Assembly (NCBI GenBank): GCA_964016885.1
Contig: OZ024744.1
Span: 69,998,001 to 70,062,000, forward strand
Origin: Eledone cirrhosa
Lineage: Eukaryota
Reading direction: 5' to 3'
DNA: 64,000 nt
The translations under genes and the position numbers were made by a program. This document shows positions 1-64,000 of this stretch, piece after piece. Each line of letters begins with the position of its first letter. Position 1 is the stretch's first letter. Under the pieces are notes generated by a model. It was not told the DNA's origin, did no database searches, and saw only the letters and a program-made list of their open reading frames with translations.

Positions 1-3000
1 CCAAACCAAAATCAGCCCCATGGGAACAAAACATGGTCCACCAACCAGATCTCTCACAAAGGGACAGCCCATCCTATCCATGCTAGATGATGATGATGAT
101 GATATACATATATATATTGAAAGTGTGTTACCTTAAAGTAAGGCCCTTCAACATATGTTTTTAAACTATGAAAATAGTTGAGCAAGATAGACATATAAGC
201 CCATTGAGATGGAAAAAAGGTACATACATTGAACTACCTTACGTTGAACAAGGTATGGGCAACCTTTTTCAAGCAGTGGGCCGCATATGATGAAACCTAC
301 AAAAAAGTTCCAGCCCAATAACTATATATTTTCTCCCAAAACTACCAAAATACATATCTATTTGTATATCCGCTACAACTGATGTTATGTTCATCGCATA
401 TCAAAGTTTTTTAATCTTGGTTGATATTTGATAATAACAGCTAAACTAATCACAACTAAATTGACCAAATTTGACCCCCACCCCTCACCCAATTCAGAAA
501 TGCTTCCACCGCCTCTGGGTATGCCTTCCATACTGGCATAGGTTGGATGGGTCTGTTCTTATTCAGAGTTACCACACTTCGATATGGATCAAGAACTGCA
601 TTTTTCGCTCATGTGTTCTATTTTTGGGATGATTTCTATGTCTGGATGTCATTCTTAATACCAGTACAGAGACTACTGGATGTATTTTATCATAACACCA
701 GCACTAAAATTCTTGTTATATCATTGATAGGGCTATGGTAGGAATCTCAAACACACAGCTCATAAAACTACTTTTCTATGACCTGCACAGGAAAAATTTT
801 TTATATAAAAAATAAATACTGAATGCTGAAGCTGGCATTCAGTAAGTACCAGTAATGTACTGGGTAATTACTGGCCTTGTGCCAAAAGTAGAAACAAGTA
901 TTTATCCAGCTTTTGCAATTCTTACACTTAATTCAGCCTCCTGCCTTCCATCACTCATGAACACGGTCCTAAGATACTTGAACTTCCCTACCCCGAGCAA
1001 GATGGTTGGTCATGCTTGGGGATCCAGCCGGGTCAGTTGGAGACAGTTGCTTCTGACAGGACCAGCTGGAAGGAGTCTTTGAGGGGTCTGCTCTACGACC
1101 CTCTCAGGAATGAGTGGGCGAAGAAGATAAAATAAATAGCAGGCTATCAGTTGTATTGCAGATTAGCTTTATAACTATTGGAAATCACCATCACCATCCC
1201 ACATACACTCACCTCTTCTTACTTCTGGCCCGCTGTTCTTCTCCCCTAAGATTTAATGGCTCTTTTGAATCCTTGAGTTTGCGATCATTGGACAAAGGTA
1301 TTTTGCTCATTCCTAAGTTGTCTCCACTCTTTTCCCCAACCACTTTAAATAATGGAATTCTGTACTAATTAGATAAGATGCAGAAGTACAGAAGTGTGAG
1401 GTGGGGCTCCAATTAAATGAAACTTACAAGAGATAAACTACTGGTGAAAGCTATTTTATTTACAGGCTTGTGAATTGTTATAACAATTAACTATTTTACC
1501 CACTCTAATAACCTAATTTGTTCTTGGATGATTTGGGGAGTGTCAGGCTTGAGAGAGAGTGCCTTGATAAAACCCAGGTGGTTGGTTCACACATATGTGA
1601 CTGGGTTGCTCTTAGTTGATTTGTATTTTTTATTTGTTTGTTTTTTTTATATTTCATATAATTATATTTATTTACTTAGTGCAATAAAAGAAGTTAATCC
1701 ATTTCATTAATCGGGAGAGTGTCAGACAACATGCTTAGCAGCATAGAATTATGGCCCTTTATGCTATGAGTTCAAATCCCGCCGAGGTTAGCTTTGCCTT
1801 TTATCCTTACGAGGTTGATAAAATAAAGTACCAGTAACGCACAGGGATCCCTCCAAATTGCTAGCCTTGTGCCTAAATCAGAAACCGTTTTTTTGTTTTG
1901 TTTTTTGTTTTTTTTTTACTTTATTTTATATCAACAACTTTTGAGATAATTCTATTTTCCAAATTAGAGCATTTACAATTTTGAAATTAAAAACAAAATC
2001 TAAAAAAAATGAATTCCCAAACACAGGAACTTCTTTCCATTTTTCACTGCTATTTCTAGTATATTAGGTTGTAAAATAACAGAATCATTAAAATCTTAAG
2101 TAGAATAAAGTCTGTGTTAAGTCAGAAAGCTAATTAGGCCAGTGCTTATCCGGGTTTCATGGTGTGAAGCGACTGAGAGTACACGACGTCCCCCTAGACA
2201 GGACGCCAGCCCATCGCAGTACCAGCTGCTGGTACTCGTTTTCAGCTGAGTATACTGGAGTAATGTGAAAGTGTTTTGCTCAAATACACAACCCAGGAAT
2301 CAAACCCACGACATTATGATCATAATTCCAACGCCCTTACCACTAGGCTACGGGCCTCCACTAAATATAATGGTTTACGATATTCGTTTTTGACTTTCTA
2401 TGCTCCTGCCAAAGTCAACTTTTATTTTCATCTTTTCCAGGTCGATAAATAAACTACCGTCCACTCTCCCTCTCTCTCAGCCCACTAGAAGAAATTAGCT
2501 TTGGTTTCTGCCAGGTTTAAAATGCCCCCAAGATATACAGTATGTAACGACAGCACCTCTACATTTTCATCAGGAGTTACATACGTTGAGATACTGCATA
2601 AAAGCTTCCTTGTTAGTCCGTTGAAAATAGCAGAAAAGTCTAATTGTATATCTTAAACACGTGAAATTATAATTCGGCCTTAAGAGGTTTTCAATAATTT
2701 TCCTTCATTTTTTTTTTTTTTTTTGCACCACCCCACTTACAGCTATTTTCCAAGAACTAACAGGTGGTCTCTCGACATACTAGAAACAGCAACCAAAGAT
2801 GAAAAATTTCGGGGCGAGGATGAATATATATATATATATAATTTAAGGTAAGGGGATATGATCGTAAATGTCACTGTTTAAAAAGCAAAATTCCAAGGGA
2901 AAGAAATGTTAAGTTATGACTATTTACGGCGGAGTGGAGCTTATTCTGAAACATAATGTACAAGGTTCGCTGTTCTGAGAATATCCTAAATGAACTGCGG

Positions 3001-5789
3001 GAAGAGAATTGGATAGAGAAGTTGTTGGTTTATAAAGTAACTGAGTACAAAGAATAAATGTTTAAATCTAGGCTCGAGAAGGAGTGGACTAACCACTCGC
3101 TCAAGTTTAACTAACGCTTCTCGTATTGATGCCCATCTGGAGGCATTGATACCAAGTGATACTCGATACTCAGAAGTCTAAATACCCTTACCGGGTACCA
3201 AATGACCGTACTAGAAGATATATATTGAAGATATAGATTCCTAGTGAAAACCTTATCAACAGTGTCGACTAATATACTTGTGCTTTCAGCAGAACGTGGG
3301 TTCCTTCCTACCTATCCACCCAAATACTAGAACTGTCTACAGAATCGTTAGGCACGAAATCAAACTAAATTCTGGTTTGGGACGAACTGGCGCGGCCTAG
3401 TTATTGAGCTCTCTCTCTCTCACGTATGTCAATTTAAATGTCAATTGCTGCATATTCGGAGGTCAGGTTAGTTGATAGCACTCGAAAAAGAACGCGGAAA
3501 AATATTTATTTCTCACTAAAATTGAGAGGGGCGTTTTTTTTAAATATATATATACTCTATTTTGTTTGCAAAGTTGAAAATTTCATTACAAATGTAAACA
3601 TATATAATTTTTAAAAAAAACATTAGGTGTGAAGTTTGAAAACTGCAGTCTGCATTTGTAATGAAATTTTCTTCTTAGCATTCCTCTTCGTTTTCTTTCT
3701 GTAAGCATTTACCGAGGTTAACTTTGCATTTCATCATTAAGGGGGGTCGATAAAATAAAGAACCAGTAATACATTGGATTAAATGCAGGCATAGCCAAAA
3801 GTAGAAACAATTATTATATTTCTTTTTATACAACTGTGAATAAAATGAATGTATTTATATTTCTAATGTAATGAGGAGCTAGCCCATGAATGTAAGCAGT
3901 AGTATTAAATGTTATTCAGACTTTCCAATAGGAGTATACTTAACATCTCGTGTATGTGTATAAATAATTGTTTCTATTTTAGGCACGAGGCCAGCAATTA
4001 CTCCGTACATTACTGGTACTTTATTTTATCGACCCCGTAAGGATGAAAGGCAAAGTTAACCTCGGCAGGATATGAACTCAGATCGTAAAGCGACGTAACT
4101 ATGCTGGAAAGCATGTCCGTGTATAAATAATTTCATTTAAAAAGCATATGTATTTTGAAAGTAAATATATTTTGTTAATTGTAAAGTAACCGAAACAAAA
4201 CTTTTTTGTTTCAGTATATTAAAAAAGTCAAGTATTTTTTGTTTACGTTCTCCAACTAACCCACGTATTCGGCAAAGTAGCCCATATATTAAACATGTCA
4301 GTCTTTATATTAAAATTACATCTTTTATGCCACCGTTCTTATACCACATCATACATTATTCATTGCCTCCACGACTCATCTGTACCTCAAATATAACGTT
4401 TTTATTGCTTGTATGAAAGGGCTTTGATGATAAGCATTATGCCCCTGTAAAAAATTATTATTATTATTATTAGGCACTCCAAATCCAGCCGAGGTTAAAT
4501 TTGCCTTTCGTCCTTACGGGCTCGATAAAATAAAGTACCAGTAATGTACTGAAATAATTAGTGGTCTTGTGCCAAAAGTAGAAACAATTATTATTATATG
4601 GAAAGGGCTAAAACTCTATGCGTTAAAGCATGGTGTCCGACCCTCTACCGATAATGCCAATCCACCGCTTATATTACATAATGTTATGAATTCAAATGAC
4701 ACCAAAGTCATCTTGGCATTTCATAACTCAGATACCGATAAAGTAAGTACCAGTCAAAAAAGCACTAGTATCGATTGTTCTATCTCTTTCTCTCTACACA
4801 CACACAATCAGCGGTCTTTTTTGTATAACCTTTTTATATAATTATATATATATATATATATATATATGCGAAAACAATAAAGAAATCCTTACCTCTTGGC
4901 AAAACAGATTCAATAATTCGGTACATTTCAGGTAGTCAATAATTGATTTGAAAAAAAAAAAAAAAAACTTAAATGAAAGAACTCTTATTGTACTAATAGC
5001 GTAGTAGTGAGGGTTCGCTCATGTGTATTTAAAAATGAAGACACATGCATGATATAATCAAAAGCAAAACCGAAGTTATCTTCCTTGAATTAAAATGTTC
5101 CATAATCTCTCTATCTATCTATCTCTTCCTGTCTCTCTTTATATATATATATTTATATTTCTGTCTCTTGTGATTATACCCGTGTATATATACTGTGTAT
5201 ATATATATATTTATAAACACACACGCACACACACATATATTTATATAAATATTGTATATACGTAATACATATATAAATATTGTATATACATAATACATAT
5301 ACATAATATATATATACATATATACATAATACTGTACATATATAATACATAATACATACACAATACATATATTGTATATACATAATACATATATAATATC
5401 TTATATGTATATATTTAATAATTGTTTCTACTTTAGGCACAAGGCCAGCAAATACCCAGTGCATTACTGGTACTTTATTTTATCGACCCCGTAAGGATGA
5501 AAGGCAAAGTCAACCTCGGCGGGATTTGAACTCAGATCGTAAAGGGACGTAACTATGCTGGAAAGCATGGCGTCCGACCCTCTACCGATACTGCCAATTC
5601 ACTGGTTTCTACATTAAGCACTACATTAAGGCCAGCAATTTGAAGGGAGGGAAAAGACGATTAAATCGACCCTTATGCATTACTGGTACTTTATTTTATT
5701 GACTCCATAAGGATTAAAGGCAAAGCTAACCACGGTGGGATTTGAACTCAGAACGAAAATAGCAGTAACTCTCTACTGCAAAGCATCTG

Positions 5790-7190
5790 ATTTAGGCAGA
5801 ATTCCCCAATAGGGGAGAGGACTACCCAGGGTTGACTCAGGTACCCCACTAGTACTGAACCACCTGACACATGTACTGTGGGAGGGAGGTAGCATTTCTC
5901 TCTCCATCTTCACCTTCCTTTCCAAGTGAAACTTAAAAGTTGATACGGGATTGGCCGAACAGAAAAGTGTCTGTCTTCAGTCCTTTCAACCTGGTCCACC
6001 ACACAACCTCCTTCGCTACCACCAGCAGACGGAAGAAAACTGCATGCCCTTCCCAGCCAAAAGAAGGCGGCGGGGTGATCTTCACTATGGATTTGGTCGG
6101 TAGCCAGATCTATCCTACATGCAATAACAGCTGTTCGACCAAACTCCACAAGTCAGTAATGCACGGACACAGGACGAGTGCACACAAAACAGTTTCATCA
6201 CTCTGCCCGCATCTCAGGCAGGTTCATCTGACAGCACTTCCGTGCCTGCAGAGTTTATTTTGAATCGGCAGTGCCACCCAGAAGCTCAGCCAAGCGAGGG
6301 GTTTCTGGAAGTTATCCATAGTCCCCAGCTTGAAAGTCCTCTGAAACAGACTGGTCAGTTCAACTTCGTCGATACCCAGAACCACTCCAAGAGGTTGCAC
6401 TTGCCCACCACTAATCCCCTATAGAACTCAAGAGTAGAATTTCCACAGACCACATTGCCCGTCCGGCGGAGGGCAGTGAGTGCCTGGCAACATTCCAGAT
6501 GTCAGGCACCCAGGACTAACAACATTGTTGAACAGTATGGCTTGCCTCTCCAGGTGCCAAGCTGCAGACCCACCAACTTTTCCAGGTTCAGTTTTGCACC
6601 TGTCAGTCTTTCATATACGTCTAAGACGGTGCCGACCACCTCGATTTTCAAGGTGTTCAACACCATCATGGTGATGTCATCCACATATGCCAACAGAATG
6701 CCCCACATTTCCAGCTTCCACAGTAAAGGCTTGAGAATCAAAACATACTGAAGGGAAGAGAGAGGGCACCCTTAACGGACCGATCGGAATGGTTCTGAAA
6801 GGTGGCCATTAACTTTGACCACCAAGCAGATGCCACTGTGCATTGCAACAATCCAGCCTCTGAAAACGGGACCGAAACCAGCAGCCTTCAGGACAGCTGC
6901 CAGGTATCAATGGTTGACCGGTCAAAAGCTTTTGATTGATCTTAATTGATCAGAGCCCCACAGAAACCAGGTTTACACCCTACATTCTCTATGGTGAATC
7001 ACATGAAATGGAGGTTTAATGTATGGACCTGGTTGGGATTGTGCAAGTTTGCGCTTCCCCTACTAAACATTCGATGGCAAGCGTCAACCTATTCACTAAC
7101 ACTTTGGCCAAAATCTTAAACTCTATTTTTAACAGAGTTATGGGCCTGAAATTCTCTTGTTCTTCTCTTTCTTCATCAGCATTACTACAC
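5790..7190 (-). mobile_element. Degenerate L1/Tx1-clade LINE fragment (RT to 3' end)
   Basis: ORF 6502-6741 has AYVDDIT...YERLTGAKLNLEK (RT core). 5800-6480 is homologous in reverse to the L1/Tx1 3' region at 13620-14560. Many stops and frameshifts. Confidence 0.85.
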
Positions 7191-7485
7191 TCTGGCTCAT
7201 AGAACTGGGAATATTTCCTTGGGTCTTCCTTTTCCTAGGGTTCCAGCCATTGGCATCGTTCTGCACTTCTTTATGCAGCTGTTATCCTCTGAATACATTA
7301 CATGTCCATACCAGCGCAGTCTTCTCTCTTACACATTACATCCAATTCCTCTTATGCCAAGTTTTCCTCTCAGTTCACTTATGCTATGTCATAAGTGAAC
7401 ATTACTTATCCATCAGAGCATACTTGCTTCATTTCTCTGCAACATTTGCAGGTCTTCTGCAGTTAAGGCCCATGTTTCACTGCCT
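7190..7485 (-). mobile_element. RTE-clade LINE 3' fragment
   Basis: Similar to the RTE 3' end at 26280-26700 (WYGHVM / GRPKK-W region), degenerate. Confidence 0.65.
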
Positions 7486-7488
7486 TGA

Positions 7489-7530
7489 TTGATGACCCGG
7501 TGATAAACAGGAGAAACTCCAGAGTATATA
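7489..7530 (+). ncRNA. 5'-truncated hammerhead ribozyme motif
   Basis: TTGATGA CCCGGT-gataa-ACAGGA GAAA CTCCAGAG TA, followed by a TA-rich array. The 5' strand of stem I is absent. Confidence 0.45.
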
Positions 7531-7721
7531 TATAGACATATACATACTATATATACTATATATATTATACATATACTATATATATATACAAAGTATACAT
7601 ATATAGTATAGTTATATATTTAGATTATATATATAACTCCAGACTCACTATTAAGCCTTAATAGAACGAATATATTTGCAAAATAAATACATAAATAACA
7701 TCCTTTATTAATTTTACAGAA

Positions 7722-7913
7722 AGGTGGTGGATTGGCAGTATCGGTAGAGGGTCTGACGCCATGCTTTGCAGCAAAGAGTTACGGCCCTTTATGGTCTGAG
7801 TTCAAATCCCACCGAGGTTAACTTTGCCTTTCATCCTTACGGGGTCGATAAAATAAAGAACCAGTAATACACTGGGATAATTGCTGCTAGCCTTGTACCA
7901 AAAGTAGAAACAG
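7722..7913 (+). mobile_element. tRNA-derived SINE, family A (about 20 copies or fragments in the window)
   Basis: A-box-like TGGCAGTATCGG, B-box GAGTTCAAATCC, conserved body GCCTTTCATCCTTACGGGGTCGATAAAATAAAG, 14-bp TSD TTAATTTTACAGAA (7708-7721 / 7914-7927). Other copies near 1710, 3705, 3965, 4480, 5415, 5610, 18511, 18717, 18973, 19320, 19523, 21955, 29590, 31390, 33000, 33700 and 43540. Confidence 0.9.
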
Positions 7914-8040
7914 TTAATTTTACAGAAGGTTGAAAAACTTCACAATGAATTTCTTGACAATCGAATACTGCCAAATAACATAATTCTCCCACAAAACAGG
8001 TGACCGATCATCACCTGTTTATTCAACACTGGCTTTGAGG

Positions 8041-8085
8041 AACAATCAACATTTTTCTGGGTCATAACCCTTCATCAGGACTGTT
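8041..8085 (-). ncRNA. Degenerate minimal hammerhead ribozyme (Penelope-tail type)
   Basis: Minus strand: AACAGTC CTGATGA AGGGT-tatg-ACCCA GAAA AATGTT GATTGTT. Stem I AACAGTC/GATTGTT pairs over 7 bp. The cleavage triplet is degenerate. Confidence 0.6.
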
Positions 8086-8896
8086 GAATAGGAGAAAATA
8101 TATATATGCAAATGTATATTGCTCTGCACTTCTTTATGCAGCTGCTATCCTCCGTACACATTACATGTCCATACCACATTACATGTCCTTATATATATAT
8201 ATATACTTTTGTAATTACTTGATCATCATCTGCTTATGCTTATTATACAAAATACATCATCATTTCATCATTTCATTTTACCTCCGCTTTTCCCTGCTTG
8301 CAAGGGTGGGACAGGAACTGATTCTGGCTTGATTTCTACAGCTGGATGCCCTTCCTAACATCAACCTCATTTACAGTGAGTGCTGGGTGCTTTTTTGTCG
8401 TGGTACCTACATGTCCACTTTACAGTGTGGGCTGGGTGCTTTTTGCTGTGGCACCTCCACGACCACTTTGCAGTCCCTATCATCTCATTTCTACAGCTGA
8501 GTGAAGTGGAGCAATGTGAAATAAAGTGTCTTGCTCAAGGAAACAACACATCACCCGGTCTGAGAATTGAACTCACAACTTTTCGATTGCAAGATGAATG
8601 TTCTAACCACTAAGCAATGTGCCTCCATACATACATATATATATATCATCATCATCATCATCATCACTTTACGTCCGCTTTTCCCTGCTTGAAAGGGTTG
8701 GACAGGTCCTATTCAGCATAGCATCTCTCCACTTGTCACGGTCCTTCGTCATCTCACCGGTGAGTTTCAGCGATCTGAGGTCTGCTCTCACCACCTCCGC
8801 CCATGTTTTTCATGGTCTACCTCTACTGCGTCTTCCTTCTACTGGGATTTCTTGGCACTTCTTTGGAAAATGTGTGAGATCCTTGGTACAGTTAGG

Positions 8897-9035
8897 TATA
8901 TTTGAAAAAAAAGGAAAAGAATGACTTCACTTGTAGTTCTAAACAATTTGATTTAATTTTATAATCAACTCATAATATTATAATATTATAAAATTAAATC
9001 AAATTGTTTAGTGAAGTCATTCTTTTCCTTTTTTT

Positions 9036-9043
<8 letters not shown>
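8897..9043. repeat. Inverted repeat (hairpin) adjoining a (TA)n array
   Basis: TATATTTGAAAAAAAAGGAAAAGAATGACTTCAC...TAAACAATTTGATTTAATTTTATAAT is mirrored by ATTATAAAATTAAATCAAATTGTTTAGTGAAGTCATTCTTTTCCTTTTTTTCAAATATA. Confidence 0.9.
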
Positions 9044-9075
<32 letters not shown>

Positions 9076-9210
9076 TAGAAGGGGTATTTAATTTGTTGGA
9101 AGTCCAACAAATATAAATGTTTATAACTGATTTAGAGCACTCAACAGTTTACTGGAGTAAATATTCAATGATATTAAATAAATGGAAACTATATTTATAA
9201 AACCATATTT

Positions 9211-9271
9211 ATTTTATTATATATATTTCAAGGGTACCAAGACACATTGATACGCTTTCATCAGATAAAAT
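9211..9271 (-). ncRNA. Type I hammerhead ribozyme (ATTTTAT family)
   Basis: ATTTTAT CTGATGA AAGCGTATCAA-tgtgtc-TTGGTACCCTT GAAA TATATA TA ATAAAAT. Intact core, 7-bp stem I, 10 of 11 pairs in stem II. Confidence 0.85.
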
Positions 9272-9401
9272 GCAAAGTTTGTTTTATAAATAGAGACATA
9301 CCCATAAAATTCACTGGATAGTCAATTGACTATCCAGTCAATTTCCAACCGATAAGGTATGACTTTCATGGGTATATCTCTATTTATAAAACAAACTTTG
9401 C

Positions 9402-9462
9402 ATTTTATCTGGTGAAAGCGGATCAATGTGTCTTGGTACCCTTGAAATATATATAATAAAAT
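9402..9462 (+). ncRNA. Hammerhead mirror copy with core mutation (CTGGTGA)
   Basis: Reverse-complement copy of 9211-9271 with an A>G change in the catalytic core. Confidence 0.7.
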
Positions 9463-9744
9463 AAATATGGTTTTATAAATATACTTTCCATTTATTTAAT
9501 ATCATTGAATATATACATATATATATATATATATACATGTCTACAGTAGCTTGTGTACTCACTGAGTTCCTGTGTATAATGTACATCCATAGATTTAAGC
9601 TTTCAAAATGTGTTACAGAGGTGTGTGATATACCTGAAAACAGCTAAAAACTATAAAACAGCTATTGTATTTCATGATAATTTTTTCCACTATTTCCATT
9701 CAAGTCAGTTAACAAATATGTATGTATGTGTGTATATATGTATG

Positions 9745-10282
9745 TCGGGTCACTCTTGAGTGCTACTGGTAACATGTAATCCAGTACAACCTGTCGCATG
9801 GTCGGGTCGTCGGCGACTAAACCGGCAACCCCACCAAGTTTACTTGGTTAGGAGAGTGATTTTGGACACCCCGCAGGACAAAAAAGAAAACCTGACAAAG
9901 GGCGGAAGAACTCATAAGAGTCAGCGGCCATCCAAAAGTGTGTAAATATATATACACATGTACCGTGCGGTTAAATCACTGGGAGTGAAGGACACCTAGC
10001 CTTTGTCAAGGCATTCTTCTAGTAGAAGGCAACTCAGGAAACTGGGATAACTCCGATATAAAACCTGTGGCTCAGTAGTTACCGCCATTAATGTAGATCT
10101 TTTCTTCTTTTCGGGTTATAGCTACAGTCGCTCAGAGAGTGGGATTGGCTCAGTGCACAGTCTTTCCTCACTTTAAAAAATATCTTCACGCACAGGCATT
10201 GCACGATAGAATTAATTGATAATTATTAATAATGGGATATTGTGCAATGGCCATACTCGATAATGAGGGGGCAGTCATCATG
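9745..10282 (+). mobile_element. Non-autonomous interspersed repeat with RTE-5'UTR-like motifs (copies at 42778-43331 + and 47541-48138 -)
   Basis: Shared GGCGACTAAAC(C/T)GGCAACCCCACCAAG...CTAG(T/G)AGAAGG..AAC and 3' end GGCCATACTCG...CATCATG. Every copy is flanked by TA/TG microsatellites. Confidence 0.75.
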
Positions 10283-10660
10283 TATGTGTGTGTGTCGGTG
10301 CATGTGTCTGTGTGTGTATGTATGTATGAATGTATGTATGGATATATATATAAATATATATGTATATATGTAAGTATGTATGAAAGTATGTATGTATGAA
10401 TGTATGTATGGATACATATATAAATATATATGTATATATGTAAGTATGTATGAAAGTATGTATGTATGTATGAATGTATGTATGGATACATATATAAATA
10501 TATATGTATATATGTAAGTATGTATGAAAGTATGTATGTATGAATGTATGTATGGATACATATATAAATATATATGTATATATGTAAGTATGTATGAAAG
10601 TATGTATGTATGCATGTATGTATGTGTATATATGTATATATAGATATAGATATAGATTTC
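10283..10660. repeat. Compound TATG/TA microsatellite with a higher-order unit of about 70 bp
   Basis: Repeated block GAATGTATGTATGGATACATATATAAATATATATGTATATATGTAAGTATGTATGAAAG, about 4 copies. Confidence 0.85.
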
Positions 10661-10871
10661 CACTTAGTTAAAATTACCCATAGTGTTGGGATTTCCAGAC
10701 ATGCACTCCCTTCCCTCCCATCATCCGTCCCACACACCTACCACATTGTAATCACCCCACCGTCTTAACACTCAACACATACATCTACCTCCCCAATCCC
10801 CATGTATCTCCCTCACCCCACCCCGAATCAACACTTTAAAGTGGTCATATTGAGTATAACTATATATATGT

Positions 10872-11255
10872 ATGTAAAAGAATGAAACGGAATTTCATTT
10901 CTCACTCTTAGTACGGTTATTACTTAAATCTAAGTATGTATACATACATACATATATGTGTACAGACGTACAGTAGTACGTATATATATATATATATACA
11001 TACATGCACACATATATATATGTACGTGTGGATTTACCGAACATTTATTATAATGCTCGGTTTGTTTACCGAGCATTATAGTAAATGTTCGGTAAACCCA
11101 TATGTACATATATATATATGTGTGCAGGTATGTATATATATATATACGTACTACTGTACGTCTGTACACATATATGTATGTATGTATACATACTTAGATT
11201 TAAATAATAACCGTACTAAGAGTGAGAAATGAAATTTCGTTTCGTTCTTTTACAT
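10872..11255. repeat. Long inverted repeat (about 190-bp arms); same family as 58415-58760
   Basis: ATGTAAAAGAATGAAACGGAATTTCATTTCTCACTCTTAGTACGG...ATAATGCTCGG is mirrored across a short TTTGTTT loop. Confidence 0.85.
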
Positions 11256-11377
11256 TTATCGTTTTCGGTACGCCCGGCCGATTAACTCACTCGATATGCA
11301 AATTAGGCTGCTCAACCGTTAATATGTATAAGGAAAGTATATACTTTCAAACGTTCAATCATCTGACAGGAAGGTAT

Positions 11378-11420
11378 ACGATGCTGACGATAGCTAATAA
11401 GCTTGAAACTAGTACATCGT
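11378..11420 (+). ncRNA. Minimal type I hammerhead ribozyme (CTAG family)
   Basis: ACGATG CTGACGA TAGCT-aata-AGCTT GAAA CTAG TA CATCGT. Perfect 6-bp stem I, palindromic stem III, GUA cleavage triplet. Confidence 0.85.
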
Positions 11421-11677
11421 TCCTGTGTCAGTGTTGAACAAAAGGGCGACGATGGTTGTGCATGTATGTATGTATATACATACTACTGTACGTCTGTACA
11501 CATATATGTATGTACGTATACATACCTATATATATATATGTATATACATATAAACCTGTCAGACAGTCCTATACGAGCAAGATGACCAATCTTGCCCTAA
11601 GAGGGACAATTTCCGTCTAAACCCATGCTAGCATGGAAGATAGACGTTAAACGTTGATGATGATATATAAATATAAT

Positions 11678-13620
11678 AAAAAAGTGGAATAAATCTTCTA
11701 ACCATCTGAAGCAAGTGACAAAGAAGGCAGTGCTTGAATTTGAACAGTGCATAGCAACCAATCCTGACAGTAAGGTGTTCTGGAAATATGTTCATTCAAA
11801 GCAGAGACCTCACTCTCCAGTTGGTCCTCTTCGCAATCCCCACACAAGCCAGATCACTGACGATCCCAAAGAATGCGCACAACTCATTGCTGAGTGCTAT
11901 GCAAGTATTTTTACTGTTGAAAACCAGAATGTACCATCTCCACCATCTCTAACATCAAATTCCATAACAACTATGGAATTTACACCTGCAATGTTGCGAC
12001 GTCACCTTAAGAATAAGCGCAACTATGCCTCCCCTGGTCTTGATGATGCGACATACCTGCTTCTCAAACGTGGCGGGTATTTCCTTTTGCGCCAGCTTTC
12101 TTTCTTCTTTCAATACTGTCTCAACAATGGTGCTACTCCGGAGCAGTGGAAAACTGCCAGTGTCATTCTCCTGTTCAAAAAGGGCAACCGCATGTCACCT
12201 GTCAACTATCATCCAGTCAGTCTTACTAGCTGTATGGCCAAACTGATGGAATCCTGTGTCAGAGAAACACTTTGTAACTTCTGGAGCTCTCACAGCCTCA
12301 TCCGGCCCTCACAGTTTGGATTTATCCCTAACTCCAGCTGCTGTGATCAGCTTATCGAGTTCCTTGAAGACATCACCCGGATCACTGACAGCGGCTCATG
12401 GGTGGATGTTGTTTACCTTGACTTTGCTAAGGCTTTTAATTCTGTGCCACACAAAAGACTTATGGCAAAACTCTCTGCAATTGGTGTGAGGGATGATCTT
12501 TTCGACTGGTTGAAATCCTTCATTCTCAGCCGAAAAGAAGTAGTCACGGTTCTAGGACAGCATTCTTCACCATATGAGATGTCATCTGGTGTACCGCAGG
12601 GATCTGTTCTTGGTCCCCTTTTGTTTGTGGCATATATTAATGACATAGATGCCAACTTACAGAATTTCACGGTACTGAAATATGCAGATGACATCAAGCT
12701 GTACCTTGAAATCAAAAGGACTGATCCTGAAATTTACAACTCTTTCCTACAATCAGACCTGGACACAATGCAGCAATGGATCACAGACTGGCAACTGAAG
12801 CTGGCTGTGGACAAGTGTACCACCATGCATTTTGGAAGGAAAAATCCAGCTTCCACATACTCCCTCCACAACACTGATATCAAGAAGTCCTGTCAGCAGC
12901 GATTTGCGTTGGACAAAGCATGTCTCTAAGATTGTCAAGAAGGCCGAGGGTGTCTTGGCATCACTCAGCAAGACCTTTGTTAGCCGCTCTCCAGCCATCT
13001 ATTTAAAACTGTATACAGCTATGGTACGACCACACTTGGAATTCGCATCATCAGTCTGGAACCCTTATCTTGCTCAGAACATTGACCTCCTGGAAACTGT
13101 TCAGAGACGTGCAACCAAGCGCATACCCTCCATCAGACACCTACCATACTCCGAACGCCTTGCTTCCCTGGGCATGGATTCATTGAAGCTCCGACGTCTG
13201 GCAATGGACTTGGTGAATACCCACAAAGTTATTAACCATCTCGCCAATTGCAACCCTGAGCACCTTTTTGATCTCCATGTGTCTAACACACGTGGACATG
13301 CCTACAAGATCAGAAAACAGCACAGCTCCCATGACTTTCTTAGACATTTTTTCACGCTCAGAGTTGCTGTGAAGCATGGAACAAACTGCCTGCGTCAGTT
13401 GTTAGCTGCCGAGACACTGCATCCTTTAAGACACTCATGCTTCCCGAAATACGCCAAGGCTACACCTGATGTACCCCTTCCATACACATGCACACGTGTG
13501 TATCATGACTCGTGCACTGTTCATTTTACTGATGTTTGTGCATTGCCCTATGTACTGTACATGCTCTTTTTGATGAGTTGTGGTGCACCTGGGCACTGTA
13601 CACAATATTTCATTATTAAT
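11678..13620 (+). mobile_element. 5'-truncated CR1-clade LINE (ORF2 RT domain and 3' UTR)
   Basis: NYHPVSLTS, YLDFAKAFNSVPHKRL, SGVPQGSVLGPLLF, YADDIKLY, VRPHLEFASSVWNP, TRGHAYK. A small deletion near 12890 (versus the copy at 29075-29125) shifts the frame. ATT-repeat tail. Confidence 0.95.
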
Positions 13621-14735
13621 CTCCAGATATTCTGCCTAAATGGTGAACAGGTGTGGTCGCCGTTTATCAGACGGGCCTTTCCGCAGCTCATTTCTTTGAC
13701 TGAGCTGCAGTCCTGGGTCAAGAAGAGACCGAGACTGGGTGACTGGCACCTGGAATGTTGCCAGGCACTCACTGCCCTCTACCAAGCGGGCAATGTGATC
13801 AGTGGAACTTCCACTCTCGAGTTCTATAGAGGATTAGTGGTGGGCAAGTGCGATGACGCACTCGGAGAAGCTTTGGGCCTCGACAAAGTCGAACTGACCA
13901 GTCTGTACCGGAGGACTTTTGAGCCGGGGACGATGGACAATTTCCAGAAATCCCTCGCTTGGCAGTGCTACCGGGGGGCACTGCCGGTTCGGGATAAACT
14001 CTACAGGCACGGAAATGCTGTCAGACGGACCTGCCCAAGATGCGCACAGAACGACGAAACCGTTCTGCACGCACTTGTCCAATGTCCGTGCATTACTGAC
14101 TTGTGGAGTTATGTCGAACAGGTACTGTCGCGTGTGGAACGAATCCGGTTATCGGCCGAGTCCATAGTGAAGATCGAGCCGCCACCTTCCTTAGGTCAGG
14201 AAGAGCAGGACATTTTCCTCTGTCTGGTGGCAGTTGCAAAAGAGATTATATGGTGGACCAGGTTGAAAGGACTAAAGACAGACACTTTTCTCTTCGGCCA
14301 ATCCCTCATCAACTTCTTCAAGTTTCACCTGGAAAGAAGGGTGAGGGTGGAGAGAGAAGTGCTTCCCCCAGTACATTTGCTAAAAGGTGGGTGAATGTGG
14401 CAAGAATGGCTCGTGTGAATGGGCCTACTCTGACCATGCGCCTATAGGCTGGCTAACTTGAGGAGAGGGGTGCTCTCCCTGGGTGCCCTAGAAGCGCAGG
14501 GTTGTTCAGGCTTGGTGGGGCACCCGAATCACCCCAGGGTCGTCCACCCCCTATCGGAGAATTTATTTTGTTATATTTATGCATAGTTTATTTTATATTT
14601 TTATATTTTCATTGTTAAATTAGTCTTGCCATTGTGCACTTTTACTCGACCTTATTGTAAACCCCACTGTCCCTGTCTTTGTATTGTCCCCTACATGTCG
14701 GCCCTTGTGGCTAATAAATGAAATCATTATTATTA
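13621..14735 (+). mobile_element. L1/Tx1-clade LINE 3' fragment
   Basis: AWQCYRGALPV...CPRCAQNDETVLHALVQCP (zf-RVT-type C-terminal Zn motif), 3' UTR with AATAAA and an (ATT)n tail. Confidence 0.9.
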
Positions 14736-14853
14736 TTATGATTATATCATGACTCATACACTGTTCATTTTCCTGACATTTGTACATTATTTTATGTACT
14801 ATACATGCACCTTTGATGAGTTGTAGTGCACCTGAACACTGTACACAATAATT

Positions 14854-14904
<51 letters not shown>

Positions 14905-15027
14905 CTGAGTTTTTCGAATATTAATAATAATATTCAATTCATTTGCAATTATGTAAACAGCCTCTTTAAAGCAATGTCAGTAGAATGGCCTCATCATTCT
15001 TGCTCTTGTGTTGGTATGTAAACAGAA

Positions 15028-15072
15028 CTGCAGACACTAATATTTCTGAGTGATTACCCTTCATCAGTACGG
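15028..15072 (-). ncRNA. Degenerate minimal hammerhead ribozyme
   Basis: Minus strand: CCGTA CTGATGA AGGGT-aatc-ACTCA GAAA TATTAGTG TC TGCAG. Intact core and GUC triplet, weak stems. Confidence 0.55.
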
Positions 15073-15239
15073 TATACTGCTTACCTGCCAACTGTCAGAG
15101 CTAGTGAAAATATATGATATTTTCTAAAATATACAGTGGCTGATCAGCCTGATTTGCATTTTAGCAAACCCACTGATCAGCCAGATTTGCATATCAGCAG
15201 ACTAGCCAGTCAGTTTCATGTATACGGGCGATTAATGGC

Positions 15240-15865
15240 TGGCTTTGCCAACCTCAGCAGTCATAGCGCATGTTTCTCCGCCATGCAACATCACACTTCA
15301 CACATGTGCATCATACAGCCATCATTTTGTTCATAGGTAGAGACCTTTTGTTGACAACAGAGGAAGGAAGAAGCTCTCTAAACTTCTTCCATTCTATCCT
15401 TATTCTAGCTATTATTTTCTTAGTATGCCATCCCCCACTACTAATTAGATCACCTAGATAGCAGAAGCTATCAACCACTTCTATTGCTCTTTCATGTGAT
15501 TGGAAAAGGTTTATATTAATGACACTCTTCCTATTGATTAACCCTGTGTATTTTCTCCACATAAAGTCTTTCTTTCCTGTTAGTCTGCTTGCAATCCCAC
15601 TAAGCTTCCAGCATACTAAAGACTTCCATTGTGCATGTAGATTTGCTATCTACTCATTTTCTGCATATCAAACAGGGCCACTCCCCTTATGGGATTAGAG
15701 ACCTGTCTTCTTTCCTGCTTACTAACACTTGAGTTTACTCTCAGCATATTTGATTGTAAATTCTGTTTCCACAGTCGGAACCTATTCTGTAATTCTTCAA
15801 TACATTCAACTATAAGAACCAGATTATCTGCATAAAGACATTCCCAAGGACAACCAGGCTGGATC
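15240..15865 (-). mobile_element. Degenerate RTE-clade LINE fragment
   Basis: GCPWECLYADNLVLI and EVVDSFCYLGDLISSGG...ARIRIEWKKFRELLP motifs. Confidence 0.85.
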
Positions 15866-16650
15866 TTCTTTAGTACTGCATAGTGCCACCCTTCACAGCT
15901 CTTTGTCATTTCTGTTGTGAGATTTAATTTAAGTTCAGTCTTCACAACCTCATCTCACCTTAGGCACTAAGCCCTTCTCCCTCCCCTTTTCCCCGACCTA
16001 TTAGTCCTTGCTTTTTCCCTCCTTTTCCTCACATTTATGACATTTTATAGTCCTTTCTTCTATTTTCCCACACAGCCAGATTTGCCCTTCTTTACCCCTC
16101 CCCCCTCTTTTCCTTACTTAATGAAAAAAGTGGGGAAGATGTACTGATTACATTTTATCATGGCCTTATCTGGGGCTAAAGGGGTCCTCTCAGCAGTATA
16201 TTATCTCTGTCAGATTTCTACAACTTTACAGAGTGTACTAGGTGCACTAGGGAGTTTTTCAAAACTAAGGAATACTCTCTACTTTACATTGCCTCTAATT
16301 AGTCAAGGCAATATGATAAAGAGGATGAAAAGAAGAGATCTAATCCAATCCAGAGCCATCTCAATCCTGTTGGAGGATCCTCCCCCTCCCTGGTTGACCT
16401 CCACCACTTTATATTTGGTTAGGATCATGTCAGAGGTGTAGCTATACTCATCACCCTTGGCCAGTTGCAGGTTGGTGAGGCTATTTAAGCCATAGTTGGG
16501 GTGGATAACTGTTTTTGACTCTGAGGAATTCATCTGCCCTTTTAACGGCTCTTGTCTTTTGTGCTGCTGGGGTTCCAGTTAGTCACCAATCACTTGACCA
16601 AGAAACATATTGTACTGGATTACATGGTAATAGTAACAGGAGAAGCCTGA

Positions 16651-16879
16651 CTTAACCCTTTAGCATTTACATTACTCTATATATACTATTATATTTTCAC
16701 GGTAAAGGCTTTATCTCACATAATTATCTTACATAATATCGAATCTATGAGATTTTGATATTATTTATCTTAAGAACAATACCTTAACATCAGTGTGAGC
16801 AGCTGGTTATGGCTGGTTTGAACAGAAAGAGGTGAGAGAATTCTAGCTGGATACAACTGGTTTAAATGCTAAAGGGTTA
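16651..16879. mobile_element. piggyBac-like MITE (TTAA target; CCCTTTAGCATT termini); copies at 29893-30121, 40873-41109 and an interrupted one at 30834-31971
   Basis: TTAA|CCCTTTAGCATTTA ... TAAATGCTAAAGGG|TTAA with a conserved interior across copies. Confidence 0.8.
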
Positions 16880-17159
16880 ATATAATAGTAGAGAAGGCAA
16901 TGATAAAAGAGGCATTCCAAAGTATGATGAGAAAAACAGACAGAATTGAAGTAAGAGGTGACAGAGGTGTGGCGGGGGGGGGGGGTATTGGAGAGAGAGA
17001 GACAGTGCTGGAGAGGTATTATAGAAAGACAGTAATGAGAGAAGAGGGTGAGTGTTTAATGGGAGATGTTGTGTAGAGAGGGAGTAATGGAAGAGAGAGT
17101 GTAGTGGAGTGAGTGATGGTACATACATCTTTGCTGGTGAAGGAAACAAAGGGATTGAG

Positions 17160-17247
17160 TGTGTTTATGTGTGTGTGTGTGTGTGTTTGTGTATGCATGT
17201 GCATGTGTGTGTTTGTGTTTATGTGTTTGTGTGTGTTTGTGTGTGCA

Positions 17248-17279
<32 letters not shown>

Positions 17280-18140
17280 TGTATGTGTGTGTGTGTGTTT
17301 ATGTGTGTGTATGTGTGTGTTTGTGTGGGTGGGTGTGTGCATGTGTGGGTGTGTGTGTGTTTCTGTGTGAGTGTGTGTGTGTTTCTGTGTGAGTGTGTGT
17401 GTTTGTGGGTGTGTGTGTGCATGTGCGTGTGTATGTGTCTAATTGACTATGTATGAGTGTCTAACTGTGTGTGTTGTCTAAATCTGAGTGTATCTAACTA
17501 TCTGTGTGTGTCTATGTATGTGTGTTTAATTATGTGTGTGTGTAACTGTGTGTGTGTGTCTAATTATGTGTGACTAACTGTATTTGCCTAATTTTGTGTG
17601 TATGTCTAACTGTGTGTGTGTCTAGCTGTGTGTATCTAACTGTGGTGTCTAGCTCTGTGTGTGTAACCATGTCTGCGTAACCACGTGTGTGTGTGTGTGT
17701 GCATAACCGTTTGCATGTGTGTGTGTAACCATGTGTGTGTGTACCAATCCAATACTAGGTTCAATTCTTTTCTCTCTCTCTCTCTCCCCCCCTCTCTCCC
17801 CTCTCTCTCTCTCCCTCTCTCCCCTCTCTCCCCCTCTCTCTCTCCCCTCTCTCCCCCTCTCTTTTTCTCTCTCCTCCCTCTCTCTCTGTGGAAGAAACCA
17901 ACTGGTTGGTGGTCGTGATGACTATGATGATGATGATGATGATGATGGTGATAGTAATGGTGATATTGGTGATGCTGATGATGATAATAATATTGATGAC
18001 GGTGATGATGATGATGATAATAATATTGATGATGATGATGATGATGATGATGATAGTGATGGTGGTGGTGGTGATGATATTGGTGATGATGATGGTGGTG
18101 GGGTGGTGATGATAATGATGATGATGATGATGATGATGAT
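17160..18140. repeat. Compound microsatellite field: (TG)n, (CT)n, (GAT/GGT)n
   Basis: Directly visible. Confidence 0.95.
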
Positions 18141-18199
18141 CCCTGAAAGATGAAAGGCAAAGTTGGCCTTAACATGATTTGAACTGAGAATGTAATAAG

Positions 18200-18972
18200 A
18201 CATAATCTTGCCAACAACAACCCTGAGCCCCCTTTTTAATTCCATGTGTCTAACACACGTGGACATGCCTACAAAGTCAAAAAACAGCACAGCTCCCATG
18301 ACTTTTTCACGCACAGCTCCCAAAACATTTTTTCCCCCTCAGAGTTGCTGAAGAATGGAACAAACTACCTGCATCAGATGTTAGCTGTCGAGACACTGCA
18401 TCCTTTAAAACCTCCATGCTACCTGAAAATCGCCAACCCTGCACCTGATATCATATATCATGACTCATACACTGTTCACTTTCCTGACATTTGTACATTA
18501 TTCTATGCACTTGGATTGGCAGTATCGGTAGAGGGTCGGACGCCATGCTTTGCAGCAAAGAGTTACGGCCGGCCCTTTATAATCTGAGTTCAAATCCCAC
18601 CGAGGTTAACTTTACCTTTCATCCTTACGGGATCGATAAAATAAAGTACCAGTAATACACTGGGATAATTGCTGGCCTTGTGCCAAAAGTAGAAACAATT
18701 ATTCTATGCACTATTCGGGTGGATTGGCAGTATCGATAGAGAGTCGGACACCATGCTTTGCAGCATAGAGTTATGGCCCTTTACAGTCTGAGTTCAAATC
18801 CCGCCAAGGTTAGCTTTGCCTTTCATCCTTATGGGGCCAATAAAATAAAGCACCAATAATACACTGGGATAATTGCTGGCCTCGTGCTAAAAGTAAAAAC
18901 AATTATTCTATGTACTATTCATGCACCTTTGATAAGTTGTAGTGTACCTGAGCACTGTACACAATAATTTCA
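18200..18972 (+). mobile_element. CR1 3' end split by serial family-A SINE insertions
   Basis: SNTRGHAYKVKKQHSSHDF. The 3' UTR resumes at about 18920 after two SINEs bounded by repeats of ATTATTCTATGCACT(ATTC). Confidence 0.8.
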
Positions 18973-20098
18973 TGCCATGCTTTGAAGCATAGAGTTACCT
19001 CCCTGTATGATCTGAGTTCAAATCCTGCCGAGGTTAACTTTGCCTTTCATCCTTACGGGGTCGATAAAATAAAGTACCAGTAATGCACTGAGTAATTGCT
19101 GGCCTTGTGCCAAAAGTAGAAACAATTATTTTTTATTATTATTTTAATGGCACTAGTCATTCTGTCTAAATAACAATTATTCTAAAAGGCCAGTAATTTT
19201 GTGGGGTGAGGAACAATTGGCTACATTGTTTACTGAAGATTGTGTCTTTGTAAGAATGTTGTTAATGTTGTTGTTGTTGTTGTTGTTGTTACTGTCTCAA
19301 AACATCAGAATGTCTGACAAAATGCTCTCTGACATTTAGTTGAGTCTGTCTACGTTCTGAGTTTAAATCCAGCCAAGATTAGCTTTTCCTTTCATCCTTA
19401 CGAGGGTCAATAAAATAAAGTACCAGTAATACACTGGGTTTGATTTTAATCAACTTACCCCTCCCCACCAAAAAAAAAAAAAAATTGTTGGCTTTGTGCC
19501 TAAATAAGAAACTATTATTATTAGGGTGGTGAATTGGCAGTATCGGTAGAGCGTCGAGCACCCTACTTTGCAGCATGGAGTTGCGGCCCTTTACATTCTG
19601 AGTTCAAATCCCATCGAGGATAGCTTTGACTTTCATCCTTAAAAAGGAACGATCGACTTTCGTCAAATCGGACCAAGGAAACAAAGTTTCCGTTGGTCTT
19701 TCCAATTGCTAGTACTATCTATCAGTCGCAACTCCAGGTAGAAGGAGCAACGTGAAATAAAGTGTCTTGCTCAAGGACATAACGTATCACCACATCCAGG
19801 AATTGAACTTACAACCTCAAGATTGTGAATCCAATTCTCTAACCACTCAGCCACACGCTTTCATCCTTACAGGGTCGATAAAATAAAGTACCAGTAATGC
19901 ACTGGGGTAGGTTTAATCGACTCTCCCCTCCCCCAAAAATGGTTGGCAATTGTGCCTAAATCTGTAACTATTATTATTGTTGTTATTGTTGTTGTTGTTA
20001 AGCCCTAAATAGCTATAACCCCTACTGGGGATTTTTTACATTGTTTTTTTTTTTGTTGTTAACCTCTGTTTTTGTTACTTTACTTTTAAATGTTACAG

Positions 20099-20488
20099 GT
20101 AACCACACCACCACCACCACCACCACCGCATCCACCACCACAACCACCACCACCACAACCACCACCACTGCCACCACCACCACCACCACCACCATATCTA
20201 CAACCACTGCCACTACCACATCGACCACCACATCCACCACCACATCCACCACCACTGCCACCACCACCACCACCACTGCCACCAGCACAACCACCACCAC
20301 CTCAACCACCACCACTACTACCACCACCACCACCTCAACCACCACCACCACATCCACCACCACCACCACAATCACCCCACCACCACCACCTTCCCACAAA
20401 TTGTTGACCTTGTTACTGCTGTTGTTACTGTTGTTGTTGCTGTTGCTGTTGTTGTTGTTGTTGTTGCTGTTGCTTCTGCTGCTGTTGT

Positions 20489-20520
<32 letters not shown>

Positions 20521-20625
20521 TTGTTATCATCTCATGTCTATACCAAAATCTTCCCCTCCCCAGTATTTCTCAAATCAATCCTCACAACAAGTGGTTTTCA
20601 AATATGGGATTGTTTCCTTGTGTGA
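20099..20625 (+). CDS. Candidate terminal exon: Thr/Ser-rich mucin-like stalk plus poly-Leu hydrophobic tail
   Basis: Long polypyrimidine tract and TTACAG acceptor (20096-20098). Open frame in which the ACC repeat varies as ACA/ACT/TCC/GCC codons. Could instead be pure microsatellite. Confidence 0.4.
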
Positions 20626-21289
20626 CCAAAAACAAATTTAAAACAATGAATAGCTCTTTTGTTTTGTTTTGTTTTATTGTCAATGCAATCGATATTGTGT
20701 GCAGTTTTATAGGATAGTCCTATCGGCAGGCATTTAACATCATACAGTCTGTAAGAAATTTTATTTACTAGAAGTTTTTCAATTCACTGACGCGTATGTG
20801 TATATGTGTGTGCGTGTGTTTATGTGCATATGCATACATTTATATGTATGAGTATATAAATATAAACACACAAACACAGACACATTTACAAAAATACACA
20901 TTCACAGAAGACATACATTCATACAAATACACATACATTCACACAATCACACATACATTCACACAAACACATACATACATTTGCACAAACACACACATAG
21001 ACACACACTCATACAGTGTAGCAAATGGAAAAACCAGCTGCTGATTTACTATAGTTTTTTTTCACTAGCCCTTTCCTTACTTTTACACACACATACATTC
21101 ACACAAACACACACACACACAAACACATTGTGTGACGGACGGAACTCACTCAAATTTATATATAGATAGTATATTAAAACAGTGAAAATTTAAATGATTG
21201 GAAAATTTATTATTGGATTCTTCATAGAAGTTAAGGTTGTCACTGGCTAATCAGGCAGTGAATCAGCAGAGCTGTTAGTGTATCGGCAT

Positions 21290-21625
21290 TAAATGACGGA
21301 TCTGATGTATGGGTTCACCACTTCTGCCTGACCATTCAAGGATAGCTTTCTCTCAGCCGATTTCTGAGTAAGAGTCGCCACCCTGCTCGTTACATTGTCC
21401 CAGTTCTGGACCAAACCTGGCCCCGAGCAACTTCACTGGTCCATTAATCCAGAGTCCAACGATGCTGTTGAATGACATGGATTTGCCTCTCCAGGTGCTG
21501 AGCTGCAAATGACACTGACTTATCTCAGTTAATCTTTGCTCCTATCAATGTTTTATATTCCTCAACAAAGTTGCTGATCACCTCGATTTCCGAGATGTTC
21601 AACACCATCACAGTGACAGTCTCTG
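21290..21625 (-). mobile_element. Old L1/Tx1 RT fragment
   Basis: Similar to 6540-6680 (TCCAGGTGC..AGCTGCA; ACCTCGATTT...TGTTCAACACCATCA). Confidence 0.6.
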
Positions 21626-22062
21626 TGTTCTAGGTCCAAATCCTTTTATCCTTTCGAGGTTGATTAATAAAGTACCAGTCCAGTTCTGGAGGTCTGTTCT
21701 TCCACTATCTCTCTTTATCTCTTTCTTTCTCTTTTGCACTTTCTCTCCTCCTCTGGAAGGAATCAGCTGTGTACCAACCTGGAGAGAGATGGGCTCTACC
21801 AGGTTTAAAATACCTAAAATACACCATATGTTATGACAGCACCTTTACGACTCCATTAAGAGTTATGTGCCCTTTACTTTACCTTAACTGGTTAATTCTG
21901 TGGTTCTTCTCTCATTTATTTTTTATTTTCATCTTAGACAGGAACCATAGTGTAAGAATTGCTTCTACATTAGGCACAAGGCCAGCAATTTGAGGGAAGG
22001 GGAAAGTCAATTAAATCGGCCCCAGTGCATTACTGGTACTTTATTTTATCGACCCCTGTAAG

Positions 22063-22108
22063 CAAGGGCCTTGTTTCAGTGGGGTACAGGGGACAAGTCC
22101 CCCCCCCC

Positions 22109-22146
<38 letters not shown>

Positions 22147-23368
22147 TCAGGAACGGGGGACAAACCATCATTTCCCAATTAAAAAAACAAAGAAAATCCC
22201 ACTAACAAGTCATACATATGTATAATACCTATTTTTACATATTTATTTATGTGTATATATTTATATGAATATATATAGACCCTAAGTTGTAATCGGTTTT
22301 GAATTTTGTTTGTTCGATATTTATATCCATTTGCTAAAAATTAAAAGAGATCAACTCCTCAATAATTTGAATGAGAATTGTATAACATTTTTATATGTAT
22401 TTGTCTCACTGAGTGAATATAGATAAATAAACAATACATTGTTTATCAAACTCACAATGGAAATGGAAATCATTTTATTTTCTACTCTTGCTTCCGTTTT
22501 TTTTGTAGTATATAATATCCTCAATTGTTAACGTTGTCTTAGACAACATTTTCCTTGATCATGACACTTATAAAAACCATCACCTTTTTCAAGTAAGTTT
22601 TTTCTGCACACACAATATATATATATTTTCAATAGCAAATTTGAAAGATTTTTTTTCACAGGATTTAGCAGATTATGAAAAACTGAGCAATATTTTACTC
22701 AATGGAAATTTTTGTGCTGAAGTGATCATGCATTATCCAAAGCTTGATGCATTTTCTTTAAGGAACGAAATACTTTCTTATAGAAATCATAGTGGATCAT
22801 CTCTCAAGGATCATCGTAAAATATTCGGTGAAATGCAACCAGAAGTCCATTGCATGTTTCCAAATGTTGAGCGATTGCTCAGGCTACTTTTAGTGTTTCC
22901 AACCAGCTCTTGTGAAGCTGAAAGATCTTTTAGCACTCTGCAGAGACTCAAAACTTGGCTGCGGTCGACCATGGCCCAGTAATGGTTGAATCATATTCTA
23001 ATATGCCACGTTCATAGAGATGTTTTGAAAAGATTAGTTATGAAGAAGTTGCTAAATTATTTATTGACAGCAATGATGTGAGATATAATACATTTGGAAA
23101 GTTCTAAAAGACAATAAATTTACTTTATGTTTTTTTATTCAAACGACTATGTTTTATTTTTTGTTTATTTGAAAATAATAAATTCTTTTTAAGCTTATTT
23201 TTTTTTATATCTGAACTTCATTTGAATATATAAAATTTAATTAGTGTAAAATTTTACTTATGTGATAGGGTCCAGAAAAAGCACCATAAACAATATTAAC
23301 ATGCTCCTTTAAGAATCAACAAATGTTGGTATGTTCCCCTCACATTTTTAAGGCAAATGAGGTCCCTG
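22063..23368 (+). mobile_element. Internally deleted hAT DNA transposon inserted in a SINE
   Basis: 8-bp TSD CCTGTAAG (22055-62 / 23369-76), imperfect TIRs CAAGGGCCTTGTTT / AAATGAGGTCCCTG, hAT C-terminal dimerisation motif FPNVERLLRLLLVFPTSSCEAERSFSTLQRLKTWLRSTM (22641-22982). Confidence 0.92.
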
Positions 23369-24921
23369 CCTGTAAGGATGAACGGCAAAGCTAACCTGGG
23401 GGGGGGGGGGGGGGGGGGGGGGATTTGAACTCAGAATGTAAAGGACCATAACTCTAAGCCACAAAGCCAGGAGTCTGACACTCTACTGATACTGCCAATG
23501 AAAAAGTGACAGAAATGTTTCCTAAATTTCTGTAATGTGATATAAGAGGAATTCAGTTCTAATCACTTGTTGATTAGAACAATGTGATTTATAGAAGGAA
23601 ACAATAACAATAACAAAGAAAATAAACCAAAGTAAAATAGAAAACTTGCAACCAATTGTATCTACCATAAACCACTTCTACAGGACTAGAACTGTTTCAT
23701 TTGCATATAAAATAAAGATACCTATACTCTATTAACATCTTGAGTACCTTTTTTTACTGTGGTCACCCATCAGAAATCCACCCATAATTTTATATATATA
23801 TCAGCCTTTACCCAAACCTGAATTTACCATATTTGCCGACATATTGGTCACACATTTAAAAAAAACACAAAACAAATAAAACATTTTCCCTGCATCCAAT
23901 ATGCTGATATCACTGATGGAAGGCTGAACAGAGAGTAAGGATAATTGTGATTTACAAAAATTTAGTTTGTATTACTATTAGTATTACTAATACAGTAATA
24001 CAATACAATTTATATAAGCAAAATGATGTCAAACTTAAATAAGAATTTCTGAAAACCAATGAAATAATTTTTAATAAATTTATGAAGAAATATATTAAAA
24101 CTCTTTTTCTCTCAAAATGTCCTTATAATATCAGAGGGCGTCTTATATGAAGGGGCACCCAATAAACCAACAAATATGGTAGCTGTTTTCTGTGGGGGTT
24201 TTTTCTTACATCACTGTAAATGTAGTTGGTGTTAGGAAGGGCATCCAGCTATAAAATACCTGGCCATATTTACAGTCCCATCGGAGCAAGATACAGCATG
24301 ACTAATTCTGGCCAGACTTGTCTCCTGACAAGGGCGACTCATCTAACCCATGCAAGCATGGAAAAATGGATGATAAATGGTATTGATGATAATGATATTG
24401 TAGATATGATCCTGCTGTCTCAAATAAATTATCTTTTTTTAACTATACTTATAAAATGTGAACTTATTTCCTAGTTGGCTTTATTGCAATTAATTATATT
24501 TTTGTTCATCAAAAATATAATGACTTCCATCAGTTCCTACAATGAGTGTTCTAGTTGCTCAATCATTGGAACAAACTGCTCATGAAATTAACATGTAAGT
24601 GGCTATAGACATGTGTGCCCTTAACATAATTCTCAGGGAGATTCAGTGGGACACAGTGAATGATAAAGTTGGCCCTTTGAATTACAGGTACGGTCTATCC
24701 AACAGGCTTCCAAACAGTTTCTGTCTACTCATTTTCATTCACCAAGCATGGGTCAACTCAAGGCTACTGTAAATGAAATGATACGTGCTTAAGATGTCAT
24801 GCAGTGAGATTGAACCTGCAACCTAATGATACCACAAAGCAAACTTTTTCACCATTTGGCCATGCTGCATCCACATGTTCTCCCACTACATAGAGTTATT
24901 AGCATTATCGACAACTCTTGG

Positions 24922-25260
24922 TAAGGCGCATGGCTTGGTGGTTAGAGCACTGGGCTTACAATCGCGAGGTTGTGATTTCAATTCTCAGACTGGGCTTTGC
25001 ATTGTGTTCTTGAGCAAGACACTTTATTTCATGTTGCTCCAGTTTACCCAGCTGTAATGAGTTGCGATGTCACTGATGCCAAGCTGTATCAGCCTTTGTC
25101 TTTCCCTTGGACAACATCAGTGACATGGAGAGGTGAGGCTGGTATGCATGGGCGACTGCTGGTCTTCCACAAACAACTTTGCCTGGACTTATGCCTCAGG
25201 GGGACTTTCTAGGTTCAAATCCCATGGTCATTCATGACAGAAGGGGGTCTTTACCCTTAC
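24922..25260 (+). mobile_element. tRNA-derived SINE, family B (copies near 2130-2360 -, 8480-8620 -, 19650-19860 -, 29205-29350 +, 32600-32810 -, 56113-56325 +)
   Basis: Head GGCGCATGGCTTGGTGGTTAGAGC with a B-box-like segment, then conserved TTGAGCAAGACACTTTATTTCA. 3' tails differ between copies. Confidence 0.8.
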
Positions 25261-25513
25261 AACTCTAACAATAGCCACATCACGTGATAAATTACCTTAA
25301 CCACCAGGTGGTATCACAAGCTTTCCATTCTGAAATGGTAACACTGTGATTTGGGTGTAACTTGCATCAATACTTTCTCTAGTGGCAACCTGTTGAAATC
25401 TGCATTAGGCTCAGGATTCATACCCCAACAGGCTGAGGATTGCAGGATAACAATGTATATTCTAAAAGGTTTCTTGTAAAATGTGTAGCAGTGGAAACAT
25501 CCAGTGTCCTGGG

Positions 25514-25701
25514 TAGTGCCAGATTTAGGACAAATGAGGCCCTGTGCTAGTTAAGTTATAATGCGCTTTTGAATATTTGACATTTGAAAAACATTTGAAA
25601 AGTTCATCGTAAAAAATTTTTTAGGCAGGAAGATGGGTTCCTCCTGGCCAACAGGGCCCTGTGCTTAAGCACACTTAAGTACTTTGGTAAATCCGGCACT
25701 G
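25514..25701. mobile_element. hAT-type MITE
   Basis: TIR AGTGCCAGATTTA / TAAATCCGGCACTG, 8-bp TSD GTCCTGGG (25506-13 / 25702-09). Confidence 0.85.
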
Positions 25702-26269
25702 GTCCTGGGTCTCTGAACCACTTCTTTACTCAGTTTCAAATACTGTCAGCAAGAACCAGCTAAGCGAAGGGCAAAAACATTCCTTCCATTCTGTTTTCAA
25801 AAGAACATTAGATAACGCTATGTCCAGTATTGAAATAACATTTCTTCAAATCATTTAACTCTATTTTCAAAGAGACAGTGGTAAATGGTATGAACAGTTT
25901 TGAGATAATGTTTCTTTGAATCCTGGATAATGGTATGTCTGATATTGAAATAACATTTCTTCAAATCACTTTATCATCATCATCATCATCACCGTTTATA
26001 TGTCCGCTCTTCCACGCAAGCATGGGTTAGACGGGTTGTCCTGTTGTGGGCAGTGTCCGGTCAGCTGACCATGCCTTGCTCATATGGGAAGGGATTCTGG
26101 CTTGATTTCTACAGTTGGATGCCCTTCCTAACACCAACCTCATTTACAGTGAGAGCTGGGTGCTTTTTTCCGCGGCGCCTACACGTCCAATTTAGTGTGG
26201 GCTGGGTCCTTTTTTTGCCGTGGCACTTCCACGACCACTTTGCAGTGGGAGGGTGTGGGGGCATATTGT

Positions 26270-28358
26270 CTATATGCTTCAGCTTCGGCTTGTACCCGTG
26301 GGGGCTCGGGTCTTCTGTATTACTGCATGACGCCAGAGGTCACGGTCATGTGTCATCGCATTTGCGAGGTGTAATTGGGTAAGGTCGGCTTTTATCACCT
26401 CATCCCAAGTCTTCTTGGGTCTCCCCATTCTGCGGTTTCCATTGACTTCTAGTGCTCTGCATCTTTTTATGCAGCTGTCATCCTTCATACGCATCACATG
26501 TCCATACCAATGCATCCGCCTCTCCTGCACACAGCATTTGATTCCTCTTATGCTCAGTCTCTCTCTCAATTGATTTATGCTTTGCCGTTCACTTATATTG
26601 CTATTAAACATCCATCAGAGCATGCAGGCTTCGTTTCTTTCTAATCTACGCAAGTCTTCCACAGACAGCGCCCAGATCTCACTACCATGTAACATTGCTG
26701 TTCGTATACATGCATCATACAGTCTGCCTTTCATTTTGAGAGAAAAGCCTTTTGCAGCTAGCAGTGGCAGTAGCTTCCTGAACTTCTTCCATCCCGTTCT
26801 TACCCTAGTTATTGTACTTTCCGAACACTCACCTCCGCTGCTAGTTCAGTCACCTAGGTAGCAGAAGCTGTCTACTGTTTCTACAGAGCCCTTCCAGAGT
26901 TTGGTGGTACTTGTTTCCTGTGGCTGTTTGCTGCTTGCTGTTCCAGCACAGTTGCTACATGTGAAGCCTACATTCTTAGTTAAGCTTCCTGAGATCCCAC
27001 TACATCTCTTGTGTACCCATTGATTGCATTTGGGGCAGAGAATGGAGTTCCTACCTACACCTTTCCTACATACTGAGCAAGGCTATTTCCCTGAGGATAT
27101 CTGGGTTCTGTTTTCTCGTCTACTTACAAGGACCTTAGTCTTTGTCAGGTTGACTTTGAGACCCTTTCTTTTTAGTCCCTGCTTCCAAGTTTGGAGTTTC
27201 TTCTCTAGTTCTACCATAGATTCAGCTCTAAGTGTGAAGTCATCTGCATATAGGAGTTCCCATGGGCATCCAGTCTTAAACTCCTCCGTTATTGCCTGCA
27301 GAACTATGATGAACAGGAGAGGGCTAAGAACAGAGCCCTGGTGGACACCGACCTGTATGCTAAATTCCTCACTCTAGTCATTGCTAATCCTAACTTTGCT
27401 GACTGCTCCCCTATACATGGCTTGTACAGCTTTCACAAGCCATTCATCTACTCCTAGTTTTCTAAGAGTCAACCAGATTATAGCATCTCATCTAGTTTCA
27501 CCTGGTCCCTAATCAACTGTGCTATAATTCTTTGTGTTACTTTCATGACCTAGTCCATCAGCTTTATACCTCTATAGTTTCCTCTATCTAGTGCATCACC
27601 TTTACCCTTGTAGCAGTCAACAATGATGTTACTGCACCAATCCTTTGGTATGACACCTTCTAGTATTACCTGGTTAACAATACGTGTGGTTATGGTGTGA
27701 CCTACTGACCCAGATGCCTTCAGCATCTCGGCAGCTATACCCAATGGACCGGTTGCCTTCCCCATCCTCATATCTTTGATTGCCTTACTTACTACGCTGC
27801 TGCTGACTTGTATTGCTAGCCCCTCTATAGGGTCTACTTGGGGTAGGGTCTCTTCCCATGCATTCTCTTCATTTAGTAATCTTTCATAATGGCTCTTCCA
27901 TGCATCTTTCTTCTCAGCACTTGTGAAGGCAAGCTCACCTTTATCATTCCGGATACACTTCCAATGACATCAGAATTCTCTCTGACACACTGCCTCGCAA
28001 TCTTGAACACCTCCTGTTTCTGGTCCTCACGTTGCAAAACATGCTTGAATTTTCTATCCTCTTCTTCCCTCCTAGCTAAGTATACTTGTCACCTAGCTTC
28101 GCTCCTGGTCTCTATGTAATATACCCTGCTTCCCCCATTCTTCCATTCTTTCCATGCCTGTCTCTTGGCCTTAACTGCATCATCTACCTTATTGTTCCAC
28201 CACCAAGTCACTCTCCTCCTGCTTGTGGTCTTACTCCAGCCACAGATCTCATCCGTTGCCTTTAGTAAGTTATTTTTTAGGAACTCCCAATGCTCTTCTA
28301 CATTGAATGTCTCTATCTGTTCTTCTTTACTGTCATAGGCGTCGAGTAAAATATCTTT
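26270..28358 (-). mobile_element. 5'-truncated RTE-clade LINE ORF2 relic
   Basis: MRMGKATGPLGIAAEMLK, YKGKGDALDRGNYRGIKLM, GVHQGSVLSPLLF (minus strand near 27310-27350), RMHWYGHVMRM, GRPKKTWDEV. Several stops. Confidence 0.92.
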
Positions 28359-28359
28359 A

Positions 28360-29125
28360 TAATAATAATAATAATAATGAAATTATTGTGTACAGTGTTC
28401 AAGTGCACTATAACTCATCAAAGGTGCATGTATAGTACATAGAATAATGTACAAATGTCATGAAAGTGAACAGTGTATGAGTCATGATATATATGCATGC
28501 ATGTGTATGTAGGGGGAATATCAGGTGTAGTGTTGGCGATTTTCAGGTAGCATGGAGGTTTTAAAGGATGCAGTGTCTCAGCAGCTAACAACTGATGCAG
28601 TTAGTTTGTTCCATGCTTCAGCAACTCTGTTTCCGAAAGTCATGGGAGCTGTGCTGTTTTCTGACTTTGTAGACATGCCGTTGAGTGTTAGACACATGGA
28701 AATCAAAAAGGTGCTCAGGGTTGTTGTTGTTGGCAAGATGGTTAATAATTTTGTGGGTGTTTACCAAGTCAGTTGCCAGACGTCGGAGCTTCAATGTATC
28801 CATGCCCAGGGAAGCAATGCGTTCAGAGTATGGTAGATACCTGATGGAGGGTATTCGCTTGGTTGCACGTCTCTAAACAGTTTCCATGCAGTCAATGTTC
28901 TGAGCAAGATAGGGGTTCCAGACTGGTGATGCAAATTCTAAGTAAGGCCACACAACAGCTATATACAGCTTTAAATAGATAGTTGGAGAGCAGCTGACAA
29001 AGGTCTTGCTGAGTGATGCCAAGACACCCTCGGCCTTCTTGACAATTTTAGAGACATGCTTTGTCCAACGCAAATCGCTGCTTACAGTAATGCCCAGGTC
29101 ATGTTCACTAGAAGACTTCTTGATA
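28360..29125 (-). mobile_element. CR1 LINE 3' fragment with (ATT)n tail
   Basis: RWTKHVSKIVKKAEGVLASL...VWNPYL; homologous to 12880-13620. Confidence 0.92.
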
Positions 29126-30899
29126 TTTTCAAAGAAACATTATATAACCCTATATCCAATGCAGCATCACATAACTTCATAGATGTTACCATATTTCTCG
29201 GCATGTGGAGGCACATGGCTTAGTGGTTAGAGCATTGGCCTTGCAATTGAAAGGTTGTGAATTTAATTCTCAGACCGAGTGATGTGTTTTTTCCTTGAGC
29301 AAGGCACTTTATTTCACATTGCTCCAGTTTACTCAGCTGTAGAAATGAGATGATAGGGACTGGGGTCCCTATCATTCCACTACAAAGTGGTCGTGGAGGT
29401 GCCACAGCAAAAAAGCACCCACCACTCACTGTAAATGAGGTTGGTGTTAGGAAGGGCATCCAGCTGTAGAAATCAAGCCAGAATCAGTTCCCGTCCCACC
29501 CTTGCAAGCAGGGAAAAGTGCACGCAAAATGAAATGATGATGATGATGTGTCCTGGAGGCCGAAGGTTGTTTATTATTTTTTTTCAAATGGCGGTCGATT
29601 GGCAGTATCGGTAGAGAGTCGGACGCCATGCTTTCCAGTATAGTTACGTCTCTTTATGGTCTCAAATCCCGCTGAGGTTAACTTTGCCTTTCATCCTTAC
29701 GGGGTCGATAAAATAAAGTACCAGTAATACACTGGATAATTACTGACCTTGTGGCAAGAGTAGAAACAATTACTTTTTTTTCAAATTATTGGTTGTCAAA
29801 ATCAGATATTCTAAAATGACATGTTCTATATATTACCAGCTAAGAAATCTATATGGTTGCTCAACCTGCAAGAAATAGCAGCTAAATCTCTCTTAACCTT
29901 TTAGCATGTACATTACTCTATATTTACTATAGTATTTTACTATAGTATTTTCACAGAAAAGGCTTTATCTCACATAATATCGAATCTATGAGATTTTGCT
30001 ATTATTTATTTTGAGAACAATACCTTAACATCAGTATGAGTGGCCGGTTACAGCCAGTTTGAACAGAAAGAGGTGAGAGAATTCTGGCCAGATACAGCCA
30101 GTTTCAGTGCTAAAGGGTTAATAATAATAATGAAAATTATTGTGCACAGTGCTCAAGTGCACTACAACTCATCAAAGGTGCATGTATAGTACATAGAATA
30201 ATGTACAAATGTTAGGAAAGTGTACAGTGTATGAGTCATGATATATACACACAGACACATGCGTGCATGTGTATGGAACAGGAATATCAAGGGGTGGTGT
30301 TGGCGAATTTCAGGAAGCATGGAAGTTCTCATTCTACAGTCATTAAAAAAAGAGGAAAAAGATTGGATGATATTGTTCTAGATATGCTATTTGAAAACAC
30401 ACACTCACACATACACACGTAAGATGGTCATAGTTGGAATGTATTTGGTCATAGATCTGCTCAATCAGAAATGACCTGGGATAAGCATGAAGGATTCAGA
30501 CCATCCACTTTAATAAAACAAATATATGACGTCTTCAACAATAATAACAACAATATCAATGTATGTCATCAATTACTATCCTTGACATCAGAAAGCTTCC
30601 ATTTCCATTCCTCATTAGCTACTTATACATAGTGCATTCAACAGCTCCTTGAGAAACAACACAAAATGTCCGAGTGCAAACCAAATAATCACTCATGTTA
30701 CCAAGCCTATATAGTGTAGAAAAAAATTATCCTGAACTTGCAATTTTTTTTCCAAATAGAGTCCTGCAAAGATAATCTCCTTTTATAAACATGTTAAAGA
30801 CAGTAAAGAAAGCATTATATCATACAAACATGCTTAACCCTTTAGTATTACTCTATATTTACTATTATATTTTCAGAGTAAAGGCTTTACCTCACATAA

Positions 30900-31373
30900 C
30901 ACTGGTTAACAAAATTTTCTTTTCTGCTGACCTAAGTTTGACACCTGTTCTTGAGTAATTTGAGGAACCTAAGTGTAAAAAATGACAATACCGTTCTTCT
31001 ATTACAACAAGTTTTTCATCTATGGGCTGATCTATATTGGCCCCACCCATAGCTACAAGAGATAGCATACTGGTCAACAAAATTTTCCTTTCTTTTTCTG
31101 CTGACCAATGTTTGAGACCTGTTCTTGAGTAATTTGAGAGAAAAGTTGAGTTTTAAAATGCCGATACCTTTTTTCTATGATATCAAGTTTTCACTTGCCA
31201 ACAAGGAGGGTATACAAAATATGTTTCCTGTGTTTATGGGATAGCTGAGCGAAAGACAAACATGAAAACCTGATGTTTTAGGGGAAAATGGATGCCATAT
31301 TTGAAATCAGACCTCAAAATTAGCTAAAAACAACAACAAAATCAAAGTCAGCAAAAAATGTGTTGACCAGTGT
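30900..31373. mobile_element. Tc1/mariner-like MITE nested in a piggyBac-like MITE
   Basis: Termini CACTGGTTAACAAAATTTT ... AAAAAATGTGTTGACCAGTG|TA, with an internal duplicate of the left end at about 31067. Confidence 0.55.
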
Positions 31374-33713
31374 AATTATCAGTAATATAATTGTTTCTAC
31401 TTTTGGCACATGGCTAGCAATTACCCCAGTACATTACTGGTACTTTATTTTATCGACCCCCATAAGGCTGAAAGGTAAAGTTAACCTCAGCGGGATTTGA
31501 ACTCAGAACGCAAAGGGCCATAACTCGATTCTGCAAAGAATAGTGTCTGATGCTCTACCGATACCGCCAATCCACTACTCTCAGTAGTGTCTGTGACACA
31601 CTAGAGATGACTGAGGAAGGAAGGGATGATGACATTGATTGAGGAAGAAGGGAGGTGATGACAAACTACAGAAAGCAACTTTTAACATTCACTACACCTG
31701 TGCATGTATATGTGAACTGGCTATGCACATTGGCTGTTATGATTATGTGAGTGTTTGTGTGTATGCATATGTGTTTGTGTAAATTATATTTATATAGGAT
31801 ATTTGTATATATGTGTTTGTGTGTGTTTATCTCACATAATATCAAAATATATGAGATTTTGATATTAGTTATTTTGAGAACAATATCTTAACATCAATGT
31901 GAGTGGCCAGTTTGAACAGAAGGTATGAGAATTCTGGTTGGATATGGCTGGTTGAAATACAAAAGAGTTAAAGCAAATACAGAAGCCATATTTGAGTAAC
32001 ATAATGGTCATCATCATCATCATCATCGTTTAATGTCTATCTTCCATGCTAGCATGGGTTAGACGAGAGTTGTCTCACTTGAGGCAAGATTGGTCGGGTG
32101 ACTGTGTTTCGCTCGTATAGGATTATCTGGCAGGTTTTCTACGGCTGAATGCCCTTCCTAACACCGATGGTGTACAAATAAATACATTAGGCCAGGCATG
32201 GGCAACCTTTTATAGAGCAGTAGGCCACATAGGATGTGGTTCATTATAAGGCGAGTGATTCTACTGAAACATTCAAGGCAATTTTGAATTTAGGTCTGCC
32301 AAACGGGCCACATGTGGCTTACAGGCCTCAGTTTTCCTATGACTGTATTAAATCCATTATTGATTATGCTAATCCTGTCTGTGTCTCCATTCTCTATATA
32401 TTAACCATAAAGAATACAAAACATCACACTGCACATCATCACAGAAATATGAGGATGTGGCACCCGTCAATAATGACTGACCATAAGGTTGTAATTGGAA
32501 ATTTCCTCACCTGAGTGTAAGCTCTAGACAAGATGTTTTCTAGTAGATCAACAGTCACCCAAACAAGCCAGTTTGCCCTCTCCACATCACAAGCCAGTTT
32601 GCCCTCTCCACATTACTGATGTTGTTCAAGGGAAAGGAAAAAGGCCAATACAGTGTGGTACCAGTGTCATTGCAACTATTTTTTCCAGCTGAGTAAACTG
32701 GAGCATTGTAAAATAAAGTGTCTGGCTCAAATACAGAACGTGCTACCCAGCCAAGGAATTGAAATCATGACATATTATTGTGAGCCCAACCAACACCCCA
32801 ACTACTAAGCCTTCACTAACAGATATACACTGGCAATAACATGAGTTCAACATGTCCATGCTATCACATTATACTCGGTATAATTCATCACTGAAAGCCA
32901 GAGTATGCAGTATGGTTGCCATGTCTCTTCCCATCCTCATTACTGAGGATTGGGAACAATGGACAATTGCACCAATGCTCATCTGTATGATGCTGTATTA
33001 GAGTGTTGGACAACATGCTTAGCAGTACAGAGTTATGACCCTTTGCGTTTTGAGTTCAAATACCGCCGAGGTTAACTTTGCCTTTCAACCTTAAGAGATC
33101 GATAAAATAAAGTACCAGTAACACACTGGTATAGATTTAATCAACTTTCCACTTCCCTTCAAATTGCTGGCCTTGTGCCTAAATCAGAAACCATTATTAG
33201 GAATCTGGCTACTGAGACACAGTTCATCTACCTTCACCAAAATGTTGTAGTCATTGATCACTTGGAAGGTTGTCCCCAAGATGACTAAAAAGTATTATGT
33301 ACCCCAGTTTTGAAATCAGAATGATCCTCCTCTTAAGCAGACTACCAACTAATGTTAATGAGCCCTGCCTACTGGAGGGTGGGGTGGGGTTGCTTTTTAG
33401 GGGCTTTCGGGGGGGGGGGGGGGGGGTTCACACACTATCAGATGGCCATTGACTCTTCTGAAACTCCTCTACCCTCTGACAGGTTTTGATTTTCATCTCA
33501 CCGGATGTCCAAAAATCCTCCCTCCCCCTCACAAAGCATGCTTGGCTAGTTCTGCCAGTTTATTTGCTGCCGATAACCTAATCCTGAGACAACTTGTACT
33601 GGATAAATCACCAGTAACACACTGGGGTTAATTTAATCGACTTTTCCCTTCCCTTCAAATTGCTGGCCTTGTGCCAAATGTAGAAACCATTATTATTGAT
33701 GGTTGATTGGCAG

Positions 33714-34167
33714 TATCGGTAGAGTATCGGTAGAGTGTCGGTAGAGTGTCAGTAGAGTATCGGTAAAGTGTCGGTAGAGTGTCGGTAGAGTGTCGGTAGA
33801 GTGTCGGTAGAGTGTCGGTAGAGTGTCGGTAGAGTGTCGGTAGAGTGTCGGTAGAGTGTCGGTAGAGTGCCGGTAGAGTGCCGGTAGAGTGCCGGTAGAG
33901 TGTCGGTAGAGTGTCGGTAGAGTATCGGTAGAGTATCGGTAGAGTGTCGGTAGAGTGTCGGTAGAGTACCAGTAGAGTGTCGGTAGAGTGTTGGTAGAGT
34001 ATCGGTAGTGTCGGTAGAGTGTCGGCAGAGTGTCGGCAGAGTGTCGGTAGAGTACCGGTAGAATGTCGGTAGAGTGTCGGTAGAGTGTCGGTAGAGTGTC
34101 GGTAGAGTGTCGGTAGAGTGTCGGTAGAGTGTCGGTAGAGTGTCGGTAGAGTGTCGGTAGAGTGTCG
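33714..34167 (+). repeat. 11-bp minisatellite (TGTCGGTAGAG)n, about 41 units, inside a SINE head
   Basis: Starts right after ATTGGCAG in the SINE A-box region. The SINE body resumes at about 34180. Confidence 0.95.
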
Positions 34168-34545
34168 GACAAGCTTTGTGTCAAGGTTATCATTGCCTTT
34201 CATCCTTACAGAGTCGATAAAATAAAGTACCAGTAACACACTGGGGTAGATTTATTCGACTTTCCCCTCCCCTGCAAATTGCTGGCCTTGAGTCTATAGT
34301 AGAAACAATTATTTATTTAATCAACAGAAACATGCAACCTATTGAAAATAAATCACTAATCGATAATTATCTAAGAAGATCGATAATTGACAGAGTCAAT
34401 AGAGTGTCAGATTAAATGCTTCTGTAGTAGTTCCAGTTGACTAACACCGAGCTCAACTTTGCCTTTCATTCTTTCAAGGTTGATTAAGTGTCAACCCAGT
34501 ACCTGAGTCAACTCTCTCTCTCTCTCTCTCTCACATATTTACACA

Positions 34546-34581
<36 letters not shown>

Positions 34582-34999
34582 TACACACGTACTCTCTCTC
34601 TCTCACACATACACGTACTTTCTCTCTCTCTCCATCACACATACACACGTACTCTCTCTATTTCTCTCTCACACACACACACATATGCACACGTACTCTC
34701 TCTCTCCCTCTCTCTCTCACACATACACACGTACTCTCTCTATCTCTCTCTTACACACACACACATATACACACACGTACTCTCTCTCTCTCTCTGACAC
34801 ACACATATACACACGTATTCTCTCTCTCTCTCTCTCTTCCTCTCCCTCTCTCTCTCACACACATACATATACACACACACACACACACTCTCTCCTTCTC
34901 TCTCTCTCACTCTCTCTCACACACATACATATACACACACACACTCTCTCTCTCTCTCCTTCTCTCTCACCCCACCCAAGAAGAAACTAACTGTGTTCC

Positions 35000-36050
35000 A
35001 ACCTGAAAAGGAATGAGTTCCACCAGATTCGATATGTAGAAGACATGCTGTCTGTGAAGTGCAGGTGGGAGTCCAGCAGGGATCAGTCCTCAGTTCACTT
35101 CTATTTGTCATTGTACTTCAAGACATCACTGAGGAGGAGTTTAAAACTGGCAGTCAGTGGGGGAGCTCCTATCTACTGATGACCTAGTCCTCATAGCTGA
35201 ATCCATAGGAGAGTTAGAGGCAAAATTTAAGAAGAACCTAGAGTTGAAAGGCCTAAGAGTAAACTTAGAAATGGCAAAGGTCTTAATAAATAGAAAAGTA
35301 AACAGGAGGGCGATACCATCAGGGAAGTGGTCCTGTTTGATATGTCAGAAAGAGGTGGGCTGAAATTCTATAAAGTGCACACAGTGTAATTTATGGATGC
35401 ACAAGAAATGTAGCCGGATTGCTGTCAGGTTTACAGAAAAGATTGACTTTGTTTGTGGCAGATGTACAGGAGAAGTAAGCACTAAGAGCACACATGAAAT
35501 GAATACGCTCAGTTATCAGGGAGGTTCCTTAGAAGTTGTTGACAGCGTTTGTTACCTAGGTGACCAAATTAGCATTTGGGGATGATGCCCTAAAAGTGTG
35601 ATAGCTAGGATAAGACCAGGCTTGAAGAAGTTTAGAGAGCTGGTACATCAAAGGGCTTTTCTCTAAGAGTGAAGGATAATAGACTATATAATGCCTACCT
35701 GCAAATTACATTACTACATGGCAGTGAGACATGGGCCTTGGCTGCAGAAGACTTGTGGATGCTAGAAAGAAATGAGTCAAGTATACTCCAATGGATGTGT
35801 AATGTTAGTGTGCACAAGCAACATAGCATAAGGAAGCTGAGGAAAAAACTAGGCATAAGAGGAATTGAATGTAGTGTGCAAGAGAGAAAACTGTGTTGGT
35901 ATGGACTCATGATGTGTACGGAAGATAGCAGCTACATAAAAAATACAGAGAAACTCCAATGGCTAGGACCTGCGGAAGGGGCAGACCCAGGAAAATTTGG
36001 GATAAGGTTGTGAAGACTGACCATAAAAAAATAAGCCTCACAATGAAGGT
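35000..36050 (+). mobile_element. Degenerate RTE-clade LINE fragment
   Basis: GVQQGSVLS region, ELLSTDDLVLIAES, LEVVDSVCYLGDQI, LLHGSETW, GRGRPRKIW. Confidence 0.88.
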
Positions 36051-36617
36051 GTTGGTGGGGACCTGTCCAAAAGCATACAATGTGACCTGTCTTATTCTCA
36101 TGTCCCCTCTTATACTAGCACTCTCTGGCAGCTATCTTCTCATTCACTATACACTCCCACGCCATCCATGACCCCTCCTTAGCTGCTGTTCCCTCTAAAA
36201 CCCTAATATATCCTCACTATCACACCCTAGTAGCTACCCTTTCCACCCCTGTACCCCCCCCCCCCTCTACTATCACTCCTTTGCTACCCTCTGCATCACT
36301 CCACCTCTCCTTCTCAACACTGGTGAGGTGCCATCTAACCCACCCTGTGCCATTGACCACACCATCCACCTACCCACCATCACCACCATCACTATCTCTG
36401 CTTAGGTGTTCCTACCACCACCACCACCCCCACCCCCACCCCACCCCCACCCCACCGTATGCTTTCATCCCTTCCCCACTCATCATCCTGTTAAATCACA
36501 ACTTCATACTTACCTCCTACCACTTCCATCAAAGAGCAGAGGTGAGAGGGCTCGTCCATTAGGACATGGACCACTCTAGTGTCAGTGTCACAAAAATGCA
36601 CCTGGTACACTCTGTAA

Positions 36618-37187
36618 GGTGGTGGTGGTGGTGGTGGGGATGATGATGATGATGATGATGATGATAATAATGGTGATGATCATGATGATGATGATCATGA
36701 TGGTGGTGATGGTGATGATGGTGGTGATGGTGATGATCATGATGACGATGATAATGTTGATGATGATGATAGTGATGGTGGTGGTGGTGATGGTGATGAT
36801 GATGGTGATGGTGGTGATGGTGGTGTCGGTGATGATGGTGGTGATGATGATGATGGTGATGTCGGTGATGATGGTGATGATGACAGTTGTGATAGGGATG
36901 GTGATGATGATGATGATAATGTTGATGATCATGATGATGATAGTAATGTTGGTAATGATGGTGGTGTTGATAATGGTGATGAGGATGTTGATGATGATGA
37001 TGGTGGTGGTGGTGGTGATGATAGTGATGATGATGGTGATGATGACAGTTGTCGTAGGGATGGTGATGATGATGATGATGATGACAGTGATGGTGATATT
37101 GGTGATATTGGTGATGGTGGTGATGGTGGTGGTGGTGGTAGGGATGGTGATGAGGGTGGTGGTGGTGATGATGATGATGATGATGAT
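36618..37187. repeat. (GAT/GGT)n compound microsatellite
   Basis: Directly visible; explains the poly-His/Met/Ile ORFs. Confidence 0.95.
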
Positions 37188-37729
37188 ATTTGTGAACATT
37201 ACACAGAACAAAGCAGTTAATGGAAGACATTTCTAAAAATCATTATATACCTGCTAAATCAACTACAGCCATTAGTTTCTAATAGTCTCTTCTAAATTGA
37301 CAATTAGTTCTTCATCATCATCATCATCATCATCATTTTTATGTCTGTTATTTCACACTTTCATGGTTTCAACAGGTCCTTTTCAGCACAGCATATCTCC
37401 ACATGTCACAATCCTTTGTCATCTCCACTGACTTTCTGCAATTTGAGATCAGATCAGCCCTCTCCACCTCTGCTCAGGTTTTCATTGGCCTTCCTCGACT
37501 GCAGCTCCTGCGATTTTTTGGTATTACCTCACCCTGTGATCACCATTGTTAAATATTATTGAGCCTACTCTGATTTTGGTCTTTAAGGTGATCCACAGAA
37601 TGTTGTTTACGTGAGCTAGCCGGATATGACCAGTTTAAATGCTAAAGGGCTAAACACATTGTGGTCTGTGTTGATGATGCTTTTAACATTTATATTGGGA
37701 GAGAAATGCAGTCCTCATGACCTTTTTAT

Positions 37730-39695
37730 AATAATAATGATAATAATGAAATTATTGTGTACAGTGCTCAGGTGCACTACAACTCATCAAAGGTACATGT
37801 ATAGTACATAGAATAATGTACAAATGTCAGGAAAATGAATGAACAGTATGAGTCATGATATACATGTGTGCATATGTATGGAGGGAGGGGATATCAGGTA
37901 TAGTGTTGGTGAATTTCAGGAGGCATGAAGGTTTTAACTGATGCAGGTAATTTCTTCCATGCTTCAGCAACTCTGAGCATGAAAAAATGCTTCCAAAAGT
38001 CATGGGAGCTGTGCTGTTTTCTGACTTTGTAGGCATGCCCACGTGTGTTAGACACATGGAATTCAAAAAGGTGCTCAGGGTTGTTGTTGGCAAGATAGTT
38101 AATAATTTTGTTGGTTGCCAGACATCGGAGCTTCAATGTATCCATGCCCAGGGAAGCAAGGCGTTCAGAGTATGGTAGATGACTGATGGAGGGTATTCGC
38201 TTAGTTGCACATCCCTGAACAGTTTCCAGGCAGTCAATGTTCTGAGCAAGATAGGGGCTCCAGATGCAAATTCTAAGAATGGCCGCACCATAGATATATA
38301 CAGCTGTAAATAGACAGCTGGAGAGTGGCTGACAAAGGTCTTACTGACAATTTTACTTGACAATTTTACTTGATAATTTTAGAGACGTGCTTCATCCAAT
38401 GCAAATCACTGCTTACAGTAGTGCCCAGGTCACATTCACAAGATGACTTCTTGATATTAGTGTTGTGGAGGGAGTATGTGGACGCTGAGTTTTTTCCTCC
38501 CAAAATGCATGGTGGTACACTTGTCCATAGCCAGCTTCAGTTGCCAGTCTGTGATCCATTGCTGCATTGCTGCATTGTCTGATTGTAGGAAAGATCTCTA
38601 GTGTTCAGGATCTGTCCTTTTTATCTCAAGGTACAGCTTGATGTCATCTGCATATTTCACTACTGTGGCATTCTTTAAGTTGGCATCTATGTCATTAATA
38701 TATGCAACAAACTAAAGGGGTTCAAGAACAGATCCCTGTGGTACACCAGATGACATCTCAGAGGAATGCTGTCCTAGAACCGTGACTAACTCTCTTCGCC
38801 TGAGAATGAAGGACTTCAACCAGTTAAAAGCTCATCCTTCACACCCATTGCAGAGAGTTTTGCCATAAGTCTTTTGTGTGGCACAGAATTAAAAGCTTTA
38901 GCAAAGTCAAGGTAAACAACATCCACCCATGAGTCGCCATCAGTGATCCGGGTGATGTCTCCAAGAAACTCGATAAGTTGATCACAGCAGCTGGAGTTAG
39001 GGATAAATCCAAATTGCGAGGGCTGGATAAGACTGTGAAAATTCCAGAAGTTCCAAGGTGTTTCTCTGATACATAATTCCATCAGTTTGGCAATGCAGCT
39101 AATAAGATTGACTAGACGATAGTTGACAGACGACATGCAGTCACCCTTTTTGAACAGAGGAATGACACTGGCAGTTTTCCACTGTTCTGGAGTAGCACTG
39201 TTGTTAAGACAGAATTGAAAGAAGAGTGATAACTGGTGCAGAAGGAAGTACCCACCACATTTGAGAAGCAGGTATGTCGCACCATCAAGACCAGGGGAGG
39301 CATGGTTGCGTTTATTCGTAATGTGATGTCGCAACATTGCAGGTGTAAATTCCATAGTTGTTATAGAATTTTATGTCAGAGGTGGTGGAGATGATACATT
39401 TTGGTCTTCCAGAGTGAAAATGCCTGCATAGCATTCAACAATGAGTTCTGCGCATTCCTTGGGGTCGTCAGTAATCTGGCTTGTGTAGGGATTGCTAAGA
39501 GGACCAACTGGAGAGTGAGGCCTCTGCTTTGAGTGAACATATTTCCAGAACACCTTACTATCAGGGTTGGTTGCTATGCGCTGTTCAAATTCAAGCACTA
39601 CCTTTTTTTGTCACCTGCTTGAGATGGTTGGAGGATTTATTTCGCTTTTTTCTATTGATATCTGATTTATGCAGTTTGTACTCACGTTCAGCATT
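37730..39695 (-). mobile_element. 5'-truncated CR1 LINE, second large copy
   Basis: ORFs 39371-39598, 38816-39355 and 37894-38145 are homologous to 11715-13400. Frameshifted. Confidence 0.95.
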
Positions 39696-39789
39696 TACTG
39701 GTGATGCTGGTGGTGGTGGTTCCGGTGGTGGTGCTTGTGCTACTGCTGGTGATGTTAATGATGAAGATGATGATGATTCCTAAAAGGAA

Positions 39790-42600
39790 ATGTAAACATG
39801 AGACATCCAGATAGGATTGTAGGAAACAGGGATGTAAGTGACATTCACGTCTGCTAGCCAGATGACCTCTCCAACAATGCAGGATTTCAGTTCCTTGTCT
39901 GTCCCATATAAGGTTTATTGTATCTGCACTGTGCTACTGTTTCTATTAGAATGTTCTACCAGTATTCCTTATTTTAAAAGTGTTGAAATATTCTGGTTTG
40001 TGTGTGATTGTCAAGGTAATATTTCATATTCATCATCATCATCACCGTTTTACATCCATTTTTTCCATGCTAGAATGGGTTAGATGAGTTGTCTTGTTGT
40101 GGGCAATGCCTAGGTCAGGTGACCACATCTTGCTCATACAGAACTGATTTGGGCTTGGTTTCTACAGCTGGATGCCCTTCCTAATGCCAACCTCATTTAG
40201 AGTGAGTACTGGGTGCTGTTTGTCGTGACATCTACACAACCACTTTACAGTGTGGGCTGGGTGCTTTTTGTCATGACACCTACTACAATGTGGACTCAGT
40301 GTTTTTTTTTTTGTTGTAACACCTACATGACCACTTTACAGTGTGCACTAGTTAGTATTGTAAATGGTTTTAGCTTCAATGTACCGTCTTATGAGAAAGT
40401 AGTTCCTTGTGGACATATTAGGAGGTAGCTGCTAATAAAATAGATGATATCTCCTCCATTGGTATGGTACAATTAACATTGTTTTATCATAATATGGAGA
40501 CTTGGAGGCACACTTATCTCTTTTATTGATCAAGAATTTAGTAGCTATCTCCTGTTTCTAACTAGTGAAGTTGTATCTAATGCATCTGTCGCAGGTCCTG
40601 TAGAGCTATTCTTCATGTCAATTTTGTTAGTATCATCTAACTCAGGGGTTGGCAACCTTTTGGGGTGTGTGGGCCACATAGCTATGCAGTGTCTCGTTGG
40701 CGGGCCACATAGCTATGCAGTGTCTCGTCGGCGGGCCACATAGCTATGAAGTGACTCATCAGTGGGCTACATAGCTATGAAGTGTTTCGTCAGTGGGCCA
40801 TGATATCAAAATATAATAAATTTGCTCAACCTCAAACTGCTCTGTCCAGAAGGCTACCTTAATCTCGAGATTTAACCCTTTAGCATTCATATTATTTTAT
40901 ATATACTATTATATTTTAATGGTAAAGGCTTTACCTCACATAATTATCTCACATAATATCGAATCTATGAGATTTTGAAAGTATTTATTTTAAAAACAAT
41001 ACCTTAACATCAGTTTGAGTGGCCAGTTACAGCCAGTTTCAACAGAAAGAGGTAGAGAATCCTGGCCGGTTTTGGCCGGTTTTGGCCGGTTTGAACACTA
41101 AAGGGTTAAAGAAGAACAATGTATTTTATGTGATATGACTTTAATGACATTCCTTACTGCAAATAAAATATAGACAGATATGCTAAATTGTTTAATGAGA
41201 TACTTGTTTTTGCCTGTTTGTTACTGTCACGCCAAAAATTACGTTCAGCTAAGTGAGTCTTGTTGCTTGACATGTTCTCTAGTCGGTATTCTAATCCAAA
41301 ATAATTCAGAGCACCTTTTCAGTGATTGTTTAGCCTAAAATTGAAACCTTCGCGAGCCGGTGGTTGTCAACCCTGGCCTAGCTGGTGGGATATGTACCTA
41401 TGCATGACTTTGTCCTGTTATCCAGAGGCTTGAAGAAAATTGGTCAACTGACTACCAACCTCAGTGCATTAACTTCCCTACTATATGTCTTGAATCATTG
41501 ACTTAGCATTTAAGATTGTATTTAAATAGATAACTATAGCCACCCATAGGTCACATGGAACTATTGTACACTCAGAGTACTAAAACATGAGGAGATTTTT
41601 TTTAGTGGGGGTAGGGTGGGCATAGGGGTTGCCTACACTCAAGATGTTATTTTTTTTTTTACATTTCTTCAACAGGGATGATAAAATATTCACAACCTGT
41701 ATGAACAGCAATTCAGACAAGATGTCAACCTGAAATATTCCTGTCAATAGCCTCATTCTGTTTGTGACTTTAGTTTTGTTTCAGTTTTTAGCAGTAGTTG
41801 TGAGGATTAATGTTATAGTCAGTCTTTTAATGTCATTGACTAGAGCAGATGGACTTTATAGCAGACAGCTCTTTCTTTAGCAAGGTTTAGTAACTCTAGC
41901 ATCCACGAGCAAGATATAGGGTCAAATATTCTTAGAGTCAAGCCATAGTTAGACTTTTCCAATGCTGCTTCACCTCCTTGAAAATAGTTTGTCGATAGAG
42001 AGCTGTTTGACTCTTCCTTTAGCATTCATGAGCAAGATACAGAGTCAAACCCCTTCTTATAGTCTAGATATAGTTAGACTTTTCAATGCTGCTTCACTTT
42101 CTTGAAGATAGTTTGTCGATAGAGAGCTGTTTGACTCTTCCTTTAGCATTCATGAGCAAGATACAGAGTCAAACCCCTTCTTATAGTCTAGATATAGTTA
42201 GACTTTTCAATGCTGCTTCACTTTCTTGAAGATAGTTTGTTGATAGAGAGCTGTTCAGCTTTTCCTTTAGCAAGGTGTAATAACTCTAGCATCCATGAGC
42301 AAGGTACAAAGTCAAACCTCTTCTTATAGTCTAGCCATGATGTTAGTAGACTTTGGTGGTACTAATTCCCTTCCTTTGTTAAAGAGATGCTCAGCACAGC
42401 TTCAAATGATTTCCGTTCAATCTATCTACTTACCAGTCACCACCCTGTTTGTTTGTTAGCGATATTGGAGAAACTCATTCAAGCAACCTAGATACAGTTA
42501 GTATATGGCATTTCTGCATGCTATGGGCTTGTTTATAGTTGTTCCATGTATATCTCTTGGTTCTTAAGCATGTGTGTTGTCCATGCAACAAATATATCTC
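39790..42600 (-). mobile_element. Ancient R4/Dong-like (RLE-type) non-LTR retrotransposon relic, interrupted by younger elements
   Basis: Minus-strand remnants KPIACRNAIY*L (about 42500) and WLDYKKRFDFVPCSWMLEL (about 42285-42340) resemble NYRPITC / WIDYKKAYDSVPHSW. RYNKPY...DKELKSCIVGEVIWLADVNV (about 39840-39930) resembles the RLE endonuclease. Confidence 0.6.
40643..41375. mobile_element. hAT (Charlie-like) non-autonomous element with internal 34-bp tandem subrepeats and a nested piggyBac-like MITE
   Basis: Termini CAGGGGTTGGCAACC / GGTTGTCAACCCTG; about 4 repeats of GGGCCACATAGCTATG..GTG. Confidence 0.75.
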
Positions 42601-43689
42601 ATAATAAGGAAAAAAGGAGCGGGGGTGGGGCGAAGGGAGATGCAGACTGTACAGACAATCCTGCTAAAAATGACTGCATCAGCCACTCAAACTGTCAACC
42701 AGACTAGTACATTGAGTTCATGGTTCATTCTTCATATGTATGTACGTATGTACGTATATATGTATATATGTATGTATGTCGGCGACTAAACCGGCAACCC
42801 CACCAAGTTTACTTGGTGAGGAGGGTGATTTTGGACACCCTGCAGAATAAAAAACAAAATCTGACAAAGGCCGGAAGAAGTCATAAGAGTCAACAGCCAT
42901 CCAAAAGTGTGTAAATATGTATATATACACATGTACATATGTATATGTGTATATACATGGGTGCATGCGTGTGTATATGCGCGGGGACATAGAAATAGTT
43001 GGGCTGGACACCCGATCGCGCGGTTAAACCACTGGGAGTCAAGGACCCCTAGCCTTTGTCAGGGCATTCTTCTAGGAGAAGGCAACTCAGGAAACTGGGA
43101 TAACTCCGATATAAAACCTGCGGCTCAGTAGTTACCGATGATGTTGATCTTTTCTTCTTTTCGGGTTATAGCTACTGTCTCTCAGAGAGTGGGATTGGCT
43201 CAGTGCACAGTCTTTGCTCACTTTAACAAAATCCTCACGCACAGGCATTGCACGGTAGCATTAATTAATAATTATTAATAATGGCATATTGTGCAATGGC
43301 CATACTCGTTAACGAAGGGGCAGCCATCATGTATGTACGTCTGTATGTATGTGCGTATGTATGTACGTATGTATGTAAATACGTACGTATGCATGTATGC
43401 GTGTGAAATACGCTTAAATATGATAAGGTATGGACCCGTGACTCTAGGGTATTTTTAAACCTGATGGAGTCCATCTCCTCTCCAGAGAAGAATAGAGAGA
43501 GTAAAAGAAAGGAAGTGAGAGAGAGATATAGAGGAAGAATCGACCCAGTATTTGACTGGTACTTTTCTATCGACCATAAATGGATGAAAAGCAAAGTTGA
43601 CCTCGGTGGGATTTGAACTCAGAGATTAATACTACAAAGCATTCTATCCGACGTTCTAACTTGTTTAATTCAATTCGAAACCTCGCGCC

Positions 43690-44100
43690 TAGCTCGAGCC
43701 GGTGGGGCTGGATCGAGGGGACGGCAAAAGGCTAGATGGCATGACCATCTTCCCGTCCCGCGGTGGCAAACCCCTCGTCTGGGATGCCACTTGCACCGAC
43801 ACTTTCTGCAGCCGCAACCTGGTGCAGTCTGCGACTGACCCAGGTTCTGCTGCACGTCGGGCTGAGGGGGCCAAACTCCTCAAATACCGGTCGCTCTCCG
43901 ACAGGTTTGCGGTCGTTCCCCTGGCAGTGGAAACTTCTGGTGTCCTCGGCCCCAGGGCTACCTCCTTACCACTATAGGCGCTGAGCTGGCCAGCCGCAGG
44001 TGTGAGCCCCGCGAATTGGAGTGGCTTTTCCAGCGCGTATCCCTTGCCGTCCCCTGGGGAAACGCCTTCTCCATTCTGTCCGCCGGGGCTGTGGGTGGGC
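43690..44100 (+). mobile_element. CRE-clade non-LTR retrotransposon 3' fragment (restriction-like endonuclease)
   Basis: GLDRGDGKRLDGMTIFPSRGGKPLVWDATCTDT...KYRSLSDRFAVVPLAVETSGVLGP. Confidence 0.85.
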
Positions 44101-44494
44101 CCCATCGCGTACCAATACATTAGTTAAATACCATTCTTTCATCTCATACAACACAATAACTATACAGAATGGAAATTATATCGTCTTTAAGGATTTGTAA
44201 ACTTCATTATAAATATATCTAAATGACAAACATTTATCAACATAAGAAACCATGGGACATAACTCTATAATACGATAAACAGAGTTATTTTTCTTATACT
44301 AAGAATTCTATACTATTTTAGATTAAATGGAAGTTGATTGTATTACTGTAATGCGATATGAAAAACTAAGGTCTCAATTAATTGAAAATATCATTTTTGT
44401 CGTATAAAGAAAATAAAAATACGGGGGATACAATTACAAAAAAAAATAATAATTCATTTCTCAAATTAATTGGTGCAACCGGTTTCCCATTACA

Positions 44495-44865
44495 ACTGGA
44501 GTTGGTCTCGACTGTAATGGCGGCAACCGACCAAACAGGACAACACTCTTTTCGTTGGGTGGAAGTAAATTTCTAATCTGGGACGTCACGTGCTGTGACA
44601 CGTTCTCCGCCTCCAGTTTTGACACTTCGCCCATAGGCGAGAAATATCGGTCGTTCTTCGATAGGTTTGCGGTCGAGCCCGTAGCAGTGGAGACTTCTGG
44701 TGCCCTTGACCCTAGGGCCACATCCTTGCTCAGAATTAGCACAGAATTGGCTACCTGTAGGTATGAGCCTCGCGAGCTGGAATGGCTCTTCCAGCGCGTC
44801 TCCCTCACCATGCTCTGGGGAAATGCCTTCTTTATTCTGTCCGCCGGGGCCACAGGGCAGCCAAA
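44495..44865 (+). mobile_element. Second CRE-clade RLE fragment
   Basis: LIWDVTCCDTF...KYRSFFDRFAVEPVAVETSGAL...WLFQRVSLTMLWGNAFFIL. Confidence 0.85.
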
Positions 44866-45265
44866 GCATGGGCTCCTATTTGCTCATAATAGTGAGAGAC
44901 GGAGACAGTGAGAGTTTGGTTCTTTTCTGTTCGGACCTAGTGTATATGTATATTTTTCACTGACACACACATCCCCTATTGAGGTGGAGTAATGGTTCTG
45001 CTTTCTTGCCAACTTTGGCATTAAACTTATAAACTTGTTTATATAAAATTTATGTATGTGGACTAGGGTTTTCCAGTAATTTTGCAAAACTTAAACATAA
45101 AACAGTTAGATAGCCAAAATACTGGAACTTGACAAAACCCCCAACCACAAAAAAAAAAAAAATTGTTGGCCTTGTGTCTAAATTAGAAACCATTAAAATT
45201 TAGCCCCAGGTCAGGTCTCATTGAGAAGACCTCTAAACAAGGGTTCAAGAAACGGGTTAACCCAC

Positions 45266-45511
45266 AGCAGTTGTACAATTCTCCTTTGAGTAATTCTGGA
45301 AATACAGACGCAGCTTCTCCGAAAACAGGAGATGTCTGCCTTAGCAGATTTGGAGATACGTCGGAAGTATAAGGGTCAGTAATGTCACATAAGGGAAAGA
45401 ACAACCGGTGTCGACTTCTCTTCCTCTTTGACTGCCGTGTGAGATCGGCGGTATATATCCTAGGTTTCTGGAAAAAGGTTTGGCGGGTACGGCCTTGCGG
45501 ATATAAACCAT
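45266..45511 (-). CDS. Candidate internal host exon (246 nt, phase 1-1), unknown product
   Basis: Acceptor CTATCTTCGATCTTGTTCAG, open frame GLYPQGRTRQTFFQKPRIYTADLTRQSKRKRSRHRLFFPLCDITDPYTSDV...ELYNC, possible donor GTGGGT. Sequence is not repeated in the window. Confidence 0.35.
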
Positions 45512-45703
45512 CTGAACAAGATCGAAGATAGGTGAGGCTACGCTTTTGCCCTTACAACACCCCCTCTTATTGTCTAATCTAGAACCAACGAAAGAATTTC
45601 TACACTCGACCTGTTGGAAATAGCAATGAAATATGTTTCACATTGCACTCGAAAGATGGATATATTAGATAGAAAGATGGATATATTAGATAATATTATA
45701 CTA

Positions 45704-46552
45704 CAGACCTGTCAACTGTTTGACCTTTTAGCAGTATTAGTTATCGAGTAGTCGCCACTTTAACAGGGTAGATGATTGAAGGTCGTTAGTTGCCAGTGTG
45801 GTAAGTGATAGTATCCTCGTTGGATTATCTTGTTGACATAGACGTGAGGGAAGGTCCCTCGATCTATTTACCATCTATTTACAATATTCCTTTCGTCAGG
45901 TCGCCAATTCCAGCAGCATGGATTATAGATGTTATTGAGACACGAGTAACTTAATAATGATTTCAACAGCAGTAATTAGAGATGAAATGTTTGTTTATTT
46001 TTGATGTAGTACAAACAATGTTTGTTAACTTATATGGTTGAAATTACAGATAAAAAGAGGTTACAAAAGGGAATGTGCCATTGCGCCGTTAAGCCGGCGA
46101 GGCTAGGGTGCAATATGTTACCGTTACATTATGCGAGTTGCTGGCTTGAAGTTTCCGGTACAAGAGAGAGATTCTTCAAATCTTCGCGGGGTATTTCTTC
46201 CTCAGGGCGCGTAGGGATACATCCTCTTCTACTGGCGCTGATTGGCTGAACTGAACCAAATCACGCACAGAGAATGTATGTGAGACCGCGGAATGTAGGT
46301 CACTACAACCTGTTTGACGATGAGATCTCACACACATTTTAGGGTAGTTTGAGAGTATCAAACCTGCCAACCTCTAAAAACCCGAACGGGGAGTACCATG
46401 AAAGAAAGTGCCCCATAACGGGGAGAAATGAGGCAAAATGGCGAGATTTTACATAATGAAAGTTATACCCATTTTCACAAGAGAAGACATCTCTCACCCA
46501 CCCCAAAGTGGGTGGGAGATCTCCCCGTCAGACGGTGAGAGTTGACAGGTCT
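45704..46552. mobile_element. MITE with CAGACCTGTCAAC termini hosting a solo LTR
   Basis: CAGACCTGTCAACT at 45704 and AGTTGACAGGTCTG ending at 46552. Confidence 0.6.
45727..46307 (-). mobile_element. Gypsy solo LTR (variant U5)
   Basis: 45930-46307 matches the LTRs at 50379-50912 and 55554-56070. 4-bp TSD ACCT (45723-26 / 46308-11). Confidence 0.9.
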
Positions 46553-46863
46553 GCCACCAAGAAGACAGTATCGTCACGGCTGGAATAACTTTGATCATAA
46601 GTCAGCTCGATCAGGATTGTATTGGAATTAAATGACATCAGTACTGAATAACCTAAGATCATTAACCAAATGTCATTGGCTATGCAAGCCGATCCTGCTC
46701 CTATAATTAGAGGAAATAATAGGAGAGGTCACTTTACTTATTCAAAACTGATGGGTAATCATGACTTTAAGTGTCCCGTAAAATATTAGACATTTATTTT
46801 ATTTTATTATTTACTTCTATATATAAATTTGAACGACTTCCGTCCGTCACACACAGCGCGCGC

Positions 46864-47160
<297 letters not shown>

Positions 47161-47487
47161 TCAGTGTGTTGTGATTATACATATACTGTATATAGGTTTT
47201 AGAATCGGGGTGACTAACAATCAAAATAAGAAGATTAAGTGTTGTGAATATCCGAGTTCCAGAAGAAACATACGTCATGTAAAGACCTTTCTCTCGTTTT
47301 TCTGTAGAATTCTGTTGTTTTTACCATTATGTCTTGTGGAATTTTTTAGAGATGTTCTTGAGTGCTCCCCCCTCCCATCTCTCTTTATATATTATTTGTT
47401 TGATGTACTTGTATAGATCTAGCATAGTGCACCGACCCCACACACAGATACAAACGCATACACACATATGTAGATATATACACATAT

Positions 47488-47543
<56 letters not shown>

Positions 47544-48265
47544 GGTGGTTGCCAACTCGTTTTCGAGTACGGCCACTACTTTATATCCATGTAGGAGAAC
47601 CCCTACCAATGTGCTGAACAAGTGTGACTTTTTAGTCCAGCCAGCGACTTGAAAACTCTGGTACAAACACTGCACTTGTGACAATTATTGACACATAGTG
47701 CTGGGCCCATGGTACCATGTGATGACAAGTGCAGAGAGATCTCCAGATATAAAGCAATGCCTGTGCCGTGAAGCTTTTATAGTGAGCAAAGGCACTGCAC
47801 AAAGCCAGTCCCACTCTCTTAACCAAGATGATATTTACCAAAAAGTAGAACAAGTCAACATCATTGGATACCATCAGGGTTGCAGGTGTTATATCAGCGT
47901 TTTCCTTCTCCTAGAATTCTGCCTTGACAAAGGCTAAGGGGTCATCTCTCCCGGTGATTTTGGATGGCCATTGACTCTTAAGAGCTCCTTTGCCCTTTGA
48001 CAGGTTTTGTTTTTAGTCCTGCAGGATGTCCAAAGTCACCCTCCTCACCAAGAAACCTTGGTGGGGTTGCCAGTTTAGTCGCCAACGACCCGACCATGAG
48101 GCAGATTGTACTGGGATACATGTTACCAGTAACACCAACATATATACACACATACGCACACACACACACACATACACATATACACATATACACATACATA
48201 CATACATACGCACATACACACACATATGCGCATACACACACACACATATATATATATAGACGCAT

Positions 48266-48304
<39 letters not shown>

Positions 48305-48687
48305 CATATATATATAAACAGACGCATATACACATACATATACATTCATACACACATACATACACATATACACACACACATATACACATCCATACATGCA
48401 CACATATACACACACATACATACGCACATACACACACATATACGGATACATACACATACATACACACGTATACACAAGCACACACATACATACACACATA
48501 TAGACACATACACACACATACATACAGATACATATACACACACACATGTGTGTGCGTGTGTGTGAGTGTGTGGTGAGTGTGTGTAAAGAAAAGGTAAAGG
48601 AAAGAAGAGTGCTCTATGTATAGTACAGACGAAATATATATATACATATATACATATATATATATATATACATACATATATACACAT

Positions 48688-48740
<53 letters not shown>

Positions 48741-48778
48741 TATACACATATATATACATACATATATAAACACATATA

Positions 48779-49674
48779 CGAGGTGTGTCAGAAAAGTTCC
48801 AGGACTGATGTCACAAAAGATTTATTTCAAACCCAAACTTCACACTGAGAGTTTTCTCCTTCAAAGTAATCCCCCTGGAGTATATAAATGTAATCTTAGC
48901 TCTCTGCAGCGATCAAACTTTTTTCTTCATAATTTTATATACATGTCCTCTGTTTCAGGTCGTCAAGCAATGAGCACAGAGCAACGAACAAACTTGAAAA
49001 TTCCGTCAGAAGCACTGGGATTGCTGCAGCAAGTGTATGGAGATGAGACGATGTCACGGTCATGTGTTTTTGAGTGGTGCAAGAGGTTTAAAGAAGGACG
49101 CGAGGACGTGGAAGATGACCCCAGGAGTGGAAGGCCCTCAACAACCAGGACTGAAGTCAACGTTGCGCGCGTCAGGCAGATGGTGCGTAGCGATCGTCGG
49201 CTGACTGTTCGACTGATGGCAAATGAGCTGGGCATGAATCGGGACAGCGTCTGGAAGATTCTCACTGAAGATTTGGACATGCGGAAAGTCTCCGCGAAGA
49301 TGGTGCCAAAACTGCTGAACGATGACCAGAAGGGTCGACGCATGCAAGTGTGCCAGGACATCCTCGAGGGTCTTGAAACCGAACCGGACTTGTAAGGGAC
49401 AGTCATCACCGGTGATGAGTCATGGATCTTCGAGTACGACCCGGAGGGGACCCGTTTTGAAGACGTGGAAGACATCAAAAAGGCCGTGACGAAGGAACTG
49501 AGGAGGATCCCAGAAGAATCATTCCAGGAATGCATGCAAGCGTGGCAGAAAAGGATGGGAAAGTGCATTAGACTCCAGGGGGATTACTTTGAAGGAGAAA
49601 ACTCTTAGTGTTAAGTTTGGGTTTGAAATAAATATTTTGTGACATCAGTCCTGGAACTTTTATGACCCACCTCG
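48779..49674 (+). mobile_element. Internally deleted mariner DNA transposon
   Basis: TIRs of about 60 bp (CGAGGTGTGTCAGAAAAGTTCCAGGACTGATGTCACAAAA...), TA TSD. Transposase remnants [44 protein letters not shown] joined directly to GTRFEDVEDIK (DDD domain deleted). Stop at 49393. Confidence 0.95.
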
Positions 49675-49720
49675 TATACACACACACACACGCACGCACA
49701 CACACACACATACATATATA

Positions 49721-49886
49721 TATAGTTAAAGAAAGAAGAGTAACATGGTTGGCTGTACAATAAGGGCTTTATTTAAAGTACTGACAATTGTTTCGTTGAT
49801 CAGGTGTGTCAACGAAACAATTGTCAGTACTTTAAATAAAGCCCTTATTGTACAGCCAACCATGTTACTCTTCATTCTTTAACTAT
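49721..49886. repeat. Palindrome whose centre lies inside a hammerhead stem II
   Basis: Arms 49721-49799 and 49809-49886. The right arm starts TCAAC GAAA CAATTG TC AGTAC (3' half of a hammerhead). Confidence 0.85.
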
Positions 49887-50030
49887 TATTACTCCAAGTA
49901 CAACCTGCATAGAAATTACCGCGATCTCGCTGCATAACTATGGAAACATCTTGTTGAGTCAAACAAAGCCGTACGTTAAAACTATCCACGACGCGGAGTA
50001 CTCATAACCTCTAACTGGATTACCTATAAC

Positions 50031-50263
50031 GATAACTTGTTATCCCATATAAATATATGTGTGTGTGTAGATAAATCTACCAAAATATACGGTAGTGTCC
50101 AATCCGTATGAAGAACTCAATGTAATCCAAATATAGAAGATATCATGAAAAGAGAAGATGCATTGAAAAATTTACGATAAAAATCATAGGAAAACAGAGT
50201 CAATATATATATCGATCGACTTTCGTCAAATCGGACCGAGGAAACAATGTTTCCGTTGGTCTT
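50031..50263. repeat. Left arm of an inverted duplication of about 235 bp (right arm 56273-56518)
   Basis: Near-identical reverse complements on either side of the Gypsy element. Confidence 0.9.
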
Positions 50264-50264
50264 C

Positions 50265-50310
<46 letters not shown>

Positions 50311-51289
50311 AGGGTGAAAGCAGCGATTCTTTGCTTAAACTTTAATCTGTTATTTTAATATATATATATATATATATATTTAGGGAATTGGTCACAGGGT
50401 TATTTACTTTGGTAAACGCCACTGCAGGCCAGCCACTAATTAAATTCGATACAGATATGATAAGGTTAACAAACTTACTCGTGAGTGAACTGACGGAGAG
50501 CCGGTCGCCAAATAATCAGCATGGTAAATTAAATGTTATTGAGACACGAGTAACATAATAATGATGTCAACAGCAGAAATTAGAGATGAAATGTATGTTT
50601 ATTTTTGTTGTAGCACAAATAATGTTGGTTAACTTGTATGGTTGAAGTTACACATAAAAGTGAGGTTACAAAAGGGAATGTGCCATTGCGCCGTTAAGCC
50701 GGCGAGGCTAGGGTGCAATATGTCACCGTTACATTATACGAGTTGCTGGCTTGAAGTTTCCGGTACAAGAGAGAGATTCTTCAAATCTTCGCGGGGAATT
50801 TCTTCCTCAGGGCGCTTAGGGATACATCCTCTTCTACTGGCGCTGATTGGCTGAACTGAGCCAAATCACGCACAGAGAATGCATGTGAGCCCGCAGAATG
50901 TAGGTCACTACAATACCCCCCTTCTAGACGGAAGTCGATACAGATTATTGAATCAACAAGAAAAAGGTTCATGTCTGCAAGCATTAACACAGAATGAAAA
51001 AAATGTACAGCAAAAGATGCAAAATGCATGAAAAGGTAACACTCTTCGCAATAAAGGGGCCCCAAATGCGATAAACACAAATAAATTTTTTGCTAGGCAC
51101 TGAAAATGCCACATGTAGCATAGATATAAAAATGCACTAAAAAAAATGGACTGTGTCAGAATTGACAACAGTCGTAATGTTACGAAAAATAACATATATT
51201 GACACTGCCGTAGGCAGTCAAGAATCAAAAAGCAACACAATGAAATATACAGCAAAAACAATTGGAAGAAGAAAAGAATACAATTCAGT

Positions 51290-54196
51290 TTATATTACTG
51301 CATAGCTTACGAGGCCAATGCACCCTTCGCCCAGAACGGGTCGTAGTTCTGTATGTTGATGGGGGGGGGGGGGGGGGAGAGAAATAGGCGAATGTGGCAA
51401 AGAAAAAGAAGGGGGCATTTGAGTTTCAAGTGTCATTGTGTCATTGTCCAGGTTTGCTCGTTTGAGACGATCAACGGAAACCGTTTCCCTGGAACCCCGA
51501 ATGTCCAGTGTGAAATGTTTGTCTATGCGAGCAAGCACACGATAGGGTTCAGAGTACGGCCGTCGAAGAGGGGGTCGCACGGCGTCGTCTCTAACGAACA
51601 CATGTGTCCACAAGGCAATATCCCTTGGGACGGCAGTTTTTACAGTCTGCTTCCTAGTGCCCATCGGTGGTAGATCCTTGAAATAAGAGTGAAGCCGGGA
51701 CACGTAGGAAGCGGGGTCCTGCGAAGTCAGGTCAAAAGGGGCCAGCATTTGCCCCGGTAACGCCAGAGGAGTACCATAAACTAATTCGGCAGAGGAGAAC
51801 CCAAGGTCCACCTTTACCGTCGACCGAATACCCAACAATACAATAGGTAGGTACTCGCTCCAACGTGAAGAGTCCATGGAAGCCCTTAAGGAGGCTTTGA
51901 GTTGCCTGTGGAATCTTTCCACCATTCCGTTTGATGCTGGATGATATGCCGTGGTTCTTATGCGAGTAGCGCCAATAATTTGTGTTAATTCACGGAAGAG
52001 GTTCGATTCAAATTGACGACCGCAGTCTGTTGTTATTGTGGTTGGTACTCCAAAACGAGCGATCCATGCAGATACGAGAGTACGCGCTGTCGTTTCAGCA
52101 GTGATATCTGTCATAGGGATGGCTTCAGGCCAACGCGAAAAACGGTCAACGATCGTCAAAATATACGAATAACCACGACTAATCGGCCACGGGCCGACGA
52201 TGTCCACATGAATGTGACGAAATCTGGCATCAGGACAGGTGAAAGTTCCGAGAGGAGTTTTAACGTGCTTATAAACTTTTGACTTTTGGCAAGCGACACA
52301 GGAACGGCACCAAGCAGCAATGTCACGTCTCATATCAGGCCAGAACAATCTGGCTGTTATGAGTTTTACTGAGGCTGATACTCCAGGGTGAGAAATGCCA
52401 TGTAAAGCGAGAAACACAGTTCGTCGATGTTCCACTGGGACTAGAGGTCGAGGTGAGTCCAACGAAACATCACACAGGATTTGTCCGTCAGCCGTTGAGA
52501 TCGGAATGTATTTCAGTTTGCAATGTACAAACTCCGGCGATGTAACATCCAATGATTCGAGAGTGGGTTGAGCAGCTGCCATTCGATGTAAATCTATCTC
52601 CTCGGAAGACGAAATCGATGCGATCGGCAGGCGAGACAGCGCATCGGCCGCTGTATTCAAAGAACCCGGAATATGTTGAATGTCGTTCGTGAACTGTGAG
52701 ATGAAGTCCAGATGTCTCGTTTCTCTGGGCGAGTATTTGTCTGCTTTAGTTCGAAGAGCAAACGTCAAAGGTTTATGATCAGTGAAAATAGTGAACATTC
52801 TACCTTCAAGTACATGAGCAAAATGTTTCACTGATAAATAAATTGCTAATAGCTCCCTGCCAAAGGTGCTATAGCGAGTTTCGGCAGGTTTTAACTTTCT
52901 CGAAAAGAACTCGAGTGGTTGCTGTAACCCCTCACACTTCTGCTGTAAGACTGCGCCCACGGCGCTATCCGAAGCATCAACACAGAGCGACAGCTCGGCG
53001 TTGGGCATGGGGTGGGCGAGCAAAGATGCAGTCGTTGACGCTTTCTTCACTTTCTCAAAATCCGCCAGGTGCGTTGCATTTAATGAAATGTTCATATTCT
53101 TCCGTCGACAGTTTTTAAAAATTTCTGTCGACGAGGACAGTAAGCTGGAACAATTAGGCACGAATCGCCTATAAAAATTCACAAGGCCCAAGAATTGCCG
53201 TAATTGTCGAAGCGAACTTGGCGGAGGCAAATCCAAAATTGCCTTAACTTTTTCCGGAAGGGGCCGAATACCATCAGCATCAATAAGATGGCCCAAAAAT
53301 GTTAGCGATGTCGAGCCGAAAACACACTTAGCGGCATTAACACGAACATTATATTTCTGTAAACGCAGAAATAAGATATCCAGATGTTTGGAATGTTGTT
53401 CAGGAGAAGAACTAGCAATCAGTACATCATCGATATACGTGTAAACAAAATCGAGACCACGAGTGACATCATCCATGAATCGTTGGAAAGTACTTGCAGC
53501 ATTTCTAAGTCCGAAAGGCATAGTGAGGAACTCGAATGATCCGAAAGGAGTGGCAATAGCAGTCTTTGGAATATACTCCTTTTTAACCGGAATTTGATTA
53601 TAAGCGCGGATCAAATCAAGCTTAGAAAAGATTCTGCAACCCTGCAATGACGATGCAAAATCCTGTAAATGCGGGATTGGATAACGGTCAGGCACAGTAA
53701 TCGCGTTTAAGCGTCGGTAGTCATCCGTCGGTCTCCAATCACCAGAAGATTTAAGTACCATATGCAAAGGCGATGCCCAAGGACTTGTGGAACGCCGAAT
53801 TATTCCTAATTCCAGCATGTGGTCGAATTCAAGACGTGCAGCTTTCAACTTCTCTGCAGATAATCTTCGAGGACGTGAGAAAACGGGTGGACCTGTAGTG
53901 GATATAAAGTGTTCAATCACATGATCCGGACTAGCAATTCGTAATCTTCCTTGCGTCAGCTGTGGGAATGATTTTAACAAACTGTGATACTGGTTGCCCA
54001 CTTCAGCCAAGAAAAAAGCAGGGCTTACTGTGGCGATCTCCGGCTTTGAACTCTCGAACGATAGGCCTGTATTAGCATCAAAAAGTTGTTGTCTGCGGAT
54101 GTCAATCGACAAGGAAAAATGGTGGAGGAAATCCGCTCCCAAAATGGCGTATGGCAAGTCGGCGATAGTAAACTTCCACTTCAATTCACGACGCAA
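51290..54196 (-). CDS. pol: Gypsy Pol: C-terminal protease part, RT, RNase H, integrase
   Basis: [115 protein letters not shown]. Confidence 0.97.
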
Positions 54197-54419
54197 ATTT
54201 TTAAACCGAAGAGGAAGCGAAATTTTCCCGTACGTTCGAATGGCCGTGTTGTTGATTGCTCGTAAATTGATATTTGATTCAGATGGGGTTTTTTTAAGAT
54301 AACTGACTGGCCAAATACTTAGTGACGCGCCAGTGCGACAAGAAAAAATTATTTTGACAGCAGATCGTACACAAAAAGATGACGGTTTGGTCGAGTTTCC
54401 CAGAGTTCACTAGCCGCCC

Positions 54420-55196
54420 CTAGTGGCTCTGATTGGCGTTTTCCGAACTCCTATAGTTGCAAGGCGCCCGACAGCCAATGTTAACATGATACCAACAAAT
54501 CGAAGAATTACTGCTGCCTGAAGTGTAGTGTTGGCGAGGAACAGAAGACGGTGGCGAACGGTACTCGTAGCGGTTTCGAGGAATAGCAGACGGAGGCGAA
54601 CGGTACCTTAAACGTTGAGAAGGCTCTCTATGTTGTACAGTCAAATCTTCTACCTTTTTGGTGAGAGCTTTAATCAACTCGAACAGTTTGCTGTCGGCCA
54701 CATAAGGATTATGCCGATTGCTGTTCGAGTCCACCTCAAGTATTCTATCCGCGAACGCGGCAAGTTGCTCTAACGACTCCCTCTCCAAACTATTAATCAA
54801 AATCCTTTGCGCACTTGGCGGTAAACGTGAGAAAAAGAGCTGCTTTATGAAGGGGGTGTCAATCCCCTGGGAGTCGCTCAACTCCCGCAAATGTCGCAAA
54901 TAGGAGCTCGGCTTCCTGTCACCCATTTGAGCATCGTCCAACAACTCCTGAAAACGACTCTCTACCGACTTAGTATTTCTCCGAAGAATTTCGTTTTTTA
55001 ATGAGCCGTAGGTAACGTCGGCGTCCAAATCTGTCACAACGTCCTTCACCGAGAATGCCAAGGAAACAGGTAGGCCATTGATCAGGACCTTCAGCTTTTG
55101 CTGTTCTTTTGTCTTGGTTAATTCAAAGAAACATTCCAGCTGCGCAAACCACAACTTGATGTCGCCTGCGAAGGACGGCAAATGATGTTGACTCAT
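54420..55196 (-). CDS. gag: Gypsy Gag-like protein
   Basis: LPSFAGDIKLWFAQLECFF...MGDRKPSSYLRHLREL...ICWYH motifs of invertebrate Gypsy Gag; lies upstream of pol. Confidence 0.88.
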   Translation of the reverse strand: MSQHHLPSFAGDIKLWFAQLECFFELTKTKEQQKLKVLINGLPVSLAFSVKDVVTDLDADVTYGSLKNEILRRNTKSVESRFQELLDDAQMGDRKPSSYLRHLRELSDSQGIDTPFIKQLFFSRLPPSAQRILINSLERESLEQLAAFADRILEVDSNSNRHNPYVADSKLFELIKALTKKVEDLTVQHREPSQRLRYRSPPSAIPRNRYEYRSPPSSVPRQHYTSGSSNSSICWYHVNIGCRAPCNYRSSENANQSH

Positions 55197-56063
55197 GGTG
55201 CCACGTATTTGATGAATTCTTGGTGTTGGTTAATAGTTAGCCAGGTGTTGCTGCTGATGGCTGGTACTTGGTGGTAACCGTTTTGAAATACTGCTCATTT
55301 TTTTCTTTAAAAAAAAATTCTAAAGAAAATTTGATTAAAAGAAAAATCATTTTCCATGAAAGTTATGACAGAAATATTGTGCAGGCCGCGTGCTTCAACA
55401 AATGGAATATTATGAATTTTATGGACTTATGCTAAGTGAGTCTAGCTACCCGATTCGAACATTCCAAATGTTAAGCCATTCCACATTGCCGTTAAAACGA
55501 ATGGCGAATTCAAATAGGCTGCGTTTTCATACTTAATCGTCGAAGGTCACCAATTTAGGGAATTGGTCACAGGGTTATTTACTTTGGTAAACGCCACTGC
55601 AGGCCAACCACTAATTAAATTCGATACAAATATAATAAGGTTAACAAACTTACTCGTGAGTGAACTGACGGAGAGCCGGTCGCCAAATAATCAGCATGGT
55701 AAATTAAATGTTATTGAGACACGAGTAACAGCAGAAATTAGAGATGAAATGTATGTTTATTTTTGTTGTAGCACAAATAATGTTGGTTAACTTGTATGGT
55801 TGAAGTTACACATAAAAGTGAGGTTACAAAAGGGAATGTGCCATTGCGCCGGAAAGTCGGCAGGTTAAGGTGCAAAATCTCACCGTCACATGCACGTGTT
55901 GCTGGTTCGAAGTCCCAGGTGCGAGAGAGAGATTTTCTTCAAATATTCGCGGGTAATTTCTCTCTCAGGACGCGTAGGGATACATCCTCTTCTGCTGGCG
56001 CTGATTGGCTGAGCTGAGCCAAATCACGCACAGAGAATGCATGTGAGCCCGCGGAATGTAGGT

Positions 56064-56111
<48 letters not shown>

Positions 56112-56517
56112 CAGACGTGTGGCTGAGTGGTTAGAGAATTGGATTCGCAATCGTGAGGTTGTGGGTTCGATTCTTGGACCGGGCGATGCGTTATGTCCTT
56201 GAGCAACACACTTTATTTCACGTTCCTCCTTCTACCTGGAGTTGCGACCGATAGATAGTACTAGCAATTGGAAAGACCAACGGAAACATGGTTTCCTCGG
56301 TCCGATTTGACGAAAGTCGATCGATTAAAAAAAAATATATATATATTGATTCTGTTTTCCTATGATTTTTATCGTAAATTTTTCAATGCATCTTCTCTTT
56401 TCATGATATCTTCTATATTTGGATTACATTGAGTTCTTCATACGGATTGGACACTACCGTATATTTTGGTAGATTTATCTACACACACACATATATTTAT
56501 ATGGGATAACAAGTTAT

Positions 56518-57371
56518 CAATGATTATTTACATACATGACCTCCTTTCCAACACGAGAGACATACAGAAACATATGTATATATTGATGCACAGTGGGTTG
56601 ACATCCATTATAATATTTTAGCATGGCAATTTACATTCAAAGATTAAAGTCATATTAAAAGAAAACAAAATTAAAGTTAAAATACAACATTGGCAGTTTA
56701 CGAAGATAATGCAAGAGGATAGTTAGAAGTAGTTAGTGTATGCAATAGTTACACGTGGGGCATGCACGTGTGTCTTATTTATATAAGATTATAGTGCGAC
56801 AGGGTGTTATATGTAATACAAGCACTTTAAGCGGGCAATCAAGCATCCAATATTGAATCATCGTAGATTATGTGAAGGACATATAATCTATATATTACGT
56901 TTCCTGGATTGTGAAAATGGTGGTGTATACGAAAACCATAACATTGTTTTGCTTCTCATTTTTAATATTTTTAATATTTCTCTGCACACAAGCTTCTATA
57001 TCATACATATAAAAAATACTTTACCAATACAACCCCCATAATACTCTTGATTGCCCGCTTAAAGTGCTTGTATTACATGTAACACCCTGTCGCACTATAA
57101 TCTTATATAAATAAGACACACGTGCATGCCCCACGGGTAACTATTGCATACACTAACTACTTCTAACTATCCTCTTGCATTATCTTCTTAAACTGCCAAT
57201 GTTGTATTTTAACTTTAATTTTGTTTTCTTTTAATATGTCTTTAATCTTTGAATGTAAATTGCCATGCTAAAATATTATAATGGATGTCAACCCACTGTG
57301 CATCAATATATACATATGTTTCTGTATGTCTCTTGTGTTGGAAAGGAGGTCATGCATGTAAACAATCATTG
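56518..57371. repeat. Long inverted repeat (about 325-bp arms, about 200-bp spacer)
   Basis: 56518-56843 is mirrored by 57046-57371; a hammerhead follows immediately. Confidence 0.92.
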
Positions 57372-57376
57372 AAAAA

Positions 57377-57425
57377 TTGCTCCGAAGACTCCAAACCTCG
57401 GTTTGGAAGAAACAATTGTAAGCGA
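57377..57425 (+). ncRNA. Minimal hammerhead ribozyme (core variant CCGAAGA)
   Basis: TTGCT CCGAAGA CTCCAAACC-tc-GGTTTGGAA GAAA CAATTG TA AGCGA. Confidence 0.7.
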
Positions 57426-57624
57426 ATAAATGGTTTGAACAGAACTTTGATTCATGTAATTTCTATATAACTGCTCTGTAGAACAACTGATGTTATTACA
57501 TTGAGCTATTTATCTTACTGGTAATAAGGTAGTAATAAATTACTGTCTTTCACTATTTAGGGTTTAAAATATATATAACTATAAAAGGTTTTAGTATATA
57601 CATAACCATAAATAGTATCCTTAA

Positions 57625-57655
<31 letters not shown>

Positions 57656-57679
57656 ATGTATATATATATATATATATAC

Positions 57680-58405
57680 CATGCTGTCTAACGAATGTTA
57701 TTACTCTGAGCTTTCTCATGGAGTACTTGTTGGCTGCATAAATCCCTGATTGTATTTCGTTGGCTTCGCTACACCCGAAGCTTCAATTTTACTAAACTTC
57801 CATTTGTATTTTTATTTCCTAGGCCTAATAATTAATTAATTAATTTAATTAGACAATTCCATTTAGTGATTAATTATTTATGTTTGTTTAATAACGCCTG
57901 GTCGAGTGCTTCTCATTCAGTTTATGCAGGGAACACGCTTACCTTGATCATATTTTGAATTTGCCTGCTAAAAACCCGGGGTTATTTCTCTTGCTGGGAA
58001 AAAGCACGTGATAGTTGAGGCATAACCGCTGCTAACAACACTGGTTTACTACTTCTTAACACATCGGGTCAAGGCACAGAACGGAAACCTGTTGATACCA
58101 TGAATCCACAGTTCAAAAACTTGTATACTTGCGCAAGTAGGATTGTTGATTTTTGATTCATAGAAACCTATCGGAGAAACGACGATCTGCCTCTGAGATG
58201 GTCCAGGTTTGTATTATTAACCTGTTGGTTTTATCGTTGTTTCGGTGTCGTGGCTAGGCTGCCACAGTTTTCAATTTGTCATGCCGTCTAACGAATGATA
58301 TTACTCTGAGATTCCTCATTGAGTGCTTGGCTGCACAATTCCTGATTGTATTTCGTTGGCTTCGCTACAGCCGAAGCTTCGATTTTACTAAACTTCTATT
58401 TGTAT
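57680..58405. repeat. Element with direct terminal repeats of about 128 bp (57680-57808, 58280-58405) between TA arrays
   Basis: CATGC(T/C)GTCTAACGAATG...GTTGGCTTCGCTACA...TTTTACTAAACTTC.ATTTGTAT occurs twice. Confidence 0.8.
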
Positions 58406-58675
58406 ATATATATAAATGGAAAAGAATGAAACAAAATTTCATTTCTCACTCTTAGTGCGGCTGTTACTTATGTATAAGTATATATATACGTACATATGTA
58501 TACAGACGTACAGTAGTATGTATATATATACATACATGCACACATATATATATGTTCGTATGGGTTTACCGAACATTTATTATAATGCTCGGTTTGTTTG
58601 TAAACAAACAGCCCGAATTAAGCCGTACAGTGTTTAGCAACCATCGTTGCCCTTTTGTTCAACACTGACAAAGGA

Positions 58676-58718
58676 ACGCTGTACTAGTTTCGAGCTTATT
58701 AGCTATCGTCAGCATCGT
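58676..58718 (-). ncRNA. Minimal hammerhead ribozyme (CTAG family, copy 2)
   Basis: Minus strand: ACGATG CTGACGA TAGCT-aata-AGCTC GAAA CTAG TA CAGCGT. Confidence 0.8.
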
Positions 58719-58790
58719 ATACCTTCCTGCCAGATGATTGAACGTCTGAAAGTATATAATCATCTGGCAGGAAGGTATGTCCTGGATTTT

Positions 58791-58848
58791 TTCATTCTGA
58801 TGAATGAAAGCAATGTTGGTTGCTTTCAAGAAACCACTGGTAAATGAA
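58791..58848 (+). ncRNA. Type I hammerhead ribozyme (CCACTGG family, copy 1)
   Basis: TTCATT CTGATGA ATGAAAGCAA-tgttgg-TTGCTTTCAA GAAA CCACTGG TA AATGAA. 6-bp stem I, 9-bp stem II. Confidence 0.88.
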
Positions 58849-58881
58849 ATAATTATCTTATGTTGTTTATTACATAACTAA

Positions 58882-58943
<62 letters not shown>

Positions 58944-59066
58944 CAAAATGTTAATAAATGAAAAATATTCTCATAATTAAAATATATATTTTATCATACA
59001 TATTCAATTCCAGTATTGGAATTGAATAATCAAAACCGTAGCGGTATGTCACATATTAAATCTTAT

Positions 59067-59130
59067 ATTTTGTCTGATGAAAACGTACTTAAACACCATT
59101 GTATCTTTGAAATCTAAACTATAATAAAGT
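59067..59130 (+). ncRNA. Type I hammerhead ribozyme (ATTTTAT family variant)
   Basis: ATTTTGT CTGATGA AAACGTAC-ttaaacaccatt-GTATCTTT GAAA TCTAAACTA TA ATAAAGT. Confidence 0.75.
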
Positions 59131-59603
59131 AACGAGCGCGGGACTGCGTACGGTTTATAATTTTTGATCCCATTAGTAAAATAAGTTGGATTACTTTGAA
59201 TAAATAATGAATGAATATTACATAATTTATCTACTAAATTTCGTGGCTGTTCATTAAATATATTTTATAACTTATTTAAAGATTCAGTTTTTTTAAATGT
59301 TCAAATGTCAACACTTCCGATTAGCGGTCGCTTAAATAAATATTCATATATTTCTGTCACTAATGTTCTCCCAATGTGGTATTTAGTCACTTTTGTATTT
59401 ATTTTTATTTATTTATTTTTTATTTTATTTTTTTTATGGAAGATAGATAATATTAGAGAAAAGCAATGAAGAATGACATGATGCTGACATGATGTGTGTT
59501 TTTATTTTATTTTTCCTTTCCTTCTTCCTTTTCCAGCCTCACTTTCATATAGATTGCATTTTTGTTTTTAAAATCCAACGTCAATAAATACACCAGGATT
59601 TTC

Positions 59604-59660
59604 TCATTCTGATGATTGAAAGCAACATTTTTTTGCTTTTAAGAAACCACTGGTAAATGA
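59604..59660 (+). ncRNA. Type I hammerhead ribozyme (CCACTGG family, copy 2)
   Basis: TCATT CTGATGA TTGAAAGCAA-cattttt-TTGCTTTTAA GAAA CCACTGG TA AATGA. Confidence 0.88.
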
Positions 59661-59907
59661 TATAATTGCCTTATGTTGTTTATTACATAACTATTAAGCT
59701 CTGTTACCTACATAGAGCACTCTTTTTTCCTGGACTTTTCCGACGGAATTACTTCACATATATATATATATACAAATGTTAGTACAGCATCAACGAAGCT
59801 TTTGGCTGCGGCCAAGCTAACGAATGCAGCTTAGCACTCGATGGGGAATATTACCCTAGAGTTATAACAATACGTTTAGAGAGCTTTGTAAATCAAATAT
59901 AGCGACC

Positions 59908-60086
<179 letters not shown>

Positions 60087-60137
60087 GAAAAAGTGAAGAA
60101 TAACATGGTCAACAGTACAAAAAAGGGGAATTTTTTT

Positions 60138-60249
60138 ACAGTCTAACAATTGTTTCTCTGATTAAGTTGTCTAAAAATTGATGAACACTAGAAGCAGTGC
60201 CACTCAATTTTAAATACAATGTTAGCTCAATCAGAACATCAGAGACTAT
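60138..60249 (-). ncRNA. Degenerate hammerhead with very long stem II
   Basis: Minus strand: ATAGTCT CTGATGT TCTGATTGAG...CTTAATCAGA GAAA CAATTG TT AGACTGT. Core A9 and the cleavage triplet are mutated. Confidence 0.6.
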
Positions 60250-60395
60250 TACAAAAAATATATAACCGGCAAATCTACAAACTCACCATCTACGTAAACC
60301 TCTTGTTGAGTCAAACAACGCCGTACGCTAAAACTATATCCATAATAAGTATTCACAACCTCTAACTGGATTACCTATAACGATATTTTGTTATC

Positions 60396-60474
<79 letters not shown>

Positions 60475-60494
60475 TTCAAAATATTAATAAATAT

Positions 60495-60558
60495 ATTTTA
60501 TTATACATATTTCAGAGATACTGAGCTATTTCAACAGTACGTCCTCATCAGATAAAAT
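60495..60558 (-). ncRNA. Type I hammerhead ribozyme (ATTTTAT family)
   Basis: ATTTTAT CTGATGA GGACGTACTG-ttgaaatagct-CAGTATCTCT GAAA TATGTA TA ATAAAAT. Confidence 0.85.
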
Positions 60559-60911
60559 AAGTTGATGCCTGACATACCTTGACTATGTTGATGGTTATAA
60601 TTTAGTCATGGCAGTGATTAGTTATGACAAAACTCAATATTTATATACCTTAAGTTGAAACATGAAAAATTACATATAATACAGAGGGTGCGTATGAGAA
60701 TGTGTAAAAAGATATATAAATAATTAACAATATATAATACATAAACTTCTATAACTGTTAAAAATTTAAATAATAATAATATATTCATACCTCATTATTG
60801 TTGATAGTGTAAGTGAGAGATCGAGATAGCAAATCATGAGGAAAGAGTTTTGTCATAACTAATCACTGCCATGACTAAATTATAACCATCAACATAGCCA
60901 AGCATCAACTT

Positions 60912-60975
60912 ATTTTATCTGATGAGGAAGTACTGCTGAAATAGCTCAGTATCTCTGAAATATGTATAATAAAAT
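60912..60975 (+). ncRNA. Type I hammerhead ribozyme (ATTTTAT family, mirror copy)
   Basis: ATTTTAT CTGATGA GGAAGTACTG-ctgaaatagct-CAGTATCTCT GAAA TATGTA TA ATAAAAT. Confidence 0.85.
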
Positions 60976-61429
60976 ATATTTGATCACATGAATGTCTATA
61001 TTTATTAATATTTTGAACTAATATATTAATAACTCCAGAAAACTTCTTGTAGAGTGCTTATAATCTATTGTGAAACTTTATTCATTGATGAATTCATTGA
61101 ACCTTGTTAAACTTTTAATTATATATATATATAGTAATAATAATAAATTTGAAGACTAAAATCCAAAGAGGGCTCAATAGGGATAAATATATATCAAATA
61201 TATAAGAACCGTAGAGCAAATATTTATTAAAATAACAGATTAAAATTTAAGCAAAGAATCGCAGCTTTCACCCTTAACGGGATCTTCTGAAACTAAAAAA
61301 ATCAGTGAGCGCAGAAGTAAAACAAATATTTATATCCCAGACAGAAATGTTAACTTTTATTTCTATATACTTTTTTTAATATAATTGTCTGCTGGTGGAT
61401 TTTGTATTTCGCTCTATATCTTCACCATC

Positions 61430-63730
61430 AACAAGAGGAAGGCATCGACGACAACAGTGACGTTAACAACAACAACTCTACCATTAACAAGAGGAAGCAT
61501 CAGTGACTCACCTCCAGCCACAAGGTCCTATGACAAACTGCTAAGTTGCTCGCATGTGTGCGTGCTGAACTCTGGGTCTTTCCGCTGGGAACAACCCCCT
61601 GTCCCCCCCCCCCTTTTTTGTACATTCATCCATTCACTCATTCATTTACTAACATTCTACCTTCCTGTGTCTCACCCTCCATGCAACCCCTTCTTTTCTC
61701 TCTTGTTTTCTGACACCTCCATATATATAGGTGAGCTATGAGGCCTTCTTACCAGCACTTTCCCTCCCACCCACACACGCCAGTCACCCACCCCTGATGC
61801 CGCTCGGTACCCCAGTCCCCGGCCCCACGCCCCATCACCATCCTTCCAAACCGACACCTGCAGCACTTGCAGCACCACTAACAAATGGAAGAGGGGCCGG
61901 AACTGTCTGGGGTGTGGCTGCTTCCACCACCTCACCTGCGTTGGCTTGACTCGTCGAGCTTCCAATGCCCTCGCAGATTGGAGGTGCAGGAGCTGCCTCT
62001 TTCCCACGTCTTCTCAACCACGGCCGTCTGGCACACCACTAGATGGGACAGCGAGCTTGTCTGACGCCCGAGCCTTGCTGGTCAACATCTCTCGGCTCAG
62101 GCGGCTCCGGAAGATCCCACTCAGGATCCCGAGAACGGCACGGGTGCCGGTAGCCGATGCCCTCACCTCCTCGATTGAGAGCGCCCTGGACTCCAATCGA
62201 TCCAGTGACTGGGAGCGGTTGCTCTATTTCGCCCCACTCGCCCTCGGCCTCCCCAGCTCTGGCGCTGACCGGGTCGGCCGGTCAATAGCAGACTTCGTCA
62301 AGGCCAATGTCTCGTCCTTTGGGCGAGCGCCCATTCCAAGCGTGCCCAGGGACGCCACACACCCCACCCTCAGGTACCCCTTATCCTCCACCCCTGAGGC
62401 CAGCGCCTAGCGTTTTCGTGACCAAGTAAACGCCAAGCTTATCATGGGTGATGTCTCGGCCGCAGTCAGAGTTGTTCCCACCGAGGAGGTCCTGGCTGCT
62501 CTGCGACTCAAACACCCTGAGCCACCCACTGATCTCAGACCCATACCCTCACCCGACCCCCACTTGCTCCTTGTGGCTTCTGATGCAGACATCATGTCCG
62601 CCATCAGTTGCTTCCCAGCTAGCAGGTGCGGAGGTGTTGATGGTCTCCAACCAGGCCACCTCAAGGAGTTGACATCCCCCCTCTCCGCTGAGGCCGGGCG
62701 CCGTCTTCTGAGTGAAATTGTAGTGCTCACCACTAAGCTCATCCATGGTGCCCAGGACCTTTACGCCCGTGGCCTCTTTTTTTCGGCCAACCTCACCGCT
62801 CTCAGGAAGAAAGAGAGTGGCATACGCCCCATTGCTGTGGGCAATGTATTCCGGAGGCTGACTGCCAAGGTGATCTGCAAGTCCGTAACACACGAAATGG
62901 GTGAGGAGTTTAGTCAGGTGCAACTAGGTGTCGGCGTGTCCGGTGGTTGCGAGGAGGCCGCTCATGCAACCAGGCAGTTCTTCAACAGCTGCCCATCAGA
63001 ACCGGCATCCAGGGACTCCAGGCACCTCATTGTCAAGCTTGACATGAGGAATGCCTTCAACTCTCTACGCCGGGATAATCTGCTCGAGGCCTGCCTCAGC
63101 TGAGCCCCCCCCTGCCTACCCGCTGGCCGACCTGTCATATGGAGCACCAAGCATGCTCCTTGCTGCTGATACAGTCATACCCTCGGCTACTGGGGTCCAA
63201 CAGGGTGACCCTTTGGGACCCCTCCTGTTCGGTATTGACCACATCGCCCAGAGTATCACGGCCCCTCTCAACATTTGGTATCTGGATGATGCTACCTTGG
63301 GCAGGCCCGTACAGACGGTCTACCATGACCTTCAATCGGTGGTTCCTGCCCTGGCGGGAATCGGCCTCCAGGTCAACTCCGCCAAGTCGGAGGTGGTGAA
63401 CGTCAGCCTCGATGTTGCGAGCTTTGCAGCCTCTTTCTTGGACGTGCGGTCCATTCTCCGCCAGGTTCAGGTGACCCTCAAAGAGGATGTCCTCATCCTC
63501 GGATCACCGATCCACCCACCGGCCATCCGCTCCACCATCAGGTCCAGGCTTCAACAGCTCCAGACTCTCACGAGCCGACTGGGCTTGACTGACGGCCACC
63601 CAGCTCTCTTTCTGCTGAGGAACTGCTTCGCCATGCCGAAGCTCCTCTATACACTCCGCAGCGCTCCGTGCTACACCCAGACATCTCTCCTCGCTGACCT
63701 CGATACTTGTATCCGAGCAGCAGCCGAATG
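61430..63730 (+). mobile_element. CRE-clade non-LTR retrotransposon (N-terminal Cys-rich region plus RT), frameshifted and 3'-truncated
   Basis: LRLKHP, GGVDGLQPGHLKEL, ANLTALRKKESGIRPIAVGNVFRRL, QLGVGVSGGCE, KLDMRNAFNS, GVQQGDPLGPLLF, WYLDDATL. GC-rich island. Confidence 0.9.
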
Positions 63731-63758
63731 TTTTTTAACCTTCATATCATGTCTCCCT

Positions 63759-63827
63759 ATTTTATCTGACGAAAACGCAAATGTCATCTCATGATGATAA
63801 TTGTTTTTGAAATGCGCATAATAAAAT
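63759..63827 (+). ncRNA. Type I hammerhead ribozyme (ATTTTAT family)
   Basis: ATTTTAT CTGACGA AAACGCAAATGTCATC-tcat-GATGATAATTGTTTTT GAAA TGCGCA TA ATAAAAT. Palindromic stem III TGCGCA. Confidence 0.87.
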
Positions 63828-63858
63828 ACATGGAACTCTTTTAACCATCTTTTGATCT

Positions 63859-63917
<59 letters not shown>

Positions 63918-63964
63918 AACAAAAGATGGTTAAAAGAGTTCCATGTATTTTATTATGCGCATTT
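63810..63964. repeat. Inverted repeat centred on a (TA)n array
   Basis: AAATGCGCATAATAAAATACATGGAACTCTTTTAACCATCTTTTG.TCTTAT is mirrored after the TA run. Confidence 0.9.
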
Positions 63965-64000
63965 ATTGTACTACAATAAAACTCACCTCCTACATATATA

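Follow-up and report, generated by a model that had tools for sequence, protein, structure and literature searches.

The question raised by this locus is the nature of a set of look-alike motifs bounded by ATTTTAT and of the position that stays unpaired in their second stem. It was addressed in a window of 64,000 nucleotides of Eledone cirrhosa DNA (contig OZ024744.1), whose own numbering is used throughout. A preliminary description named five motifs, which are present at 9211-9271(-), 59067-59130(+), 60495-60558(-), 60912-60975(+) and 63759-63827(+). Each has CUGANGA and GAAA and, as described, an AUA triplet and a helix II composed of 3 pairs, a mismatch (C·C, C·C, C·C, A·C and C·U, respectively) and then a G-led helix. 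The stem I AUUUUAU/AUAAAAU that was thought common to all is found at 9211, 60495, 60912 and 63759 but not at 59067, which carries AUUUUGU/AUAAAGU. A sixth full copy, at 9402-9462(+), and 3'-half copies at 58988-59005(-) and 63947-63964(-) were absent from that description. The copies amount to four lineages (A, B, C and D) rather than five loci: 9211 goes with 9402, and 60495 with 60912, as the two arms of a single insertion.

The full type I hammerhead core (C3 U4 G5 A6 N7 G8 A9, G12 A13 A14, A15.1-U16.1, H17) is found in five of the six full copies, the exception being 9402(+), with A6G. It joins three helices: an open stem I of 7-8 bp, with no extension beyond 8 bp, a helix II with 6-7 of its first 8 positions paired, and a helix III of 2-3 bp. 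The motifs are type I hammerheads, whose self-cleavage is predicted from sequence. Lineage A has an intact core at 9211..9271(-), with C10.4 at 9254, C11.4 at 9233, the helix III palindrome UAUAUA and a predicted cut between 9218 and 9217 on the minus strand. Its inverted second arm (9402..9462, +) is a decayed copy, because the core change A6G (at 9412) is accompanied by a broken pair 6. Lineage B (59067..59130, +) combines C·C at 59084/59105 with a stem I containing two G·U pairs, a weak helix II (-0.4 kcal/mol alone) and a helix III that is 3 nt longer and not palindromic. The lineage C left arm (60495..60558, -) has C·C at 60541/60517 and the helix III UAUGUA. Its right arm (60912..60975, +) has A·C at 60929/60953, which is a private change, the lineage C family consensus being C·C. 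Lineage D (63759..63827, +) has the core CUGACGA, C·U at 63776/63805, the helix III UGCGCA and an extended helix II, for which ViennaRNA favours a slipped register, leaving pairs 1-3 at P about 0.2. A family covariance model detects no further full member in the 64-kb window, the next matches (24.3 and 22.2 bits) coming from another hammerhead family; the segment 41117-41175 was inspected as a further member and rejected. Rfam hammerhead models give 0 matches at the gathering score and none among the 150 matches listed at E<=10.

Helix III is a 2-bp palindrome that changes from UAUAUA to UGCGCA with compensation. The palindromic 15.2-16.2 with loop 3 (dimer type) is found in 5/6 copies and 3/4 lineages, lineage B lacking the palindrome, and self-complementarity extends over 8/8 positions in five of the six copies. 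The computed dimer duplex amounts to -2.2 to -10.5 kcal/mol versus +4.7 for the monomer hairpin. Judged by its sequence, the ATTTTAT family is a dimer-type hammerhead belonging to Penelope-like elements (PLEs), something missed previously. The AUA triplet follows from the palindrome (A16.2) and the conserved A17. The unusual AUA-cleaving subtype proposed in the preliminary description is not upheld: A16.2 is set by the helix III palindrome, and AUA, A10.1-U11.1 and pair-4 mismatches are each known in published PLE hammerheads. Counted by eye among 56 representatives (PMC4209133), R10.1-U11.1 occurs in 10/56 rows, a pair-4 mismatch in 2/56 (C·A in S. purpuratus 1 and U·U in Clonorchis 2), and the extra nucleotide after A9 is absent in 2/56; Drosophila willistoni combines A10.1-U11.1 with AUA.

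The conservation of structure under selection that had been proposed is borne out at the level of the element families, by compensated changes in helix II and helix III. In the alignment of the six copies 97.9% of 96 cells pair and 4/16 pairs change on both sides; three of these are in helix II, in agreement with the covariation first reported there, and one in helix III. That pair count is reached in 3/500 shuffles and slid controls pair at 36-56%. The shuffle counts should not be taken as probabilities, since the six rows include two near-duplicates and the structure came from these very sequences. For loop II and most short flanks, alignment does not exceed the level of shuffled sequence. 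A generic descriptor that asks for a stem I of at least 7 and for pairing at 6 or more of stem II's first 8 positions was run on the window and on 60 block-wise dinucleotide shuffles; in the window it has 7 matches, 6 from the ATTTTAT family and 1 from another. Elsewhere, pattern scans matched 9 viral and 16 metagenome sequences, some of them duplicates, and no match had a helix II like that of the family. An origin of the motifs by chance in AT-rich DNA, a reading favoured by unremarkable whole-motif folding z-scores (-1.8 to +0.4) and the missing Rfam match, can be dismissed: the descriptor has 0 matches in each of the 60 shuffles, the 25 viral and metagenome-contig matches score no more than 29.8 bits against the family model, and reads show a family that is high-copy and present in more than one organism.

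The arrangement of the copies points to their origin. Insertion A is an inverted repeat (9157..9516) with arms 89% alike, a nested central fold-back at about 9300-9380 and a (TA)n run on either side, one at about 9039-9072 and the other at about 9509-9535. Its one-sided tail (9072..9156, -) is homologous to that of insertion C (61023..61107, +), with 34/45 aligned letters identical and 0/2000 shuffles scoring as high. In insertion C, a (TA)n run at about 60400-60470 ends the left arm, and the spacer between the arms (60636..60844, +), which is multi-copy without protein match, is interpreted as element sequence lying upstream in the right-hand copy. Near lineage B, a 5'-truncated 3' end (58939..59028, -) begins at GAA, has H17 changed to G, carries a fold-back hairpin at 59001-59028 and is ended by (TA)n at about 58889-58938. 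The 3' end of D (63828..63964) includes (TA)n at about 63859-63915 and the inverted 3'-half copy at 63947-63964(-), whose 5' junction carries a short fold-back. For the copies of A, C and D, as well as for the B partial copy, a (TA)n or TA-rich junction lies 25-70 nt past stem I; it is not evident for 59067. The inverted 5'-truncated copy with a single-end tail is complete at A and C, while B and D show inverted partial copies with fold-backs.

PLE insertions are known for an inverted 5'-truncated copy, a tail at one end and a preference for (TA)n (PMC8557442), the tail arising from two reverse-transcription start sites (PMC11167929). Reads of lineage C have a PLE-like 3' bias and two end points, matches stopping at 61017 (293/499) and at 61094 (67/82). 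Depth, which is not copy number, shows a roughly tenfold rise at about 60900, and there are about 590-1500 RAD reads over the lineage C hammerhead versus 2-27 over most of the spacer. The motifs are probably pseudo-LTR 3' ends from a set of related PLE families that target (TA)n, each with a dimer-type type I hammerhead, a context that the preliminary description missed. PLE membership is assigned from architecture, because no RT or GIY-YIG match is tied to any copy; the upstream sequence attached to copies is at most 280 nt and holds no ORF. In the C spacer, three frames gave no Pfam domain and a homologue search with one frame gave none; an EN carboxyl terminus, suggested by eye in one frame, was rejected on these grounds. 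The copies in the window are read as dead by-products, because no ORF is attached and a transcript of A or C would form a long hairpin hiding the ribozyme (whole-locus hairpins of -226 and -248 kcal/mol).

In tandem element RNA, two hammerheads would swap helix III strands to form the 8-bp duplex and cut after A17. The cut would probably be slow and aided by an element protein, as in the case shown for a PLE of Anolis. Two start sites of reverse transcription downstream of the ribozyme would account for the main end and for the tail, and a fold-back at the 5' end would generate the inverted arm. Several features do not fit the PLE reading. Relative to the PLE minimal hammerhead consensus (Cervera 2014), the extra unpaired nucleotide between A9 and 10.1 occurs in 0/6 copies and G10.1-C11.1 in none, A-U being found in 4/6 and G·U in 2/6. 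The tails are of about 85 nt versus the 30-40 bp described for PLEs, lineage B lacks the palindrome and no Rfam hammerhead match was obtained. A Naiad origin ('half core' entries) was rejected: the one cephalopod Naiad 3' end examined is unlike the ATTTTAT family, and six family motifs were not found in File S2 of PMC8557442, where line breaks may hide matches.

An unlikely alternative is a retrozyme or MITE-like family, non-autonomous, whose mobile unit would be the inverted arrangement itself and not a by-product left by full-length PLE insertion. The multi-copy spacer and a recurrent arm/spacer junction in C lend it some weight. The joints 60636/60637 to 60845 are repeated among reads and contigs (29 and 22 reads, 12 and 9 starts), but a single allele or few descendants of the C locus could explain it, and the junction is different at each locus. 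Retrozymes are also head-to-tail tandem units, of which the window has none, only inverted pairs. Relative to canonical type I hammerheads and non-LTR retrozymes (S. mansoni type; PMC7229834), the family shares the core, the type I topology and a weak palindromic helix III, but lacks the 4-bp helix II with a contact loop, the stem I bulge and the head-to-tail units.

PLE hammerheads are also among the nearest known counterparts. The metazoan minimal hammerheads with palindromic helix III (Cervera & De la Pena 2014, PMC4209133) are likewise type I, with a helix III of 1-2 bp, a dimer palindrome and a long helix II, and also occur as opposite-strand pairs 100-700 bp apart from truncated elements. 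The nearest rows are those of Drosophila willistoni and Marsupenaeus japonicus (A10.1-U11.1, no extra nucleotide after A9). Unlike these rows, the family here has 28-36 nt enclosed by helix II, C·Y at pair 4 in four lineages, a sequence-conserved stem I of 7-8 bp that is nearly all A-U, and AAUAAA over the cut; none of the listed rows has all of these together. Hammerheads of the Hydra clade (Craig et al. 2021, PMC8557442, File S2) share (TA)n targets, a location near the 3' end and a common U11.1, some having a 7-nt core and G10.1·U11.1. They differ in helix III, which has 3-4 bp and in most cases forms an odd palindrome around a central base; this fits instead the other family of the window at 58797/59609. 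Poseidon PAc of Anolis (Frangieh et al. 2024, PMC11167929) has a pLTR hammerhead upstream of two tail-defining reverse-transcription start sites and serves as the model for protein-assisted cleavage. It differs in that the PAc ORF starts at helix II, whereas no reading frame is conserved here through the motif (D has no AUG, C an early stop), and the tail here is of about 85 nt. The AUA-cleaving hammerheads of viroids and satellites (ELVd+, sCYDV-RPV+, cscRNA-; PMC1636495) share the triplet and, in sCYDV-RPV, a long helix II with internal loops; they differ by a stable 6-bp helix III, monomer activity and their residence in plant circular RNAs. The family is one more structural variant in the large known set of PLE hammerheads. 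Its helix II region of 28-36 nt is missed by published descriptors and Rfam; the core search of PMC8557442 allowed a spacer of at most 17 nt.

Pair 4 of helix II is unpaired in 6/6 copies, and C·Y there is a trait passed down within the element group. The mismatch is stable across lineage C reads, and a second organism (organism B) keeps C·C as in lineage C; another (organism C) has a matching 5' strand. C10.4 (60929) is C in 904/950 lineage C reads of run X17 and in 175,397/175,699 depth units of run X1, counts that represent one inherited subfamily and not independent events. Pair 5 of lineage C is G-C in 1029/1406 reads. There is no common repair at 60953 in X1, because its sole C>G site at >=5% is 61018; this holds for X1, and in X17, where two of five C>G sites are placed, repair at 60953 may occur. 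Coding constraint on C10.4 through the core AUG was rejected (14-15 codons in A and B, a stop after 5 in C, no AUG in D), as was an alternative register with the extra nucleotide after A9, which breaks pairing in A, B and C.

The mismatch could well be tolerated and simply unrepaired; a possible, more tentative role is in folding control or protein recognition. That it makes an RNA tertiary contact is doubtful. In a detailed form of this reading, also doubtful, C·Y and the conserved C-G-Y-A / U-R-Y-Y stretch dock on the A-tract or U1.7 of stem I, replacing the loop II contact and giving a faster ribozyme. It would agree with C10.4, G10.5 and A10.7-U11.7 being invariant over the four lineages while pairs 1-3 vary, with invariant U1.7 and A1.8 and 5/7 stem I pairs that never vary, and with the long, internally looped helix II of sCYDV-RPV(+), also AUA. 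The known U1.7-loop II Hoogsteen contact depends, however, on a U1.7 left unpaired and on a 4-bp helix II closed by an A; here U1.7 is pairable with A2.7 in 6/6 copies and a pyrimidine, not A, occupies the equivalent position. There is no helix II-stem I covariation, helix II is perfect in the second hammerhead family of the window, and published PLE minimal hammerheads were slow, hidden tertiary contacts having been tested for and none found. The chance of keeping C10.4 over four lineages is about 0.002 to 0.44, depending on the divergence assumed. A free and saturated site gives 0.002-0.008 for C in all four, but the 34/45 match of the A and C tails makes saturation doubtful; at the helix II substitution rate the probability is 0.44 that a site has not changed and 0.88 that no C-to-G repair has taken place. 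Four lineages cannot prove selection on the mismatch, because repair needs a transversion and the canonical contact is absent.

In all six full copies A17 and stem I form AAUAAA over the cleavage site, a hexamer with a background rate of 0.0011 per position. The predicted cut would split it (A|AUAAA), and cleavage and polyadenylation might be alternative fates of element RNA, an unlikely proposal that would explain the sequence conservation of stem I and H17 = A. Both lineage B stem I changes spare the hexamer and U-rich tracts lie downstream; against this, the 6/6 count may reflect one ancestral event in very AT-rich DNA (74% A+T), and tail-bearing copies imply templates reaching at least 130 nt past the hexamer. 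That, in addition to the split signal, the C·Y / CGYA-URYY patch is a handle by which stem I or the RT-EN protein licenses cleavage is quite improbable. If true, it would give a testable job to PLE hammerheads, whose cleavage was dispensable for insertion in vitro (PMC11167929). The fixed helix II mismatch and the hexamer over the cut bear on protein-assisted cleavage and on competition between cleavage and polyadenylation. Among the published PLE-type hammerheads, counted by eye, AAUAAA lies within about 16 nt 3' of the cut in 9/56 versus 0/56 in the 5' flank, a control biased by 5' flanks that are U-rich by pairing. The A. vaga 1 hexamer begins at position 1.1. Within the window, the family at 58797/59609 has no AAUAAA, whereas a third hammerhead family carries it 5 nt after the cut.

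All five hammerhead loci named in the preliminary description were found, each with the element order stem I, CUGANGA, helix II, GAA, A15.1...U16.1, A17 and stem I'. They fall into four lineages: A (9211–9271, minus strand), B (59067–59130, plus strand, with two G·U pairs in stem I), C, whose insertion carries a copy in each of two inverted arms (60495–60558, minus strand, left; 60912–60975, plus strand, right), and D (63759–63827, plus strand). The helix II layout proposed there, with three pairs, an unpaired position 4 (10.4/11.4) and a G-led helix, was confirmed, pair 4 being C·C in A, B and the left arm of C, A·C in its right arm and C·U in D. A sixth full copy, with the core change A6G, occupies the second arm of A (9402–9462, plus strand), and two 3'-half copies on the minus strand (58988–59005 and 63947–63964) are the partners of B and D. 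A generic descriptor search gives seven matches in the window, six of them from this AUA-triplet family, and none in each of 60 shuffles. Rfam has no match to the motifs at gathering score and, at E ≤ 10, no hammerhead among the 150 matches listed.

The covariation alignment (six rows, 96 cells) counts as four lineages because A and C each give two arms of one insertion; B and C are akin upstream (16 of 21 positions identical; 0 of 300 shuffles). Pairing is found in 97.9% of the cells, versus 36–56% in slid controls. Two-sided changes occur at helix II pairs 2, 3 and 6 and at the third pair of helix III, four pairs matched by 3 of 500 shuffles, and pair 4 is unpaired in all six copies. Stem I is kept at the sequence level (five of seven pairs invariant, none with a two-sided change). 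Alignment of loop II, and of most of the short flanks, does not exceed that of shuffles, in short AT-rich comparisons that have little power. Compensated pairing in helices II and III next to flanks at shuffle level points to a hammerhead fold that is under selection in the parent elements, for which the earlier claim of stem II covariation and selected structure thus holds.

The window DNA is animal-like, possibly from a cephalopod host, with abundant microsatellites, LINEs and one LTR element. Locus A, flanked by (TA)n runs, is an inverted repeat (9157–9516; arms 89% alike) whose centre is a nested fold-back, and locus C another (about 60470–61022; arms 91% alike) with a 209-nt spacer; the inverted 3'-half partners of B and D each start at a fold-back hairpin. 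Only one side of A and of C bears a tail (~85 nt), and these two tails are homologous to each other, with identity at 34 of 45 aligned letters (0 of 2000 shuffles). An inverted 5'-truncated copy, a tail at one end and a preference for (TA)n, all seen here, characterize insertions of Penelope-like elements (PLEs) in the available text of PMC8557442. In the accessible part of PMC11167929, the PLE tail is explained as the interval separating two internal RT start sites, and the PAc hammerhead is described as cleaving only when protein is present. No ORF attached to family copies was found in the window; the C spacer matched no Pfam family in three frames (X at stops), and a homologue search with one frame returned none. 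On architecture, the motifs are assigned to PLEs and are best read as the known PLE pseudo-LTR (pLTR) hammerhead in a structurally variant form. Both tails open (9145–9156, minus strand; 61030–61040, plus strand) with a conserved ACUCCAG behind a U/A-rich stretch, an arrangement resembling a 3' splice acceptor, and share no open frame 3' of it. Introns near the pLTR are known to be kept in PLEs.

An unusual AUA-cleaving subtype, as first proposed, is not borne out, since AUA already occurs in published hammerheads, PLE rows included. Known cases are ELVd(+), sCYDV-RPV(+) and csc RNA(-); of four triplets in purified ELVd hammerheads, AUA was the slowest (PMC1636495, available text). Among the 56 representatives of PMC4209133 Fig. 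S3, counted by eye from the PDF text, AUA is present in 2, R10.1-U11.1 in 10 and a pair-4 mismatch in 2, and the extra nucleotide after A9 is absent from 2. The D. willistoni row of this figure combines A10.1-U11.1, palindrome and AUA; U11.1 is frequent in Hydra-clade rows (PMC8557442, supplement as available), and helices II are variable and weak in the accessible text of PMC3088659. The present combination of features was not found in the published literature or supplements searched, its novelty being provisional; the family is a variant of the PLE hammerhead and not an AUA subtype.

For lineage C, four read runs from 19 listed were compared with 60636–61390 at 80% likeness; depth at the locus is not equal to copy number. 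It climbs about tenfold at about 60900, immediately before stem I, with about 590–1500 RAD reads over the ribozyme versus 2–27 over most of the spacer. The main end point of the matches is 61017 (293 of 499), and that of the tail is 61094 (67 of 82). C dominates at 60929 (position 10.4; 904 of 950 reads in run X17, 175,397 of 175,699 depth units in run X1), which makes C·C the consensus and the A·C of this copy a private change. C is also found at 60952 (11.5) in 1029 of 1406 reads and pair 5 is therefore G-C in most copies. The sole C>G site at ≥5% in X1 lies at 61018, which excludes common repair at 60953 for X1 only; X17 has five such sites, two among the matches listed. A further organism has one contig with C·C and G-C, and another an identical 5' strand with stem I of lineage-B type. 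These reads and contigs are inherited copies from one subfamily, which does not imply independent events. Pattern scans of viral (9 matches) and metagenome (16 matches) contigs gave chance matches only.

C-G at pair 4 would add 5–6 kcal/mol of stability to helix II, and the mismatch therefore carries a cost; pairs 1–3 form nonetheless, with P=0.77–0.95 in lineages A, B and C, and P of about 0.2 in lineage D. Selection on the mismatch is favoured by the invariance of C10.4, G10.5 and A10.7-U11.7 across lineages and by C in all four, a chance of 0.002–0.008 at a saturated free site. However, the site was chosen after the fact, the tails indicate that the lineages are not saturated, and repair requires a transversion (2 of about 13 changes at helix II positions 1–8, counted by eye), a rate at which P=0.44 for an unchanged site and 0.88 for no repair. 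That the mismatch makes an RNA tertiary contact, as initially suggested, is unlikely: the known U1.7-loop II contact (PMC11875169, available part) does not fit, and helix II is perfectly paired in a second hammerhead family of the window.

Monomer helix III has two or three pairs, a 2-bp hairpin being at +4.7 kcal/mol. In five of six copies all 8 positions of the A15.1-U16.1 stretch are self-complementary (dimer duplex −2.2 to −10.5 kcal/mol), and a UAUAUA to UGCGCA change is compensated across the palindrome. This matches the dimer design of PLE hammerheads (PMC4209133 and PMC6765202, in their available parts). In tandem element RNA, cleavage would be expected after A17 and would probably be slow and protein-assisted. 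Ribozyme action by the genomic copies themselves is unlikely, because long hairpins are predicted for transcripts through A or C (−226 and −248 kcal/mol) and the palindrome is no longer present in B.

A17 and positions 1.1–1.5 form AAUAAA across the cut in all six full copies, an arrangement not found reported in the literature searched. It is doubtful that this overlap is a real poly(A) signal: stem I changes in lineage B leave the hexamer intact and a third family has it 5 nt past the cut, but a single ancestral event in DNA with 74% A+T is involved and tail-bearing templates extended well beyond it. In the rows of PMC4209133 available, AAUAAA lies up to about 16 nt 3' of the cut in 9 of 56 (by eye) and in the 5' flank in none, a control biased by pairing. 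A cleavage/polyadenylation switch plus helix II handle is more improbable still.

The second hammerhead family (58790–58849 and 59604–59660, plus strand) has a 9–10 bp helix II, a GUA triplet and helix III ACCA-C-UGGU, which resembles the Hydra-clade row Hydra-1_oBim (PMC8557442, available supplement). Its 58790 copy has a fold-back at 58717–58780 and shares its terminal (TA)n with locus B. The third motif is hammerhead-like (57376–57430, plus strand; core CCGAAGA (U4C), 7-bp helix II, GUA triplet), with a perfect palindrome ACAAUUGU and AAUAAA 5 nt after the cut, and lies where a 334-bp inverted repeat ends (56510–56843/57046–57379). A very high-copy short repeat within (TA)n (61130–61311, minus strand; 50307–50365, plus strand), deeper than the AUA family in all four runs, contains degenerate sequence resembling a hammerhead (CAGAAGA, 3-bp hairpin, UGAAA). 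A broken non-LTR element (61742–63730 and 44453–44911, plus strand; only a weak RVT_1 in Pfam), which we take to be CRE-like, stops just before locus D, and a separate fragment resembles a restriction-like endonuclease domain. A Gypsy-type LTR element (51290–55229, minus strand), whose LTRs may be the repeats at 46052, 50657 and 55815, codes for gag and for a 1037-aa pol with RT, RNase H and integrase. LINE fragments with RT and a transposase fragment, presumably mariner-like, occupy 11664–14394 (plus strand), 37894–39608 (minus strand) and 48598–49395 (plus strand), and several SINE-like families are dispersed in the window.
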